Source: Desulfobacterales bacterium
GTDB lineage: Bacteria > Desulfobacterota > Desulfobacteria > Desulfobacterales > UBA5852
Length of the DNA stretch: 64,000 nucleotides
Assembly (NCBI GenBank): GCA_963674755.2
Contig: CAXXVS010000003.1
Location: 2,432,001-2,496,000, forward strand
Reading direction: 5' to 3'
In this document: positions 1 to 64,000 of the stretch, piece by piece
How the letters are laid out: each line of letters starts with the position of its first letter
Position numbering within the stretch: position 1 is the first letter of the stretch
Made by a program: the position numbers and the translations under genes
The notes under the pieces: model-generated
What the model was told of the DNA's origin: nothing
The model's input: only the letters and a program-made list of their open reading frames with translations
Database searches by the model: none

Positions 1-344
1 AGGCCGCGGTGACGGCAGGATTCGACAAAAGCGTTCAGGCGCGGATCGGTTTCAGATGGATGCATGGATATCTTAAATAGGATCTATTCTTATTTGTCAA
101 GTGGATTTTCAGGCCGGAATTCTTCTCCGGGAATGCCCTATTGCCGCCTTGGTGCAGCCGTCGCAGAATGGCGTGACCGCCGCGACCTGTATCCTGAAAA
201 CCGTCCAATAACCGCATCGCAAGGCCAATGCCTCATGCTGTATGGGAATTGTATTTCCTGTTTAATTGGGAACGCAAGCGGTTTGCGGTCAACGCCGTGG
301 GCGAGTTCCTGCCATGGCGTTCCCGGCCGCTCTGCCGTCCATCC

Positions 345-723
345 GCCGCCGACCTGGTGTCCTTTTGCAGCCTGTACGAGGGCTTCGGCAGGGTTGCCGG
401 AAGCCGTCTATTTCAAGAAGCCGGTGGTATTGAACCGCTACGGCATTTTTATCGGCGTCATCGAGCCTCCGGGCTTCAAGTTCATCACCCTGGACGGCTA
501 CCTGACACCGGAGGCTGTCGCGGCGGCCCGCCGGATTCTGAGCGGCGGCGCCGAGCGGTATGCCGATCCCGAGCGCAACTACGCCCTGGCCCGACGGCAC
601 TTCTCCTACAATGGGCTGCGGCAGCATCTGCGCGCAATCCTGACCGATCTGGAAGGGGTTGCCGCTCCGGCCCTGCACGGGCTCCAGCCCGACACGAACG
701 CCCCGATTAAATTGGCAGTTTAG
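345..723 (+). pseudogene. C-terminal fragment of a GT4-family glycosyltransferase, frameshifted
   Basis: GT4-type motif ADLVSFCSLYEGFG in one frame continues as EAVYFKKPVVLNRY...NYALARRHFSY in another frame (shift near 390-400); no N-terminal part recognisable. Confidence 0.55.
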
Positions 724-935
724 CCAAACACACCCTTCCTCTTGGCAAATGCGATGTTTTTTATGATCCTGGTTTAAAGTACCTATTTTATGCGCTTGAA
801 ACCAATGCGATCGGTCGAACCGGCTTTTGACCTGATTGACGCTGCCTGATAAGAGGGTGCGGTTTGTTATGAAAGAAGGATGACATCGCCAGTGATGTTT
901 GGGCCTGGCCCGGGTGATGCCCGCGGATATTCATC

Positions 936-963
936 TGTAACCAATTAACGCTTCGATCGTTAA
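936..963 (+). promoter_or_regulatory. Putative ECF-type autoregulatory promoter (TGTAACC-N15-CGTTAA)
   Basis: -35 AAC and -10 CGT motifs typical of ECF promoters, ending 10 bp before the GTG start of the sigma gene. Confidence 0.5.
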
Positions 964-972
964 TCTGATAAC

Positions 973-1479
973 GTGAAATCTTTCGAGCAATTTTACCAGC
1001 AATTCCGGGGGCGCTTCTTCGCCTATCTGCTCCGGCTGATCAGGGATCCCGACCTGGCCGGCGAGATTATGCAGGAGAGCTTTACCCGCTATCTGGAATC
1101 CTACGGTGACCGGCCGTGCGAAGCGCGCCTGCTATACACTATCGGGCGCAACGCCGCGCTGGATGTTTTCCGGCGCCGGCGCCGGGCGGACCCGGTGGAT
1201 ATGGAAACGCCGGACCCCGCCAAAGACCAGGAGCAGCGCCTCGCGATCAAACAAACCTGCCGGCATCTGGAGCAGGCCCTGGAGCTGCTGGCACCCGATG
1301 AGCGTGATGTGCTCCTGCTGGCGGCGAGCGGCGACCTCACCTATCGTGAAATCGCCGGCATGGCCGGTATATCGGAGTCGAACGTCAAAGTCAGGGTTCA
1401 CCGCGCGCGGGTGAAACTGCGCCACCTAATGAAGAAGGTCGATCATGATGGAAGAACTGCAAAGCATGTATATCGATGA
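973..1479 (+). CDS. ECF RNA polymerase sigma-70 factor
   Basis: 168 aa; region 2 (DLAGEIMQESF, LYTIGRNAALD) and region 4 (LTYREIAGMAGISESNVKVRVHRAR). Confidence 0.9.
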   Translation: MKSFEQFYQQFRGRFFAYLLRLIRDPDLAGEIMQESFTRYLESYGDRPCEARLLYTIGRNAALDVFRRRRRADPVDMETPDPAKDQEQRLAIKQTCRHLEQALELLAPDERDVLLLAASGDLTYREIAGMAGISESNVKVRVHRARVKLRHLMKKVDHDGRTAKHVYR

Positions 1480-2008
1480 CGAGCTCGATCTCAACGGGAA
1501 AATCATCTTCGTCGAAAAGGTCTACGGCGACCGGCGGTTCAAGGATGAAACCGTCGAACTGCTGTGGCAGGAAAAGCAGTTGCGGACCCCGCCTCCGGAG
1601 CGGGTGCCCGAGGTCGTTTTCCCCTCTAAACGCCACAGGGGGCAGGGGTTTCGGAGGCGCGTCCTCGTTCTGGCGGGAGGCCTGGCCGCGGCAATGCTGG
1701 CCTTCCTGATGGTCTGGACGAACGAACCCGTCCCGACGGAGGGGGCCAAGATCGCCCACCGCTTTGTCGTCTACCTGCCTGATGCCGGGCAAGCCGCCAT
1801 TGCGGGCAGTTTCAACGGCTGGCGGGCGATTCCCATGCAAAAGGCCGGACCGCAAGGCTATTGGGAAATCTCCCTCGACCTGGCGCCGGGGGAATACCGC
1901 TACAGCTTTATCCTGGACGACGGCCGCCGGGTGGCCGATCCCACGGTCTGGGCCCGCGAGAAAGACGATTTCGGTACGGAAAATTCCATCGTGGACGTAC
2001 GGCTATGA
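1445..2008 (+). CDS. Putative anti-sigma factor with TM helix and C-terminal CBM48/AMPK-beta-like glycogen-binding domain
   Basis: Overlaps the sigma gene; N-terminal SMYIDDEL anti-sigma-like segment, one TM, then AIAGSFNGW...LAPGEYRYSFILDDG...DP...DDFGTENS. Confidence 0.75.
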   Translation: MMEELQSMYIDDELDLNGKIIFVEKVYGDRRFKDETVELLWQEKQLRTPPPERVPEVVFPSKRHRGQGFRRRVLVLAGGLAAAMLAFLMVWTNEPVPTEGAKIAHRFVVYLPDAGQAAIAGSFNGWRAIPMQKAGPQGYWEISLDLAPGEYRYSFILDDGRRVADPTVWAREKDDFGTENSIVDVRL

Positions 2009-2337
2009 CGGTCAGGCGGCTGGCCGGACTGGCGCTGCTGCCTGTCTTTTTGACGGTCGGATGCGCTACCCACTACATTCGCCGGGACGACGGGCGGGCC
2101 GCTTTTTTTCTGCGCTGTCCCGGGGCCCGTGAGGTGGCGCTGGCCACTTCCCTGGACGGATTCACCCCCCATAAGGCCCACCGCAGCGGCTCGGGCCAGT
2201 GGGTGGCCACGGTGGATGCCGACCGGGATTTCAGCTACTTCTATCTCGTGGACGGCAAAGTCTTCCAACCCGACTGCCGAATGGCCGAAGCGGACGACTT
2301 TGGCGGCACGAATTGCGTTTATACAATTGTCCCGTAA
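2005..2337 (+). CDS. Lipoprotein with CBM48-like domain
   Basis: ATGA overlap with upstream gene; lipobox-like LTVGC; FSYFYLVDG...DDFGGTNC resembles the upstream CBM domain. Confidence 0.7.
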   Translation: MTVRRLAGLALLPVFLTVGCATHYIRRDDGRAAFFLRCPGAREVALATSLDGFTPHKAHRSGSGQWVATVDADRDFSYFYLVDGKVFQPDCRMAEADDFGGTNCVYTIVP

Positions 2338-2377
2338 CCTCTGGCGGGCGCGTGCGTTGGAAGGGTAGAACCATATC

Positions 2378-3250
2378 ATGAAAGGAGTTTCAGTCATGAG
2401 ACATGCCTCCGCGGGACTTATCCTCTTTTTTCTCCTGGTGGTTGCGATGCCGGCCGGGGCCGATGCGGTGGACGACGGCCTGCCGGCGACGGTCAGCGAA
2501 CAGGTCCGCACCCAAACCCGGGAAATGATCCGGGTCGGCGTGCCGGCCGACGAGGCGCTTGCCATGACCCGTAGCATGGCGCAGCAGGGCTACTCGGACG
2601 CAGCCATGCGGCAGGCCCAGCACCAGATGATGGCGGCCTGTGAAGAAGGCCTGCCCCACGAACCGCTTTTCAACAAGCTGCAGGAGGGCCTGGCCAAACA
2701 GGTGCCGCCGGAAAATGTCGTTAAGGCCATGCAGACGGTCCGGGAACGCTACCGCTACAGTTACCGTTTCGCCCGGCAGATAACGGCCGACAAGACCCAG
2801 CAGAAGGCGTTGGGGCAAGCCCAGGCCCAGGCGCTGGCCGCCGGTCTGCAAACCAGGGACATGACGCGCATCCAGGATCAGGTGCGGCAACGGATCCGGT
2901 CGCAGACCTGTGACAACTGCCCGCAACTGGCCACGGAAAGCGCCCTGGCCGCCCGTGACATGGCACGGCTGGGGGTGGCTTCCCCAAATGTGGCGGAGGT
3001 GGTCGATGAGGCCCTGGAGATTGGCTATGACAGCCCCCGCATGCACCGCATGCGCCATCAGTTCCAGGAACGTGCGCAATATGAAGATCCCCAGGGACTG
3101 GCCCACCGCTATGCCAATGCCTTCCGCTATGGCCAGGATCCCGCGGCCGACAATGCCGGCGGCAGCCAGGGCAATCGGGGCGGCGGTAATGGTGACAGTG
3201 ACGGTGGTAGCGGCAATGGCGGCGGCAATGGAAACGGCGGCCGGCCATGA
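2378..3250 (+). CDS. Exported helical hypothetical protein with Gly/Asn-rich tail
   Basis: Signal-peptide-like N-terminus, co-oriented with the ECF operon; start may be 2396. Confidence 0.7.
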   Translation: MKGVSVMRHASAGLILFFLLVVAMPAGADAVDDGLPATVSEQVRTQTREMIRVGVPADEALAMTRSMAQQGYSDAAMRQAQHQMMAACEEGLPHEPLFNKLQEGLAKQVPPENVVKAMQTVRERYRYSYRFARQITADKTQQKALGQAQAQALAAGLQTRDMTRIQDQVRQRIRSQTCDNCPQLATESALAARDMARLGVASPNVAEVVDEALEIGYDSPRMHRMRHQFQERAQYEDPQGLAHRYANAFRYGQDPAADNAGGSQGNRGGGNGDSDGGSGNGGGNGNGGRP

Positions 3251-3507
3251 GGCCCGGCCTTGTATAGGCGATCGAGACCGTTTTACAGGGGGGCTGCGGC
3301 CGACCGTCTGCCAAATCAACTGAGCGCATTCAGCGGGGAGCGTTCGCCGGGGAACCCGGCCAGCGCTCCTGCGCGTTGACCCCCTTTCCAGCCATTTCCG
3401 ATAGGCGGAAAAAAGACGTTCAATACCCTGCCGATACCTGCCGCCCAACCGGATGATCGTGGCCTGTCCGCCATTTGCCGCCGCCTCCGGCATCCCCTGA
3501 CAAGCGA

Positions 3508-3536
3508 TTGACATTTACCGGGAGTCCCGCTAAGGT
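3508..3536 (+). promoter_or_regulatory. Putative sigma70 promoter of the nuo operon
   Basis: TTGACA-N17-TAAGGT upstream of nuoA. Confidence 0.45.
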
Positions 3537-3659
3537 GGGTCCCGCTGGTTTTCTTGAGGGTTATTTTCTTCCGTATTCCCGTGATCAGCGGCGGCCGACC
3601 CAGCGACCATTCTGCGGCTATCCGATGAATCCCAAAGACGCACCGATGGCGGAGGTGGC

Positions 3660-4082
3660 ATGACGCCTGTTCCAACCGATGGTCTCTTTTCGCCCTGGGT
3701 TCCCGGGGTGTTCAGCCTGACCCTCTTCGTTCTCATCGTCATCACCCTGATCGGCCTGCTGCTGTTCATGTCCTCCTGGCTGGGTGAAAAACACCCCGAT
3801 CCTGAAAAGCAGCGCCCTTACGAGAGCGGCATCATTCCCACCGGCTCCGCCCAACTGCGCTACCCGGTACCCTTTTACCTGGTGGCCATTTTTTTTCTGA
3901 TTTTCGACGTGGAAGGCGCTTACATCTTCTCCTGGGCCGTGGCGGCCGAAGATCTCGGGTGGACGGCCTGGCTGCAGATGACGGGTTTCATCACCATCCT
4001 GATGGTGGGGCTGGTCTATATCTGGCGCAAGGGCGCCCTGGACTGGGGCCCCCGGGGTAAAACAGGGCGGCACCGGCCATGA
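3660..4082 (+). CDS. nuoA: NADH-quinone oxidoreductase subunit A
   Basis: [25 protein letters not shown] motifs. Confidence 0.95.
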
Positions 4083-6442
4083 AGCTCTTCCCGGATACCG
4101 TCGACACCGTCATCAACTGGGCCCGCGCACGCAGCCTGTGGCCCATGTTTTTCGGCCTGTCCTGCTGCTTTGTGGAAGAAGCCACGGCCATCACGGCCCG
4201 CTACGACATCGCCCGCTTCGGCGCCGAAGTGTTCCGCCCCTCCCCGCGGCAGGCGGACCTGCTGATCGTCTCCGGCACGGTCTTCAAGAAAATCGCCCCC
4301 GTGGTGTTGCGGCTCTACGAGCAGATGGCCGAGCCCCGCTGGGTGATCTCCATGGGGTCCTGCTCCAATACCGGGGGCATGTACGACGTCTACAGCGTGG
4401 TCCAGGGGGTCAACCAGATTCTGCCGGTGGATGTCTACATCCCGGGCTGCCCGCCGCGGCCGGAAGCCGTGCTGGCCGGGCTGGTGATGCTGCAGGAGAA
4501 GATCGCCTCCGACGAGCGGCCCGCCCGCGACATATTGCATATGGGCGGCGGCCGCCAGGGCACCCAGCGCCCGATTCTGGAGGACGGCCGGACCAAGGCC
4601 CGCGATCCCCGGGGCCCCGGCATGGCGGGCACGGTCATTCGCGGTACCTCGGTGACGCCCCCCGATTTCCGCGGCCACCGCTCCGATCTCATGTGGACGC
4701 CGCCGGCGGCCCGCATCACCCTCACGGACGGGGAGCAGGATCTGCTGACGACCCTGCGCACCCGCTTCGGCGACGCGGTCCAGCCGGCCGAATCCGTCTC
4801 GGACATGCCCACCCTGAGCGCCACCCCCGACAAGATCAAGGATGTCCTGCGGTTTCTCAAGACTGAAGCCGATCCGCCCTATCAGCGGCTGGAAGACCTG
4901 ACGGCCGTCGACGAGTCCGCCCGGCGGGACCGTGCGGCCTATGGCGACTACACCCTGGTCTACAACCTGCTGTCTTTCGAGCGGCCCGGGCGTCTGCGGC
5001 TCAAGGTGCCCCTGGCAGGGCAAGCGCCGGAGCCGGCCAGCATCACCGATATCTGGCCCTCGGCCAACTGGTACGAGCGTGAAGTCTTCGACATGTTCGG
5101 CATCCGCTTTGCCGGCCATCCCAACCTGCGCCGGCTGCTGATGCCGTCCGACTGGGAAGGGCACCCCCTGCGCAAGGATTTCTCCGGCCGGGCCACGGAC
5201 ATGCCGCCCTACACCCACCGGGACGCGGTGGAACGTCAGCCCCTGGACGGCGGCCTCTACAACCCCTCGCGCACCGGTCGCGGCGAAATGGTGTTGAACA
5301 TTGGTCCCCACCACGTGAGCACCCACGGCCTGCTGCGCTATATCGCCACCCTGGACGGCGAAGAGATCACCGGCCTGGACATGGATATCGGCTACCATCA
5401 CCGGGGGGTCGAGAAAATCGGCGAGCGCCAGAACTGGCACCAGTTCATCCCCTACACCGACCGGGTGGACTACCTGGCCGGGGCGGCCAACAATCTCCCC
5501 TACCTGATGGCGGTGGAAAAATTGGCCGGCATCACGGTGCCGGAGCGGGCCCAAGTGATCCGGGTGCTGCTCAGCGAACTCTTCCGCCTGAGCAACCACC
5601 TCATGTTCGTGGGCACCTTCGCCCACGATCTGGGCGCCATGACCCCGACCTTTTACACCTTCCGGGAACGGGAGATGATTCTGGACATCGTGGAGCTGAT
5701 CACCGGCGGTCGGCTGCACCCGGCCTGGTTCCGGCTGGGGGGCGTGGCCGCGGATCTGCCCGACGGCTGGCGCGAGGCGGTGGAGCATTTCCTGAAAGTC
5801 TTCCCGGAGCGCATCCGGGAATACGAGACCCTGATCACCAAGAACCCCATCATCCGGGAGCGGGCCCGGGGGGTAGGCCGCCTGAGCCTGGAAGAGGCCA
5901 TCGACTGGGGGGTGAGCGGCCCCAACCTGCGGGCCTGCGGCCTGCCCTGGGATCTGCGCAAAGCCTTTCCCTACTCGGGCTACGACCGGTTCACCTTTCA
6001 GGTGCCCACGGCCACCGAAGGGGACTGCATGGCCCGCTACCGAGTGCGGGTGGAGGAAATGCGCCAGAGCCTCGGCATCATCGCCCAGGCCGCGGCGGCC
6101 ATGCCCGGGGGACGCTGGGTGACCGACGACTACCGCTATGTCGTCCCCCCGCGCCGGGACATGCTGAACGACATCGAAAGCCTGATTCACCATTTTGTCA
6201 ACGTGACCCGCGGCCCCAAAATCCCCGCCGGGGAGGCCTATGCCGCCTGCGAGATCCCGCGCGGCGAGCAGGGCTATTATGTGGTTTCGGACGGCGGCGG
6301 GGCCGCCTACCGGCTGCGCGTGCGCGCACCGGGTTTTGCCAATGTGCAGGCCATGCCCTTGATGGCGACCGGCTGGTCCATCTCGGACCTCATCGCCATT
6401 ATCGGCTCGGTGGACTATATCCTGCCGGATATCGATCGGTAG
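4079..6442 (+). CDS. nuoBCD: NADH-quinone oxidoreductase fused subunit B/C/D
   Basis: NuoB ([15 protein letters not shown]), NuoC ([20 protein letters not shown]) and NuoD ([15 protein letters not shown]-terminal DIDR) in one 787-aa ORF. Confidence 0.95.
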
Positions 6443-6448
6443 ACGACC

Positions 6449-6925
6449 ATGCTGACGGAAGAACTGCGCACAGCGCTGGAAGCGAAAATTGCAGGTGCCG
6501 CCCACCCCCAGGAGTATGTGGTGGACGTCCTCTTTGCGCTCCAGGACCATTACGGCCACCTGACCGACGAAGCGGTGGCCGAGGCCGCCCAACTGGTGGG
6601 CATGCCCGTGGTGGCGGTGGAGGAGCTGACCACCTTCTACCCCTTCCTCTATCGGGAGCCGGTGGGGCGCTACGTCATCAACGTCTGCGACAGCGTGGTC
6701 TGCTGGATGGACGGGCACGAATCCCTCCAGAACCACCTCATGGAACGCCTCGGGATCGCCATGGGCGAAACCACGGCGGACGGCCTGTTCACCCTGTTGC
6801 CGGTATGCTGCATCGGCTACTGCGACCGGGCGCCGGCGATTCTGGTCAACAAAAAGGTTTACGGGGAGCTGACGCCGGAAAAGCTGGACGACCTCCTCGA
6901 GACGCTCCGCCGGGAGGCCGAATAG
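6449..6925 (+). CDS. nuoE: NADH-quinone oxidoreductase subunit E
   Basis: CDSVVC...CCIGYCDRAP 2Fe-2S motif. Confidence 0.95.
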   Translation: MLTEELRTALEAKIAGAAHPQEYVVDVLFALQDHYGHLTDEAVAEAAQLVGMPVVAVEELTTFYPFLYREPVGRYVINVCDSVVCWMDGHESLQNHLMERLGIAMGETTADGLFTLLPVCCIGYCDRAPAILVNKKVYGELTPEKLDDLLETLRREAE

Positions 6926-6934
6926 ATAAATGCC

Positions 6935-8251
6935 ATGACAACGACCTACCCCCAAATTCTGTTTCAAAACCGGCATGCGGACCGCATCGCCACCCTGGAG
7001 GAATACGCGGCCTCGGGGGGCTATGAAGCGCTTCGCCAGATGATCGCCGGGGGCGACCGGGCCCAGGTGCAGGCCGCCATCCAGGAAGCCACCCTCCTGG
7101 GACGCGGCGGAGCGGCTTTTCCCATGGGGATCAAGCTCTCCACGGTGGCGGCGGATGCGCCTTTTCCGCGCTATCTGGTATGCAACGCCGACGAAATGGA
7201 GCCGGGCACGTTCAAGGACCGGGTGCTGCTGCACGCCGATCCCCACCAGTTGATCGAGGGCATGGTGCTGACGGGCTTTGCCATCCAGGCCGCCAAAGGG
7301 ATCATCTTCATCCGGCCGGAGTACGAGAATGCGGCCCGCATATTGGAGCGCGAGGTGGCCCTGGCCCGGCAGGCCGGCTATCTGGGGGAGAAGATTCTGG
7401 GGAGCGATTTCTCCTTCGAGATCGACGTCCACCGCAGCGGCGGGCGCTATATCTGCGGCGAAGTCACCGCCCAGCTGAATGCCCTCATGGGCAAACGGCC
7501 CAACCCCCAGCAGCCGCCGCCCTACCCCACCGAGTCCGGTCTGTGGGGCCGGCCCACGGTGATCCAGAACGTAGAGACCCTGTCCTGCGTGCCCCATATC
7601 GTGCGTAACGGGGCCCAGTGGTTCAAGGACCTGGCGCTCACGGAAAGCGGGGCCGGCACCAAGCTCTTCGCGGTGAGCGGGCATGTGAACCGGCCGGGAT
7701 GCTACGAACTGCCCATGGGGGTCCCCTTAAGCGAGATCATCGAAGAACATGCCGGCGGCATGCGGCCGGGCTCCGAATTCAAGGCCTGCCTTCCGGGGGG
7801 CGCCTCCACCCAGTTTTTGACGCGCCAGTTCTACGACATCCCCATGGATTTCGATTCCCTAAAAAAAGCGGGCCACCGTCTCGGCACGGGCGCCATCATG
7901 ATCTTCGACCACAAGACCTGCATGGTGGCGGCCACCCTGAACCTGATGGACTTCTTCGCCCGGGAGTCCTGCGGCTGGTGTACGCCCTGCCGGGAGGGTC
8001 TGCCCTATATCCGCGACCTTTTGCAGCGCATCGAGCGGGGCGAGGGCGAAGCGGCCTTCATCCCCATGCTGGAAGAGATGAGCAAATACCTGTGGAATGC
8101 CTACTGCGCCTTTGCGCCGGGGGCGGTATCGCCCCTGCAGGGCCTGCTGACCTATTTCCGGGACGAGGTTGAGGAACATATTACGGCCCACCGCTGCCCG
8201 TTCCAGGCAAGCGGATCCGGCGCCCTGGACAACCGGTCCCAAACGGATTGA
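6935..8251 (+). CDS. nuoF: NADH-quinone oxidoreductase subunit F
   Basis: GRGGAAFP, CNADEMEPGTFKDR, ESCGWCTPCREG. Confidence 0.95.
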   Translation: MTTTYPQILFQNRHADRIATLEEYAASGGYEALRQMIAGGDRAQVQAAIQEATLLGRGGAAFPMGIKLSTVAADAPFPRYLVCNADEMEPGTFKDRVLLHADPHQLIEGMVLTGFAIQAAKGIIFIRPEYENAARILEREVALARQAGYLGEKILGSDFSFEIDVHRSGGRYICGEVTAQLNALMGKRPNPQQPPPYPTESGLWGRPTVIQNVETLSCVPHIVRNGAQWFKDLALTESGAGTKLFAVSGHVNRPGCYELPMGVPLSEIIEEHAGGMRPGSEFKACLPGGASTQFLTRQFYDIPMDFDSLKKAGHRLGTGAIMIFDHKTCMVAATLNLMDFFARESCGWCTPCREGLPYIRDLLQRIERGEGEAAFIPMLEEMSKYLWNAYCAFAPGAVSPLQGLLTYFRDEVEEHITAHRCPFQASGSGALDNRSQTD

Positions 8252-8261
8252 AGCGAGCACG

Positions 8262-10667
8262 ATGCCCAAACTGACCATCGACAACCGCAGCATTGACGTC
8301 CCGCCCGGGACCAAGGTCATTGACGCTGCCGAACAGCTCGGCATCATGATCCCGCGTTTTTGTTATCATCCGGCCCTGGGATCGGTGGGCGCCTGCCGGG
8401 TGTGTGCGGTCAAGGTCCTGGAGGGCCGCGCCAAGGGCATCAAGATGAGCTGCATGCTGGATGCCGAGGACGGCATGGTGGTGTCCACCACCGATGCGGA
8501 AGTGGTGGACTACCGGCGCTACGTCATCGAGTGGCTCATGCTGAACCATCCTCACGACTGCCCGGTGTGCGACGAGGGGGGCCACTGCCTGCTCCAGGAC
8601 ACCACCGTCTCCGGCGGCCATGGCCTGCGCCGCTACCAGGGCCCCAAGCGCACCCACAACGACCAGGACCTGGGCCCCCTGGTGCAGCATGAGATGAACC
8701 GCTGCATCCAGTGCTATCGTTGCGTGCGCTACTACCGGGAGTACACGGGCTACGAGGACCTGGGGGTGATGGGGATCGGCCGCCGGGTCTACTACGGCCG
8801 CTTTCAGGACGGCACCCTGGAGAGTCCCTTTGCCGGCAACCTGACCGATGTCTGCCCCACCGGGGTCTATACGGACAAACCCTCGCGCTTCAAGGGCCGC
8901 CGTTGGGATTTCGAACGCACGCCCGGGATCTGCATCCACTGTTCCCTGGGCTGCGCCATCACGGTGGACGCCCGCTACCGGGAAGTGGTGCGCCACGAAG
9001 CCCGCTTCAACCCTTTCGTCAACGGCCATTTCATCTGCGACCGGGGACGCTACGGCTATCCCTATGCCTCGGCCGCCGAACGTCCGTGGCAGGCCGCCCT
9101 GGACGGTCAGTCTATTGACGGGCCAACCGCGTTGCAGGCCGCCGCTGATCGGCTGACGGCCGTGGCGGCCGAACACGGCTCCCGGGCCGTGGCCGTGGCC
9201 GGATCCACGCGCTGCAGCCTGGAAGCCATGGCCGAACTGAGCCGCGCCTGCCGCGGCCAGGGCTGGCGGGGACCGGTTTTTTTCGAAGAAACACGCCATG
9301 CCCGGGCGGTGGGTACGGCTGCCAATCACTTGCTGAGCGGGCCGGCCGTGGGACTGCCGGCCGTCGAAGCGGCGGACCTGGTGATCGTGGCGGGCGTCGA
9401 TCCGGTGCACGAAGCCCCCATGCTGGCCTTGGCCCTGCGGCAGGCCTGGCGCCGGGGCGCCGCGGTTGTCATCGTCGATCCGCGGCCGGTGGCGCTGCCC
9501 TTCGATTTTGCGCATCGGCCCCTGCCGCCCGGCGCGATCGGCCCCTGGCTGGAGGGCCTGGGAGGCGCCGCCCCGGTGGATGATAACAAGGATCAAGACG
9601 ATCTGGGCCGCCGCTTCCGGGAAAGCGACCATCCGGTGATCGTGGCCGGAACCGATATCCTGCCGGCCGCCGCCCTGGCGCAGGCCGCCGATCTGGCCGC
9701 CGGCCGTGTGGCCGCGGGGCAAAAAGCGGGTCTGTTCTGCATCCTGCCGGGGCCCAATGCCTTTGGGGCGGCCCTGCTGGACGAGGACCACGACGGGCTG
9801 GGACAGGTGATCGCCGATATCGAAAGCGGCGCGGTCAAGGCCCTCGTCCTGGTGGAGAGCGATGCGGCCTGGCGGTATCCGAACCAGGCCCGCCTCGCCA
9901 ACGCGCTGGCCCGACTGGATCTGCTCATCGTGCTGGACTACCTGGCCTCACCGGTGGTCGAGGCGGCCCATGTGTTTTTGCCGACAACAACGGTTTACGA
10001 GAGCGGCGGCGTCTTCATCAACAGCGGGGGACGTGCCCAGCAGGCCGTGACCGCCCTGCGCGGCGGCAGGCCCATTACTCAGACCGGTCAGGGGGGGCAT
10101 CCGCCCCGGGTTTTCGAGCCGGATATCCCCGGCGCCGGGCAGCAGGCGGCCTGGGCGGTTGTCCGCGCGCTGGCTGCGGCTGTTGCCGGGGAAGCGTCGC
10201 CCGGGGACCTGTCGCCCCTGGAAGATCTCGGCCAATTACATCCTGCCTTGACGGTTATAACCCCGGCACCGCTGCCGCCGGAGGGGCTGATCGTGACAGG
10301 CGGCTTCTCGTCGCTGCCCACCGAACCGGAAGCCGTAGCTTCCGATGCAGGGGATGCCCCGGGGCTGGAAATCGTCTGGACGGAGCGCATTTTCGGCAGC
10401 GAACCGCTGGCGGCCCGGGCACCGGCCCTCCGGGAACTGCAGGAAACCCCGTTTCTTTTGATCGGGGAAGGGGAGGCCGCCGCCTGGCAACTGGCCGACG
10501 GCGCCATGGTGGCCATCGGCGCCGGGGAGCCCCCCTGGAAGCTGGTTGTGCGGGTCGTGACAGACATGGCGGACGGCATCGTGGTGCTGCCTCGCCTGCC
10601 GGGCTGGCAGCAGGTGGTGCTGCCGGACGGACGCCTTCAACCGGAAGACATTCACCAGAGGAGCTGA
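8262..10667 (+). CDS. nuoG: NADH-quinone oxidoreductase subunit G
   Basis: MPKLTID start; FCYHP...GACRVC, HPHDCPVCDEGGHC, RCIQCYRC, CIHCSLGC Fe-S motifs. Confidence 0.93.
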   Translation: MPKLTIDNRSIDVPPGTKVIDAAEQLGIMIPRFCYHPALGSVGACRVCAVKVLEGRAKGIKMSCMLDAEDGMVVSTTDAEVVDYRRYVIEWLMLNHPHDCPVCDEGGHCLLQDTTVSGGHGLRRYQGPKRTHNDQDLGPLVQHEMNRCIQCYRCVRYYREYTGYEDLGVMGIGRRVYYGRFQDGTLESPFAGNLTDVCPTGVYTDKPSRFKGRRWDFERTPGICIHCSLGCAITVDARYREVVRHEARFNPFVNGHFICDRGRYGYPYASAAERPWQAALDGQSIDGPTALQAAADRLTAVAAEHGSRAVAVAGSTRCSLEAMAELSRACRGQGWRGPVFFEETRHARAVGTAANHLLSGPAVGLPAVEAADLVIVAGVDPVHEAPMLALALRQAWRRGAAVVIVDPRPVALPFDFAHRPLPPGAIGPWLEGLGGAAPVDDNKDQDDLGRRFRESDHPVIVAGTDILPAAALAQAADLAAGRVAAGQKAGLFCILPGPNAFGAALLDEDHDGLGQVIADIESGAVKALVLVESDAAWRYPNQARLANALARLDLLIVLDYLASPVVEAAHVFLPTTTVYESGGVFINSGGRAQQAVTALRGGRPITQTGQGGHPPRVFEPDIPGAGQQAAWAVVRALAAAVAGEASPGDLSPLEDLGQLHPALTVITPAPLPPEGLIVTGGFSSLPTEPEAVASDAGDAPGLEIVWTERIFGSEPLAARAPALRELQETPFLLIGEGEAAAWQLADGAMVAIGAGEPPWKLVVRVVTDMADGIVVLPRLPGWQQVVLPDGRLQPEDIHQRS

Positions 10668-10676
10668 AGCGGAGCG

Positions 10677-11666
10677 ATGATCTACTGGATGGCCGGCTTG
10701 ATCGTGCTGCTCGTCAAAATGGGCCTCGTGCTCGGGGTGATGCTGTTTCTGGCGGCCTACCTGGTATGGGCGGAGCGCAAGCTCCTGGCACGGCTGCAGA
10801 TCCGGCTGGGCCCCAACCGGGCCGGCATCTTCGGCTTATTGCAGCCGGTGGCCGACGGGATCAAGATGCTCCTCAAGGAAGACGTGGTGCCCGATGCGGC
10901 CGACCGGCCCATTTTCCTGCTGGCGCCGGCCGTGGTGGCCATCACCGCCATGCTGATGTTCGCCGTGGTGCCCTTCGGGGAGAACCTCTATATCGGAGGG
11001 CAGCCGGTGCCCATGGTGATCGCCGACATCAATGTGGGCCTGCTCTATGTTTTCGCGCTTTCGTCCCTGGCGGTCTACGGCGTGGCCCTGGGGGGCTGGG
11101 CTTCCAATTCCAAGTTCGCCCTGCTGGGGGGCATCCGGGGGGCGGCCCAGATGATCAGCTACGAACTGGCCCTGGGGCTCTCCCTGATCCCCATCGTCAT
11201 GCTGGCCCGCTCCTTCAGCCTGGTGGAGATCGTCGACGCCCAGGCGCGCTGTCCGTTCATTCTGCTGCAGCCGGTCTCCTTTGTCATTTTCTTTATCGCC
11301 GCCATGGCCGAGAGCAAGCGCATCCCCTTCGACCTGCCCGAGGCCGAAAACGAGTTGGGGGCCGGCTACCACATGGAATACAGCGGAATGCGCTTCGGCC
11401 TGTTCTTCATCGGCGAATACGTTCACATGCAGGTTCTGGGGGCCCTGGTGGCGGTGTTCTTCCTGGGCGGCTGGCGGGGGCCCTGGCTGCCGGGGCCGGT
11501 CTGGCTGCTGGTCAAGCTGATCCTGGTGGCCCTGGTCATGATCTGGATTAGGGGCACGCTGCCGCGGCTGCGGTATGACCAGCTGATGGCGTTGGGCTGG
11601 AAGGTGCTGGTTCCGGCGGCACTGATCAATATTGTGGCGACCGGGTTTTTTATGTTGTTGATTTAA
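10677..11666 (+). CDS. nuoH: NADH-quinone oxidoreductase subunit H
   Basis: [35 protein letters not shown]. Confidence 0.95.
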
Positions 11667-11682
11667 AGAAAAGGTTGGACTG

Positions 11683-12276
11683 GTGCTGAAGGAAATCGAT
11701 ACCATCGACGTCAGCGAGCAGGAAGAAAGCCGCGGCTGGCGGCAGGCCATAGGGGAGGGGGCCCGGGCGATAGGGGCGGGGCTGGCCCTGACCTTCCGGC
11801 ATTTGTTCCGGCGGCCCATCACCGAGTCCTATCCGGAATACAAGCGGACCCTGCCGGCCCGCTCCCGGGCGCGCATCGTCCTGACCCGGGACCCGGACGG
11901 GGACGAGCGTTGCGTGGCCTGTTATTTGTGTTCGGCCGTCTGTCCGGTGAGTTGCATCTCGATGCAGTCGGCTGCGCGGGAGGACGGCCGGCGCTATGCG
12001 GCCTGGTTCCGCATCAATTTCGGGCGCTGCATCTATTGCGGCCTGTGCGAAGAGGCCTGCCCCACTTCGGCCATCCAGCTGACCCCCGATTTCGAGAACT
12101 GCCGTCGCGACATCCTGGAGATGGTGTTCGAAAAGGAGGACCTGCTGGTGGACCACGGCGGCAAGGACCGCGACACCAATTTCTACCGCCACGCGGGGGT
12201 GGTGAGCCGGCTGGGCGGCAAGGGCGACCATCTTAATGAAGCCCCGCCCGTGAACGTAAAGAGCAATCTGCCCTGA
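11683..12276 (+). CDS. nuoI: NADH-quinone oxidoreductase subunit I
   Basis: [12 protein letters not shown] and [12 protein letters not shown]. Confidence 0.93.
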
Positions 12277-12315
12277 GGGGCCGGATATAGATGAGATCGT
12301 AAATCGTCAGCTTGA

Positions 12316-12438
12316 GACGGTTTCGTAAAAAGGTTGAGATCAAGGCTTGCGGATCTCGAAGAATGAAGCGTGCTAGACGTACGCTGTAGTGATGAGAGAT
12401 ACGCGTAACGCGGATATCGGGCTTTTTACGAGATCGTC
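12316..12438. mobile_element. MITE-like element between nuoI and nuoJ
   Basis: Terminal inverted repeats GACGGTTTCGTAAAAAG / CTTTTTACGAGATCGTC, non-coding palindromic interior; ends resemble those of the IS at 50139-52028. Confidence 0.65.
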
Positions 12439-12461
12439 ATGACATTAGGAGACAGACGGGC

Positions 12462-12980
12462 ATGACCGTCCTCAGCCTACTCTTTTATCTTCTGGCGCTG
12501 TTGATCGTGGCATCCACCGGGATCGCCGTCACGCGCCGCAACCTGGCCCACGCCGTGGTCTATCTGGTGATTTCGTTTTTCGGCACGGCCATGCTGTTCT
12601 ACCTTCTGGGGGCGCCGCTGCTGGCCGCCCTGGAGGTGATCATCTATGCCGGGGCCATCATGATCCTCTTCCTTTTTATCGTGATGATGATCCGGCTGGA
12701 GCGAATCGAAGGGCCGCTTTTCCCCCGGCGCCAGATGGTGCCGGCCCTGGTGGCGGCGGCCGTCTATCTGGGGGCGGGAATCCTATTGATGGCCTACGGC
12801 GACCCGGCCGGCAACGCCCGGCTGGCGAGTGCCAGCGCGTCCCCGGCCGAGTTCGGGCGTTTTTTGTTCAATCGGCATTGGCTGGCCATCGAGATCGCCT
12901 CCCTGCTGCTGCTGGTGGCGCTGGTCGGTGCCCTGCACATCGGCCGGGAGCCGGCCGATGCCGAGGAGCCGCAACCATGA
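12462..12980 (+). CDS. nuoJ: NADH-quinone oxidoreductase subunit J
   Basis: EVIIYAGAIMILFLF motif, operon position. Confidence 0.93.
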   Translation: MTVLSLLFYLLALLIVASTGIAVTRRNLAHAVVYLVISFFGTAMLFYLLGAPLLAALEVIIYAGAIMILFLFIVMMIRLERIEGPLFPRRQMVPALVAAAVYLGAGILLMAYGDPAGNARLASASASPAEFGRFLFNRHWLAIEIASLLLLVALVGALHIGREPADAEEPQP

Positions 12981-13288
12981 TCGTTCCTTACAGTCATGTT
13001 CTGGCGCTTTCCGGCCTCCTGTTTCTGATAGGGATGGTCACCACCGTGGCCCGCCGCAATCTGATCATGGTGGTGCTGGGGCTCGAGGTGATGCTCAATG
13101 CCGCGGCCGTGGCCTTTGTGGGGGCTTCCCTGCGCTGGGAACTGCTGGACGGCCAGGCCCTGGTAATCTTCATCATCGCCGTGGCAGCCACCGAGGTCTC
13201 CGTGGGGCTGGCCCTGGTGGTGGCGGCTTACCGCAAGACCGGGTCCGTGGACCCGGAACAACTGGAAGAAACGGAAGCGAGCGCCTGA
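12977..13288 (+). CDS. nuoK: NADH-quinone oxidoreductase subunit K
   Basis: RRNLIMVVLGLEVMLN, VAATEVSVGLAL; ATGA overlap with nuoJ. Confidence 0.93.
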   Translation: MIVPYSHVLALSGLLFLIGMVTTVARRNLIMVVLGLEVMLNAAAVAFVGASLRWELLDGQALVIFIIAVAATEVSVGLALVVAAYRKTGSVDPEQLEETEASA

Positions 13289-13289
13289 C

Positions 13290-15185
13290 ATGGCCATTTC
13301 CGGCATACCCTATTCCTTTCTGGTTCCGGCCCTGACCGCGCTGGCGGCCCCCCTGGCGGCCTTTACCCTCATCATGACCCAGCTGCGCCAGCGGGCCCAG
13401 CTGGCGGCCGGTGTTTCCATCGCGGCCGTGAGCCTGTCCTTTGGATGCGCCGTGTGGCTGCTGGCGGCCAATTGGGGCATGACCGCCCCCCTGGAGCACA
13501 CCTGGCAGTGGATGGTGTCGGGCGACCTCACCATCTCGGCCGGCCTGCTGCTGGACCCCCTGAGCCTGCTGATGGCCCTGGTGGTAGCCACGATCTGCCT
13601 CCTAGTGCAGATCTACTCACTGGGGTACATGGCCGGGGATCCGGGCATGGGCCGCTATTACGGTTTCATGTCCCTTTTCGCCTGGGCCATGCTCAGCATG
13701 ACCCTTTCCGTAACCCTGCTCCAGCTCTATATTTTCTGGGAGCTGGTGGGGCTGGCCTCCTATCTCCTGATCGGTTTCTGGTTCGAGAAGTACAGCGCCT
13801 CCCAGGCCGGCAAGAAGGCCTTCGTCATGACGCGCCTGGGGGACGTGGCCTTCCTGCTGGGGATCCTGCTCGTGCTGGGGCATCTCGGCAACCTGAATAT
13901 CCTGTTCATGAACACCCCGGATGTGGCCGCCCGCTTCGCACCGGCCTGGCTGACCCTGGCCGTTTTGCTGATTTTCGGCGGGGTGATCGGCAAAAGCGCC
14001 CAGTTTCCGCTGCTCACCTGGCTGCCGGATGCCATGGAGGGCCCAACCCCGGTCAGCGCCCTGCTGCACTCCGCCACCATGGTGGCGGCCGGCGTCTATC
14101 TTCTCGCGCGTCTGTTTCCCTTTTTCAGCCTTTCGCCCACCGCCATGACGGTCTGCCTGGCCGTGGGCACCATCAGCATGCTGCTGTCTTCCACCATGGC
14201 CATGGTGGCGCGGGACATCAAACAGGTCTGGGCCTATTCCACCATCAGCCAACTGGGGTTCATGATCATGGGGCTGGCGGCCGGCAGCTATTTCGCCGGC
14301 GTTTTTCACCTGACCACGCATGCCGGCTTCAAAGCCCTGCTGTTTTTATGCTCCGGGGTCCTGATCCACCATTTCGGCACCAACGACATGTTCGCCATCA
14401 GCCGCGCGGGGGGGCGCAGCCTGAAAGTGACGATCGTCTGCATGACGATCGCGGCGGGGGCCTTGTCCGGTCTGCCGCCCCTGTCGGGCTTTTTCAGCAA
14501 GGAAGCCATCATGGGGGCCCTGGCCGCCCACAGCAATCCCGTCTGGCTGGGGGCCGGTCTGCTGGGGGCCTTTCTGACGGCCTACTATTCTTTCCGGCTG
14601 ATCTTCGTCCTGCTCTTCCCGGGCCGGGACGACACGCCGGAGGTTGCCCATGACGCCGGACACGGGGCCGCCCCGGCCTGGCACGATCATGTGATGAACG
14701 GTCCGCTGCTGATCCTGGCGGCGGTGACCCTCGGGCTGGGTTGGGCGGAACATCCGTTGAAGGAATTTTTGAGCGGCGTGCTCCCGGAAGGGCTGCCGGC
14801 CGCCCATCACCTGGCCTGGCTGCCCCGGACGGCGATCGGGCTGTGCCTGGGGGGCATCCTGCTGGCCTGGCTGGAGTTCGGCCGACCCCGGGCGCCCAAG
14901 ATCGGTTTTGTGGAACGGATGCCGGCCCTGCACCGCCTGTTCGCCGAACGCTGGTACATCGACCGTTTTTACCGCTGGTTTTTGGACCTGGTGATCTACC
15001 GCCTCGTGGCCGGAACCTGCGAGGCCAACGACCGCAAGGTGATCGACGGCGGGCTGGACGGCCTGGCCAACGGCGTGCAGGGCACGGGGCGCCGCGTGGA
15101 TCGCTTCAACCGGGTGATGATCCAGCAGCGCCTGGGGGTCATGTTCGCCGTGATCTTTTTCCTGGCCTTGTATGTCTTCTTTTAG
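13290..15185 (+). CDS. nuoL: NADH-quinone oxidoreductase subunit L
   Basis: GKSAQFPLLTWLPDAMEGPTPVSALLHSATMV. Confidence 0.95.
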   Translation: MAISGIPYSFLVPALTALAAPLAAFTLIMTQLRQRAQLAAGVSIAAVSLSFGCAVWLLAANWGMTAPLEHTWQWMVSGDLTISAGLLLDPLSLLMALVVATICLLVQIYSLGYMAGDPGMGRYYGFMSLFAWAMLSMTLSVTLLQLYIFWELVGLASYLLIGFWFEKYSASQAGKKAFVMTRLGDVAFLLGILLVLGHLGNLNILFMNTPDVAARFAPAWLTLAVLLIFGGVIGKSAQFPLLTWLPDAMEGPTPVSALLHSATMVAAGVYLLARLFPFFSLSPTAMTVCLAVGTISMLLSSTMAMVARDIKQVWAYSTISQLGFMIMGLAAGSYFAGVFHLTTHAGFKALLFLCSGVLIHHFGTNDMFAISRAGGRSLKVTIVCMTIAAGALSGLPPLSGFFSKEAIMGALAAHSNPVWLGAGLLGAFLTAYYSFRLIFVLLFPGRDDTPEVAHDAGHGAAPAWHDHVMNGPLLILAAVTLGLGWAEHPLKEFLSGVLPEGLPAAHHLAWLPRTAIGLCLGGILLAWLEFGRPRAPKIGFVERMPALHRLFAERWYIDRFYRWFLDLVIYRLVAGTCEANDRKVIDGGLDGLANGVQGTGRRVDRFNRVMIQQRLGVMFAVIFFLALYVFF

Positions 15186-15236
15186 AACGGCCGCCGGCCT
15201 GCGGCTTCGGCGGCCGGTGGTGGGACGCGATAGGTT

Positions 15237-16715
15237 ATGAATTTGCAATACGCCCAGTTTCCCTGGCTGTCCTCGATGCTGCTGTGCTGCCTCGGCGGTC
15301 TGGTGACCATCATGCTCATCCCGGGGCATCGGGAAAAGGAGATCAAATGGGTCAGCGCCTTTTATTCGGGACTGACCCTGGTGCTCTCCCTGAACGTGTT
15401 CGTGCTCTACGACAAGAGCGTCGGGGGATTTCAGTTCGTGGAGCGCGTGGACTGGGTTCGCTCGCTGGGCATTTCCTATTTCAACGGGGTGGACGGCTTC
15501 AGCGTGCCCCTGCTGTTGCTGACCGGCATCGTTTTTTTTACGGCGGTGCTGACCATGTGGGAGCTGACGCTGCGGGTCAAGGAATTTTTCGCCCTGCTGT
15601 TTCTCCTGGTGGCCGGCGTGTTCGGGCTTTTCATGAGCCTGGACCTCTTTTTCATCTTCGTCTGGTATGACGTCTCCCTGTTTCCCATGTACCTCCTGAT
15701 CGCCATCTGGGGCAGCACCCGCAAGGAATACGGGGCCATGAAGCTGACCCTCTATCTCCTGGCGGGCAGCGCCCTGATCCTGCCGGCCCTGATCTACCTG
15801 GTGGTGCATTCCGGGCTGCAGACCTTCGACCTGACGGCCCTCATGCGCCCCGGCCTGTTCACGCCCTATGAGCAGAAGTTCGCCTTCCTGCTCTTTTTCA
15901 TCGGCTTCGGCATTCTGGCCGGCGTGTGGCCCTTCCACACCTGGTCGCCGGTGGGCCATGTGGCCGCCCCCACCGCGGTCAGCATGATCCACGCCGGCGT
16001 TCTCATGAAGATCGGCGCCTTCGGTGTGCTGCGCCTGGGCATGTTCATGTGCCCCGCCGGCTGGGAATACTGGGCGCCCCTGATGGCGCTGCTGGCCACC
16101 GTCGGCATCGTTTACGGCGTGTTCGTGGGGCTGCGCCAGACGGACATCAAATACGTGATCGGCTATTCGAGCGTCTCCCACATGGGCATCGTGGGGCTGG
16201 GCCTGGCCACGGTGAGCGTGGAGGGCCTGAACGGCGCCGTGTTCCAGATGTTCGCCCACGGGATCATGACGGCCCTTTTCTTCTCGTCGGTGGGCTACAT
16301 TTACGACCGCACCCATACCAAGGCCATCGACGAACTGGGGGGGCTCAGCCATATCATGCCGAAAGCCTCGGGCTACCTGATTCTGGCGGCCCTGACCGGG
16401 ATCGGGGTGCCCTGCCTGGCCAGCTTCTGGGCGGAGCTGACCGTTTTTATCGCTGCTTTCCGGGTCTACCCGGTCTACGGGGTGCTGGCGGTGTGCGCCC
16501 TGGTGGTGAGCGCCCTGTTCATGCTGCGGGTGGTTCAGCGCACCTGTTACGGGCCGCCCAATGAACGCTTCGCCCACCTGGAAGACGTTTCTTTCACACT
16601 GGGACTGCCCCGCATGATTCTGGTGACGGTCATTTTCTTCTTCGGCCTGTTTCCGTCGCTGATGTTCGACATGATTCAAACCGCCTCGCTACCGCTTTTG
16701 AACGGATTGCCATGA
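15237..16715 (+). CDS. nuoM: NADH-quinone oxidoreductase subunit M
   Basis: Antiporter-like subunit, WPFHTWSP...HVAAPT, YSSVSHMG; operon position. Confidence 0.92.
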   Translation: MNLQYAQFPWLSSMLLCCLGGLVTIMLIPGHREKEIKWVSAFYSGLTLVLSLNVFVLYDKSVGGFQFVERVDWVRSLGISYFNGVDGFSVPLLLLTGIVFFTAVLTMWELTLRVKEFFALLFLLVAGVFGLFMSLDLFFIFVWYDVSLFPMYLLIAIWGSTRKEYGAMKLTLYLLAGSALILPALIYLVVHSGLQTFDLTALMRPGLFTPYEQKFAFLLFFIGFGILAGVWPFHTWSPVGHVAAPTAVSMIHAGVLMKIGAFGVLRLGMFMCPAGWEYWAPLMALLATVGIVYGVFVGLRQTDIKYVIGYSSVSHMGIVGLGLATVSVEGLNGAVFQMFAHGIMTALFFSSVGYIYDRTHTKAIDELGGLSHIMPKASGYLILAALTGIGVPCLASFWAELTVFIAAFRVYPVYGVLAVCALVVSALFMLRVVQRTCYGPPNERFAHLEDVSFTLGLPRMILVTVIFFFGLFPSLMFDMIQTASLPLLNGLP

Positions 16716-18124
16716 TGAACTGGATTGCCTTGAGCCCTGAACTCTGGATGCTGGCCACCATCGGTGTGTTCCTGGGCCGGTCCATGATGCGCCCGGATGC
16801 GGGCCGGGATCACCTGCTGGCCCTGGTGACATCGGCCGTGGCCCTGGGGGTCGCCCTGGCCGGAACGGGCTTCAGCGGGGAGCTCTTCGCGGGCACCTAT
16901 CGGGTCGATCTGTTCTCCCAGTTCTACAAATGCCTTCTGGCGGCCGGCTTCTTCCTGGTGGTCTGCCTGTGCGACGGGATGCAAGGGGTGCGGGAAGACC
17001 TCCAGGCCGAGTTCTACCTGCTGCTGGCCGTGTGCACCCTGGCCATGATGATGCTGGTGTCCAGCGTGCACCTGCTGACGCTCTACATCACCCTGGAGCT
17101 GTCCTCCTACAGCCTCTATATCCTGGTGTCCCTGCGCCGGGACCGGGCGCGCGGGATCCGGGCGGGGCTCAAATATTTTCTGGTGGGGGCCGCGGCCTCG
17201 GCCGTCATGCTGTTCGGCCTGGCCCTGGTCTACGGCACCACCGGCACGGCCTATCTCATCGACCTGCTGGCCGCACTGCCGGTCCAGACGGGACAGCCGG
17301 CCTTCAGCATCGGGCTGCTCCTGCTGCTGGGCGGTTTTTTCTTCAAACTGGCGATCTTTCCTTTTCACGTCTGGGCGCCGGATGTCTATGAAGGGGCGGC
17401 CAACCCGGTGGCGGCCTATATCGCCACGGCCTCCAAAGTGGCCGCCGTGGGGATTCTGGTGCGCCTGGCGGTCCTGGGCACCACCGCTTATTTCGTCCAT
17501 GTCCTGGCGGTGCTGGCCATCGCTTCCATGACCATCGGGAACCTGGCGGCCATCACCCAGACCGATTTCAAGCGGCTGCTGGCCTATTCCAGCGTGGCCC
17601 AGGGCGGCTATATTCTGATCGGTATCCTGAGCATGGATCCGGCCGGTTACGCGGCGGCCACCTTCTATGCGTTCGCCGTGCTGGTCATGAAATTCACCTG
17701 CTTCATGGTGGTGGTGCAGGTGGCGGTCGGGGACAAAAACCCGACCATTGAGGATCTGGCCGGTCTGCACCGCCATGCCCCCGTGATGGCCATGGCTCTC
17801 ATGATGGCCCTTTTCGGCCTGGGCGGCATCCCCCCCACGATCGGCTTTACCGGCAAGCTGCTGCTCTTCACGGCCGCTATGGCCAAGGGCCATTTCACCC
17901 TGGTCCTGATTGCCATGATCAATGTGGTGATCTCCCTCTATTATTACCTGAAGGTCCTGCGGGCGGCCTATTTTCTCGAACCGTCGCCGGACGCCCCCCA
18001 TGTGCAGGAGACCCTGCCCATGAAAGCCTTGTCCCTCGCCATGATCGCCGCGATGGTGGTGATCGGTTTCTATCCCAACCACCTGATCGAACTGACCCGC
18101 CGCGCGGCAGCCCTGATTTCCTGA
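16712..18124 (+). CDS. nuoN: NADH-quinone oxidoreductase subunit N
   Basis: FKLAIFPFHVWAPDVYEGA, KRLLAYSSVAQGGY. Confidence 0.93.
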   Translation: MMNWIALSPELWMLATIGVFLGRSMMRPDAGRDHLLALVTSAVALGVALAGTGFSGELFAGTYRVDLFSQFYKCLLAAGFFLVVCLCDGMQGVREDLQAEFYLLLAVCTLAMMMLVSSVHLLTLYITLELSSYSLYILVSLRRDRARGIRAGLKYFLVGAAASAVMLFGLALVYGTTGTAYLIDLLAALPVQTGQPAFSIGLLLLLGGFFFKLAIFPFHVWAPDVYEGAANPVAAYIATASKVAAVGILVRLAVLGTTAYFVHVLAVLAIASMTIGNLAAITQTDFKRLLAYSSVAQGGYILIGILSMDPAGYAAATFYAFAVLVMKFTCFMVVVQVAVGDKNPTIEDLAGLHRHAPVMAMALMMALFGLGGIPPTIGFTGKLLLFTAAMAKGHFTLVLIAMINVVISLYYYLKVLRAAYFLEPSPDAPHVQETLPMKALSLAMIAAMVVIGFYPNHLIELTRRAAALIS

Positions 18125-18300
18125 AGCCGTCATCCTGAAAAGGCGACCGGGCGGCTACCCCCGCCATGCCAATCCCCGGGCACCTTTGACAAGAATGGAC
18201 TTCGTTCTTACAAATGATTAAAGGGCGATCGTTAGTGGCGGATAACGAAGGACCGCCAACGCATTCCGCCCCATGTCTTTTGCCAACAGGAGCGCCGCTG

Positions 18301-18690
18301 ATGGAACTATCCGAATATTTCGAAAAAGCCAAAGGCCTCGGCGTGCTGGCGACGGTCAACGGATGCGGTCATGTGGATACGGCCCTATACAGCCGTCCCC
18401 ACTTCATGGAGGACGGCACAGTCGCCTTCGTCATGAAGAACAGGCTGTCCCACGCCAACCTTCAGGCCAACCCGTTTGCCAGCTATCTCTTTGTGGAGAA
18501 GGGCTCCGGCTATCAAGGCAAACGGCTGTATCTGCGCAAAGTCGGGGAAGAGCAGGAAACCGAACGGCTATACCATCTCCGGCGCCGCCAGGCGCCGCCG
18601 GATGTCGATCCCCGTGATACCCCCCGCTTTCTGGTGTTCTTCGAATTGGAGCAGGTGCGCCCGCTGGTGGGCGACGGCGAATACGCCTGA
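18301..18690 (+). CDS. Pyridoxamine 5'-phosphate oxidase-like FMN-binding protein
   Basis: AGGAG RBS before ATG 18301; GVLATV...VDTALYSRPH...LSHANLQANPFA split-barrel pattern. Confidence 0.75.
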   Translation: MELSEYFEKAKGLGVLATVNGCGHVDTALYSRPHFMEDGTVAFVMKNRLSHANLQANPFASYLFVEKGSGYQGKRLYLRKVGEEQETERLYHLRRRQAPPDVDPRDTPRFLVFFELEQVRPLVGDGEYA

Positions 18691-19089
18691 AGGATGGATC
18701 GCCCGCAGGGAACGCCTCGGCCGGCGGTCGAAACGCTTTTCGGCGCATGCCGTTCCCCATCAGGTTGTGCAAGCATTTGCCGGCATCGACCCGCCGGTAT
18801 ATTGTCGGTGGGCAGGTTGTGCTTTGGGGATTCCCTCTGCCGTCCGATCCACCGCCTTACCGGCCGGCTCCCGGCGATGCCCAAGCGCCGCAGCCTTTAA
18901 GCCGGCTTGCGACTTGTCGCTCTGCAAATTTCCGATACACGTTGTCACGACCTGGACTACGTTGTTTAGCCGGACCGAATACAGGATGGGCCCTATAGCA
19001 TTTGGAACGCGTCTATTTTATCGATGAGGATCGTGATAAGGGTGGGGCTACCGCAAACTCATTTCGATAAAGGAGTCGTTTGAATCCCG

Positions 19090-20787
19090 ATGGGTTCGGG
19101 CCGTTCCGCAATGCCGCATGCCGCTTTGCCACGCCAGATTTGCGCCGCACTTCAGCACCATCAGCAGGAAGAATTTGATAAGGCTCGCCACGAATATCTG
19201 AACGCCCTGGCGACCGGACCGCGGAATCCCCGTCTGACTTACCTGTTGACCTGCCTGGAAATCCATTCCGGCAACATCGAATCCGCCAAAGCCTGGTTTC
19301 GCAGGGGGGTGCGCCGGGATATCGGCACCGGCGGCCCCCCTTCGCCCACCGCTATCGATGTCCCAGCGGCCTTCCAGGAGGCCCTGCATGCCGACCCCCG
19401 ACCGGTTGTCATCTGCCGCGAGTTGAGCTTGAACCTCCCTTCCCGGGCAGAATTCCAGCCCATCCTGGTGGCGCTGAAAGCCTGGTTGAAGTTTGCTCCC
19501 AAAGATACAACCGCGCTGGAGCGCTTTGCCGACCTGGCCGGTCGATTAGGGGATCATGTCCTGGCGGCCGCTTTGCTGCAACAGGCCCAGCGCCTCGATC
19601 CCGCCAACGCCGTTCTCCCCTTCAAACGCGGCAATGCCCTCAACGAGCGGGGTGAACTTCGCCAAGCCCTTGCGGCGTATGATGAGGCGGTGCGCATCGA
19701 TAGCGGCTTGTGGGCCGCGCATGTCAACACGGCCGCAACGCTTCAGAAGATCGGCCGCACGGCCGCTGCTGAGCACCGCCTCCGGAAAGTGCTGACGGAC
19801 CACCCCCGCCATCCGGACGCCCTGTACACCCTGGCGGAGATTCTTTTCCAGGACGGACGCCTCCAGGAAGCCGTCCGGTATTATGGGGAAACAGTGGCGG
19901 CCGTCCCGGAGCATGCCGCAGCCTGGCTGCATCAGGCCCACGCCTGGAAGCGCCTGGGGCTGACCCGCAAAGCGGTCCAGGCTTATCGGCAGGCGGCGGC
20001 CCTGCTGCCCGACCGGCCGGATATCCATTTCAACCTGGGGGCCGCCCTCCACGGACTGAAGGATTTCCAAGGGGCCGAGGAGGCCCTGGTCCGCGCTGAA
20101 GCCCTCGATCCGGACGATCCCGCCACGGGCTATTTGCTGAAGGCCGTGCGACAGGAAACGGTTTCACACGCCCCGCGCGCCTATGTCGAAGCCCTTTTCG
20201 ATCGGTATGCGGCCTCCTTCGACCGTCACATGAAAGGCCTTTTGCAGTACCGCATTCCGAAATACCTGCGCCGGCATCTCAAGCCGCACGCCAAACAGCG
20301 CGGCGGCTTCGGCCATATGCTGGATGTGGGCTGCGGGACGGGCCTGGCCGGCGCGGCCCTACGGGATATGGTCCGGCACATGACCGGGGTGGATGTCGCC
20401 CGCCCTATTTTGGAACGCGCGGCGCGCAAGAAGATATACGATCACCTGGTCCGGGACGACTTCCGGCATTATCTGGCCGCTGTTTCGGAAAGGTTTGAGC
20501 TTGTTGTGGCGGCGGATGTCTTTATCTACACGGGAGATTTGGATCCGGTGCTGGCCCTGATCCGGAAGCGCTTGTCGCCTAAAGGTTGCCTGGCGTTTTC
20601 GGTCGAAAAGGATACGGCGGGCGAGTTCCGTCTGCAGCGTTCCGGCCGCTTCGCCCATTCCCGGGACTACATTGTCCGGTTGGCGGATAAACACGGCTAT
20701 ATCATTGAAACCGCCCGCCCAGTGCCTGTGCGCATGGAAAACAACCAGTGGGTCGGCGGCCTCCTGTTCGTGATGACGGTCGGTTAG
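19090..20787 (+). CDS. TPR-repeat protein with C-terminal class I SAM-dependent methyltransferase
   Basis: Multiple TPRs, then YVEALFDRYA, MLDVGCGTGLAG, ADVFIYTG, SGRFAHS. Confidence 0.85.
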   Translation: MGSGRSAMPHAALPRQICAALQHHQQEEFDKARHEYLNALATGPRNPRLTYLLTCLEIHSGNIESAKAWFRRGVRRDIGTGGPPSPTAIDVPAAFQEALHADPRPVVICRELSLNLPSRAEFQPILVALKAWLKFAPKDTTALERFADLAGRLGDHVLAAALLQQAQRLDPANAVLPFKRGNALNERGELRQALAAYDEAVRIDSGLWAAHVNTAATLQKIGRTAAAEHRLRKVLTDHPRHPDALYTLAEILFQDGRLQEAVRYYGETVAAVPEHAAAWLHQAHAWKRLGLTRKAVQAYRQAAALLPDRPDIHFNLGAALHGLKDFQGAEEALVRAEALDPDDPATGYLLKAVRQETVSHAPRAYVEALFDRYAASFDRHMKGLLQYRIPKYLRRHLKPHAKQRGGFGHMLDVGCGTGLAGAALRDMVRHMTGVDVARPILERAARKKIYDHLVRDDFRHYLAAVSERFELVVAADVFIYTGDLDPVLALIRKRLSPKGCLAFSVEKDTAGEFRLQRSGRFAHSRDYIVRLADKHGYIIETARPVPVRMENNQWVGGLLFVMTVG

Positions 20788-20797
20788 GGGGGCAGCA

Positions 20798-20980
20798 TCA
20801 GGAGACAGGCTCGCCGAGGGCTTCGAGCCGCTTGCGGGCCGCCTCGACGACCCGCGGGTCATCGTCGTTTGCGATCACCTGCTGGAGCAGTTCAGTATTC
20901 TCTTCGCTCTGGACGGCTCCGATACGGACCTCCGGATTCGAATGGGCGATTTTGGGCAGAAAAAAGTCGCGGAACTTCAT
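20798..20980 (-). CDS. Small HEAT-like repeat hypothetical protein
   Basis: GGAGG RBS; SNPEVRIGAV...DDDPRVVEAARKRL. Confidence 0.65.
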   Translation of the reverse strand: MKFRDFFLPKIAHSNPEVRIGAVQSEENTELLQQVIANDDDPRVVEAARKRLEALGEPVS

Positions 20981-21036
20981 AGGCTTCCTCCTTGTCGGCA
21001 GTTATGGCGGCCATACCGGCCGATGGGGCCGGCGAC

Positions 21037-21384
21037 CTAAGCGGCCATTTCTTCCAGACGGGCCAAGGCCTTTTCCCGGATGTCGGTATCGGGATCCTCC
21101 CTGGCGATCTGGCTGAGCAATTCGGTACTTTTCATTTGCGCGATGGCGTTGAGGCGCACCTCGGTGACCGTTTTTCTGCCGGGCTGCAGTTGGCCTCGTG
21201 TGGCTTTGATCCAGAAATAGATGCCGAAGAATAGAAAAACGATGGCCAGGGCCATCAGAAAATAGACACCGGGCGGTTCCGTTTGCAGAAAGGGAAATTC
21301 CAGGATGCTGGCCCCCAGGAAGAGTGCGCCGGTGGCCGCAATGGCCGTGGCGATCAACTGGGGGTGCCGTTCCAAAAGTTTCAT
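21037..21384 (-). CDS. Small 2-TM membrane protein with HEAT-like C-terminus
   Basis: GGAGGAG RBS; C-terminus EVRLNAI...EDPDTDIREKALARL resembles the downstream small protein. Confidence 0.7.
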   Translation of the reverse strand: MKLLERHPQLIATAIAATGALFLGASILEFPFLQTEPPGVYFLMALAIVFLFFGIYFWIKATRGQLQPGRKTVTEVRLNAIAQMKSTELLSQIAREDPDTDIREKALARLEEMAA

Positions 21385-21589
21385 CGCTCCTCCCTTCTTT
21401 GTTACAGCATGGCGCTTTGCGTCTCTGAATTCCATATTAACGGAGCTTGCCGGTTGCGGAAATGGAGTCCATTATGTAGAGGACTTCATTAAAGGGAGTA
21501 GATTTCTGGGCTCCGTATGGCGGAACCAGGCCGTGCGCCATTGTCGCCGCCATCGGGCGCGAGCAGGCTTAGGAAAGCAAAACCACACC

Positions 21590-22675
21590 ATGGCCGAAGG
21601 ATACCTTCAGCACAGCTTATTGCAGCGAACCCGGCATTTGCTGATGCGCCACGGCCGGGCCGCCACCTGCTGGCAGATCCTGCACCCGGACTTGTCCCTG
21701 TGGTTCCCGGTGCAGGGCGACGGGGTTGTCGGGTTTGCCCGTTATGGCCGGACCCGCATTGCGGCCGGGGAGCCGGTGTGTGCCGTGGAACGCCTGGTCG
21801 CCCTCAGTCGGGAATTCGAGCAGGACGCCGTGCAGTCCGGGGAAGGGGTCTGCTACCTGGCGGCCGAGGGAAGCCTGGTGGAACGCTTGGAGAGGGACGG
21901 GCGCCACCAGGTGCTGCCCATCGGCGCCCAGCCGGTCTGGGAGCCGGCCGTGCTGGCCGCCTGTTTCGACGACAAGGCCACGCTGCGCTATCAGGTCAAC
22001 CGGGCCCGCAACAAGGGGCTGCGGATCGAGGAGTGGCCTGCGGAGCGGTTTGACCATCCGGATCTGCCGCGCTGTCTGGCGCGCTGGCTGGCCTCCAAGC
22101 CCCTGCCGCCCCTGGGGTTCATGACCGACCCCTATCTCCTGTCCCGCATGGACGGCCGCCGACTCCTAGTGGCCGAGGTCGACGGCGCGCCGGTGGGGTA
22201 TACCGTATTGTCCCCGGTGCCGGCACGCCAAGGCTGGCTGGTGGAGCAGATCGTGCGCTGCGACGGCGCCCCCAACGGGACGGCCGAAAGCCTGGTGGCG
22301 GCCGCGGCCCGTAGCGCGGCGGATACCGGCGGCCGCTTCATTACCCTGGGAACATCGCCCCTGTCCCGCCGGGGCCGACGTCTTTCCCGCCGCCATCCCT
22401 TCTGGCTGCGGGCCGGCATGGCCTGGATGCGGGCCCATGGGAGCCGATTCTACAATTTCCGGGGGCTGGAGCATTTCAAAGGCAAGTTCGGACCCCAGAC
22501 CTGGGAGCCGGTCTACGCCGTGGTTGCCGATCCGCGCCTGCGGCCGGCTGCTTTGTATGCGGTCATGGGCGCCTTCACCGGGCGCTCCCCCCTCCTGGCA
22601 GGCCTCCAGGCTGTCGGGACGGGTGCGATGGTGGAAATGCAGCGACTGGCCCGGCGTATGGGCTGGAAGGGTTGA
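21590..22675 (+). CDS. Stand-alone DUF2156 / aminoacyl-phosphatidylglycerol synthase (MprF C-terminal-like) domain protein
   Basis: AAGEPVC, APNGTAESLV, FYNFRGLEHFKGKFGP.WEPVY motifs; no flippase TM domain. Confidence 0.75.
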   Translation: MAEGYLQHSLLQRTRHLLMRHGRAATCWQILHPDLSLWFPVQGDGVVGFARYGRTRIAAGEPVCAVERLVALSREFEQDAVQSGEGVCYLAAEGSLVERLERDGRHQVLPIGAQPVWEPAVLAACFDDKATLRYQVNRARNKGLRIEEWPAERFDHPDLPRCLARWLASKPLPPLGFMTDPYLLSRMDGRRLLVAEVDGAPVGYTVLSPVPARQGWLVEQIVRCDGAPNGTAESLVAAAARSAADTGGRFITLGTSPLSRRGRRLSRRHPFWLRAGMAWMRAHGSRFYNFRGLEHFKGKFGPQTWEPVYAVVADPRLRPAALYAVMGAFTGRSPLLAGLQAVGTGAMVEMQRLARRMGWKG

Positions 22676-22884
22676 GGACCCGCACAACCTCGCCGCGAAA
22701 AAAAATCTATCCGATTGTGTTCTATCGACTGCAATCGTAATCTTCTATAAAGCGTTGTTATCTGGCCAGGAAAAGTTGAAACGATCGATGATGGAAACGA
22801 CTTTAAAAGAGAGTTTGAAGAGATAACGCTACCTGATACTTAAATTCCAATGGAAGGCGAACATAATACTGGTACGGTGTAAAT

Positions 22885-23862
22885 ATGAAATCTAATAAAT
22901 TGACATACCCGGAGATTATTATCATTGGCGGGATAGAGCACAGCGGCAAAAGGAATATGTCAAAGGGACAGATTCTTATCCCTTACACTGATGCACCAAA
23001 TGTTTGCGTTGGTGATGTTGTCGTCAAAAAATCTGACAAAAAGGATACATACTTAAAGGTCACGGGCATTTCTTTTATCGAAGACGGTTCTTTTGGGATT
23101 GGCACTGATCATCCCCATCTGCTCGCGTTAAAGGTCGCAAACACAAGTACCCAACCTCAGGCGCTAAAAAATACATCATCGACTGCCGAGGTCAGTTCTG
23201 TACCTGGCGAAGAAAATATAGACAGCCAAAAAAGAACAAAGATTAAAACAATAAGTATGCAGCACTTTATGAAGCATGTTGTCAAGAACTGGGGCGAGGA
23301 GCCAACATCGACTGAAAAACCCCTTGTGCAGGATGCCTCTGTCGTTAGAGTGCCCAGTGAGGAAACGTCTGCGATGTCAAGCACCGACAAAAGACTTTGC
23401 GCGCCTACTGGCAAGGCGGGCACAGCAAGAACGAAAACGGAGGTCAGGGTACTAAAATCTGAAAGCGAATTGAAAGCCTTGGCCCCCATTATTTCGCAGC
23501 TCAGACCACATTTTGACTTAAATGAATTGGTTGCCCGCATAAAGATTCAGCGAAAAAGGGGCTATAAGCTGGCATACGTTGTTTCCGGCGAAAAGGTATT
23601 ATGTGTCGCGGGCTTTGTGACAGGCTATAAATTAGCCTGGGGAAAGCATATCTACATAGACGATCTGGTAACTAGCGAAGAACATCATTCAGCAGACGCG
23701 GGAAAGATTCTGATGGAATGGTTCAAGACTTACGCAAAGGAAAACGGCTACGAAACAATTCACCTGGATGCTTCCGTTTTAGGGTTCTCTTCGCATAAAT
23801 TTTACCTTGAAAGTGGCTTCCATATTGATAGTCATCACTTTTCTATAAATTTAATCGACTGA
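22885..23862 (+). CDS. Hypothetical N-terminal domain fused to GNAT acetyltransferase
   Basis: AT-rich ORF; C-terminal QLRPH...WGKHIYIDDLVT...IHLDAS...HKFY GNAT. Confidence 0.7.
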   Translation: MKSNKLTYPEIIIIGGIEHSGKRNMSKGQILIPYTDAPNVCVGDVVVKKSDKKDTYLKVTGISFIEDGSFGIGTDHPHLLALKVANTSTQPQALKNTSSTAEVSSVPGEENIDSQKRTKIKTISMQHFMKHVVKNWGEEPTSTEKPLVQDASVVRVPSEETSAMSSTDKRLCAPTGKAGTARTKTEVRVLKSESELKALAPIISQLRPHFDLNELVARIKIQRKRGYKLAYVVSGEKVLCVAGFVTGYKLAWGKHIYIDDLVTSEEHHSADAGKILMEWFKTYAKENGYETIHLDASVLGFSSHKFYLESGFHIDSHHFSINLID

Positions 23863-23907
23863 TTTCGCCCCGTCGTGATATTGCCAACCGGCCGCCCCTT
23901 ATAAATT

Positions 23908-23967
23908 ATCTGTCCAGGTAAATTCAACCGACACAAAAAATCGCGCGGCTGATTTGCAACGTTAACC
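23908..23967 (+). other. Degenerate orphan attC-like site
   Basis: AAATTCAACCG...CGGCTGATTTGCAAC-GTTAACC hairpin ending in a GTT core; R'' AAC end not intact. Confidence 0.4.
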
Positions 23968-24078
23968 TGAAAGGAAAAAATGAAAGTTTCAATCTTGAAT
24001 AATACCGCATTTCAGAGGAGTAAATGATGAAAACAGAAGGGCTATCCTTTCTGTTCAGCGGCCTATGAACCACGCGTC

Positions 24079-24510
24079 ATGTCATCGCACTTTCGGGGAA
24101 GCATGAAATTACGCAATCACGTGAAGTTGTTGATATACGTCACCCTGGCATGGTTTTTATTCTGGGTTGCCGGGCTGCCGGATTACTATCAGCAGTATTC
24201 AACCGTAACCATGATCATTTTTGATGTGGCTGTTTTGCCGCCGATATGGTTCGTTATCTATAAAAGCGTCAGAAAGGCAAGGCCGGGCAGAGCCTTCCTG
24301 GCCTCCTTGTGGTGGGCGTTCTACATCACGATACCGCTGTTCATCTATGATCTTGTGTATGCCGGCCTCTGTCTCGGATACGGCTTAAGCTTCCTGTGGA
24401 AATTTTGGTATCTGACGGTCTACTATGTGTTGCCTTGGTTGTTTTTCCCTCCGACGGGATGGTTTGTAGATAAACGGCACCATACAACCGCAAACCGGAT
24501 CGATCCTTAA
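24079..24510 (+). CDS. Hypothetical membrane protein
   Basis: About 4 hydrophobic segments; start may be 24103. Confidence 0.65.
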   Translation: MSSHFRGSMKLRNHVKLLIYVTLAWFLFWVAGLPDYYQQYSTVTMIIFDVAVLPPIWFVIYKSVRKARPGRAFLASLWWAFYITIPLFIYDLVYAGLCLGYGLSFLWKFWYLTVYYVLPWLFFPPTGWFVDKRHHTTANRIDP

Positions 24511-24544
24511 CGGGCGGCCCGAAACCACCTCCCCTTAATGACGC

Positions 24545-25888
24545 TCAGGGAACATTCCCAAGGGTTTCAATGAGCCGTTGAAATTCGGGATGGGTCTGTA
24601 AAAGCTCGCGGCCGGCGATCTGCAATTGGTCCACTTCTTCCGTGCTCAATGTGAAATTGGTGGGGATCTGGTTGAAAAACAATCGGCGGTCGCTATCCGC
24701 GATCTGATTGAAATCGACCGTAATAAAGTAGGACGCGATGGGCGCATCCGCTGTCGCCAGCTCCGATGTCCAGCGCTGGATGCTGTTCTGGAGCAGTTCC
24801 AAGGTGGCCGCATTGGTGCGGTGAAGCGGAATGTCGGTTACGGCGTTGACGATATCCTCCATCGCCGGTTCTCGGTTTGACATCTCCATTTCGTACAGCG
24901 GTGTGGTCGAGGCATTGACCGCGATCACGATGAAATAGGGTTTGGGTCGTTCTCCAAGGTGCTCCAACAGCTTTTTCGCACCGCCTGCGGCCTCGGTCAT
25001 TTCATAAATCGACAGCAGCCCCAGATTATCGGTGATGCCCCCGTCCACCAGATGGATATATTGGCGCTGATCCTTGATATCATAGCTCTGCAGCCCGCTG
25101 ACGATTTGTGACAGCTGGGGGGAGCGGATATTATCTTCGGCGGCCGCGAACATGCTCCGGGGGGAAGGCCGGCATCCGGGATGATTTTTCAATACGACCG
25201 GATTGAAGATGACCGGCACCGCCGAAGAGGCGGCCACGGCCCTGGATATGGGGAAGGTTGAGAGATCGGAACACAGGAGATCGAAATAGTCCTGTAAAAA
25301 AGAAAACCGCACGCCCCGTCCAAGATCAGTGGCGTTGATGATGATGAGCGGTCCGTTCCGGCGTTTCAGATCGGCGAACGTTGCCCCGTGGAAAATATAG
25401 TCATCATAGATATCGATCGCCATTTCGGTCCGGCCCCGGGAGGAGAACCACAGGGACGGGTCGAGAAATCCATCGATCAGGTGTTCGGACAGGTCGCGCC
25501 GCAGGAAATCATTTTCAAAACGGTTGAACATCTTGTCGCCGTGCAAGCCGAAATAGGCCGCGGTAAAGCTGCCGCCTGATACGGCACTGATGGCATCGAT
25601 TTCATCGAGCAGGCGTATCGGTTGTCCGTCGATTGTAACCGTTGTATCGCGCAAGCCTTGCAGCACGCCACAGGCCAGGGCCGCGGCCCGGGTGCCACCG
25701 CCCGAGAAAGCCAGTATGAGGGTGATGCGGTTGGGGTCCCGGGCATGAACGGCATCGCGCAACGCGTAGGCTTCCGCAGGAGACGGGCCGGTATAGGGCG
25801 TGTTGTCAATTTTTCCGTAAGTAGCGCAGGCCCAGAGAAACAAGGGCATCAATGCCATCGAAGCGGCCGTGCGCAAATAGCGGGGCAT
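24545..25888 (-). CDS. Patatin-like phospholipase, probable lipoprotein
   Basis: LAFSGGGTRA, AVSGGS nucleophile motif, DGG motif; LWAC lipobox. Confidence 0.88.
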   Translation of the reverse strand: MPRYLRTAASMALMPLFLWACATYGKIDNTPYTGPSPAEAYALRDAVHARDPNRITLILAFSGGGTRAAALACGVLQGLRDTTVTIDGQPIRLLDEIDAISAVSGGSFTAAYFGLHGDKMFNRFENDFLRRDLSEHLIDGFLDPSLWFSSRGRTEMAIDIYDDYIFHGATFADLKRRNGPLIIINATDLGRGVRFSFLQDYFDLLCSDLSTFPISRAVAASSAVPVIFNPVVLKNHPGCRPSPRSMFAAAEDNIRSPQLSQIVSGLQSYDIKDQRQYIHLVDGGITDNLGLLSIYEMTEAAGGAKKLLEHLGERPKPYFIVIAVNASTTPLYEMEMSNREPAMEDIVNAVTDIPLHRTNAATLELLQNSIQRWTSELATADAPIASYFITVDFNQIADSDRRLFFNQIPTNFTLSTEEVDQLQIAGRELLQTHPEFQRLIETLGNVP

Positions 25889-26405
25889 ACCATAATCCTC
25901 CCAAGAGCGTGTGAACGCTGGTCTTTACTAATGTCGCCGGATAGGCCCCGGCATTATTCGAGGGCAGGGCTTGCTAAACGGCCGGTTACAGTTTCGGGGG
26001 ATGATCCTACCACATCGCGTCTCTTTCGAAAAATCACCTCTTTGGTTGACCAGGGAATGCAAGACCGGTAGATCAATGGCACGGGACCCCGGACGGTAAT
26101 CTATCGGTACCCATAAGCGGGAAGTCTTGTTGGTCGAAGCATGTTGCCATAGGCCGTGTGGGTTATATCGCGAAGGTTGGCGAGGCGCTGAAAATTCCGG
26201 CCAGTGTGCGCCAAATCCGTAAGGTTGCCGCAATGAATGGGATGTATTGGAAAGGCTGTTTAAGTCCAGAGATGATGCCATCGCATGGCTAACTGGATAG
26301 CGGGATAGGGCCATACTCCATAGAGACTATGGGCACCGACAAAGCATGCCCTAGCGGGATCGGGTCCCAGCATTTAACAGAAATCCTGCTTCAAATAACT
26401 TTAAT

Positions 26406-26484
26406 GGGGGCAGGTTTCAACTATTGACAGAAATTCAACTTTAAATGCATTGCAAATTGTCAAATGTTGAGACTTTGGGCCCCC
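26406..26484. repeat. REP-like palindrome (second family)
   Basis: GGGGGCAGGTTTCAACTATTGACA ... TGTCAAATGTTGAGACTTTGGGCCCCC; a related arm occurs at 63975-63997. Confidence 0.55.
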
Positions 26485-26531
26485 TGCCGATTTTCTTCTT
26501 AAAATAGTGCCAGAACTTTGCATGGAAATGA

Positions 26532-27430
26532 ATGCGCTATTTCCTCATTACATATCAGATACCGTTGATGTTTATCGCCGGGTTTATCGGGTTCTGCATT
26601 CTGATATGGGCTTACTGGTCGATAGCCGCCTGGATATCGACGCGTCTGGGACCGCGCTGCAAAGCACGCTCCGCACTATCGACCGTCGCCGTCTTTGCCG
26701 CCGCCATCAGTCTTTTTCTAATGTTGCACTACGTTCCCGACTACTTCAATGACGGTCGTATAACGAAGATATACATCCTACGGAAAGCCGCGGCCCGGCG
26801 GCTGGTGGTATGGTTTACCAGAGAAGATAACCCGGCCGGCATGGCCGGCGTCTACTCGCAGCGCATCAAAAGTTTCGACCTGGATACGGGAAGGCTGCAG
26901 GGCCGTTTGACCCTCGCGCGTCGCCACACATTTAACGATTATCGTATTTTCGGGCCGTGTGGCCCATTTGCCTGGGGCTGTTCGGCCCGGCATGGCATCG
27001 CCTACCTTAACCTGTTCGAGACCAAGGTGATTGCCGATGAACAGGGAATTCTGAAACGCAACCCTGTTTTAGGCGATCGCGTCCGGTTGGTATCCGGGCC
27101 GTATGACAGGCAATTCGATCCGGTGACTTGCGGCATATGTGTTTTTACGCGCGAATCTGGGTGCCGCATAAAAGTGCCCTGCTGGGTGAGTATGCCCTGC
27201 TGCTGTCCTATGTGAATTCTGATGGTACAACGCTCAAGACCATTAATGTCAGCGAACTTGTTCCGGGCGAGGCCTTGAACATCATAGGGACGGTTTGTTC
27301 CGGAGGGGAAATCCTGATTCTTGTCGGTGCCGGTCATAGCTCCCGGATCACTATCCTGGGATTTTCATTGTCGGTCCTGCATACCGATGCCCGAACAGGA
27401 GATCTGATACGAATGCAAACCCTGTTTTAA
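26532..27430 (+). pseudogene. Membrane-anchored hypothetical protein, probably frameshifted or internally deleted
   Basis: ORF 26532-27215 ends in an implausible Cys-rich tail while the overlapping frame (to 27430) continues with protein-like sequence. Confidence 0.4.
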
Positions 27431-27730
27431 ACCCGGGCCAATGTGAAGCGGCTCCCGGCATTATTCTGGCCGGTGGGGCACCCCTCGATCCCGGGGATAG
27501 GACACCGTCCACTATGGAGAAGCGCGTGCGCCTTGTTCTTGGGGGCCGGTGGGGATTTAGAAACCGCATCCAATAGTGCGGTGGCGGTTTCCGTCATTTT
27601 GCTGCGATCGCCAAACGTTATGAACCAATTTCCCTCATTCGGGTACTGAGGATCAGACGGCACGTGTTGGGGCGGTGGGTCAATCCCCCTTCAAGGCTTG
27701 CGATAACAGGTTTATTCCGGGGAGGGTTTG

Positions 27731-29476
27731 ATGAAACGAATTTCGGTGGTGCTGCAAGGCCTTCTTATTTTAATCGTGGCGCTGATGCCCGTATCTACCC
27801 GGGCAGCCTCCAAACCCGGGCTGCCATCCGCAGCCAAGACTCCGGCGGCGGTGTCCAAACCTTCCGTCCAGCCGGCAACGGTGCCGGTGCCGGGCAAGGC
27901 CCAGGCACCGAAGGCCGCCCTGCCCGATCTGGTGGTCACGGACATCGCTTTGGATGACGCCTGCCAGCTTAAGGTCACCGTCAGGAACGCCGGACAGGGC
28001 ATGGTCAAACCGCAGGAGTTTCAACGGCTGAGAATCAAAGTCACCTATGCGGGGGCAAAGTCCGCCGAACTGTTCGTGTCCAAGCTGTCGCGAGGGGCCG
28101 CGGCTCTTAGGCCGGGTACCGAGGCCACCCTCGCCACGGCCATTCACTTGGTCAAGAGCGGACTGGTCACGGCCGAGTTCGACAGCCGGCAGGCGGTCGC
28201 TGAATCCGATGAAAAAAACAACCAAATGCGCAAGGTGCTCAATCCGCGTTGCACAACGGCAACCCGGAAAATCAGGCCCATACCGCCCCAAGGGGTAGAC
28301 AAGACCGTGAAGCCAAAAGACAATCGGCCGCTGGCTTTCACTAATATGGCGGGTCGCAGGAAAGGTGAGGTCAACTTAATCCTTGCAAACCACGGCATTT
28401 CCGTACAGCAGCCCATGGGGGACAGGGTTTATCCCCAAGGCAGCGTGGTGCAGATTGCCTGGTCGGACTCCAGGCCGGCGGACGATGTCCACAGCGAACG
28501 GGGGAATTTTATTTTCAACATCCGCCGGCATGGTGATGCCGGTGAGGACGCCTGTTTCTGGTGTGGTCGTGAGGTGGGCCGGGGCGCCGTCGCCGAGCCT
28601 GCCATCAGCGCCCGTATTCCCGATGATATACCGAACGGGCGGGATTATTACCTGCGCGTCTATTCCACGGACAACCCTGAAGTTTACGGGGACAGCGCTT
28701 CTTTCCGCATCGGTCCGAGGGGGGCGGAAGCCGTTGTCGATCTCCATGACCCGCCGCCCTGTCCGGACTGGGTGGACGATAGGTACTGCCATGCCAACTC
28801 GTGGTATCGCGTGGGGCAACCCCTTGGCTTCACGCTGAGGGGCTCGGTGGATGGGGCGGTCATCGAAGAAATCATCCGCGCGCGGATTGAGCCGATCTAC
28901 CGCCCTTTTCCTGCTACACCGATGTTTTTGCGGGAGGTGGTCAACTTTACGTCCGCTGAATTCAGCTGGACACCATCGCTGCGGATGACGACGAGAGAGG
29001 ATTATCACATCGTGGTCGAGTACCGGATGCAGCATGATCGTGCCGATGCAAACAGGGTCGCCTATTCCGAGCGCATCCGCTTGAATCCGCCCTGGTCGGA
29101 ACCGGACACCACGGGCGATAACCAGATTGTTATTCGATACCCGGAGGACGGCGACACCATTTACACCGGTTCGCACTCGGAACTGATGGTCCAGTGGCGC
29201 TGCGAGCGGTGCGCCGATATCGACGATCTCTCCTATACCAAGGTATTGCTTAAAGGTGGCGAAGAACTGCAACGTATCGGCCCCACCCATTCCGGCGGCG
29301 ATCGCTCTCCCACGGGCCGGTTCAACATTTATGGGTGCCTGAGCGGATCGGACTACCAGGTCAGGATCGAGCTCAACCGGTGGAACTATGATACCGAGAG
29401 GCCGGAAATGATCGCTTCGGATACGACGGAGAATTTTACCATTATGAATAATACCATGGGAGGGGCTTCCGAGTGA
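27731..29476 (+). CDS. Secreted protein with CARDB-like and Ig-like domains
   Basis: Signal peptide, Pro/Ala/Lys linker, LPDLVVTDI...VRNAG...VAESDEKNN CARDB signature. Confidence 0.75.
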   Translation: MKRISVVLQGLLILIVALMPVSTRAASKPGLPSAAKTPAAVSKPSVQPATVPVPGKAQAPKAALPDLVVTDIALDDACQLKVTVRNAGQGMVKPQEFQRLRIKVTYAGAKSAELFVSKLSRGAAALRPGTEATLATAIHLVKSGLVTAEFDSRQAVAESDEKNNQMRKVLNPRCTTATRKIRPIPPQGVDKTVKPKDNRPLAFTNMAGRRKGEVNLILANHGISVQQPMGDRVYPQGSVVQIAWSDSRPADDVHSERGNFIFNIRRHGDAGEDACFWCGREVGRGAVAEPAISARIPDDIPNGRDYYLRVYSTDNPEVYGDSASFRIGPRGAEAVVDLHDPPPCPDWVDDRYCHANSWYRVGQPLGFTLRGSVDGAVIEEIIRARIEPIYRPFPATPMFLREVVNFTSAEFSWTPSLRMTTREDYHIVVEYRMQHDRADANRVAYSERIRLNPPWSEPDTTGDNQIVIRYPEDGDTIYTGSHSELMVQWRCERCADIDDLSYTKVLLKGGEELQRIGPTHSGGDRSPTGRFNIYGCLSGSDYQVRIELNRWNYDTERPEMIASDTTENFTIMNNTMGGASE

Positions 29477-29629
29477 CGCACCGCCCGTTGCAGGAGGGTG
29501 TGTCCTGAGAGTGCTTTAAACAGCGGCAAGGCGGTGGGGCTTATCCTATTGGCATTGGCGCAGTCAAGTGGTCCCCCAAATCCAGGACAATCATGTCATC
29601 ATGGCGCTGGTTAGGATGGGGAAGAGAAA

Positions 29630-30139
29630 GTGAACAGGATTTTATGGGCAACGCTGCTCTCGCTTCTTTCATTGGGCTGTTGTGGGCCGGCGACCCAGAG
29701 CAAGGCGCAATTATCCTATGGCGGCCATCTGTTTGCCATCCCGGCCAATGCCTCGGCTATTCTGAGCACGGGGGACGAAGAGAATATTCTGATTTTCCGG
29801 TATGGGGCGGATAAAGGAAAGCGATACCTGGGATTTTCCGATATGGCGGCCGATCGATCGCTGGATTGGGGGTGCCCGCTGCCCGTCTTTTGGGCGGCTG
29901 TTTTTGAGGATGGGGCCGATGCCGGCTGCAACAAGGAACAAATAGATGCCTTCCATAAAGGGTTTGTGGAAACGCAGGAGACCGGCGTATGGTCAGGTGA
30001 AAATATGACGGTTTACTACAGCATTGGTGCTGAACACTCATTTTTGTTTGTGTTGGATAAAGCGGGTAAGGCGCTTAAAATTGACACTGATTTTTTAACT
30101 AAAAAGGAACTTCAGGATTTGGTGGGCGGTGCGTTGTAA
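29630..30139 (+). CDS. Hypothetical lipoprotein
   Basis: LSLGC lipobox-like signal; 169 aa. Confidence 0.6.
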   Translation: MNRILWATLLSLLSLGCCGPATQSKAQLSYGGHLFAIPANASAILSTGDEENILIFRYGADKGKRYLGFSDMAADRSLDWGCPLPVFWAAVFEDGADAGCNKEQIDAFHKGFVETQETGVWSGENMTVYYSIGAEHSFLFVLDKAGKALKIDTDFLTKKELQDLVGGAL

Positions 30140-30167
30140 TGCAGGAACGCCTGGCTCGCGGGGCACG

Positions 30168-30590
30168 ATGAATCATCTCACCATTCAATCCCAGGTTGAC
30201 GCCGGTCTTGACGGCATCGTGACGTACTTGTTCGTCGACGGCCAACGGCTGGTGGATTTCAAGAAGCGTTCGTTGTCCGTCGACCTGAACGCATTGGAGC
30301 AGTCCGTTCGCCACGCGGGCGATTTCTATATCGTAACCTGCATCTGCGGCTATCCAAGCTGTGGCCGTATCAAGCAGGGAATCCAGGTCAGCCACACCCA
30401 AAGGGGCATTGGCTGGATCGTTCATGGTTTTGGAACGACAAAAACATTTTTATTCGCGCCTGGGGAATACCGCGCTGAGGTCTATCGCGGCATCCGGGAA
30501 TTAAAGCAATTGATGGCTCGCCACGATTTGGATGTCGCGCCGGAAATCAATAAATTCATATACGGGGGCAAGCAGGCGCCGCAATCTTAA
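30168..30590 (+). CDS. Hypothetical protein with CxCxxxxC motif
   Basis: YIVTCICGYPSCG; start at ATG 30168 inferred. Confidence 0.55.
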   Translation: MNHLTIQSQVDAGLDGIVTYLFVDGQRLVDFKKRSLSVDLNALEQSVRHAGDFYIVTCICGYPSCGRIKQGIQVSHTQRGIGWIVHGFGTTKTFLFAPGEYRAEVYRGIRELKQLMARHDLDVAPEINKFIYGGKQAPQS

Positions 30591-30701
30591 AACAGTGTCT
30601 GGATAGGGCAGCAAACAATAGGCGGCACACATAACAGCGGACCGGTTTGGGCAGGCCGCACTTCTTTTTTGTAGAAACCTTGGTGCCCTCTTACGATCTG
30701 G

Positions 30702-31343
30702 TTGAATACCAACGAGGCGGGATACGGGAAAGCAGATAAACTTGCATTTCACGACATCTCGGCGGAAAGGGTGAATCTGAATATGAATCGCAGCGCCGGC
30801 CAAAAATCCACCATCGATCCATCGCCAGGCATAGAGACAAACGATGCTCTTCGGAAAACATTTTGCCCTTGGCACAACTGCTTTTCAGACCATTGGCCCC
30901 TGCGATCAGGCCGGTTCAGGCACGCCATACGAATCGTCCTTTTGACCGTCTTATGCCTATGGCCGGCCCTTTGTTTTGCCGGAACGGATGGCCTCAAGTT
31001 AATCGTTCCCGGACAGTATATCCTGATCGGCAAGGCGCTGGACTCGGAAGCGACTTTCAGCGGTAAAGTCGTGATTGAGGAATCCGGCGACGGATTTACG
31101 GTGAAACGTACGGTGGATGGCAGGGACATCGTTGGCCACGGTGCGATCGAGACGGCGCTGAATGGGGATGCCGAGGTACTGCGCATCCGGTTTCGCGACA
31201 ACGGCCTGGATTATGAGGAAACCTGCATGGTGGGCTCCGATCTCGACAACTATGCCCGGATCAGCTGCTATCTCTACCGTCCGGGTACCCATACGACGAA
31301 CCCCGGCCTGGAGGTGCTATTCCATGATCATGCGGCACCGTAA
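30702..31343 (+). CDS. Hypothetical exported protein (start uncertain, probably further downstream)
   Basis: Hydrophobic signal-like segment IVLLTVLCLWPALCFA followed by a beta-rich domain. Confidence 0.5.
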   Translation: MNTNEAGYGKADKLAFHDISAERVNLNMNRSAGQKSTIDPSPGIETNDALRKTFCPWHNCFSDHWPLRSGRFRHAIRIVLLTVLCLWPALCFAGTDGLKLIVPGQYILIGKALDSEATFSGKVVIEESGDGFTVKRTVDGRDIVGHGAIETALNGDAEVLRIRFRDNGLDYEETCMVGSDLDNYARISCYLYRPGTHTTNPGLEVLFHDHAAP

Positions 31344-31427
31344 AACCTGCGTCAACCTGCTCAACGACATGGAGCACAGTATTTCCTACATGGCCTCAAC
31401 AGCTTAGCGTGTATCGCAAAGCACTTC

Positions 31428-32708
31428 TCAGCGCGCCAGACGGAAATCCACATCAACTTTTTTCTCTCCCCCCAGCGACAGTCGGCTGACCACCGGCGGG
31501 GTGGCGGCGATGACCTTGCCGCTCCGGATCACGAAGAGCCGTGCCGGGCGCAGGCGGATCGCTTCGTGGACATCCCCGGCCTGCAGTACCACCATGTCGG
31601 CGCGGCAGCCCGGTTCCAGGCCGTAGCCGTCCAGCCCCAATACCCGGGCGCCGTTGACGGTCACCGCGTCGAAGATCTGCCGGATTTCCTCCATGCCGGT
31701 CATCTGGGCCACGTGCAGACCCATGTGGGCCACCTCCAGCATGTCGTGGGAGCCGAAGCTGTACCAGGGATCCATGACGCAGTCGTGGCCGAAGGCCACG
31801 TTGACCCCGGCGGCGAGCAGTTCCTTCACGCGCGTCATGCCGCGGCGCTTGGGGTAGCTGTCGTGGCGCCCCTGCAGGGTGATGTTGATCAGGGGGTTGG
31901 CCACGGCGTGGACCTGGGCCTCGGCCATCAGGGGCAGCAGCTTGGAGACGTAGTAGTTGTCCATGGAGTGCATGCTGGTGAGATGCGAGCCGGTCACCCG
32001 GCCGTGCAGGCCCAGCCGCTGGGTGTGGAAGGCCAGGGTCTCGATGTGCCGGGACCAGGGATCGTCGCTTTCGTCGCAGTGCATGTCCACCATCAGCCCC
32101 CGTTCGGCGGCCAGCTCACACAGCCGGCGGATGGATTCGGCCCCCTGGTCCATGGTGCGCTCGAAGTGGGGAATCCCGCCCACCACGTCCACGCCCCTAT
32201 CCAGGGCGCGGGTTAAATTCGCCAGGGCGCCGGGGCTGCGCAGCGCCCCGTCCTGGGGAAAGGCCACCAGCTGCAGATCGATGTAGGTCTTGAACTGCTC
32301 GCGCACCGCCAGGAGCGCCTCCACGGCCAGCAGGCGGGGGTCGCAGACGTCCACGTGGCTGCGGATGGCGAGCGTGCCCCGGGCGATGGCCCAGTGGCAC
32401 AGCTTTTCGGCGCGTTCCCGGATGGCGTCAACCGTGAGGCTGGGTTTGAGCTCGCCCCACAATGCGATCCCTTCCAGAAGAGTGCCGCTCTGGTTGACCC
32501 GCGGCAGGCCGTAGCTCAGGGTAGCGTCCATATGAAAGTGGCTGTCCACAAAAGGCGGGCTGACCAGGTAGCCGGCGGCGTCGACGACCTCTGCCGCCTG
32601 TCCGTCAATAGCAACGTCCACGGCCGCGATGCGCCCGTCCTTCACGGCGATGGTCATTCCCTTGCGCCCGTCGGGCAGGCTGGCGTTTTTCACCATCAGA
32701 TCGAACAT
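31428..32708 (-). CDS. codA: Cytosine deaminase-like amidohydrolase
   Basis: FVDSHFHMD, QLVAFPQDG, GGIPHFE, DMHCDE, GHDCVMDPWY; encoded on the minus strand (CAT at 32706-32708). Confidence 0.85.
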   Translation of the reverse strand: MFDLMVKNASLPDGRKGMTIAVKDGRIAAVDVAIDGQAAEVVDAAGYLVSPPFVDSHFHMDATLSYGLPRVNQSGTLLEGIALWGELKPSLTVDAIRERAEKLCHWAIARGTLAIRSHVDVCDPRLLAVEALLAVREQFKTYIDLQLVAFPQDGALRSPGALANLTRALDRGVDVVGGIPHFERTMDQGAESIRRLCELAAERGLMVDMHCDESDDPWSRHIETLAFHTQRLGLHGRVTGSHLTSMHSMDNYYVSKLLPLMAEAQVHAVANPLINITLQGRHDSYPKRRGMTRVKELLAAGVNVAFGHDCVMDPWYSFGSHDMLEVAHMGLHVAQMTGMEEIRQIFDAVTVNGARVLGLDGYGLEPGCRADMVVLQAGDVHEAIRLRPARLFVIRSGKVIAATPPVVSRLSLGGEKKVDVDFRLAR

Positions 32709-33649
32709 CAGCGTTGCTCCTTTCTAAAGGGGACCAGCAGGGCCGCCGGCGCCTTGGCGTTGCGCGATACCAGGGCCATGCCCACGATGGTCAGCACGAA
32801 GGGCATCATGAGGAACACTTCGTAGGGCAAATTGAAGGCGCTGGCCTGCAGCCGCAGCTGCAAGGCGTCGATGAAGGCGAAGAGCAGGGCGCCGGCCGCG
32901 CTCTTCCAGGGGTTCCACTGGCCGAAGACCACCAGGGCGATGCACACCCAGCCGCGCCCCGAAATCACCCCGAAGGTGTAGGCGTTGTATTGGGCCATGG
33001 AGAGAAAGGCGCCGGCCAGCCCCATGAGGGCGCCGGAAAGCAGCAAGGCCTGGTAGCGCACCTTGATCACGCTCACCCCGGCGGTGAAGGCGGCGTGGGG
33101 ATTTTCGCCCACCGTGCGCAGGTTCAGCCCCCAGGGCGTGGCGCGCAGCACCCAGGCCGCAATCGGTATCAGCATGAAAGCCAGGTAGACCAGGGCGAAG
33201 TGATCGAAGAGGATCGGCCCCAGGACCGGAATGGATGCCAGGCCCGGGAGGGGCAGGGGCTTAAAGGCGGTAATCTTGGGAATCGTTGAGGGCTGGCCGA
33301 AGATCAGGCGGTAGAAGTAAAAGGAGAGCCCAGAGCAGAGCAGGGTCACGCCGATGCCCGATACATGCTGGCTGAGCCCCAGGCTGACGGTGAGCAGGCC
33401 CATGAGCAGGCCGGCCAGCATCCCGGTGGCCATGGCCGCGGCCACGCCCAGCCATAGGCTGCCTGAAAAGTAGGCCGCGGAGAAGCCGGTCATGGCAGAC
33501 AGCATCATGATGCCTTCGATGCCCAGATTGAGAATGCCGGCGCGCTCGGCGAAGAGCTCGCCGATGGTCGCGAAGATCAGCGGCGTGGCGATGCGGATCA
33601 AGGCCGCGAAGAACCCCACCTGAAAAAGCTGCGCGAGAAGGTCATGCAT
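32708..33649 (-). CDS. Nucleoside-type ABC transporter permease
   Basis: ERAGILNLGIEG, GENPHAA, GRGWVCIALV. Confidence 0.9.
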   Translation of the reverse strand: MHDLLAQLFQVGFFAALIRIATPLIFATIGELFAERAGILNLGIEGIMMLSAMTGFSAAYFSGSLWLGVAAAMATGMLAGLLMGLLTVSLGLSQHVSGIGVTLLCSGLSFYFYRLIFGQPSTIPKITAFKPLPLPGLASIPVLGPILFDHFALVYLAFMLIPIAAWVLRATPWGLNLRTVGENPHAAFTAGVSVIKVRYQALLLSGALMGLAGAFLSMAQYNAYTFGVISGRGWVCIALVVFGQWNPWKSAAGALLFAFIDALQLRLQASAFNLPYEVFLMMPFVLTIVGMALVSRNAKAPAALLVPFRKEQR

Positions 33650-34706
33650 GGGAGAAGCGCCTTATGCGGATGCGGTAGCGGGTGAAGAGCAGGGCCACCA
33701 GCATGGCCACCAGGGCCGTGCCCTGGATCACGTCGGCCAGGAAGACCGGAACGCCCGTGGCCCGTGACATGGCCTCGGCCCCGGTGATGATGACGGCGAA
33801 AAACAGGGCCGCCGGGATCACGCCCAGCGGATTGAGGCGGGCCAGCATGGCGATGACGATGCCGGTGTAGCCGTAGCCCGGCGAGAGCCCGGCCATGACC
33901 TGGAAGTGCAGCCCGCCGACCTCCCCCACCCCGGCCAGCCCGGCCAAGGCGCCGGAGACGGCCGCCGTGATGAGGATGACCCGGTCGATACTGAAGCCGG
34001 CGTAGCGCGCCGCCACGGGGTTTTCGCCCACGGCCTGGATGCTGAACCCCATGGTGGTGCGGCGCATGAGTAGCCAGGTGCCGGCCGTGGCGATAAAGGC
34101 CAGCAGCACCCCCAGGTGCAGCCGGGTGGCGTGCAGCAGGATGGGGAATTCGGCCTCCATGCGGATGTCCGGCGAGTCGGGGTAGCCGCTCAGGGGATCT
34201 TTCCAGGGGCCGTCCAGAAGGGCCATCATGCCGTAGAAGATGATGAAGTTGAGCAGCAGCGAGGTGACCACATCGTCCACCTTGAGGCGGGTCTTGAGCA
34301 CGGCCGGGATTATGGCCCACAGGGCGCCGGCGGCGGCCCCGGCCAGGATCATGCCCGGGACCAGGGACCAGGCCGGCAGGGCTTCCAAGGCCCCCACGAA
34401 GGCGGCCGCCATGGCCCCGGCCAAAAGTTGCCCTTCGGCGCCGATGTTCCAGAAGCGTGCCCGGAAGGCCACGGCCACGGCCAGTCCGGTGAAGATCAGG
34501 GGGGTGGCTTTGACAAAGGTTTCCACCAGGTTGAAGCGGCTGGAAAGCGCGCTCAGGAAAAGCTTCTCGTAGGCGGTGAAGACGTTGGCTCCGGCCAGCA
34601 GGATCAGCCCGCTGCACAGTACCAGGGTGGCCGCCACGGCCAGCAGGGGCAGGCCCAGATTGAGCCACCAAGGCGTACGGTCACGGCTTTCCAGGGTCAG
34701 TCGCAT
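33642..34706 (-). CDS. Nucleoside-type ABC transporter permease
   Basis: WNIGAEGQ, GYGYTGIVIAML. Confidence 0.9.
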   Translation of the reverse strand: MRLTLESRDRTPWWLNLGLPLLAVAATLVLCSGLILLAGANVFTAYEKLFLSALSSRFNLVETFVKATPLIFTGLAVAVAFRARFWNIGAEGQLLAGAMAAAFVGALEALPAWSLVPGMILAGAAAGALWAIIPAVLKTRLKVDDVVTSLLLNFIIFYGMMALLDGPWKDPLSGYPDSPDIRMEAEFPILLHATRLHLGVLLAFIATAGTWLLMRRTTMGFSIQAVGENPVAARYAGFSIDRVILITAAVSGALAGLAGVGEVGGLHFQVMAGLSPGYGYTGIVIAMLARLNPLGVIPAALFFAVIITGAEAMSRATGVPVFLADVIQGTALVAMLVALLFTRYRIRIRRFSHA

Positions 34707-36223
34707 CAGGCCGCCTCCCGTACGCCGGCCATCAGCAGACCTACCTGCTCGACGCTGGCGTCATCGACGGGAAGAATATCCATGATCCGCCCCTCGAACA
34801 TCACGGCGATGCGGTCGCTGAGCAGAAAGATTTCCTCCAGGTCTTCGCTGATTACCAGTACCCCGCTGCCCTTTTCCCGCAGGTTGAAAAACTGTTCATG
34901 CACGAAGCCGGCCGCCGATACGTCCAGGCCGCGGGTGGGTTGGGCCGCCAGCAGGACGCGCGGATGCCAGGCCAGCTCCCGGGCCAGAAGGGCCTTTTGC
35001 AGGTTGCCCCCCGAGAGGGTGCCGGCCCGCACGCCGCTGCCGTCCGCCTGGATGCCGAACTGGGCGATGCGCTTCCGGGCAAATTGCCGGATGGCGCCCG
35101 GTTTGAGAAAACCGAAACGGCTGAAGCGTCGTTCCCGCACCCTGGGCAGGACGATGTTGGCGGCCAGCGGCAGGGTGGTGATCAGCCCGGTGCCCATGCG
35201 GTCCTCGGGAATCCGGCCGACCCCCAGGGCCTGCATGGCCCGCGGGGAGGGGGCTGCCACGCGCACGCCGTCCACCATCATCCGGCCGGCGGAAGGCTGC
35301 CGCACGCCGGCCACGACCTCGGCCAGTTCGCGCTGGCCGTTGCCCGAAACGCCGGCCACGCCGAGGATCTCGCCGGCATGCACCGTGAGGGAAATCCCCT
35401 TCAAGCCCTGGCGGGTGCCGTTGGCAGTCTTAATACCCTCCAGGGACAGCAGGGCCGCACCCGGGGCGACGGGCTGCTTCGTGGGCGGGGTGACCGTGCG
35501 GCCGCACATCAGTTCGGCCAGCTGGCGGCGGCTGGTATGCTCGTCGTTGGCCACCGCGGCCACCACCTTGCCCTGGCGCAGGATCACGACCCGGGTGGTG
35601 ATGGCGCGCACCTCGTTGAGCTTGTGGCTGATGAAGATCACCCCCATGCCGTTTTGGGCCATGGCCGCCAGGGCCTGGAACAGCCCTTGGGCCTCCTGGG
35701 GGGTCAGGGCCGCCGTGGGTTCATCCAGGATCAGGATGCGCGCCCCGCGCACCAGGGCCTTGATGATCTCCAGGCGCTGCTGCTCGCCCACGGTGAGCTC
35801 CCCGGCCGCTGCCTGCGGGTCGAGGCTGAGTCCATACAAGGCACGGATCTCTTCCATGCGCTCCAGGACCCGGCCGCGGTCGAGGCGTCCCCGCTTGCCG
35901 CGCTGGCCCACCATGAGGTTCTCCAGTACGGAGTGCACGGGCACCAGGTGATAGTGCTGATGCACCATGCCCACCCCCAGGGCCAGAGCGTCGGCCGAAC
36001 TGCGGATGGCCGCCGGTTTCCCGTCGATACGGATGGTCCCGCCATCGGCGTCGTAGCCCCCGAAGAGGATGTTCATCAGGGTGGTCTTGCCGGCGCCGTT
36101 TTCCCCCAGCAGGCCGACGATCTCGCCGGCTGCCAGGGTCAGGTCGATGCCGTCGTTGGCCGTGACCCGCCCGAAGCGTTTGGTGATGCCGCGCATTTCC
36201 AGCAGCGGCGGTTGGCTGGTCAT
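34706..36223 (-). CDS. ABC transporter ATP-binding protein (two NBDs, CUT2 type)
   Basis: GENGAGKT, LDEPT, LSGGNLQK, QPTRGLD. Confidence 0.93.
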   Translation of the reverse strand: MTSQPPLLEMRGITKRFGRVTANDGIDLTLAAGEIVGLLGENGAGKTTLMNILFGGYDADGGTIRIDGKPAAIRSSADALALGVGMVHQHYHLVPVHSVLENLMVGQRGKRGRLDRGRVLERMEEIRALYGLSLDPQAAAGELTVGEQQRLEIIKALVRGARILILDEPTAALTPQEAQGLFQALAAMAQNGMGVIFISHKLNEVRAITTRVVILRQGKVVAAVANDEHTSRRQLAELMCGRTVTPPTKQPVAPGAALLSLEGIKTANGTRQGLKGISLTVHAGEILGVAGVSGNGQRELAEVVAGVRQPSAGRMMVDGVRVAAPSPRAMQALGVGRIPEDRMGTGLITTLPLAANIVLPRVRERRFSRFGFLKPGAIRQFARKRIAQFGIQADGSGVRAGTLSGGNLQKALLARELAWHPRVLLAAQPTRGLDVSAAGFVHEQFFNLREKGSGVLVISEDLEEIFLLSDRIAVMFEGRIMDILPVDDASVEQVGLLMAGVREAA

Positions 36224-36236
36224 AAGTTTCCCTGCT

Positions 36237-36382
36237 TAGAACCCTTCTCAAAAAAGTATTTTCGCCCGATATCGGCGTTGAAGCTTCGTTTCAAATCCTC
36301 GACATACTGGAGTATGCCTGCGGATTGATCCTCAGCTTCGCCTTGATCTCGAACGAAAACCCTAATTTTGAGATGGGTTCTA
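36237..36382. mobile_element. MITE-like element
   Basis: TIR TAGAACCCTTCTCAAAA / TTTTGAGATGGGTTCTA, palindromic core shared in reverse with the 36917-37416 copies. Confidence 0.65.
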
Positions 36383-36465
36383 TTTGTCATTGTTAATCTA
36401 AATCCTTCACCTCTGGTGGAGGACCCGGAGGGGTTCCAGCGATCCATTGTTATCTGTTTGGAAAA

Positions 36466-36797
36466 CGTTCATTTTCTTGTTCGCGCAAGAAAACGAACCA
36501 AAAGAACGCGCCCGTGTCCCGCGGCCCCTTCGGGGATACCCTGCGCGTCGTCCAACCAGTCGATGAAGCGGCGCCTCGTGCCGCCATGCGGCGTTGTCAA
36601 GCTTGCTCGGGTGCTCACAATCTGGCGATTGCTGCGCGCCTCGCTTCGCCTGATGCCTTGCCTAACAGCACGATGCTTGCTGCATTGACCGATTGCAGCG
36701 GTCGGACGCGCCGAAACTCGTCCCGCTTTCAGCGGAACTCAGACAGTCGCCGCGTCTTTTTCGCCCACCGACGGGATGCTCGGCGCGGGACAAAGGG
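36466..36797. repeat. Structured non-coding repeat-like element with apparent nested insertion
   Basis: GTTCATTTTCTTG...CAAGAAAACGAAC hairpin, TGTCCCGCG...CGCGGGACA long-range pairing, several internal hairpins. Confidence 0.4.
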
Positions 36798-36916
36798 AAA
36801 TTCAAACCCTAAAATCCAAAAACCGTTTTATAGCCCCCTACAAGGGGGCTTCCCGAGGTCTCCCGTTAGGCGGGAGGATCAGCACTGCCCATTCAGAAAG
36901 GATTGAGACTTACCAG

Positions 36917-37083
36917 AAGCTGATCGCAAAAACAGGATTTTTCCCCAAGTTCAAGGCGGGAACGTCTTTCAACCCGTAGGCGCCCCGAAGGAAGTGCCCT
37001 TGGGGTACATACTCCAGTATGTCGAGGATTTGAAAGACGTTTCCAACGCCGAAATTGGGGAAAAAGACGTTTTCAAGCAAAGC
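36917..37083. mobile_element. MITE-like element, copy with a small central hairpin insertion
   Basis: Closely similar to 37277-37416 plus extra GCCCCGAAGGAAGTGCCCTTGGGG in the centre. Confidence 0.6.
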
Positions 37084-37276
37084 GTGTCCATTCAGAAATA
37101 GTAGATTTCGGTTCCCGGCAAGGCCCGAGCGAGGCTGACACCGCAGGCATAGTCACGCCATGGCGTGATCGAGGATGGCAGCCGAGCGAGAACGCCGACT
37201 TGTCCGCCAAAGGTGGATTTCCCCACCGGCGGCGGGCCGGGGGCCGAAAGATGCCGTTTCCGGTACATTTCCAAGA

Positions 37277-37416
37277 AGCTGATCTTAAAAACAAGATTTG
37301 GTTCCAAGTTCAAGGCGGGAGCGTCCTTTAACCCGCAGGCATACTTGAAGTATGTCGAGGAGTTAAAGGACGTTTCCAACGCCGAAATCGGGATCAAAGA
37401 CGTTTTTAAGACAGCT
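37277..37416. mobile_element. MITE-like element abutting the BMP gene stop codon
   Basis: TIR AAGCTGATCTTAAAAAC / GTTTTTAAGACAGCTT. Confidence 0.65.
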
Positions 37417-37417
37417 T

Positions 37418-38425
37418 CTATTCGGATTTGGGGATCGATTCGTCAATATCCACCCGGAAAGTCCCGTCCAGGATTTCCTGTTTGCGCTTTTCCACCATCT
37501 CCTTGACCTCGCCCGGCAGCTTGGTCTCGAACTTGTGGTAGGGCGCCAGGTAGGACCCGCCCTTGGACATGTAGGAGAAGCCGCCGAAATCCTGGGCCGT
37601 GTAGACCCCGGCATTGACCAGGCTGACGGCCTGCTTGATCGTGGGCCACATGTCCCACACCGGGCCGGTGATGACCGTATCGGGTCCCAGGCTGGACTGG
37701 TCGGACATGTTGGAGATGGCCAGGACCCCCTTTTCGACCGCCGCCTCGACCACGCCGAAGCGCTCGGCGTAGATCACGTCCACTCCGGCCTCGATCTGGG
37801 CCAGGGCGGCTTCCTTGGCCTTGGGGGGATCGAAGAAGGAGCCGATGAAGGAGAACTTGCACTTCACGTCCTTGTTGACCTCCTTGGCCCCGGCATAGAA
37901 GGCGTTGGCCAGGCGGTTGACTTCGGGAATGGGCATGGCGGCCACCACGCCGATGATGTTGGTCTTGGTCATCTTGCCGGCGATCATGCCCGACAGGTAG
38001 GCCGGTTCGTGAATCCAGTTGTCGAACACGCCGAAGTTGGGCTCGGCCGGTCCGATGCCCGAGCCGAAGACGAAGGCCACGTTGGGATAGTCGCGGGCCA
38101 CCCGGCGGGCGATGCGCTCGGCGCCGAAGGCGTCGCCGGTGATCAGCTGGTAGCCCTTTTCGGCGTACTCACGCATGACGCGGGCGAAATCGGCGGACTT
38201 GACGCTCTCCGAATAGTCGTAGACGATCCCCAGCTCGTCCTTGGCCTTGAGCAGGGCCACGTGGATCTGGTTGACCCAGGGCTCCTCGATGGGGGTCTCG
38301 AAGACCGCCGCCACCTTCAGCGGCTCGGCCGCCACGGCCGCGGGCATAACACCGACCACCATGGCCACCGCCAGAAACAGCACCGACATACCGAACCCCA
38401 TTACCACCCCGTTGCATCGCTTCAT
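37418..38425 (-). CDS. BMP-family ABC transporter substrate-binding protein
   Basis: Signal peptide; HEPAYLSGMIAGKMTK, FIGSFFDPPKAKEAALAQI. Confidence 0.9.
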   Translation of the reverse strand: MKRCNGVVMGFGMSVLFLAVAMVVGVMPAAVAAEPLKVAAVFETPIEEPWVNQIHVALLKAKDELGIVYDYSESVKSADFARVMREYAEKGYQLITGDAFGAERIARRVARDYPNVAFVFGSGIGPAEPNFGVFDNWIHEPAYLSGMIAGKMTKTNIIGVVAAMPIPEVNRLANAFYAGAKEVNKDVKCKFSFIGSFFDPPKAKEAALAQIEAGVDVIYAERFGVVEAAVEKGVLAISNMSDQSSLGPDTVITGPVWDMWPTIKQAVSLVNAGVYTAQDFGGFSYMSKGGSYLAPYHKFETKLPGEVKEMVEKRKQEILDGTFRVDIDESIPKSE

Positions 38426-38511
38426 TCCATTTCCTTTCCTGTGTTCTGTTTATAGAAGGACACTGATCCAGCGGTCGCGTCGCGCGGACCGACGAAAACC
38501 TTTGAGCCTAC

Positions 38512-38527
38512 TGCAATCGTGGTGCCA
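38512..38527 (-). promoter_or_regulatory. Sigma54 (-24/-12) promoter of the ABC/deaminase operon
   Basis: Minus strand TGGCAC-CACGA-TTGCA about 90 bp upstream of the BMP gene. Confidence 0.75.
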
Positions 38528-38954
38528 TCATCTCGCAGAGGCTGCGAACAATTGTAAAGTGCCGGCTATCAAGGCGATTTTGAAAAATCCCGGGCGGCGA
38601 CGGTCATGAAAGCCCACAAATGCCGGGACGGATCTTTCGGTTTTGTCGGTCTATACAACAATTTTGTCCAAAATAGGAGCGAAAGAAGGGTGGTGCAGAT
38701 GGCGATGATTGCAGGGACCGGGGCTTCCTATGGCAAATAAACGTTGCCGGCCTGGTGCCGCAGAATCGGTGACGGCTGAAAACAAGGCCTGATGATTATG
38801 CTGGATCCATCAGGCGAACGTCGGCGTGACATTTTACAACCAGGCCGATTTATGGTAGCCAAACTGTATACATCCCTTGCAGTTCAGCCGGCCTGTTATC
38901 CCGCTTATTCGGGTGCGCTTCCTGCGCACTTCTTCGAACCATACACGATGCAGC

Positions 38955-39022
38955 TTATAGAACATTATTGTGTTCTATAAATCCGATACAAAATCGTAAT
39001 GTTCTATAATACTATGTTATCT
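38955..39022 (+). other. attI-like site, copy 1
   Basis: TTATAGAACA-N6-TGTTCTATAA palindrome then GTTCTATAATACTAT-GTTATCT; the GTT core is complementary to the AGATAAC closing the first cassette. Confidence 0.65.
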
Positions 39023-39032
39023 GTAAATTATT

Positions 39033-39335
39033 ATGAGTGAACTCCAAGATATTTTAAATGTGGTATCCCAAGTTTGTTTGGTTGTTTTTTCAATTACCAC
39101 CGTAATAATGCTTTTTTACCTCAAAAAGCATGGGTATTCGCCTGAAGGGGTACATGTAAAACATAAATTTGATTTTAATTTAGATTTGCGGATTTTTGGT
39201 GATTTACGGAAGGGGTATCAAATCTTAAAAGATAATTCGATAATTCCAAGGATTAATTGCATAAGCATGTATCTTGGTATTTTTTGTGTGGTAACATATT
39301 TCATTATCACTGTGTGCAGTGAAGCAATGAGATAA
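39033..39335 (+). CDS. Cassette 1: small 2-TM hypothetical protein
   Basis: AT-rich ORF between GTTATCT and AGATAAC. Confidence 0.7.
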   Translation: MSELQDILNVVSQVCLVVFSITTVIMLFYLKKHGYSPEGVHVKHKFDFNLDLRIFGDLRKGYQILKDNSIIPRINCISMYLGIFCVVTYFIITVCSEAMR

Positions 39336-39346
39336 TTAAACCGTTC

Positions 39347-39414
39347 AGATAACCTGCGGCTGTATTGGATGCGGACCACTTCGCGGCCCACACCAATAAG
39401 CCTAATCGTTAGGC
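39347..39414 (+). other. attC site
   Basis: AGATAAC...imperfect palindrome...GTTAGGC, 68 bp. Confidence 0.85.
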
Positions 39415-39426
39415 ATCAGGATAAAT

Positions 39427-40143
39427 ATGTTTGAAGAAGTAGCTCGTCCTGTCCTCTATGAGTCTGAAGATGATAAGTTTACTTACTGGGGCAAAGGGTC
39501 ATCAGTACTCATTGGCACATCTAAACATTTTTATTGGGTAACGGCAGAGCATGTTATTAGAAATTTAGGCGGTGATACAGACTCTCTTAGAATATTTCCG
39601 TCTAATAAATCGAAAATCTCAATTCCATTTAACGAGAAATATCAAATTGTACTAGATCAAAGTGAGGACGAAGAATTTAAGGACATTTTTGCACTACGAA
39701 TAGACTTGGAGCTGTTCAAAGAAAAAGGAGATGCACCTCTATATGTTCAAGATATTGAGAACGGTGCATTTATTGCTGAAAATTTAAATTTAGGGGCATG
39801 TCTTTTAGTGATTGGTTTTCCATCTGAAATTCAATCGATAAACTATGATGAACTCAAAATCAAACACAAAAGGAGTTGGTTACCAGCAAGGTATATAGGG
39901 CAAAGTATAAGCGATCATTGTCATCAACTTCGTTTTTCTGATTCTGTTGAAATCGCAGATTATGATGGATTAAGTGGATCGCCTGTATTCTATAAAAAGG
40001 AGGCGCCTTATGTAAACGGCCAAAAAGCTATCATTCCCTTATTTGCAGGCCTATTGCTAAGAGGTAATGCTACAAACAAAATAGCACATTTTGTGAGCTC
40101 AAATGTTATAAAAAACCTCATACATAAGGCGGAAATTGCCTAA
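39427..40143 (+). CDS. Cassette 2: trypsin-like serine protease domain protein
   Basis: VTAEHV (His), D, GLSGSPV (Ser) triad motifs; no signal peptide. Confidence 0.7.
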   Translation: MFEEVARPVLYESEDDKFTYWGKGSSVLIGTSKHFYWVTAEHVIRNLGGDTDSLRIFPSNKSKISIPFNEKYQIVLDQSEDEEFKDIFALRIDLELFKEKGDAPLYVQDIENGAFIAENLNLGACLLVIGFPSEIQSINYDELKIKHKRSWLPARYIGQSISDHCHQLRFSDSVEIADYDGLSGSPVFYKKEAPYVNGQKAIIPLFAGLLLRGNATNKIAHFVSSNVIKNLIHKAEIA

Positions 40144-40204
40144 CATTTTGCTGTACCAGATTCGGGCCAAAAAGCGGCCCTCTCTGGTGAGTAATGCGTT
40201 ATGT
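40138..40204 (+). other. attC site
   Basis: GCCTAAC (complement of upstream GTTAGGC)...GTTATGT, 67 bp. Confidence 0.85.
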
Positions 40205-40246
40205 TTTTGGGAATCATCATTAAAATTTTATCGAATAGCTAAAGGA

Positions 40247-40993
40247 ATGAAGATGAAAATAAAGGCCGCAATACTCATAATTGGATCACTCCTGTGGGAT
40301 TCTGATCAAGGAAATGACAAAGGTGCGCGGAAAAAATGGAGAAGTGCCAGGCTGAAAATGGAAGATAGGGTACATGTTAAGGCGCCAATCCGCTACGGTA
40401 GGTTTTCAGGAAGCCAGTCTAATCGACATTTCACCATGGTTTTCTCAACAGAATGTGAAGAACAAAATATATTTGGAACAGCATTTGTTGTTCCTTTCAA
40501 ACGGGAAACGATAAGGTCATTCAAGGGGATCGAAAACCAAGCAAGATTTCTTTCAAAAGCTGAAGGAAAATCGGACGAAAAGCTTTGTAAAGGAAATAAT
40601 GATAGCTGGTGCACAATTGGTGCAATTCTGAATCCAAAATTTGATAAAAAGTTGAAATTAAAATTTTTGACCTTCTGGAATGATTTGCTCAAAAAAGACG
40701 GATGGTTAAAAGATATTGATAAATACAAAATCGGTACTGAAAAATCAGTCTTGTCAGAATTCGGCGAAATCAAAATTGATTGGCCTAAAGCGATTGCTGA
40801 GAATGATCAAAAAATAATCGACAATATTGATATTGTTCTTGCAACATGCACCAAGCCAAACATCGATACTTATCCGAGTATAGAAGATCTCCGAAAAGAT
40901 ATAAATGCTGACAGCAGAAAATATTTTTTCAAAAATATTGAAAATGGAATAACTACTTTTCAAGACAGAGAAATATTGCATGCAGAAACATAA
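40247..40993 (+). CDS. Cassette 3: hypothetical protein (IIGSLLWD N-terminal motif, possibly GGCT-like fold)
   Basis: AAAGGA RBS before ATG 40247; stop codon lies within the attC R'' box. Confidence 0.65.
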   Translation: MKMKIKAAILIIGSLLWDSDQGNDKGARKKWRSARLKMEDRVHVKAPIRYGRFSGSQSNRHFTMVFSTECEEQNIFGTAFVVPFKRETIRSFKGIENQARFLSKAEGKSDEKLCKGNNDSWCTIGAILNPKFDKKLKLKFLTFWNDLLKKDGWLKDIDKYKIGTEKSVLSEFGEIKIDWPKAIAENDQKIIDNIDIVLATCTKPNIDTYPSIEDLRKDINADSRKYFFKNIENGITTFQDREILHAET

Positions 40994-41061
40994 CAAGGCA
41001 AATTAACTCGGATGCAAATTCCGCTGCGCTACATTTGCACCGGTTATTTGCGACGTTATAT
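40988..41061 (+). other. attC site
   Basis: ACATAAC...GCAAATTAACTCGGATGCAAAT/ATTTGCACCGGTTATTTGC...GTTATAT, 74 bp. Confidence 0.88.
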
Positions 41062-41099
41062 GCCATGAAAATGTCCCTTAATTTGATTCACTATTATGT

Positions 41100-42452
41100 G
41101 TGATGAAAAATCTATTTTACCCAGTTGTAGCGGAAGACAAACTTAATCCAGATTTTAAAAAAATATCAAGTTGGCCGGGAGCTGAACCTGGCCGTTTGAT
41201 GACAAATTATATTTTCCAAAATTACAATGACAAAGATGGAAACTTCATAGAGCAATTTCAGACCACTGGTTTTGACGCCCGGATCTTTGAATTATATTTA
41301 TTCGCCCTTTTTTCGAATTCTGGATACGAAATAATCCCAGACTATGCACGACCAGATTTTTTAATAAAGAAGGATGATATAACTGTTGCTATAGAAGCTA
41401 CTACCGTAAATCCATCATACGGAAAAAACAAAACGGATATTGAGGCCAAAATTACTCCTGATAACGTAGAAATAAAACACGATCATGAGCTTCCAATAAA
41501 ATTTGGTAGCCCGCTTTTCTCTAAACTTAATAAAAAATATTGGGAACTTGAACATTGTAAAAATATCCCGATTGTTTTTGCAATTGAAGCTTTTCATGAA
41601 AAAAACTCTTTCATATATTCTGACCATGGAATTGCACAGTATTTGTTTGGCCTTAAAGATACTCACAAGAGAGATAAAAATGGAAATTTAATTATTGATT
41701 ATGAGGAAATTATTGACCACCAGTTTCAAGAAAAAACTATCCCTTCCAATTTTTTTGCTCAACCATGCGCTGAATATATTAGCGCTGTTGTATTCACTAA
41801 TAGTGGCACTTGGCCAAAATTTAGCAGGATGGGATATCAGGCAGGTTACCATCGCGGCAATATAATGATGATTCGTCAAGGTACATGCTACCATGATGAC
41901 CGTAATTCTGTTTCCCCGCTAATTTTTCAATATAATCTCGATGATCCTGTAGTTGATGAAACTTGGGAACAGGGCCTTGTTGTAATGCATAATCCAAATG
42001 CTTTATACCCATTGCCTCGTTATTTTCTTAAGTGTTCTGCAGTACATTTTTTTGAGGATTCAAAAGTAAAAACGGAGTGCCTTCCATTCCACCCATTCGG
42101 TTCGACAACTATAAATTCTTTACTTGAGGATGCGCATAAAGCTATTACTGTGGATATAAATCCAAATATCGTAAGCCTACTTAAAAGTGAGTTCGAAAAT
42201 TATAAATTTGAAAGAATGCCTGGACCAGACAGTGTGACTGAGGAAAAAGAATGGTTTTCTGATAGAAACAATAATATTTTAGGGATTGTTTTCAGGGATA
42301 AAATAGATAATGATTACGGGTACCTTGTGTTAGGTAAAAATGAAAACGATTTTTTTTCTACAATTGATGTTGAGATTAATTTTGAGGACCGTAGTACCGC
42401 TAGGAATGAGCTATATATATCCATGGAAAAACACTTGAACAATAGCATATAA
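41100..42452 (+). CDS. Cassette 4: PD-(D/E)xK nuclease-like hypothetical protein
   Basis: ARIFELYL...RPDFLIKK...VAIEATT motif. Confidence 0.65.
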   Translation: MMKNLFYPVVAEDKLNPDFKKISSWPGAEPGRLMTNYIFQNYNDKDGNFIEQFQTTGFDARIFELYLFALFSNSGYEIIPDYARPDFLIKKDDITVAIEATTVNPSYGKNKTDIEAKITPDNVEIKHDHELPIKFGSPLFSKLNKKYWELEHCKNIPIVFAIEAFHEKNSFIYSDHGIAQYLFGLKDTHKRDKNGNLIIDYEEIIDHQFQEKTIPSNFFAQPCAEYISAVVFTNSGTWPKFSRMGYQAGYHRGNIMMIRQGTCYHDDRNSVSPLIFQYNLDDPVVDETWEQGLVVMHNPNALYPLPRYFLKCSAVHFFEDSKVKTECLPFHPFGSTTINSLLEDAHKAITVDINPNIVSLLKSEFENYKFERMPGPDSVTEEKEWFSDRNNNILGIVFRDKIDNDYGYLVLGKNENDFFSTIDVEINFEDRSTARNELYISMEKHLNNSI

Positions 42453-42570
42453 TCGGGTAGCCGGGGGTTTTTCTCCCCCAGCCCCCACACCACCTATCAA
42501 GCGGGTCCGCACTAGGCGGTTCACAGAGCCTACTGGGCCGTAGCCGGGTAATGGATTTTCACCCATAGTT
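42452..42570 (-). mobile_element. 5'-truncated group IIC-attC intron remnant (end of IEP, domains V and VI)
   Basis: Minus strand: LWVKIHYPATAQ* then GAACCGCCTAGTGCGGACCCGCTTGATAGGTGGTGT (domain V, CGC triad) and GGGGG AGAAAA CCCCCGGCTACCCGAT (domain VI, AT end), inserted in the R'' box of an attC. Confidence 0.85.
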
Positions 42571-42571
42571 A

Positions 42572-42591
42572 TGTGAGCCGAAGCGTTAGGG
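42572..42591 (+). other. Right-hand remnant of the intron-interrupted attC
   Basis: TGTGAGCCGAAGC-GTTAGGG; GTTAGGGC pairs with GCCCTAAC closing the next cassette. Confidence 0.7.
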
Positions 42592-42605
42592 CAGTAGGTA
42601 AAGAT

Positions 42606-43064
42606 ATGCAGGTAATGGACCCTAAGGCGAGGTATATTTGGAAACAAAACACGATACCAGTCCTCTTTAGAAGAATGAAGCCTGATCCCTTATTGGTGAA
42701 GCTTCCTTATGCTGTTGATAATTATGAATGGTTGCGAAATGACCACCACCATAAGCCAAAGTGGAATTCACAGTATAAAGCGTGGGAAACACCAATTTCT
42801 TGGTTTGATGATATAGTCCAAAGAACACTTAGCAGGTTTGGCAAATTATATGTGATACAAGCGTACAAAGAGCAGCAGAAATGTGCCCCGGCTTGTTGGA
42901 ATGCAAAAGGGTATCATTGTGAATGCTCCTGCATGGGAGAAAATCATGGTGTTGGACATCCCGGTGGAAGATGGCACGAAGTGGATGAAACCTTTGCATT
43001 TGAATGGGGACCTCTAAAATATGCGTGTAGGCTTATGTCAGCATCGAAAATAAAGAAGCCCTAA
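42606..43064 (+). CDS. Cassette 5: hypothetical protein with Cys/His cluster
   Basis: CAPACWNAKGYHCECSCMGENHG putative metal-binding motif. Confidence 0.7.
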   Translation: MQVMDPKARYIWKQNTIPVLFRRMKPDPLLVKLPYAVDNYEWLRNDHHHKPKWNSQYKAWETPISWFDDIVQRTLSRFGKLYVIQAYKEQQKCAPACWNAKGYHCECSCMGENHGVGHPGGRWHEVDETFAFEWGPLKYACRLMSASKIKKP

Positions 43065-43119
43065 CCGGTCGCTGGTGGGGACGGCGAGGGCCATGCCGCC
43101 CCACAGATCACCGTTGTGG
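43059..43119 (+). other. attC site
   Basis: CCCTAAC...CTGGTGGGGACGGC/GCCGCCCCACAG...GTTGTGG, 61 bp. Confidence 0.75.
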
Positions 43120-43140
43120 CCCATAGGCACCGTTAGTATT

Positions 43141-43202
43141 GGGGTCAATTCTGCCCATGACCCAATTAAATTTCAAGATGAGTCATGAGCAGATTTGACC
43201 CC
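43141..43202 (+). repeat. REP-like hairpin, copy 1 of 8
   Basis: GGGGTCAATTCTGCCCATGACCCA-ATTAAATTTCAAGA-TGAGTCATGAGCAGATTTGACCCC. Confidence 0.9.
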
Positions 43203-43288
43203 AAGAATTTAGCGGGTCATCATAACTCTCTGGCAAGCATGTAACTCAAAGTATTTATAGTATATTTTATTCCTCCCTAATATGTAAA

Positions 43289-43318
43289 AAGGGCTTCGGA
43301 ATAATTGCCGAAGCCCTT
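43289..43318. terminator. Terminator-like hairpin
   Basis: AAGGGCTTCGG-N8-CCGAAGCCCTT with a flanking A-tract. Confidence 0.5.
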
Positions 43319-43627
43319 ATATAGTCGTTTGACAAAATTTCCCGAAGCCCCAGGGGTTTCGGAATCTTGCTATCTGGAATGGTAATGTAATGGTGCTGTC
43401 TCAAGACACTGGGGGGGGACCGCCTCGAATGATTTCTGTGTTAAGGATGGATAAAACCGGCAAATCTGTCAAAACGGTTTGGAATTTTGGACGATAGTGG
43501 CCGTCGGAGATGGTTTTATGATGGGTTGTACTTTACAGGTGAAAATTTTTAGAGTTAAATACTTAATAGTATTGCGGTGTTAAAAGTAGAATATCCACAT
43601 AATAATTAATATACTCCCCAAATAAAG

Positions 43628-44686
43628 ATGAAATTCAAATTTACCAAGGATTGGAAGCATTTTGAGAGAGTCGTTGCTGCGATTCATTCTGCTGAAATGG
43701 CTGGTGCAAATGTATTGTTAAATGAAAAAATAAAGGGGCGAGAGTTCGATGTTTCAATTCGTTTTAAAAATGGCCCTCACAGTTACTTAACACTAATCGA
43801 ATGCAAAAAGTATAGCAACCCAATACCGGTAGAGAAAGTTGAAGCCTTCATTACTAAAAGTTCAGATGCAGGGGCAAACAAATCAATTATGTTTTCGAGC
43901 AGCGGCTTTCAATCTGGAGCAATTACTGCTGCAACTCGACACGGCATTGATCTTTATACAGTATATGGAAAAATTAAAATACCTGATGAAATAAAAGCAG
44001 GTGGGGAAACTGAGGCACTTAATGTTCGTGATATCATTTTCACCATAGGCGGTTCCGATTATCATTTTCCTTTGGAAGATGGTAAAATGGAATATCACGC
44101 TAAAAAATCATTTCTAACACATGGCGCAGAAAAAGTTACGGTAAATGAATTTCTTGAAGCTCGAAGTCACGAGTTATTTAAACTAAGCTCCGACACCGAA
44201 AAAGAAAAAGTTTATAATCAACCACCAGGAGTAAGATTAACAGCTCCAAATATGATTGAAAATGGTGAGGTTCAGAAAATAACGATATGCTACAAGAAGA
44301 TGAAATTAGTAAACTTAAAACCTGGAACACCTGTAATGGACCACCATTTATTTGAAAAAATGGTTACTTATTACTGTATGAAAAATGAAGTTACAGGTGA
44401 AGAATCAACAATTATGGCATTAAGTGTTCACCTTGGGTTCGACACAAAAATCCAAAAGGGTAAATTCTACAGCAATCCAAATCTTGGAAATAGTTATTAC
44501 ATTGAAAGCATTAAAGATGGCATTGCTAAAATCTACCTATTGGAGAGCTATAGTATGGGAAATTTGGTACAAGCAGTTTATATGCAAAGCATTAAATATC
44601 AGTATCAATTTGTTTTGATTTCAGATCTTCGTGAGGTTTCTCGGTTATCGAAACTATATTCGAAAATGAAAGAGAAGGAAAGGTGA
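43628..44686 (+). CDS. Mrr-like (type IV) restriction endonuclease domain protein
   Basis: WKHFERVV...REFDV...IECKKY...VEAF...SSSGFQSGA N-terminal domain; no cognate methyltransferase nearby. Confidence 0.8.
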   Translation: MKFKFTKDWKHFERVVAAIHSAEMAGANVLLNEKIKGREFDVSIRFKNGPHSYLTLIECKKYSNPIPVEKVEAFITKSSDAGANKSIMFSSSGFQSGAITAATRHGIDLYTVYGKIKIPDEIKAGGETEALNVRDIIFTIGGSDYHFPLEDGKMEYHAKKSFLTHGAEKVTVNEFLEARSHELFKLSSDTEKEKVYNQPPGVRLTAPNMIENGEVQKITICYKKMKLVNLKPGTPVMDHHLFEKMVTYYCMKNEVTGEESTIMALSVHLGFDTKIQKGKFYSNPNLGNSYYIESIKDGIAKIYLLESYSMGNLVQAVYMQSIKYQYQFVLISDLREVSRLSKLYSKMKEKER

Positions 44687-44834
44687 TCAAGGCGCTGCTG
44701 CTAATTCTAACTTCCCACTGGTTCTCGGGGGGTAACCGAGTCAGACCAATTCAACTAATAGATATCACATATGATACGCTCTTAAATCGCCCTAAAATGC
44801 CCCTATAACCGCATTTTTGACATCAGGAAATATT

Positions 44835-44896
44835 GGGGTCAAGTCTGCCCATGACCCAATTAAATTTCAAGATGAGTCATGAGCAGACATGACCCC
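44835..44896 (+). repeat. REP-like hairpin, copy 2
   Basis: Same 62-bp palindrome. Confidence 0.9.
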
Positions 44897-44986
44897 AAGA
44901 AGGACATTTCCTGATAGACCTTTCGGTGAATAAGAGGCATAAAATAGAGGAGTTATTGGAAAAGATCGATGAATTTGAATTGATGG

Positions 44987-45047
44987 TTATAGAACATTTT
45001 GTGTTCTATATTCCGCAATTGTAATGTTCTATAATACTATGTTAGCT
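44987..45047 (+). other. attI-like site, copy 2
   Basis: TTATAGAACA...GTTCTATA...GTTCTATAATACTAT-GTTAGCT; core complementary to AGCTAAC at 45784. Confidence 0.65.
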
Positions 45048-45063
45048 TCTGGACTTGATTCGT

Positions 45064-45789
45064 ATGAAATCTTCTAAAATATCATCATTTTCAGGTTTTG
45101 AACGAATTCTCGAAAGAGAGAGTCATGCTTATATGTGGAGAGGTGTTTCAAAAAAAGAATATAAACTTATTCCTAAAGTTGCGAGAGATTGGCATTTAGG
45201 GCCTGAATTATTAAAATTGGCTGAAAAACAGCTTCTTGATCATTTTAGAATCCGTGCCACTCCTTTTTGCCAATTTATTCCGCAAACAGATTGGGAGTGG
45301 CTTGCATTAGCACAACATCATGGTCTCCCCACTAGACTTATAGATTGGACATGCAATCCACTTGTTGCTCTTTATTTTGCGTGCCGTGAAAAATCACAAA
45401 ACGATGGCGTAGTCTATTTTGCAAAATGTATAAATGAAATAGACACTAAGGTCATTTTATCACCTTTTGATATTAAGGATGAAAGAAAGTGGAGCGCTCA
45501 ACATTTTAACAATAGGCTTTCTTCGCAAAATGCTCTTTTTACTCTTTCCGAAAATCCCACAGTTCCTTTTAACAACGGAATATTTCATCGCGCCATAATC
45601 AAAGGTTCTTCAAAAAGTGATATTCTTTCTAAGTTGAAGCAGTTTGGCATTCATCAAGGTACAATATTTCCTGGTTTTGAAGGTGTTGCTAAGTATGTCG
45701 AAGAAGAATTTTTCTTTTTTAAGGGAATGGATAAAGACAAGGCATTAAAGGCACTTGAAGAAAGCCTTGAAAATGACAAAAAAAGCTAA
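45064..45789 (+). CDS. Cassette: FRG domain protein
   Basis: MWRG, LAQHHGLPTRLIDWTCNPLVALYFA, RLSSQNALFT. Confidence 0.88.
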   Translation: MKSSKISSFSGFERILERESHAYMWRGVSKKEYKLIPKVARDWHLGPELLKLAEKQLLDHFRIRATPFCQFIPQTDWEWLALAQHHGLPTRLIDWTCNPLVALYFACREKSQNDGVVYFAKCINEIDTKVILSPFDIKDERKWSAQHFNNRLSSQNALFTLSENPTVPFNNGIFHRAIIKGSSKSDILSKLKQFGIHQGTIFPGFEGVAKYVEEEFFFFKGMDKDKALKALEESLENDKKS

Positions 45790-45855
45790 CCCCTTTCTTC
45801 ACCTGACCGGTGTTCCGCTGCGCTTCACACCGGCCAGGTGAGAAATACGTTAGAT
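45784..45855 (+). other. attC site
   Basis: AGCTAAC...TTCTTCACCTGACCGGTGT/ACACCGGCCAGGTGAGAA...GTTAGAT, 72 bp. Confidence 0.9.
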
Positions 45856-46082
45856 TCCAGGAATTAAAATTATTGAGGGGGCGATATCGGGACGCCCTTT
45901 ATATTTTTACATTTGAAACGCCATTTCTGTATAAATATAAAAATATTAAGAGCCCTTAAGCCTCATTGACTGCCTGTGCGGAACTGCCGAACCACCGACG
46001 TAGAGGACGCACCCAAGTCATCCAAAGGAAGCGTACAACGATGATAGAGGATGCTCGTGCTGCACTGCGAGGAATGGGTAAT

Positions 46083-46144
46083 GGGGTCAAGTCTGCCCAT
46101 GACCCAATTAAATTTCAAGATGAGTCATGCGCAGACTTGACCCC
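46083..46144 (+). repeat. REP-like hairpin, copy 3
   Basis: Same 62-bp palindrome. Confidence 0.9.
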
Positions 46145-46218
46145 TATAAATTAGCACTGTTGAGAGAGAAAGAAAGCGAGCTCTGATGCGTTTTTTACAC
46201 ATTGATATTATAAAAGGA

Positions 46219-46310
46219 AGCTAACAAAAGCATAAACGCGAGCGTTTTTCGCCGTTTCGTTCGCTTCGCGTTCTACACTTTGAAAAACAACGGTTATGCT
46301 GGTGTTAGTT
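46219..46310 (+). other. attC site whose gene is lost
   Basis: AGCTAAC-AAA-AGCATAAAC...GGTTATGCT-GGT-GTTAGTT, 92 bp. Confidence 0.8.
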
Positions 46311-46334
46311 TTCCAAATACATTGTGAGGAGATA

Positions 46335-47240
46335 ATGAAAATCATTATCAGACTTGCTATTTTGGAATTTTTACTATTTTCACTACTGTGTGCTTCTTCA
46401 ACAGTCGCTTGTACAATAATTTCAGCCAGTAATAGTAGAACGGTTCTCTTTGCAGGGAACCAAGACTGGTTTCCTGCTGAATCATATTTGGTTGTGGATA
46501 AAACAGGTAAATTTGGTGTAGTTTTTTTTGCCCACCCTGCTAAGTCATACGAACTAGTAATGATGAAGGGAATAAACGAAAAAGGATTAAGCTATGATTT
46601 TAACTGGATTCCGGCAGAAAAACTTATACCTCACCCTGAAAGATCTCCCCAATTTGAATGGGCATTAATCACACACATGAGGGATTCGTGTACAGTAGAC
46701 GAGATACTAAAAAAGCTATTAACATATAATTTTGGGAATTCAATAGACTATCAAATCCATTTTATCGATAAAGATGGAAATGCCGTAGTGTTATATCCTG
46801 GCATAAATGGTGAGTTGGCATATACACGGAAGCCTAAAGGAAATGGTTATTTAATTACAACTAATTTCAATCACGCAAGACGGGAGAAAACATCATGGTC
46901 GCCTTTGGATTATGTCTACTCATTTTTATTTGATGGAAAATATGAAACAGCTGATAATATGCTTTCAAACTTTATAGATCAGGATGATTTAACAGTTGAA
47001 AATATGGCATCAGTTTTAGATGCGACTCATCGCGACTCTTTGTTTGACACACGCTTCTCCATAAAAACGCTTTTTTCAACTGTAGTTGATCTTAAAAACA
47101 TGCAAATTTCACTATATTACAAACGCCAATTCGACAAACCTATTGTATTGGATATAAAACAAGAATTGGATAAAATTGATACCTATAAAAAAGTTTCTTT
47201 AGAAGAGGTGGTGTCAAAAGTAAGTAAAGAAAAAGAATAA
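46335..47240 (+). CDS. Cassette: secreted Ntn-hydrolase (choloylglycine hydrolase / C45 peptidase-like)
   Basis: GAGGAG RBS; signal peptide then CTII...AGNQDW, GINEKGL, TNF. Confidence 0.8.
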   Translation: MKIIIRLAILEFLLFSLLCASSTVACTIISASNSRTVLFAGNQDWFPAESYLVVDKTGKFGVVFFAHPAKSYELVMMKGINEKGLSYDFNWIPAEKLIPHPERSPQFEWALITHMRDSCTVDEILKKLLTYNFGNSIDYQIHFIDKDGNAVVLYPGINGELAYTRKPKGNGYLITTNFNHARREKTSWSPLDYVYSFLFDGKYETADNMLSNFIDQDDLTVENMASVLDATHRDSLFDTRFSIKTLFSTVVDLKNMQISLYYKRQFDKPIVLDIKQELDKIDTYKKVSLEEVVSKVSKEKE

Positions 47241-47273
47241 TAATTTTTAATTCAAAAGTATAGCAACATCAAA

Positions 47274-47353
47274 AACAAACCCGGCGTTCAACATCGCTCC
47301 TACGTCGCTTGGACGTGGCAAACAGGGCCTCGCTAGTTAACTCTATGTTAGAA
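47274..47353 (+). other. attC site with degenerate R''
   Basis: AACAAAC (AACTAAC expected)...GTTAGAA. Confidence 0.6.
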
Positions 47354-47413
47354 AGAGGGTAAGACAGCCTGTAAACAAAGGAACTGAAAATTAATTCTTA
47401 TAAAAACAATTCG

Positions 47414-49030
47414 TTGGTTGGCTTTGTCTTGCTGTGTTTAATCTTTGGATCGCATCAAGATTCTCTGATAGGCAGCCTGCGAGCAGAAAATCGTAATACA
47501 GCAGTTCCAAGTGTCGAGATTAAACCGGACAGTGTTCTGGGAGATGAAGAGGTGGTCATCAAGCTTTCCGGATTTAACCCCGATCAAGAAGTTACAGTAA
47601 AAGCGCAAGCCGGCAACTGGCGGTCCAAAGCTATATTTAAGGCCGATTCTTTGGGAAACGTGGATCTTTCAAAACAAGCCCCTATATCAGGGACTTATAG
47701 AGGGATTGATGGAATGGGGCTCATCTGGTCTTTAAAAAGAACAGATGAAAAAACTGTAGACCGGAAGCAAAAACCTTATAATGGTGACGTTTATAAGCTG
47801 CCGATTATCAGACTGGAAAAAAATTCCCGAGTTGCCAAAGCCGGGTTAAAGGAAAATGATGTGCTGGTTGCTATGGATGGGAAGCCAATCCAAAACCAGA
47901 AAGAATTGTTTAACAGGATCCAAAATCATCTTGAATCGGCTTTGAAATCCCAACAAGACGTAACCTTCAATATTAAGATCGAGCGAAATGGTCACCCCCT
48001 AACTTTGCCAATTATTGTTCATAAGGAAGACCTTTCAAAACGATGGTACAAGGGTGTCATACTAGGTTCAAGGTTAATAAGAATCTTCTTAATTGAGGCG
48101 GAAGTTGAAGGTAAGGTCGTGGCTTCCACGATCTTTAAACAATACGATGTCGCCGCGGATGTAACAGAATTAGCGGTACGAGAGAATGGCCTGGTCGGAT
48201 CATTGTTCAAACCTGGTTCACCAGGCCCTCATCCAGGTATCATCGTACTTGGAGGCGCTAGTGGCGGAATAATTTCGGCCTCATATGATGCAAAGATGTT
48301 GGCCTCTCACGGCTATGCGGCGCTGGCACTGGCCTATTTTGCCTATGAGGATTTGCCACCCCGACTGATAAATATTCCGTTGGAATATTTTGGAGATGCG
48401 ATTCAATGGATGGAAAACCACCCTGCTGTCACATCGAATAAAATTGGTGTATTAGGCAGATCCAAGGGAGGAGAATTAGCTCTCTTGCTTGGGGCCACCT
48501 TTCCGAAACTAAAAGCGGTCGTTGCTTATGTCCCCAGCCACGTTGTTTGGGGGGGTGGGAGGAATAAGAGTTCATGGACAATAAACGGTAAACCATTAGA
48601 CTTTGTTCCTCTCAGGCATATAGTGAAGTTGTATGAACATCCGCCCATAAGATTTACCCCCATGTTTTTACTTAGTCTTCAAAATACTTCTGCTGTGGAG
48701 AAAGCAGTAATTCCTGTGGAAAGAATTAATGGACCGGTGCTTTTAATTTCAGGAGAAGATGATCAAGCGTGGCCATCCACACTCATGTCAGAAATGGTGA
48801 TGAAAAGACTGTCCAGATTTAAACATCCTTTTCCATATCAACATTTGAGTTACGAAGGAGCGGGGCATATCATCATAAATCCATATTATCCGACAACGAT
48901 ACTACATGGCATCCATCCTATTTTTAAGTTTGATATTGCTTATGGCGGGAATCCTCAAGACAATGCGTTTGCTTGTAAAGATTCATGGCCCAAAGTATTA
49001 CAATTTTTAAAAAAGAGCTTTACTCCTTAG
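47414..49030 (+). CDS. Cassette: acyl-CoA thioesterase/BAAT-family alpha/beta hydrolase with inserted PDZ-like domain
   Basis: BAAT N-domain (GTYRGIDGMGLIWSL), PDZ-like SRVAKAGLKENDVLVAMDG, GRSKGGEL, DDQAWPS, GAGH; possible CTG start at 47384 after AAAGGA. Confidence 0.8.
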   Translation: MVGFVLLCLIFGSHQDSLIGSLRAENRNTAVPSVEIKPDSVLGDEEVVIKLSGFNPDQEVTVKAQAGNWRSKAIFKADSLGNVDLSKQAPISGTYRGIDGMGLIWSLKRTDEKTVDRKQKPYNGDVYKLPIIRLEKNSRVAKAGLKENDVLVAMDGKPIQNQKELFNRIQNHLESALKSQQDVTFNIKIERNGHPLTLPIIVHKEDLSKRWYKGVILGSRLIRIFLIEAEVEGKVVASTIFKQYDVAADVTELAVRENGLVGSLFKPGSPGPHPGIIVLGGASGGIISASYDAKMLASHGYAALALAYFAYEDLPPRLINIPLEYFGDAIQWMENHPAVTSNKIGVLGRSKGGELALLLGATFPKLKAVVAYVPSHVVWGGGRNKSSWTINGKPLDFVPLRHIVKLYEHPPIRFTPMFLLSLQNTSAVEKAVIPVERINGPVLLISGEDDQAWPSTLMSEMVMKRLSRFKHPFPYQHLSYEGAGHIIINPYYPTTILHGIHPIFKFDIAYGGNPQDNAFACKDSWPKVLQFLKKSFTP

Positions 49031-49135
49031 CAAAGTTATTTTGACCGTCAACCTGAAATAGGAGTTTATTTGGCTTCTAAATAAGGAGGCATGATACCTC
49101 AATAAAACAAGTCTCATTTCCCTTGATATTAATCT

Positions 49136-49257
49136 TTCTAACAAACACATCGAGGCGGACGGCAATAGCGTGCGGTGGTTTCTAAATTAATGGTTTTTGG
49201 TAAGCTCGTTGTTTCTTCAACTTCTGTCGAAGCCGCCGCTCATGTTCGGCGTTATGT
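49136..49257 (+). other. attC site (long)
   Basis: TTCTAAC (complement of GTTAGAA)...ACATCGAGGCGGACGGC/GCCGCCGCTCATGT...GTTATGT, 122 bp. Confidence 0.85.
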
Positions 49258-49271
49258 GAGTGAACGAAAAT

Positions 49272-49865
49272 ATGAATATAGCTGAATTTTTAAAAAGCGG
49301 CGAGGAACCATTTCCAAATTCAGATTATGGTGATGGTTATAGATGTAGTGCAAATCTAAATGATGGCACATTTTTACCCTGTGTGATGATTAGAAAAAGT
49401 AAAAACTATGTCGATTTAGCCTGTCGCCGTTTTGAAGAAGAGAAGAAAGGTCAAGGTGTTTTTCGTAACAAGAAAAGTGCTTATAGAGATATTGTAAAAT
49501 CATTTGTTACTGGTGGGAACCTTGTAAATGATTACGACATAAAATCTGTAGAAAAGAGCCGTTTTGCTATACCTTTATCTTTATTAAAAAAGATTGAGGG
49601 TGAAACTGCAATGGGTTGGGCAGGTTTTGTACTTGAAATGAATGATGGGAAACTATTTTCATTTGGGACATCTTTTCATGTAGAGTTTTTTGATTTGCCA
49701 GATGGATATTCATTTGAGGATGTAAAGGCAGTTCACAATCACCCCTGTGTAGGAAAATCAGGTAAATTACTATCGATGAAACGCGGTAATAGTGAATTAA
49801 ATAATAATTATGCCCCTGACAGAGTATATCGAGAACGACCGTATTTTGTATGTTATATAGACTAA
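49272..49865 (+). CDS. Cassette: hypothetical protein
   Basis: ORF fills the span between GTTATGTGA and TCACATAAC. Confidence 0.7.
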   Translation: MNIAEFLKSGEEPFPNSDYGDGYRCSANLNDGTFLPCVMIRKSKNYVDLACRRFEEEKKGQGVFRNKKSAYRDIVKSFVTGGNLVNDYDIKSVEKSRFAIPLSLLKKIEGETAMGWAGFVLEMNDGKLFSFGTSFHVEFFDLPDGYSFEDVKAVHNHPCVGKSGKLLSMKRGNSELNNNYAPDRVYRERPYFVCYID

Positions 49866-49868
49866 ATC

Positions 49869-49930
49869 ACATAACAAAGGCATTGTTAGCGACGGCAAAC
49901 AGCCGCCGCGCCACATGCCGGGCGTTCTAT
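49869..49930 (+). other. attC site
   Basis: ACATAAC-AAA-GGCATTG...CATGCC-GGGC-GTTCTAT, 62 bp. Confidence 0.8.
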
Positions 49931-50138
49931 AGGAATCTGGTAGGCAAATTTGGATAATCAAATCCTTTACAAATACAGGCCATATAATTGTCGGTCTTTA
50001 TCTATACTCAAAAATAGGGAGTTCTATTTTTCTGATCCAAAACACTTCAATGATCCTGTTGACTGCCAAGTCGGAATTTATAGTGCATTAAAATCGGCCG
50101 TTGAACTCGCACAAAAGGAAGATTCGACCGTAAAAGAT

Positions 50139-52028
50139 GATGGCCGCGTAAAAAATCAGGCGGCCAATTTGTAGCTTTCTGGATATCTTCCCGACGAATT
50201 TGTCCAAGCGAAGGCAAATTCCACCAGAGCGGCCTGTAAACGTTCTTTGACACGATAAACAGCAGTCGTAATACGGTGATCAAGGCCCGGATTACCCTCT
50301 GCGGCCTTCATTCTGGCCCTGCGAACCCGGGCCGCCCGTAGCAGATTGAGCCCGGTGGCCTTCATTTTGGCACAGAAGCGCACCGCCGGCATGCCCCGAA
50401 CCCGTAGCTTTTTGACCCCGGTGCGCCGATCATATTCGCTCATGGTGGCCTCCACACCGGCCCGCCAGCGATAGGTGTCAATGAAAGCCTCGCTTTTCTC
50501 GGCCTTGCGACGCACCGATAGGCGATATTGCTTTCCGCTGTAGCGCAGATAGTTCTTCTTTTTCCCAGGCTTGACCGGGCAATGACCCGCATGCGGACAT
50601 CCCTGGCAAAGCGTGGAATCGAAGGCCGCGCTGTAACAATCGGTTTTCTTCTTGTGCTTCACCTGCTCGGGAACGTGACCCGCCGGACAGGTCTCGACAT
50701 AGCCCTTGTCATTAAAGCTAAACGCCGTGAGCGGCTTGGACTCATTGCCCTTCTGGGTCGGGGCGACAAGGTCGACATCGGCCACTTGGGCCGTCTGGTG
50801 GTTACTGTCACTGCCGTACAAAGTGTCGGCGACCAACTGATCGGGCCCCACACCCCGGATCTTGGTATCGGCGATGGCCGGCACCACGGCCTCCGCATCG
50901 CTCTCGCAGGCGGGTTGAACTTCGACATGGGTAATCAGGTTAAGCGCCTGCTCTTTTTCATTGGCCTCTTCACTGCGGCTGAAGCTCTCCATGATCTGGA
51001 CCTGATAGCCCTGGCCCTTGTGGCCGCTGTAGGTGGCCTCCGGGTCCGAAGGGTTTTGCAATGAGTCGGAGGGGATCTCGGCCGGCTTCTTTATCGTTAC
51101 TTGGGGGGCACCGGCGGCATCGGTCTCGACATGGCATTGATCGGCGAGCACCCGCTGCATGAGCTTGTAGCTGTGCATGAAAGCCACCGCCGTTTGGTCC
51201 TTGAAGCCCTCGATCAGATCGAACAGATCATTGCTGACCCGTTTTAACGTCTTTTCCGATTCCGTGGGTTTAACCAGAGAAAAGGCGGATAGGGCCTTCT
51301 CACCCCAGTAACGATCAATCACATCAGAAGCGATCGTATCGAACAGCTCTCGGTGGTGGCGTTTGAGATTGACCAGGAACTTGGCGATCGTGCGGCTGAA
51401 AATGGCAATACGGCCCAGCCGGCGCATGTTGGAGCGGATGTGTACCGAGTCGATGCGCTGGTTGGAAGGATCTACACCGAACACTTTGGCCAATTTGTCG
51501 GTGAGCTTTTCGAACATGACCCCGTCAATGCCATTTTCGGCCATCAGCTGGCGGGTCGACCACAGGGTCTTTTCGCTGACGTATTTGGCCTCGTCGCTTT
51601 CTTCAGTGATGTCCAGAGCATAATGCCACTGGAGGTTGTAGGCCAGCTGCTCGACGGCCTCGACATCGTTTAAATCCATGGTTTGCTGGAAAAGCATCAC
51701 TCCCAGCAGGGTATGCAGTTCCTTGGTGGGCCGCCCTATGGCTTCAGTGAAGAAGGGTTTTAACAGATCGACGGGAAGTTCTCCGAGCAGATGCTGGCGG
51801 AACAACCCGGGCCAGCCCTCTTCGAGCATCCGGCGCCGTTTGGGGCTCAAATAGGCCCACGGGTCGAAGAGATGTTGCTGTTTGTGGTCTTTGATGCGAA
51901 GCATGCGATCTCCAGGATAACCATCTGTAATTGTTTGGTTTCCTGTAGCATGACGAGAAGAAAATGGCAAGCTGAAATTGGGCGTTTTGTTAAATAATTC
52001 AGGCGGATAGACTTTTTACGATGCCATC
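50139..52028 (-). mobile_element. Insertion sequence, IS1182-like
   Basis: TIR GATGGCCGCGTAAAAA / TTTTTACGATGCCATC; 6-bp target duplication AAAGAT at 50133-50138 and 52029-52034. Confidence 0.9.
50156..51904 (-). CDS. DDE transposase (IS1182-like)
   Basis: RIDSVH, YSGHKGQGYQVQ, VADTLYG, CPAG...C..CP..C zinc ribbon, YRWRAGVEATMS. Confidence 0.88.
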   Translation of the reverse strand: MLRIKDHKQQHLFDPWAYLSPKRRRMLEEGWPGLFRQHLLGELPVDLLKPFFTEAIGRPTKELHTLLGVMLFQQTMDLNDVEAVEQLAYNLQWHYALDITEESDEAKYVSEKTLWSTRQLMAENGIDGVMFEKLTDKLAKVFGVDPSNQRIDSVHIRSNMRRLGRIAIFSRTIAKFLVNLKRHHRELFDTIASDVIDRYWGEKALSAFSLVKPTESEKTLKRVSNDLFDLIEGFKDQTAVAFMHSYKLMQRVLADQCHVETDAAGAPQVTIKKPAEIPSDSLQNPSDPEATYSGHKGQGYQVQIMESFSRSEEANEKEQALNLITHVEVQPACESDAEAVVPAIADTKIRGVGPDQLVADTLYGSDSNHQTAQVADVDLVAPTQKGNESKPLTAFSFNDKGYVETCPAGHVPEQVKHKKKTDCYSAAFDSTLCQGCPHAGHCPVKPGKKKNYLRYSGKQYRLSVRRKAEKSEAFIDTYRWRAGVEATMSEYDRRTGVKKLRVRGMPAVRFCAKMKATGLNLLRAARVRRARMKAAEGNPGLDHRITTAVYRVKERLQAALVEFAFAWTNSSGRYPESYKLAA

Positions 52029-52599
52029 AAAGATAAGCTTCAGAAGTTAGGAAAGTTAGAAGATATATATGCCAAGATTGAAAATGACGTTAAACGATCA
52101 GCTGTATTCTCCCTCTCAAAAGAGGAAAATAATGTATTAATGTGGTCGCACTACACAGAGAGTCATACTGGTTTTTCATTAGGTTTTACTTTGTCCAAAT
52201 CATTTACCGAATATAATGAATCAAAAGCAATTATTGGTAAAAACGACGTCCACTATTCTGAAGATAATCCGTTTGTTGATTATTTTATTGAATTTGCAAA
52301 ATGTACTCAGCTACCTGAATGGAATGAATTCTGGGTATCGCTATTGTCAATGGGGTTAGTTGTCAAATCTAAAGCTTGGGAATATGAAAATGAGGTGCGA
52401 ATTATAAGAGGGAAGCCAGGCAAGGTTCAGTTTTCACCTTCTGAACTTAAAGTTGTAATTTTCGGGTTAAATTTGACACCCAAAAAAAGAATGAAGATAC
52501 GAAATATACTATCTGATCATGAATGGAGTCATGTACAAATAAAAGAAGTTATCAGAGAAGATGATGGTTTTAGGTTAAAGGTGGTAAATTGTTAAGGAA

Positions 52600-52659
52600 A
52601 TATAACCAGCGACTGCTCCCGACGCTCGTTCCTCGCGCCGGAGAGCAGCGACGTTCGAC
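52600..52659 (+). other. attC site
   Basis: ATATAAC...CTGCTCCCGACGC/GCGCCGGAGAGCAG...GTTCGAC, 60 bp. Confidence 0.7.
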
Positions 52660-52716
52660 TCCAACAAAGAATGTACAAAAAATCATTTGGGAATAGATAA
52701 CAATAATGGGCGTGAT

Positions 52717-52778
52717 GGGGTCAAGTCTGCCCATGACCCAATTAAATTTCAAGATGAGTCATGAGCAGACTTGACCCC
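52717..52778 (+). repeat. REP-like hairpin, copy 4
   Basis: Same 62-bp palindrome. Confidence 0.9.
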
Positions 52779-52812
52779 AAGAACCTTTGATTCCTCGGAG
52801 AATAGTATAGAT

Positions 52813-53571
52813 ATGAACCGCATACTCAAAAGGTCATCAATCCGCCGATCGACGGATCAGGATCTCGCTCAAGTTCACACATGGCTCATTGAAGAGAATG
52901 AGCAGGGTGTCCATGGCAACTTTCTCTGCAACTGGAGGGTCATAGATAGGGCCCATAAAAATAGAAACCTATTAGTCTATATCGACGGCGCGGTTGGTCA
53001 ACCTGTCGGATTTCAGCTTGGCGGACTCTTAAGCCCCGGCATTCTCCAGGTGCGCAATTCATTCCGAGGGAAAGGCATTGGCCGGAAGCTGGTGGAGCGA
53101 TGCTTCTCGCTCGCAAACAAACGCAACGAACCCTGCCTTTTGATTCAGTGCATCCCTTCCTCATCGATTCTGTTTTGGAAGAAAATGGGATTCACCCTTT
53201 TGGATAAGAACAGGTACGGTGAACATTATGCCTATCGAGTGGTGAACAAGAGCCATAGGCTTCCAGAACAAGGCACCGATATTGACGACGCCATCGCATT
53301 TTATCCAGAGTCAAGGAGATGGGAGGTCAACGAAAAACCATATTCATATTTCTCTCCATCCGCCAGAATCGATTCAGATGGTGTTATACACCTCGGGCAA
53401 CGCGTAATTTTTCATGAAAAGACCTCTCCGAAATACGAGGATGTATTGGTGGGAATGGAAATATCAGGCGAACCTGCTTATCTTGATAAGGCGAAATATC
53501 AGCAGACGCGTGATATGGGCGTAGAGAGGTGCCAAAACGGGTACTATATTGACCTACTTAGGGTTTCCTGA
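52813..53571 (+). CDS. GNAT N-acetyltransferase; last codons replaced by IS5 insertion
   Basis: QVRNSFRGKGIGRKLV, FWKKMGF; IS inserted at 53560. Confidence 0.8.
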   Translation: MNRILKRSSIRRSTDQDLAQVHTWLIEENEQGVHGNFLCNWRVIDRAHKNRNLLVYIDGAVGQPVGFQLGGLLSPGILQVRNSFRGKGIGRKLVERCFSLANKRNEPCLLIQCIPSSSILFWKKMGFTLLDKNRYGEHYAYRVVNKSHRLPEQGTDIDDAIAFYPESRRWEVNEKPYSYFSPSARIDSDGVIHLGQRVIFHEKTSPKYEDVLVGMEISGEPAYLDKAKYQQTRDMGVERCQNGYYIDLLRVS

Positions 53572-55257
53572 ATAATGTCTTTTGCGCCGTATATCCTATC
53601 GCTACTGAGGTTTTACGGCCTGCAGAAGCCAACGAGACCAATGTCACCACCGAGACAAATACGGCAATATCGCCTTGCAGGAGGCTTAATCCAGCGGCTG
53701 GGAGCCCAGATAGTAGATGTGAGGCACGAAAAGAGCGCAAAAAAATGGCTCTTGAGCCACTTCTCCAGATTCATCACCAAAAAGGTTATCAGGATCGCCG
53801 CCTCGGAGGTGATATCGAGCTTGCACATGATCCGAGATAGGCTGAAGCGCCGCTTGCCTTGCCCGAACTTGCCTTCGATCGGTATCCGATCCAACTCGTC
53901 TTGGCGGGCTTGCTTGGCGATAGCCTGTCGCTTTGTGACATCAGCCGGCGGCCGGCCCAATGGCGGACCGGAAAGCCGAATGCCGTGCTTCTTGCAAAAC
54001 TTGCGGTTGTCCCGGGTGCGGTAGATCGTATCGGCGTGGACCGATTCCGGATAATGGCCAAAACGTGTGCGGTACGCCTCGATCTGATCGATCAGATCGC
54101 CGGACTCGTTGAAGGCATCCCAACTGATGCGATCCACAAAGGAGAAGCCGTCAATCAGGCTGGCAGATATCTTGGCTCCAAACTCAGTGGCCGCTCCGGC
54201 CTTTCCGCGCTTGATAGGTCGGACGTGGGGCTGTGAGACGCTCACGATGCGATCATCGATTCGAGTCTCACGGTGATCATAAAGCCATTGCTGCTGGCGA
54301 TAGACTTCATGGATGACCAGCAGGTTCTTGTAATGGCGCGGCTTGAGAACCGTAAGTGGCGTTTGACGGGACAATTTCTCAATCGTCTTCAAGTTACGTT
54401 TAAGATAGCCTAACTGCTTTCGCAGCGCCTTTCTCATCTTGTTCTTTGATAAACGTTTGCTCTTGGCGGCGGCAAGAAACGCTTTGCGGGCCACTTTACG
54501 GTAAGTGCGCGGCTTGTTCTGTTTTCCCTTGAGTGGCTTGTGCAGAATATCAATGATTTCTTCGCTTTTTTCACGAGCCGTGTTCAGCATTTTCAGATCA
54601 GTTGGAAAGGTAATGTCCGCCGGTGTGCAGGTGGCATCCACAAGCAGCTTGCCACGATTATCTGATGCGCCTCCTGCCAGATCGCTATCGTCATTAGAGT
54701 CCTTGGATGGCGCTGCTTTCTTTTCGGATTCAAGAGCCTTGCTGGCAATCCTTTCGTTGATCTTGGCGAAGCGCTTCTTTCCGAAGCGTTTTCTGAAGTA
54801 AACGAACAGCGACGGATCGAACGGTTTCTCGTCCCGGTAAGCCTTGTAGCCCAGAAAGTACTGCAGGTACGGATTCTCCCGGATCTGCTCCACGGTTTCC
54901 TCGTCGCTGGTGCCCAAGCGCTCTTTGATGATCAGCGCACCTAAGGCCACCCGCACTGATTTGGCCGGTGGCCCCAAACGTGAATTTCTAAAGCTTTTGC
55001 GGTAGGCTTTTTCAAACTCCGCCCAAGGGATGAACTTAGCCATCTTCACCCAGCGATTGTCGCTGCGCAGCCGACCGTCGAAAGGCAGGGCGAAATCTTC
55101 GAATTCCAATTGCCGTTGATTGTGTCGATACATGGGAAAGTCCGGAAAAAGTGCAAGGGTTTTGGGTAAAATGAAGGGGATTGCTTTTCACTTTTCCGAA
55201 TATTTATGACATATATTGACAATATATTCAATGACTTATTTGTTATTCAGGAAGCCC
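53561..55257 (-). mobile_element. Insertion sequence, IS5 family
   Basis: TIR GGGTTTCCTGAATAA / TTATTCAGGAAGCCC; 6-bp target duplication TACTTA at 53555-53560 and 55258-55263. Confidence 0.92.
53613..55133 (-). CDS. IS5-family DDE transposase
   Basis: LVDATC, RPIKRGK...EFGAK, HADTIY, RIPIEGKFGQGKR. Confidence 0.92.
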   Translation of the reverse strand: MYRHNQRQLEFEDFALPFDGRLRSDNRWVKMAKFIPWAEFEKAYRKSFRNSRLGPPAKSVRVALGALIIKERLGTSDEETVEQIRENPYLQYFLGYKAYRDEKPFDPSLFVYFRKRFGKKRFAKINERIASKALESEKKAAPSKDSNDDSDLAGGASDNRGKLLVDATCTPADITFPTDLKMLNTAREKSEEIIDILHKPLKGKQNKPRTYRKVARKAFLAAAKSKRLSKNKMRKALRKQLGYLKRNLKTIEKLSRQTPLTVLKPRHYKNLLVIHEVYRQQQWLYDHRETRIDDRIVSVSQPHVRPIKRGKAGAATEFGAKISASLIDGFSFVDRISWDAFNESGDLIDQIEAYRTRFGHYPESVHADTIYRTRDNRKFCKKHGIRLSGPPLGRPPADVTKRQAIAKQARQDELDRIPIEGKFGQGKRRFSLSRIMCKLDITSEAAILITFLVMNLEKWLKSHFFALFSCLTSTIWAPSRWIKPPARRYCRICLGGDIGLVGFCRP

Positions 55258-55396
55258 TACTTAGGGGCCTAATGCGGGGACATATCGTTTAGTTCCGATT
55301 GCTACGCTTGACCAATTCCGCCAACCAATGCAGGCAATGGACACACAGTAAGCGTCGCGCTGCGGCAGGGTGCCGCAGTGGATTTGGGCGCGTAAT

Positions 55397-55497
55397 GGGG
55401 TCAAGTCTGCCCATGACCCAATTAAATTTCAAGATGAGTCATGAGCAGACTTGACCCCAAGAACTGACCCCTGACCCCAAGAACTGACCCCAAGAAC
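55397..55497 (+). repeat. REP-like hairpin, copy 5, with tandem TGACCCC(AAGAAC) reiterations
   Basis: 62-bp palindrome 55397-55458 followed by three more TGACCCC units. Confidence 0.9.
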
Positions 55498-55729
55498 TGC
55501 CTGTTTGGTCAGAGAGCGTTGCTGCTGGCAGTCGGGATTACGTGGAGCAGGACGCCCAGGGGGACGCCCATGAAATTATGCCTTTCTATGGTGTAAGATA
55601 GGGCCGGAAACCGGGTCGGACCAAGTCAACTATTCGATATAAAATGTGATACGCTCTGAAATCACCCCAAAAAGGTCCCGATAACTGCATTTTTGACCTC
55701 GAAATCGGCGTTGCACGAAATCCGTAATC

Positions 55730-55880
55730 ATGGCACGCGCTCATCGGCATTTTATACCCAGGCAGGTTTGGCATCTGACGCACCGATGTCATAAGCGGGA
55801 ATTCTTGCTGGTCGGAGAGCATTGCCGTCGGCAGTCAGGCTTATGTCGCGAGGCTTGGTGAGGTGCTGGGAGGTATGGCC
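55730..55880 (+). pseudogene. Internally deleted Y1/RAYT-like (HUH) transposase
   Basis: MARAHRHFIPRQVWHLTHRCHKREFLL joined out of frame to WSESIAVGSQAYVARL; a second WSESVAAGSRDYVEQ fragment at about 55506-55550. Confidence 0.65.
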
Positions 55881-56057
55881 CACATTCCATTCGGTAGGGT
55901 ATAATAAAGGAATAGGTTCATATGCAAAAAAGGGGTCAAGTCTACATTTGACTGTTACCTCATGATTTGGTGACATTGCAAGGGCGCACCAAAAAACCTT
56001 GTTAAAATTGGATTCCGTGAGGGAACCATCTCAAAGTCAAATGGACATGCTCCATTA

Positions 56058-57449
56058 TCATGAACTTGATCTGACGTCGCAGTTTTCCACGATCCTTTTA
56101 TGGGGTTTGTACATTTCAGTTTTTATTCTGCTGTAGAACTCTTTTCTGAATCCCGGGATTTTGGTCAGAAGCATCACGACGGCGTTGATCAACCTTGATT
56201 TGTAGCGCTTGTGCGGGAAATCAAATGCCCCGTTATTTTTATAGTACCTGTAGTCCGCCTGGAAGACATGGCGCAGCTTGCCCCAGATATCGTCCCGGAA
56301 GATTTTTGAGCCACCGACGCCTAAAAAGGTTTGCGGCTGGCAATAGGCGTTATTTGAAAATGTGATCAAATGCTCAGCCAGTTTTTGGATACTGGCGTCA
56401 ATTTCATCGGAATTGCCGGTCTCATCGCAAACGATACCGGCGAAATTGGCTTGCTGGCATTCAAAGAAACCCTGACAGAAATCGTATAAATACGGCATCT
56501 GGCTCATCCGGCCGGAAACGAGGAAGCCCACCTGTTTGTCTTTCAGATCCGGGACGTGATTCATAAAAAAACGCCGGTCGAAATATTCCTTGAATTTGGA
56601 CGACATGTTTCGTCCGGTCAGTGGCATGGCAAAAATTACGACATCGGCAGGTAGAATCCTGGACCGATAAAAAGAGGAAAAGTCATCTTTGTACATGCAG
56701 CTATTGTCATAGCCGCACTTGATGCATCCGGTACACCCCCCCTGAATATTCATATCTCTCAGATTTACGATGTCGATGGCTTCGGTGTAAGCCTCTGAGA
56801 ATCGCTTGATCATGGCCTGAATGCCCGTATCATGCGGTTTGTGGTCTGTCACCAAAACGATTTTCTTGTTCCCGGCATCCAATTTTCTTGAGACAACGGC
56901 CGGCTCGAAGGCGTAGTTATTTTGTGGGATGGGTTGATATCTTTTCTGATGGTGGAATTTTTGCTCTGAAGATTCAAAATAATTTTCTGCAAACTTGAGC
57001 AGTGTTTCCCTGCCGCGGCTTTTTCTGAGATCATCCATTTCGGCCGAAAAATAACCGATATAGTTCAGTTCAAGATCATCACAGACGGCATGCATATAAC
57101 GGTGCGCGGTATGGTCATAGAAATGGATAGACGTTGTCATGACAATGGTGGACTTGTTTTTGAACGCCTGAGCAACGTTGCGTTCATGGATAAGCTCGAT
57201 GAATCGCATGTATTGGGCCGGCACGAATAGTGTGTATACGGGTGTGGACCATATGATGCTGTCACAGGATTCGATATCGGCCATTATGTCGTTAAAGAGA
57301 TCATCATTCTTTTCGATTTTTTTTATCCGGCTTGAAATGTTGTGAAACAGGTATTCATGGTCGGGATAATGTTTTTGAATAAATTTTACATACTGCATGG
57401 TAACGCTGGGTTCACCCTTGGGGCTTCCATTTAATATGACGATCTTCAT
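56058..57449 (-). CDS. NAD(P)H-dependent FMN reductase / iron-sulfur flavoprotein with two flavodoxin-like domains
   Basis: ILNGSPK, TPVY in domain 1; CTGCIKC.....C motif in domain 2. Confidence 0.82.
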   Translation of the reverse strand: MKIVILNGSPKGEPSVTMQYVKFIQKHYPDHEYLFHNISSRIKKIEKNDDLFNDIMADIESCDSIIWSTPVYTLFVPAQYMRFIELIHERNVAQAFKNKSTIVMTTSIHFYDHTAHRYMHAVCDDLELNYIGYFSAEMDDLRKSRGRETLLKFAENYFESSEQKFHHQKRYQPIPQNNYAFEPAVVSRKLDAGNKKIVLVTDHKPHDTGIQAMIKRFSEAYTEAIDIVNLRDMNIQGGCTGCIKCGYDNSCMYKDDFSSFYRSRILPADVVIFAMPLTGRNMSSKFKEYFDRRFFMNHVPDLKDKQVGFLVSGRMSQMPYLYDFCQGFFECQQANFAGIVCDETGNSDEIDASIQKLAEHLITFSNNAYCQPQTFLGVGGSKIFRDDIWGKLRHVFQADYRYYKNNGAFDFPHKRYKSRLINAVVMLLTKIPGFRKEFYSRIKTEMYKPHKRIVENCDVRSSS

Positions 57450-57478
57450 AGCGGCCTCCTGTGATAGGCGTTTTTAAA

Positions 57479-57526
57479 GTTGACCCCGTCAACATTGTGT
57501 ATAGGGCATGAAATTGACAGTGTCAA
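57479..57526. promoter_or_regulatory. Two palindromic operators, probable TetR sites
   Basis: GTTGAC-CCC-GTCAAC (57479-57493) and TTGAC-AGT-GTCAA (57514-57526) between divergent genes. Confidence 0.7.
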
Positions 57527-57591
57527 CATTAAATGTTAATCAATGACCAAAAAAGTGAAGATGGCGCGTCTGATTAACCGGGGGGGCAACA

Positions 57592-58251
57592 TTGGCAACC
57601 AAGAAAAGCTACCACCATGGCGATTTACGCAAAAAACTGCTGGCCACCGCCCTTGAAATTATATCTGAACATGGACTTGAAAAAGTGTCCATGCGGGGGC
57701 TTGGGCACCGCATAGGGGTGTCGAGAACCGCACCCTACCGGCACTTTGCCGATAAAAGCGCGCTGTTATGTGCCATCGCGGAACAGGGGCATCAAAAATT
57801 GACAGCAGTGCTGAAAAAAGCCAACCAGCAGCTTTCCGATGATCCGCTGACAAGACTTACCAATACCGGCATTGGCTATGTCGAATTCGCTGTTGCCAAC
57901 CCGGTCCATTACAGGATCATGTTCGGTAATGAGATCCTGGAAAATAAACGAACCTCCGAACTCGTCAACGCCGCTGAAACGTCATTTAATGAATTGCTCT
58001 ATGCAGTCAAGGCCTGTCAGGAAGAAAAGCTTATCAAACCAATCAACCCCTATATTATAGCCAACACACTGTGGTCATTGACGCATGGCATATCCATGCT
58101 TTTGATCGATGGACAGATTCAGTCGGCCAATGCGTTCCGAGGGATGCCGGCAATGCTTCAACCGGGTATTGAAGCAGGCAAGATCGATGTGCGAAAGATC
58201 TTTGAATATAAGAGTGATATTTTATTCACAGGTCTTATGGCAGATTCCTGA
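57592..58251 (+). CDS. TetR/AcrR family regulator (WHG-type C-terminus)
   Basis: YHHGDLR, GVSRTAPYRHF HTH, WSLTHG. Confidence 0.9.
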   Translation: MATKKSYHHGDLRKKLLATALEIISEHGLEKVSMRGLGHRIGVSRTAPYRHFADKSALLCAIAEQGHQKLTAVLKKANQQLSDDPLTRLTNTGIGYVEFAVANPVHYRIMFGNEILENKRTSELVNAAETSFNELLYAVKACQEEKLIKPINPYIIANTLWSLTHGISMLLIDGQIQSANAFRGMPAMLQPGIEAGKIDVRKIFEYKSDILFTGLMADS

Positions 58252-58366
58252 TGGCGCAATAATAATGGGGGCAAGTCTGCGATAGCTTCCCATATGAAAA
58301 CCTATAAATTGAAAAGAGAAGACGACACCCCATTTTTTTGTGATCGAAAAAATTGGGCATAAGATT

Positions 58367-58498
58367 GATGGAACCGTAAAAAGTCGAATTTCCTGTTTAA
58401 TCGTCATTCCGGCGAAAGCCGGAATCTTTTGATATCAGTGAGTTATAGATTTCGGATCAAGTCCGGAATGACAGATAGAAGACTTTTTACGAAACCAC
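58367..58498. mobile_element. MITE-like element with IS1182-like ends and internal GTCATTCCGG palindrome
   Basis: GATGGAACCGTAAAAAGTC / GACTTTTTACGAAACC ends; GTCATTCCGGCGAAAGCCGGAATC...TCCGGAATGAC interior. Confidence 0.65.
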
Positions 58499-58622
58499 AC
58501 TCTTGTCCAAAAACGGGATCAAATGGAAGTAATCTAACAAAATCTTGAAAAAAAGCCCCCTTGTGAGGCATGGTTTAGCTGCGAGGAAAAACCGATAGCC
58601 AACAACAGGGAGGCAAAATAAT

Positions 58623-58684
58623 GGGGTCAAGTCTGCCCATGACCCAATTAAATTTCAAGATGAGTCATGAGCAGACTTGACCCC
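58623..58684 (+). repeat. REP-like hairpin, copy 6
   Basis: Same 62-bp palindrome. Confidence 0.9.
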
Positions 58685-58694
58685 AAGAATCTCT

Positions 58695-58999
58695 GGCGTG
58701 GCGTTTTACAAGCAGGCCGATTTATGGTAGCCAAACTGTATACATCCCTTGCAGTTCAGCCGGCCTGTTATCCCGCATATTCGGGTGCGCTTCCTGCGCA
58801 CTTCTTCGAAATATACACGATGCAGCTTATAGAACATCGCTGCTGTTCTATAACACCGTTTCAAAATAGCCTATTTGGTGGATAAGAGAAATAAAACAGA
58901 GGGTTTATTGGAAAAGGATCATAAAGATAAATTGATGGTTATAGAACATTTTACGTTCTATAAGCCGCAATCGGAATGTTCTATAATACTATGTTATAT
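58695..58999 (+). other. attI-like module, copy 3 (longest version)
   Basis: 58695-58853 repeats 38823-38980; 58874-58999 resembles 44922-45047; ends GTTCTATAATACTAT-GTTATAT. Confidence 0.65.
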
Positions 59000-59018
59000 G
59001 AAAAAATAAGGGAGTAAT

Positions 59019-59075
59019 GGGGTCAAGTCTGCCCATGACCCAATTACAAGGTGAGTCATGAGCAGACTTGACCCC
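59019..59075 (+). repeat. REP-like hairpin, copy 7 (short-loop variant)
   Basis: Same arms, loop ATTACAAGG. Confidence 0.9.
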
Positions 59076-59431
59076 AAGAATTGACCCTTCCCGGGATCGC
59101 GGCACTACCTCTGTGATTATTGCGGCTACACCTCCCTTTCTTTTTTTAAAACGGTCTCTATCCGATTAGACCGCTTTCCAATTCGCAAAATCAAAACCGT
59201 TGTTAATGGGGTAAAAGCCGGGACGGAATAAAAGGGGCGATAGGAAAGGGCGGTGCGGTCATAGTAAGTGAAAATCACGGCCGCCGCTACGACCCCGACA
59301 ACCTCCGGCGGAATTCGGCGTCACGCCTTATAAGTTGGGGGAATACCTGGCTTATGCTGCAGGAGATCAACCTGGCGGTTTTTGCGCGTCTCACCCGAAC
59401 CGTCTGTCCATTAAAAAAGAACATATGAATA

Positions 59432-59521
59432 ATGAACTTCCCCGCCGCAAGCGGTCGGGGTATCTCTACGGGATATATTCCCAATTCGCCGCAAGCGGCG
59501 GGGAATTGACCCTTAGAGATT
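59432..59521. repeat. Small double-hairpin element (CCGCAAGCGG repeats), possibly IS200/IS605-end derived
   Basis: CCCCGCCGCAAGCGGTCGGGG and CGCCGCAAGCGGCG hairpins. Confidence 0.35.
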
Positions 59522-59561
59522 AAAGAACACCGATATTTTCCGCGCAGACATCTGAAACAGG

Positions 59562-61340
59562 ATGTCGATCGCCAATTTTCCTGCAGAGCAGCCGATGTTC
59601 TCCTACGTCTTCATGAAAATCCTGGAAAACCGTGCGAACCGGTATGACCGCGGAATCGATGTCGCAAGTGGGGGGCACGCCAGCAAGATCAGAAAGTTCA
59701 TTGTGGCGCATTACGTCCGGAATGGCATTGCGATGCTGGACATCGGCTGCGGGACCGGCACCCTGGCGGTGGAAGCCGCGTTGGCGGGTGCGACGGTCGC
59801 CGGCATCGACATCTCCCGAGGAATGCTGGCGATCGCACGGCAAAAGGTCGCGCGCCGATCCCTGGAGGGAAGGGTCGCTCTCTACGAAGCGGGGGTCGTC
59901 GAGATAGACACGCTCTTCAAGACCGGTGACTTCGACCTGGTCACGTCCACGCTCGTCATGAGCGAGCTTTACCCGGCTGAACGGCGCTGGGCGCTCAAGC
60001 AAGTCCACGCGCTTCTGAAACCCGGCGGGATCCTCGTCATCGCGGCCGAGGTTTTGCCCAAGAACACCCTCAAACGTTTCCTGTATCGGCTTGTCCGCGC
60101 ACCGTTGTCGATTTTAACCTACCTGATCGCCCAAACCGGAACCAAACCGGTGGCCGGTCTCGATGCGGCGCTGACAGGGGCGGATTTCGATATCCTCGAA
60201 AGACGCTTCTCCTTCCTGGACAGCTTCACGGTGGTCGTCGCAAGAAAAGGCCGTAACCGCACGGCCGCGGCGCAGGATTTCAAAGCGCTCACGCCGGCGG
60301 GGGACATTTCCAGATTGAAGACCATTTGGGATTTCGGCGGCAGGTGGTTTCCCTGCCCGGTGGAACCAGGGCTGCGAATCATCGGCAAGCCCAACAGGGA
60401 TTCCCCGGTGCTGGTGACTGGGAATTTTCATCTGACCGTAAGGCGCGTGGAAAAATCGCTCGCCGGATTGTCGTGCTACCTGCTGGTGGCACCCACAGGC
60501 GGCATCAACGTATGGTGCGGTTCCGTCGGCGGCGAAATGACGGCGCATTCCGTCATCTCCGCGGTCACGACGAGCGGCATTGCCGGCATGGTCGCTCACC
60601 GGCGGATCATCCTGCCCCAGTTGTGTGCCCCCGGCGTCGACGTGACGTCCGTGCACGCCCAAACCGGTTGGCACGTCGTTTTTGGCCCTGTGTATTCCGA
60701 AGACATCCCGGCTTTCCTGGAAACGGGAAACCGGCACGCGCCAAATGCCGCCGCCCGGTTTTCCCTGCCCTTCCGTCTGGAAATGCTATTCTCCATGAAT
60801 TTCCTCGTCTGGCTGGCAGCAGCGCTCGCGTTCTTGGTGTTCAACAGTACCACCGCCCTCTACTTTTCCGCCGTATTCTGGGGGTCCGCTTTGCTGCTCT
60901 ACGCAGCCTACCCGCTGATCCCGGGGAGAAGCGGTTGGATCAAGTCACTGCTGATGGCCGTGGTTGTGTCCGCCGTCATCTTTCTCGGCCGGGCACACGT
61001 CTCGCATTGTGCCGGATGGATTGTTGTGACGGTTTTCGTCAACCTCTGGCTGGGTTTCGACCTGCGCGGCATTGTCAGTGGAGACACTTCGGAAGCGGTG
61101 CTGCTGCTCAACAAACTGCACATCGGCTCTTTCGGGAAATTGCACAAAGCCAGCTCAAAAGAATCGCTGTCGGTACGTTTGGATTACGACCGCTGCACGG
61201 TTTGCGGGCTGTGCGTCCGCCTGTGTCCAGCGAACGCCTTGAGCGAAAAGGATCGCCGCATCACACTGGAACAACCGAAGTGCATGAAATGCGGGGCTTG
61301 CGTGAAACAGTGTCCCGTCGACGCTTTGCGATTCGAATGA
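59562..61340 (+). CDS. Fusion: SAM-dependent methyltransferase + HgcA/CdhD-like corrinoid domain + TM region + 2x[4Fe-4S] ferredoxin
   Basis: LDIGCGTG; EPGLRIIGKP..DSPVLVTGNF.LT, GINVWCG, ILPQLCAPG, FGPV; about 4 TM helices; CTVCGLCVRLCP and CMKCGACVKQCP; start may be 59595. Confidence 0.85.
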   Translation: MSIANFPAEQPMFSYVFMKILENRANRYDRGIDVASGGHASKIRKFIVAHYVRNGIAMLDIGCGTGTLAVEAALAGATVAGIDISRGMLAIARQKVARRSLEGRVALYEAGVVEIDTLFKTGDFDLVTSTLVMSELYPAERRWALKQVHALLKPGGILVIAAEVLPKNTLKRFLYRLVRAPLSILTYLIAQTGTKPVAGLDAALTGADFDILERRFSFLDSFTVVVARKGRNRTAAAQDFKALTPAGDISRLKTIWDFGGRWFPCPVEPGLRIIGKPNRDSPVLVTGNFHLTVRRVEKSLAGLSCYLLVAPTGGINVWCGSVGGEMTAHSVISAVTTSGIAGMVAHRRIILPQLCAPGVDVTSVHAQTGWHVVFGPVYSEDIPAFLETGNRHAPNAAARFSLPFRLEMLFSMNFLVWLAAALAFLVFNSTTALYFSAVFWGSALLLYAAYPLIPGRSGWIKSLLMAVVVSAVIFLGRAHVSHCAGWIVVTVFVNLWLGFDLRGIVSGDTSEAVLLLNKLHIGSFGKLHKASSKESLSVRLDYDRCTVCGLCVRLCPANALSEKDRRITLEQPKCMKCGACVKQCPVDALRFE

Positions 61341-61361
61341 AGGGCAATAAACCGGACAGGA

Positions 61362-62267
61362 ATGAAAATGAACCTAAAACAAGAAACGCGTCGACCGCAA
61401 AACCTTCACATCATACCACGCAAGATGGATTTTGACTTTGCCGCGTCATTAAGGAACAGTTGTTATTGGAATGATAATAATGCGGTATCAGCGCATTTTA
61501 TCAATGCCCTTCAGGACACCTTCCCCGAAGGAGAACGCTTTTTTATGGATGCCGCCCGCCAAGCTGCCAAAATTCTGCACCAAAAAGGATTGTTGGATCA
61601 AGAGCTTGAACAGGATCTGCAGGCCTTTTCCATGCAGGAGGCCTCACATGGCTGGCTCCATCATAAATGGTCGCAGGCATTGATTGAAAGCGGATATGCC
61701 AGGTTAGCCGACTATGGCGATCAGCTTCACAGGGCGCACCTCTGGCTAAACCGGTATTTGCCTGTCAAAATGCGTCTTTCGATTACAAGTGCGGCCGAAC
61801 ATTACACCGCTTCAATCGCCTATATGCTGGTGCATATCAAACCCGAGTTGATTACGCAGTCCACCTCCCCCTTTAAAGATATGTTGCTCTATCACGCCAT
61901 GGAAGAACTTGAGCATAAAAGTGTTTGTTTTGATTTGTATCAGAAGTTATCGGGAAATTATCTCTTACGGCTGTTTGGTCTATTGTTCATCACCGTTGAT
62001 CTTTCAACACTGGTTTTTATGCGCTATCACTATTTAATGCAAAAAGACGGACTTTGGGATGTGAGACACCGGAAGTTGGCATGGCACTTTCTTTTCGGCC
62101 CTAACGGGTTGATTAAATCGATGTGGCCGAGAATCAAAAGTTATATGAAACGTTCTTTTCATCCCTGGCAAACCGATGATCGCCATGAAATGGAATCCGC
62201 TTTTGGTGATTTTATCAGAACATTAGAAATCGTGCCTTTCGAATATTCGTCAGGGCCTCCTGAATAA
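61362..62267 (+). CDS. Predicted metal-dependent hydrolase (ferritin-like ExxH motifs)
   Basis: FPEGERFF, QEASHGWLH, AEHYTA, HAMEELEHKSVCFD. Confidence 0.82.
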   Translation: MKMNLKQETRRPQNLHIIPRKMDFDFAASLRNSCYWNDNNAVSAHFINALQDTFPEGERFFMDAARQAAKILHQKGLLDQELEQDLQAFSMQEASHGWLHHKWSQALIESGYARLADYGDQLHRAHLWLNRYLPVKMRLSITSAAEHYTASIAYMLVHIKPELITQSTSPFKDMLLYHAMEELEHKSVCFDLYQKLSGNYLLRLFGLLFITVDLSTLVFMRYHYLMQKDGLWDVRHRKLAWHFLFGPNGLIKSMWPRIKSYMKRSFHPWQTDDRHEMESAFGDFIRTLEIVPFEYSSGPPE

Positions 62268-62332
62268 TCAATTTCGCTTCGCAGGTCGGCTATTTTCAGC
62301 CCTTTCATGGATGTCAGGGGTAAACGCGTAAT

Positions 62333-62421
62333 GGGGCCAAGTCTGCCCATGACCCAATTACAAGGTGAGTCATGAGCGGACTTGACCCCAAGAATCCTGA
62401 GCAGACTTGACCCCAAGAATC
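62333..62421 (+). repeat. REP-like hairpin, copy 8 (short loop) with duplicated right arm
   Basis: Palindrome 62333-62389 followed by TGAGCAGACTTGACCCCAAGAATCC. Confidence 0.88.
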
Positions 62422-62655
62422 CTCAAGAATCCACAATATCAGGAACTTAGCTTGGTCCGACCCCAGCTGCCCCCTTTTTGATGAGAAAGATCTTAAGTTT
62501 GCCGTTCTCCAGCCGATATTGCTATTCAAATATATCATTCTGGTTTGAATTCCGACAGTGCTTCCTTGGGCACTTCCGTGAATGATCCGTCTTAGTTGAA
62601 ATACATTGCAACATGGAGAATGGCAAACCAGGCAGTTATTGAAGAAAGGAGAAGT

Positions 62656-63792
62656 ATGTTTAACAAACTGTCATTTCAAAAGAAAATCGGATTCGGATAC
62701 ATCCTAACCGCCCTCGGGATCGTTGCCGCCGCCTTGCTGCAGAACCCGGTTGCCTGGGATATTTCCATGTTGTTGGCAGTGGTTTTCGGGGTCATCGCCT
62801 ATCGTACGGCTTCCGCCCATCAGAGGCGGATGTACTACTTGGAAGGCACTTTAGATGCGGTTCAGTTGCCCATTACCGTCACCGACATGGATATGAAATG
62901 GGTCTTTGTCAACAAAGTAACGGAAAGCCTGCTGGCAATGAACAATCTGGACAAGCAAAGCTGTCTGGGTAAACACTGCTCCAACTGGAAAGCGGATATC
63001 TGCGGGACTGAGAATTGCGGGATCGCCAGCCTTCGAAATGGCATCCCCCAAACCAACTACAACCAGGAATACCCGGACAAGCCCAGCACCTACATGCAAG
63101 TGGACACCAGCTATATTCAGGACAAAAATGGGAAGAACATCGGTCATGTAGAAATCGTCACCAACATCGACGCCCAATACCGGCTTCAAAACACAGTGGA
63201 GAATCTCGCGGCATCAATGGAAGAGACATCCGCATCTTTGGAGGAGATTTCGGCGGTGACGAAGAGCACCGAAGCAACCACAGCCGATGTCGACCGTCTC
63301 ATGCAGAAGGCCGGTCAAACCGTTACCGTCGTCAGCCAAGCCATGGACGACTTGACCCAATCCATGAACAATATCAAAAATGCCAGCGAGGAAACCTCAG
63401 AAATCATCAAAACCATTGATGAGATCGCATTCCAGACCAATTTGCTGGCATTAAATGCCGCCGTGGAAGCCGCCAGGGCCGGAGAGGCGGGAGCCGGTTT
63501 TGCCGTGGTTGCCGACGAAGTAAGGAATCTGGCCATGCGGGCCGCCGAAGCGGCCAGGAATACGGCGGAATTGATCGAAAGCACGGTGAAACAGATAAAT
63601 GACGGTCATAACCAGGTTATTGTGAACAATGACAATTTCAGCAAACTGTCAGAAGTCATTGACCAGACCACGGAGCAGTTCGGCACCATCTCAACTTCAG
63701 CCCGGGAGCAATCACTTGGCATTGAACAAATCAATGTAGCTGTCGCACATGTGGAGCAGGTGCTTATGGAGAACAGCGGTGGCGGTTCATAA
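62656..63792 (+). CDS. Methyl-accepting chemotaxis protein with PAS domain
   Basis: AAGGAG RBS; two TMs, PAS-like segment, [34 protein letters not shown]. Confidence 0.9.
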
Positions 63793-64000
63793 AAGCGGCT
63801 ACCAGAGGCGGCGTAGAAGTAATGGCCTATGGATGGAGAATGCCAAAGGCAAGCACAACAAATATCGATGTCTTTGCAGATCTCCATTTTGGTAGCCATA
63901 CGACATGTAGTGCTTATGGTATTCTGACAAATTTTTCAGGTAGCTCCAACGTACCGCAACCAAGGAACTTATAAGGGGCAGGTCTCAACATCTGACATGT

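Follow-up and report, generated by a model that had tools for sequence, protein, structure and literature searches.

TIR-TIR hairpins at apparent seams of an integron-cassette island in a Desulfobacterales genome

How short hairpins come to lie, all pointing the same way, between pieces of genes and integron cassettes is the question raised by an island in the genome of a Desulfobacterales bacterium. Judged by sequence, these hairpins mark seams where DNA was cut and rejoined, and not clean insertions. TIRtrons and TIR dimers, to which they are assigned below, are already known. The hairpins may mostly trim and rearrange the existing gene island and sometimes add genes to it.

Hairpin copies in the window and the genome

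The window (the whole 64,000-nt stretch analysed) holds 16 matches to the hairpin arm, against 0 expected from 100 shuffles, and these form eight hairpins (Table 1). The original prediction of eight co-oriented copies was borne out at all eight start coordinates, with the loop asymmetry pointing one way in 8/8, and positions 1-43140 are free of copies, as had been claimed. Six hairpins measure 62 bp and two, with a shorter loop, 57 bp; folded on the bottom strand, the hairpin has a 24-bp stem and a predicted energy of -23.7 kcal/mol (z -9.9). The AAGAA tail described as usual forms the right flank in seven of eight, and the last hairpin ends at 62389, followed by a stuttered tail (62390-62421). 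Nine further copies elsewhere in the genome had been missed, as had TIR-family ends in the island at 55932, 58267, 44737, 55612, 62464 and 63975.

Table 1. Features of the island and its surroundings (positions in the window)
Feature	Position	Strand	Remarks
25.2-kb stretch	38752..63963		absent from syntenic site in relative G004
attI-like module, copy 1	38823..39027	+	putative; copies 44907-45050, 58695-59004
Five-cassette array	39033..43119	+	attC at 39347, 40138, 40988, 43059
TIR-TIR doublet, family A, copy 1	43141..43202	+	arm match; 21 nt past attC 43059-43119
Mrr-like nuclease gene (Mrr_cat)	43628..44686	+	no attC seen
D-type Y1 element end remnant	44731..44831	+	family label from this analysis
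Doublet copy 2	44835..44896	+	to its left, D-type TIR end remnant, homology ending 3 nt short of doublet
FRG cassette	45055..45855	+	attC 45784-45855
Doublet copy 3	46083..46144	+	to its left, 5' fragment of DNA-alkylation-repair gene, homology ending 11 nt short of doublet
Orphan attC, then C45-like, BAAT, unknown and DUF2971 cassettes	46219..52662	+	some attC by eye
Doublet copy 4	52717..52778	+	58 nt inside cassette following attC that ends near 52659
GNAT gene	52771..55259	+	IS5 (53559-55259, minus strand) at 3' end
Doublet copy 5	55397..55458	+	stuttered right tail reaching about 55500
Further D-type end remnants	55606-55793; 62440-62464		inverted at 62440-62464
Solo TIR, family C	55932..55956	+	same end as two intact TIRtrons of G005
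Flavodoxin-fold gene (minus) and TetR (plus)	56058..58251		
Truncated A-type arm	58267..58280	+	2-6 nt past end of TetR homology with three relatives
Doublet copy 6	58623..58684	+	homology breaks on both sides
Doublet copy 7	59019..59075	+	57-bp loop variant
Methyltransferase-HgcAB-like fusion and metal-dependent hydrolase	59562..62267	+	
Doublet copy 8	62333..62421	+	57-bp variant 62333-62389, then stuttered tail
MCP signalling gene	62596..63792	+	
Family B sibling doublet	63964..64000	+	11-nt linker, left arm from 63975; common to G004; runs ~36 nt past window end

The island carries attC-bounded cassettes, as does a CALIN-like integron array; five attC sites were found by two rule scans, two by match to the main array and three by eye. 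No intI was found in the window, and the intact intI on contig C2 has a different attI. The attI-like modules resemble the genome's attI sites loosely, and such a module occurs in 2/250 other genomes, with its attI core unmatched. The gene labels first proposed hold (Mrr_cat, FRG, GNAT, flavodoxin fold, TetR, methyltransferase-HgcAB-like, metal hydrolase and MCP), and so do the distances to attC sites, which are 21 nt past attC 43059-43119 for the first hairpin, 58 nt past the attC ending near 52659 for hairpin 52717, and 75 nt ahead of the orphan attC 46219 for the copy at 46083. The intervals had been described as self-contained; instead, broken pieces lie at their ends, and ordinary insertion sequences lie inside, namely the IS5 and an IS1182-like element (50138-52030) that splits the DUF2971 cassette. 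The flavodoxin-fold and TetR pair is 86-88% identical in G001, G005 and G010, where the neighbourhoods differ. To the left of doublet copy 6, 120 bp match C2:2326853 at 92.5%, the homology ending 5 nt before the doublet, and to its right homology to 38823 begins 10 nt past it. A hairpin sitting exactly at an RBS-ATG, as was also claimed, leaves RBS-ATG targeting unsupported: the ATG at 59017 stems from an ordinary TAAT+G junction, and since that join occurs at 12/17 genome copies, the ATG is weak evidence for targeting.

The genome holds 17 hairpin copies in six clusters, co-oriented within every cluster, and 0 of 100000 random draws placed eight of them inside 19.3 kb. Copies scattered in random orientation had been named as the counter-case, and in this genome they are instead clustered and co-oriented. 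Sixteen of the 17 are intact, the remaining one being split by IS200. Right flanks are cluster-specific (permutation p=0.011), which points to hairpins copied in place; for left flanks no cluster specificity was found (p=0.49). In seven of the 17 cases the left flank duplicates DNA present elsewhere up to a point 3-11 nt short of the hairpin (control 178/8092 bins), and in none of these seven does the homology resume right of the hairpin. Flank plus ~7 nt of TIR is repeated at 49/341 TIR ends against 41/6820 in the control, the TIR ends and loci being non-independent samples. All six hairpin loci sit in AT-rich islands. Replication-strand bias was rejected, as orientation agrees with GC skew at 5/6 loci (C2 opposite), which is not significant. 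Hairpin orientation equals cassette direction in 5/5 loci with attC-like sites (C2 by eye), too few for a claim. The exact hairpin had 0 matches in a set of metagenome contigs from which near-identical genomes may be missing, and partial matches only in 40 relatives.

A TIRYT-type parent and its known relatives

As far as its sequence tells, each hairpin goes back to a TIRYT element that lost its gene, so that the left TIR is fused to the right one, and is a non-autonomous TIRtron. An intact parent lies on another contig than the window, at G000:C1:916347-917379 (G000 being the present genome). Its 325-aa transposase combines Y1_Tnp and Bac_DnaA_C domains: the Y1 HUH domain (PF01797, E 1e-15) conserves H60, H62 and Y119, and the C-terminal HTH matches PF08299 (Bac_DnaA_C, E 2e-10) above cut-off. 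Perfect 25-bp TIRs flank the gene (C1:916347 and 917379) in place of REPs; between these TIRs and the arms of the hairpin, 2-3 of 24 positions differ. A remnant at C2:1974062-1974234 consists of an arm-type TIR, 56 bp of TIRYT interior (96%) and a hairpin. The parent TIRtron is judged to be mobile; exactly from TIR to TIR, it is 96.2% identical to an element that G005 carries in an unrelated place, whereas the neighbouring genes there reach 67-81% identity. Free TIR repeats comprise 17 dimers in G000, doublets in 35/401 genomes of the phylum, and many solos.

By domain order and TIRs, the owner of the hairpins is assigned to TIRtron/TIRYT, TnpAY1 subclass 2.1.2 (Quentin 2018, PMC6006769). The original prediction of a RAYT-type Y1 owner was right as to the Y1/HUH family, but the enzyme appears to be a TIRYT and not a GTAG-type RAYT. 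A GTAG-type REP was rejected, the flanks being mostly TAAT and AAG with no GTAG (or GTGG) foot, and for REP/REPIN-RAYT membership the protein reaches 70.8 bits with NF047646, below the cut-off of 80. IS200/IS605 elements have no TIRs, a TnpA of ~150 aa and subterminal hairpins; this assignment was rejected, with TIRs present, a protein of 325 aa and 22 bits with NF033573 against a cut-off of 55. ISCR/IS91 membership was rejected for a TIR-bounded Y1+HTH element. A classical (DDE) MITE was rejected on target-site duplications of 0-2 nt at six full elements, and an end-adjacent repeat (target duplication) is absent at the 16 own hairpins checked.

Inverted ends are unusual for an HUH enzyme, since HUH transposons normally have none. 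TIRtrons and TIR dimers were described in 2013 (Di Nocera, PMC3733652), and the group corresponds to RAYT group 1 (Bertels 2017, PMC5581495), where group 1 / subclass 2.1 is given as the largest and most widely spread. Shared with it, as far as the accessible text of these papers goes, are a Y1 HUH domain with a Bac_DnaA_C tail between long TIRs starting GGGGTCA, and a moderately abundant TIR family of singles, dimers and clusters; it is the most IS-like RAYT group. The TIR start fits the GGGGWSAS consensus at 7/8 positions, the eighth being A here (G in family B) against C/G as published, and the consensus holds for most, not all, members. In the accessible parts of PMC3733652, PMC6006769 and PMC5581495, targets are not analysed, junction offsets, target loss and end stutter do not figure, and co-orientation, an integron link and a mechanism are likewise absent. 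In the open literature, where two papers were found to use the name TIRYT, neither a TIRYT mechanism nor TIRYT cleavage of any DNA was found.

REP/BIME/REPIN sequences with TnpAREP (Ton-Hoang 2012, PMC3333891) likewise pair a Y1 enzyme with a short gene-less hairpin, and TnpAREP is reported, from in vitro work or as a proposal, to cleave some way off its hairpin, to insert close to hairpins already present and to sequester the genes that flank them. They differ in that here there is no GTAG foot, the TIRs are true, the element with its gene is still mobile, and 17 copies lie in islands instead of hundreds in core intergenic space. ISCR1/IS91 in complex class 1 integrons (model as summarised in PMC7707992) shares an HUH enzyme, one-ended pick-up of neighbouring DNA and homology-based integration that leaves a duplicated flank beside the integron. 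ISCR, however, has oriIS/terIS without TIRs and carries its transposase, whereas a gene-less TIR doublet is found here and capture would rest on two loci. Bacterial MITEs of DDE transposases (as listed in PMC3733652) are similarly short, non-coding, TIR-bounded deletion derivatives of an IS-like parent; unlike them, the present doublets have an HUH partner and no target-site duplication, replace the target and carry flank along.

Breakpoints in strains, paralogues and other genera

Homology to other copies or strains halts 3-11 nt beyond the ends of the hairpin. Joints from strains stop 7-11 nt ahead of a hairpin in four cases; the shorter side of their contigs measures 29-36 letters, and other source organisms are possible for them. 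In run X20, two "go-back" joints are closed at the left linker of the next hairpin upstream, and their contigs fit circles or tandem duplications and daughter hairpins equally. Run X1 skips the methyltransferase gene with breakpoints away from hairpins. Strain breakpoints had been predicted to coincide with hairpins; several do, and the X1 loss does not. Cover of the Mrr-like gene is missing or reduced in X20 and X1, where read depth is not taken as copy number and uncovered bins are no proof of absence.

Other genera display target replacement or deletion without target duplication. Between G021 and G404, 7/7 TIRs private to one genome accompany a replaced target, and the target is replaced at two TIR sites between G316 and G367; clean insertion with target duplication was rejected. 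Synteny gaps in another genus lie at TIRs in 11/30 cases and away from them in 19/30 (binomial p=2e-7 against all positions, p=0.52 against intergenic DNA alone). Between G021 and G404, a gap is present in 6/12 intergenic regions with a shared TIR and in 13/47 without a TIR, which is not significant (Fisher p=0.17), and this result, over the binomial tests, is the one relied on for gap enrichment.

Proposed local hopping, accretion and host processing

The pattern is probably explained by local hop-and-replace, in which a TIRYT-type enzyme acts on gene-less doublets, with occasional capture. For its movement the doublet would most likely depend on a TIRYT acting in trans, for example the parent described above. 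In single-stranded DNA the doublet would fold and be bound by the enzyme, whose nicks would fall a few bases beyond the GGGG ends and not at them. Joining of these ends to the same strand, not far away, would give close, co-oriented copies with 3-11 nt of old flank. The copy pattern is observed; the nicking and joining chemistry is carried over from E. coli TnpAREP, whose cuts lie some way off its hairpin and which performs strand transfer (PMC3333891). Since each end could be joined at a different point, the target could be replaced or deleted with no target duplication. Repeated rounds in an integron-cassette island would leave a hairpin array at the seams between broken pieces. Against this reading stand the non-significant gap enrichment, the 19/30 gaps away from TIRs, left flanks that lack cluster specificity, the mismatches between hairpin arms and parent TIR, and the uncertain origin of the strain-joint contigs. 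Testable junction rules follow, namely a cut 3-11 nt outside the GGGG end, an AT-rich join, no target duplication, target loss, short-range same-strand hopping, and stutter ending ~7 nt inside the TIR.

Were the left end alone rejoined, DNA to its right might follow and homology resolve the product, so that segments would be added or duplicated. Two loci bear on this. At C1:730626 and C3:1436299, a truncated copy of the first flanking gene, a hairpin, other DNA (3.7 kb and 10 kb) and the intact gene follow one another; truncated and intact copies are 98.1% and 96.7% identical, against 95.3% and 91.0% for the best relative. This order, as in ISCR1 integrons, suggests occasional gain. In a tentative and rather unlikely reading, TIRYT would work with the gene-less doublets as a capture system resembling ISCR, the hairpin's left end being cut and a circle of hairpin and cargo closed. 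The left end of a resident hairpin would then be joined to a position that lies hundreds to thousands of bases further downstream, and the circle would re-enter by homology or, if it held an attC, via IntI as a new chimeric cassette. The unit at C1:730234-731412, a gene fragment, hairpin and ORF between two attC sites, is the leftover expected of such a circle. Were this so, hairpins would be the growth points of islands and integron arrays in these bacteria, and TIRYT would provide one way of making new cassettes, whose source is an open question in the integron field; capture of this kind would remodel integron islands independently of the integrase.

Module-by-module accretion, in which each hairpin would have led in a segment of foreign DNA, whether through one-ended transfer or in a circle closed by the hairpin, as ISCR1 builds complex class 1 integrons, is doubtful as the dominant process. 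The two truncated-duplicate loci, with copies closer to each other than to any relative, speak for it, as do the X20 joints, which a circle or tandem duplication would give; yet daughter hairpins explain those joints equally well. Beside hairpins G000 exceeds G004 by 25.2 kb and 6.2 kb, G004 having one sibling hairpin (B) and its 11-nt linker instead of the 25.2 kb, and at a place where G367 shows a single hairpin, G316 carries 3.3 kb and three further TIR sites. Gain and loss are unpolarised in these comparisons, however: G004 alone of 16 family genomes holds both flanks, so that no outgroup polarises the 25.2-kb difference, and outgroups of the G316 cluster lack the conserved gene order. Also against accretion are the cluster-specific flanks, which fit copying in place, intervals that are mosaics including IntI-type cassettes and ordinary IS, and a polarised deletion of ~0.7 kb in G404 that truncates a gene and ends 23 nt outside a hairpin end. 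Of the hairpin-based module accretion first proposed, hairpins at breakpoints and their clustering stand, whereas copying in place, target replacement, the polarised deletion, the X1 loss and the 19/30 gaps away from TIRs speak against captured modules; evidence for real gene gain is limited to the two truncated-duplicate loci and unpolarised strain differences.

Near-perfect 24-bp palindromes are fragile sites, and the transposase might merely drop hairpins in dispensable AT-rich DNA, where the host makes the seams later by palindrome cleavage, fork stalling, microhomology repair or recombination between 62-bp direct repeats. This is quite improbable, although the AT-rich setting of 6/6 loci agrees with it and direct repeats permit RecA-type loss of intervals. 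The inverted loop of one doublet between G021 and G404, and the two arms of hairpin B that changed together in G000, point to host processing. Loop cleavage is expected of such processing, yet all copies but the one split by IS200 are whole, and repeat recombination makes no new left junctions. Breakpoints bunch 3-11 nt outside the hairpin ends, and solo TIRs, which are unable to fold as doublets, show breakpoint offsets of 5-10 nt too.

TIRtron-derived hairpins and their local, co-oriented copying

A scan of the whole window for hairpin arms returned 16 matches against a chance expectation of none, which confirms the eight hairpins of the original prediction and their absence before 43141. 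Six copies are 62 bp long, and the final two have in common a shortened loop that brings them to 57 bp; folding of the bottom strand gives a stem of 24 bp. Across the source genome, G000 (6.71 Mb, contigs C1-C3), there are 17 copies, which form six clusters (1, 2, 2, 1, 3 and 8 copies); an IS200 splits one copy.

An intact Y1 gene tied to the hairpin had been anticipated and was found between terminal inverted repeats (TIRs) whose sequence departs from that of the hairpin arms at 2-3 of 24 positions. A remnant on C2 joins an arm-type end, 56 bp of this TIRYT gene and a hairpin. Because the parent repeats match the arms and the remnant links the two, the hairpin is, on sequence grounds, a doublet: the two ends of a Y1_Tnp/Bac_DnaA_C element without its gene. 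The element is recognisable as a TIRtron as described in the available text of PMC3733652, subclass 2.1.2 in that of PMC6006769. It is also mobile, since the relative G005 carries it at an unrelated site (96.2% identity over exactly the element length), and in the relative G004 the sequences that border it in G000 are on separate contigs. Comparable doublets turn up in 35 of 401 genomes from the phylum, and solo ends are common. The TIR family labels A-D were coined in this analysis.

Coordinates of the hairpins, related elements and neighbouring features
Feature	Location	Description
Family A hairpins, copies 1-8	window 43141, 44835, 46083, 52717, 55397, 58623, 59019, 62333	
TIRYT element	G000:C1:916347-917379	325-aa gene, Y1_Tnp and Bac_DnaA_C domains, between 25-bp perfect inverted repeats
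Sibling hairpin, family B	window 63975-64036	T-to-G in both arms relative to G004; stem pairing kept
D-type Y1 ends	G000:C3:2305821 and 2306643	Co-oriented, cassette-like ORF between; same pattern in another TIR family
A/B-type TIRs	L311:5609 and 12118 (G010:C23, a relative)	D-type ends lie 13-25 nt away; likewise in the window
Orthologous doublet	L032:7893 vs L036:7907	Loop inverted between G404 and G021
Further long Y1 genes (seven)	G000:C1:626392, C1:1285484, C2:1644746, C2:1885907, C3:763739, C3:764779, C3:1282460	Most with GGGACG-type inverted ends, also stuttering
Intact intI	G000:C2:2339256-2340440	445-aa frame
intI 3' fragments (four)	G000:C1:181041, C1:721999, C1:756585, C3:1409422	
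Fourth attI-like module	window 22715-22768	Followed by an AT-rich ORF; no hairpin nearby
592-aa ORF	window 59562-61340	CpaM-like methyltransferase fused to HgcAB-like; both NCBIfam models above cut-off
BAAT cassette	window 47518-49255	97% identity in the relative G001, there last in the array corresponding to the G000 C1 cluster
Group II intron-like reverse-transcriptase elements	G000:C1:about 732400-734421, C2:1974300-1976490	Adjoin attC-like sites in two hairpin clusters (by eye)
Other palindromic repeats	window 36237-36880, 58365-58497	Families abundant in the genus; no relation to the TIR doublet
GGGGTC-family doublet	G000:C3:1531099-1531144	Perfect, 46 bp

The expected clustering and orientation bias extend to the whole genome: orientation is uniform within each of the six clusters, and 0 of 100000 random draws placed 8 of 17 copies inside 19.3 kb. 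Right flanks share more bases within clusters than between them (4.3 vs 3.1, p=0.011); on the left no such excess is seen (p=0.49). The cluster-specific right flanks, together with the loop deletion common to the last two window copies, point to hairpins having been copied in place. G005 has two full elements, 99.2% identical and co-oriented, 5.3 kb apart. Among 13 neighbouring pairs in other genomes (one own-genome pair excluded; three pairs are one locus and one adjoins an assembly gap), eight have the same orientation, one opposite and four unclear.

Junctions a few nucleotides beyond the TIR ends, with target loss and stutter

The cargo genes between the window hairpins had been labelled correctly, but the intervals described as self-contained are mosaics of attC cassettes, one IS1182-like element, one IS5 and truncated edge pieces. 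Copy 3 is preceded by the 5' fragment of an alkylation-repair gene, and copy 6 by a 120-bp piece cut at a start codon. The edge pieces include remnants of other TIR families; it seems that elements of different families insert side by side.

The left flank of 7 of the 17 copies duplicates DNA elsewhere in the genome, the match stopping short of the hairpin by 3, 5, 5, 5, 9, 10 and 11 nt; such an end falls in 178 of 8092 control bins. In none of the seven does the other copy resume to the right. Four right flanks match from 8-17 nt past the hairpin. In G004 (93-96% identity in the flanks), window 38751 is joined to one sibling hairpin; G000 has that hairpin too, with the same 11-nt linker, and carries additional DNA on either side of it, 25.2 kb to the left and about 0.78 kb to the right. 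A site on C2 measures 6.2 kb in G000 vs 0.4 kb in G004, synteny returning 14 nt past the last hairpin.

Contigs of four public sequencing runs gave 19 strain joints; their short sides span 29-36 letters, and the joints could come from other organisms. The proposed coincidence of strain breakpoints with hairpins is borne out in part: among the 15 joints listed, four connect a new left neighbour 7-11 nt ahead of a hairpin (three in run X20, one in X1), but one, in X1, deletes the methyltransferase gene away from any hairpin. The others lie in IS copies or attC or attI-like repeats, or come from other copies of this genome type.

Close pairs in other genera show the effect on targets. In G316 one doublet (L017:14622) replaces about 77 nt inside a gene whole in G367, the 743-codon ORF staying open in frame, and a second, whose ends are stuttered, occupies the place of 1.9 kb in G367. 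In the pair G021/G404, all seven TIRs private to one genome come with target replaced or lost, at offsets of 5-35 nt; at a TIR common to both, the genomes differ in a 1.64-kb segment carrying an MFS gene, 8-10 nt outside the TIR. One event is polarised as loss: G404 lacks a hairpin along with the 3' portion of a gene that is complete in G021. No target duplication was seen at the hairpin and element junctions checked. Stutter, the repetition of 3-12 nt of flank plus TIR start (mostly 7 nt), marks 49 of 341 distinct outer TIR ends, those from related contigs not being independent, vs 41 of 6820 controls.

Gain, loss and a candidate mechanism

Against a strong claim for the predicted placement of gains and losses at hairpins, 19 of 30 synteny gaps in G021/G404 lie away from any TIR and shared-TIR regions are not significantly more often broken (6/12 vs 13/47, p=0.17). 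That the host made the seams is improbable.

Some gain, as in the module accretion originally proposed, is suggested by two loci that run from variable region through a truncated copy of the first conserved gene, a hairpin and other DNA to the intact gene, an order that deletion alone cannot make. At C3:1436299 the fragment covers 897 bp of a B12-binding radical-SAM-like gene; its identity to the intact copy, which lies 10 kb further on, is 96.7%, compared with 85-91% for four relatives. The fragment at C1:730626 (98.1% vs 90-95%) spans a deletion of about 0.77 kb that, of four genomes compared, G000 alone has. Both match the footprint of ISCR1 circles integrating by homology, as the available text of PMC7707992 describes it. 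Two X20 joints lead back to the linker belonging to the closest hairpin upstream, which fits a circle or tandem unit; a daughter hairpin would yield the same joint. Against accretion stand the local copying and the target loss, and for the large G000/G004 and G316/G367 differences no polarising outgroup was found among the genomes searched. As the main process, accretion is rather unlikely.

Hop-and-replace with occasional one-ended gain is the probable reading. TIRYT would nick single-stranded DNA near the folded doublet and then attach the cut end to the same strand at a site close by; the stutter fits the joining of a cut made outside one TIR to a position about 7 nt within another. According to the available text of PMC3333891, E. 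coli TnpAREP cuts hundreds of bases from its hairpin and performs strand transfer; the authors also proposed that it inserts DNA next to a hairpin already in place and sequesters flanking genes. The element's family is already named and gene pick-up by a related enzyme already proposed; the literature searched, including the available text of PMC5581495, PMC8266576 and 10.1101/2024.07.17.603846, held no account of TIRtron junctions, targets or integron links.

Integron context

Hairpins are absent from the main array, the one with intact intI. They occur in 4 of 12 AT-rich islands with stringent attC vs 2 of 35 without (p=0.03). Integron arrays start after the intI 3' end, in the same orientation as intI.
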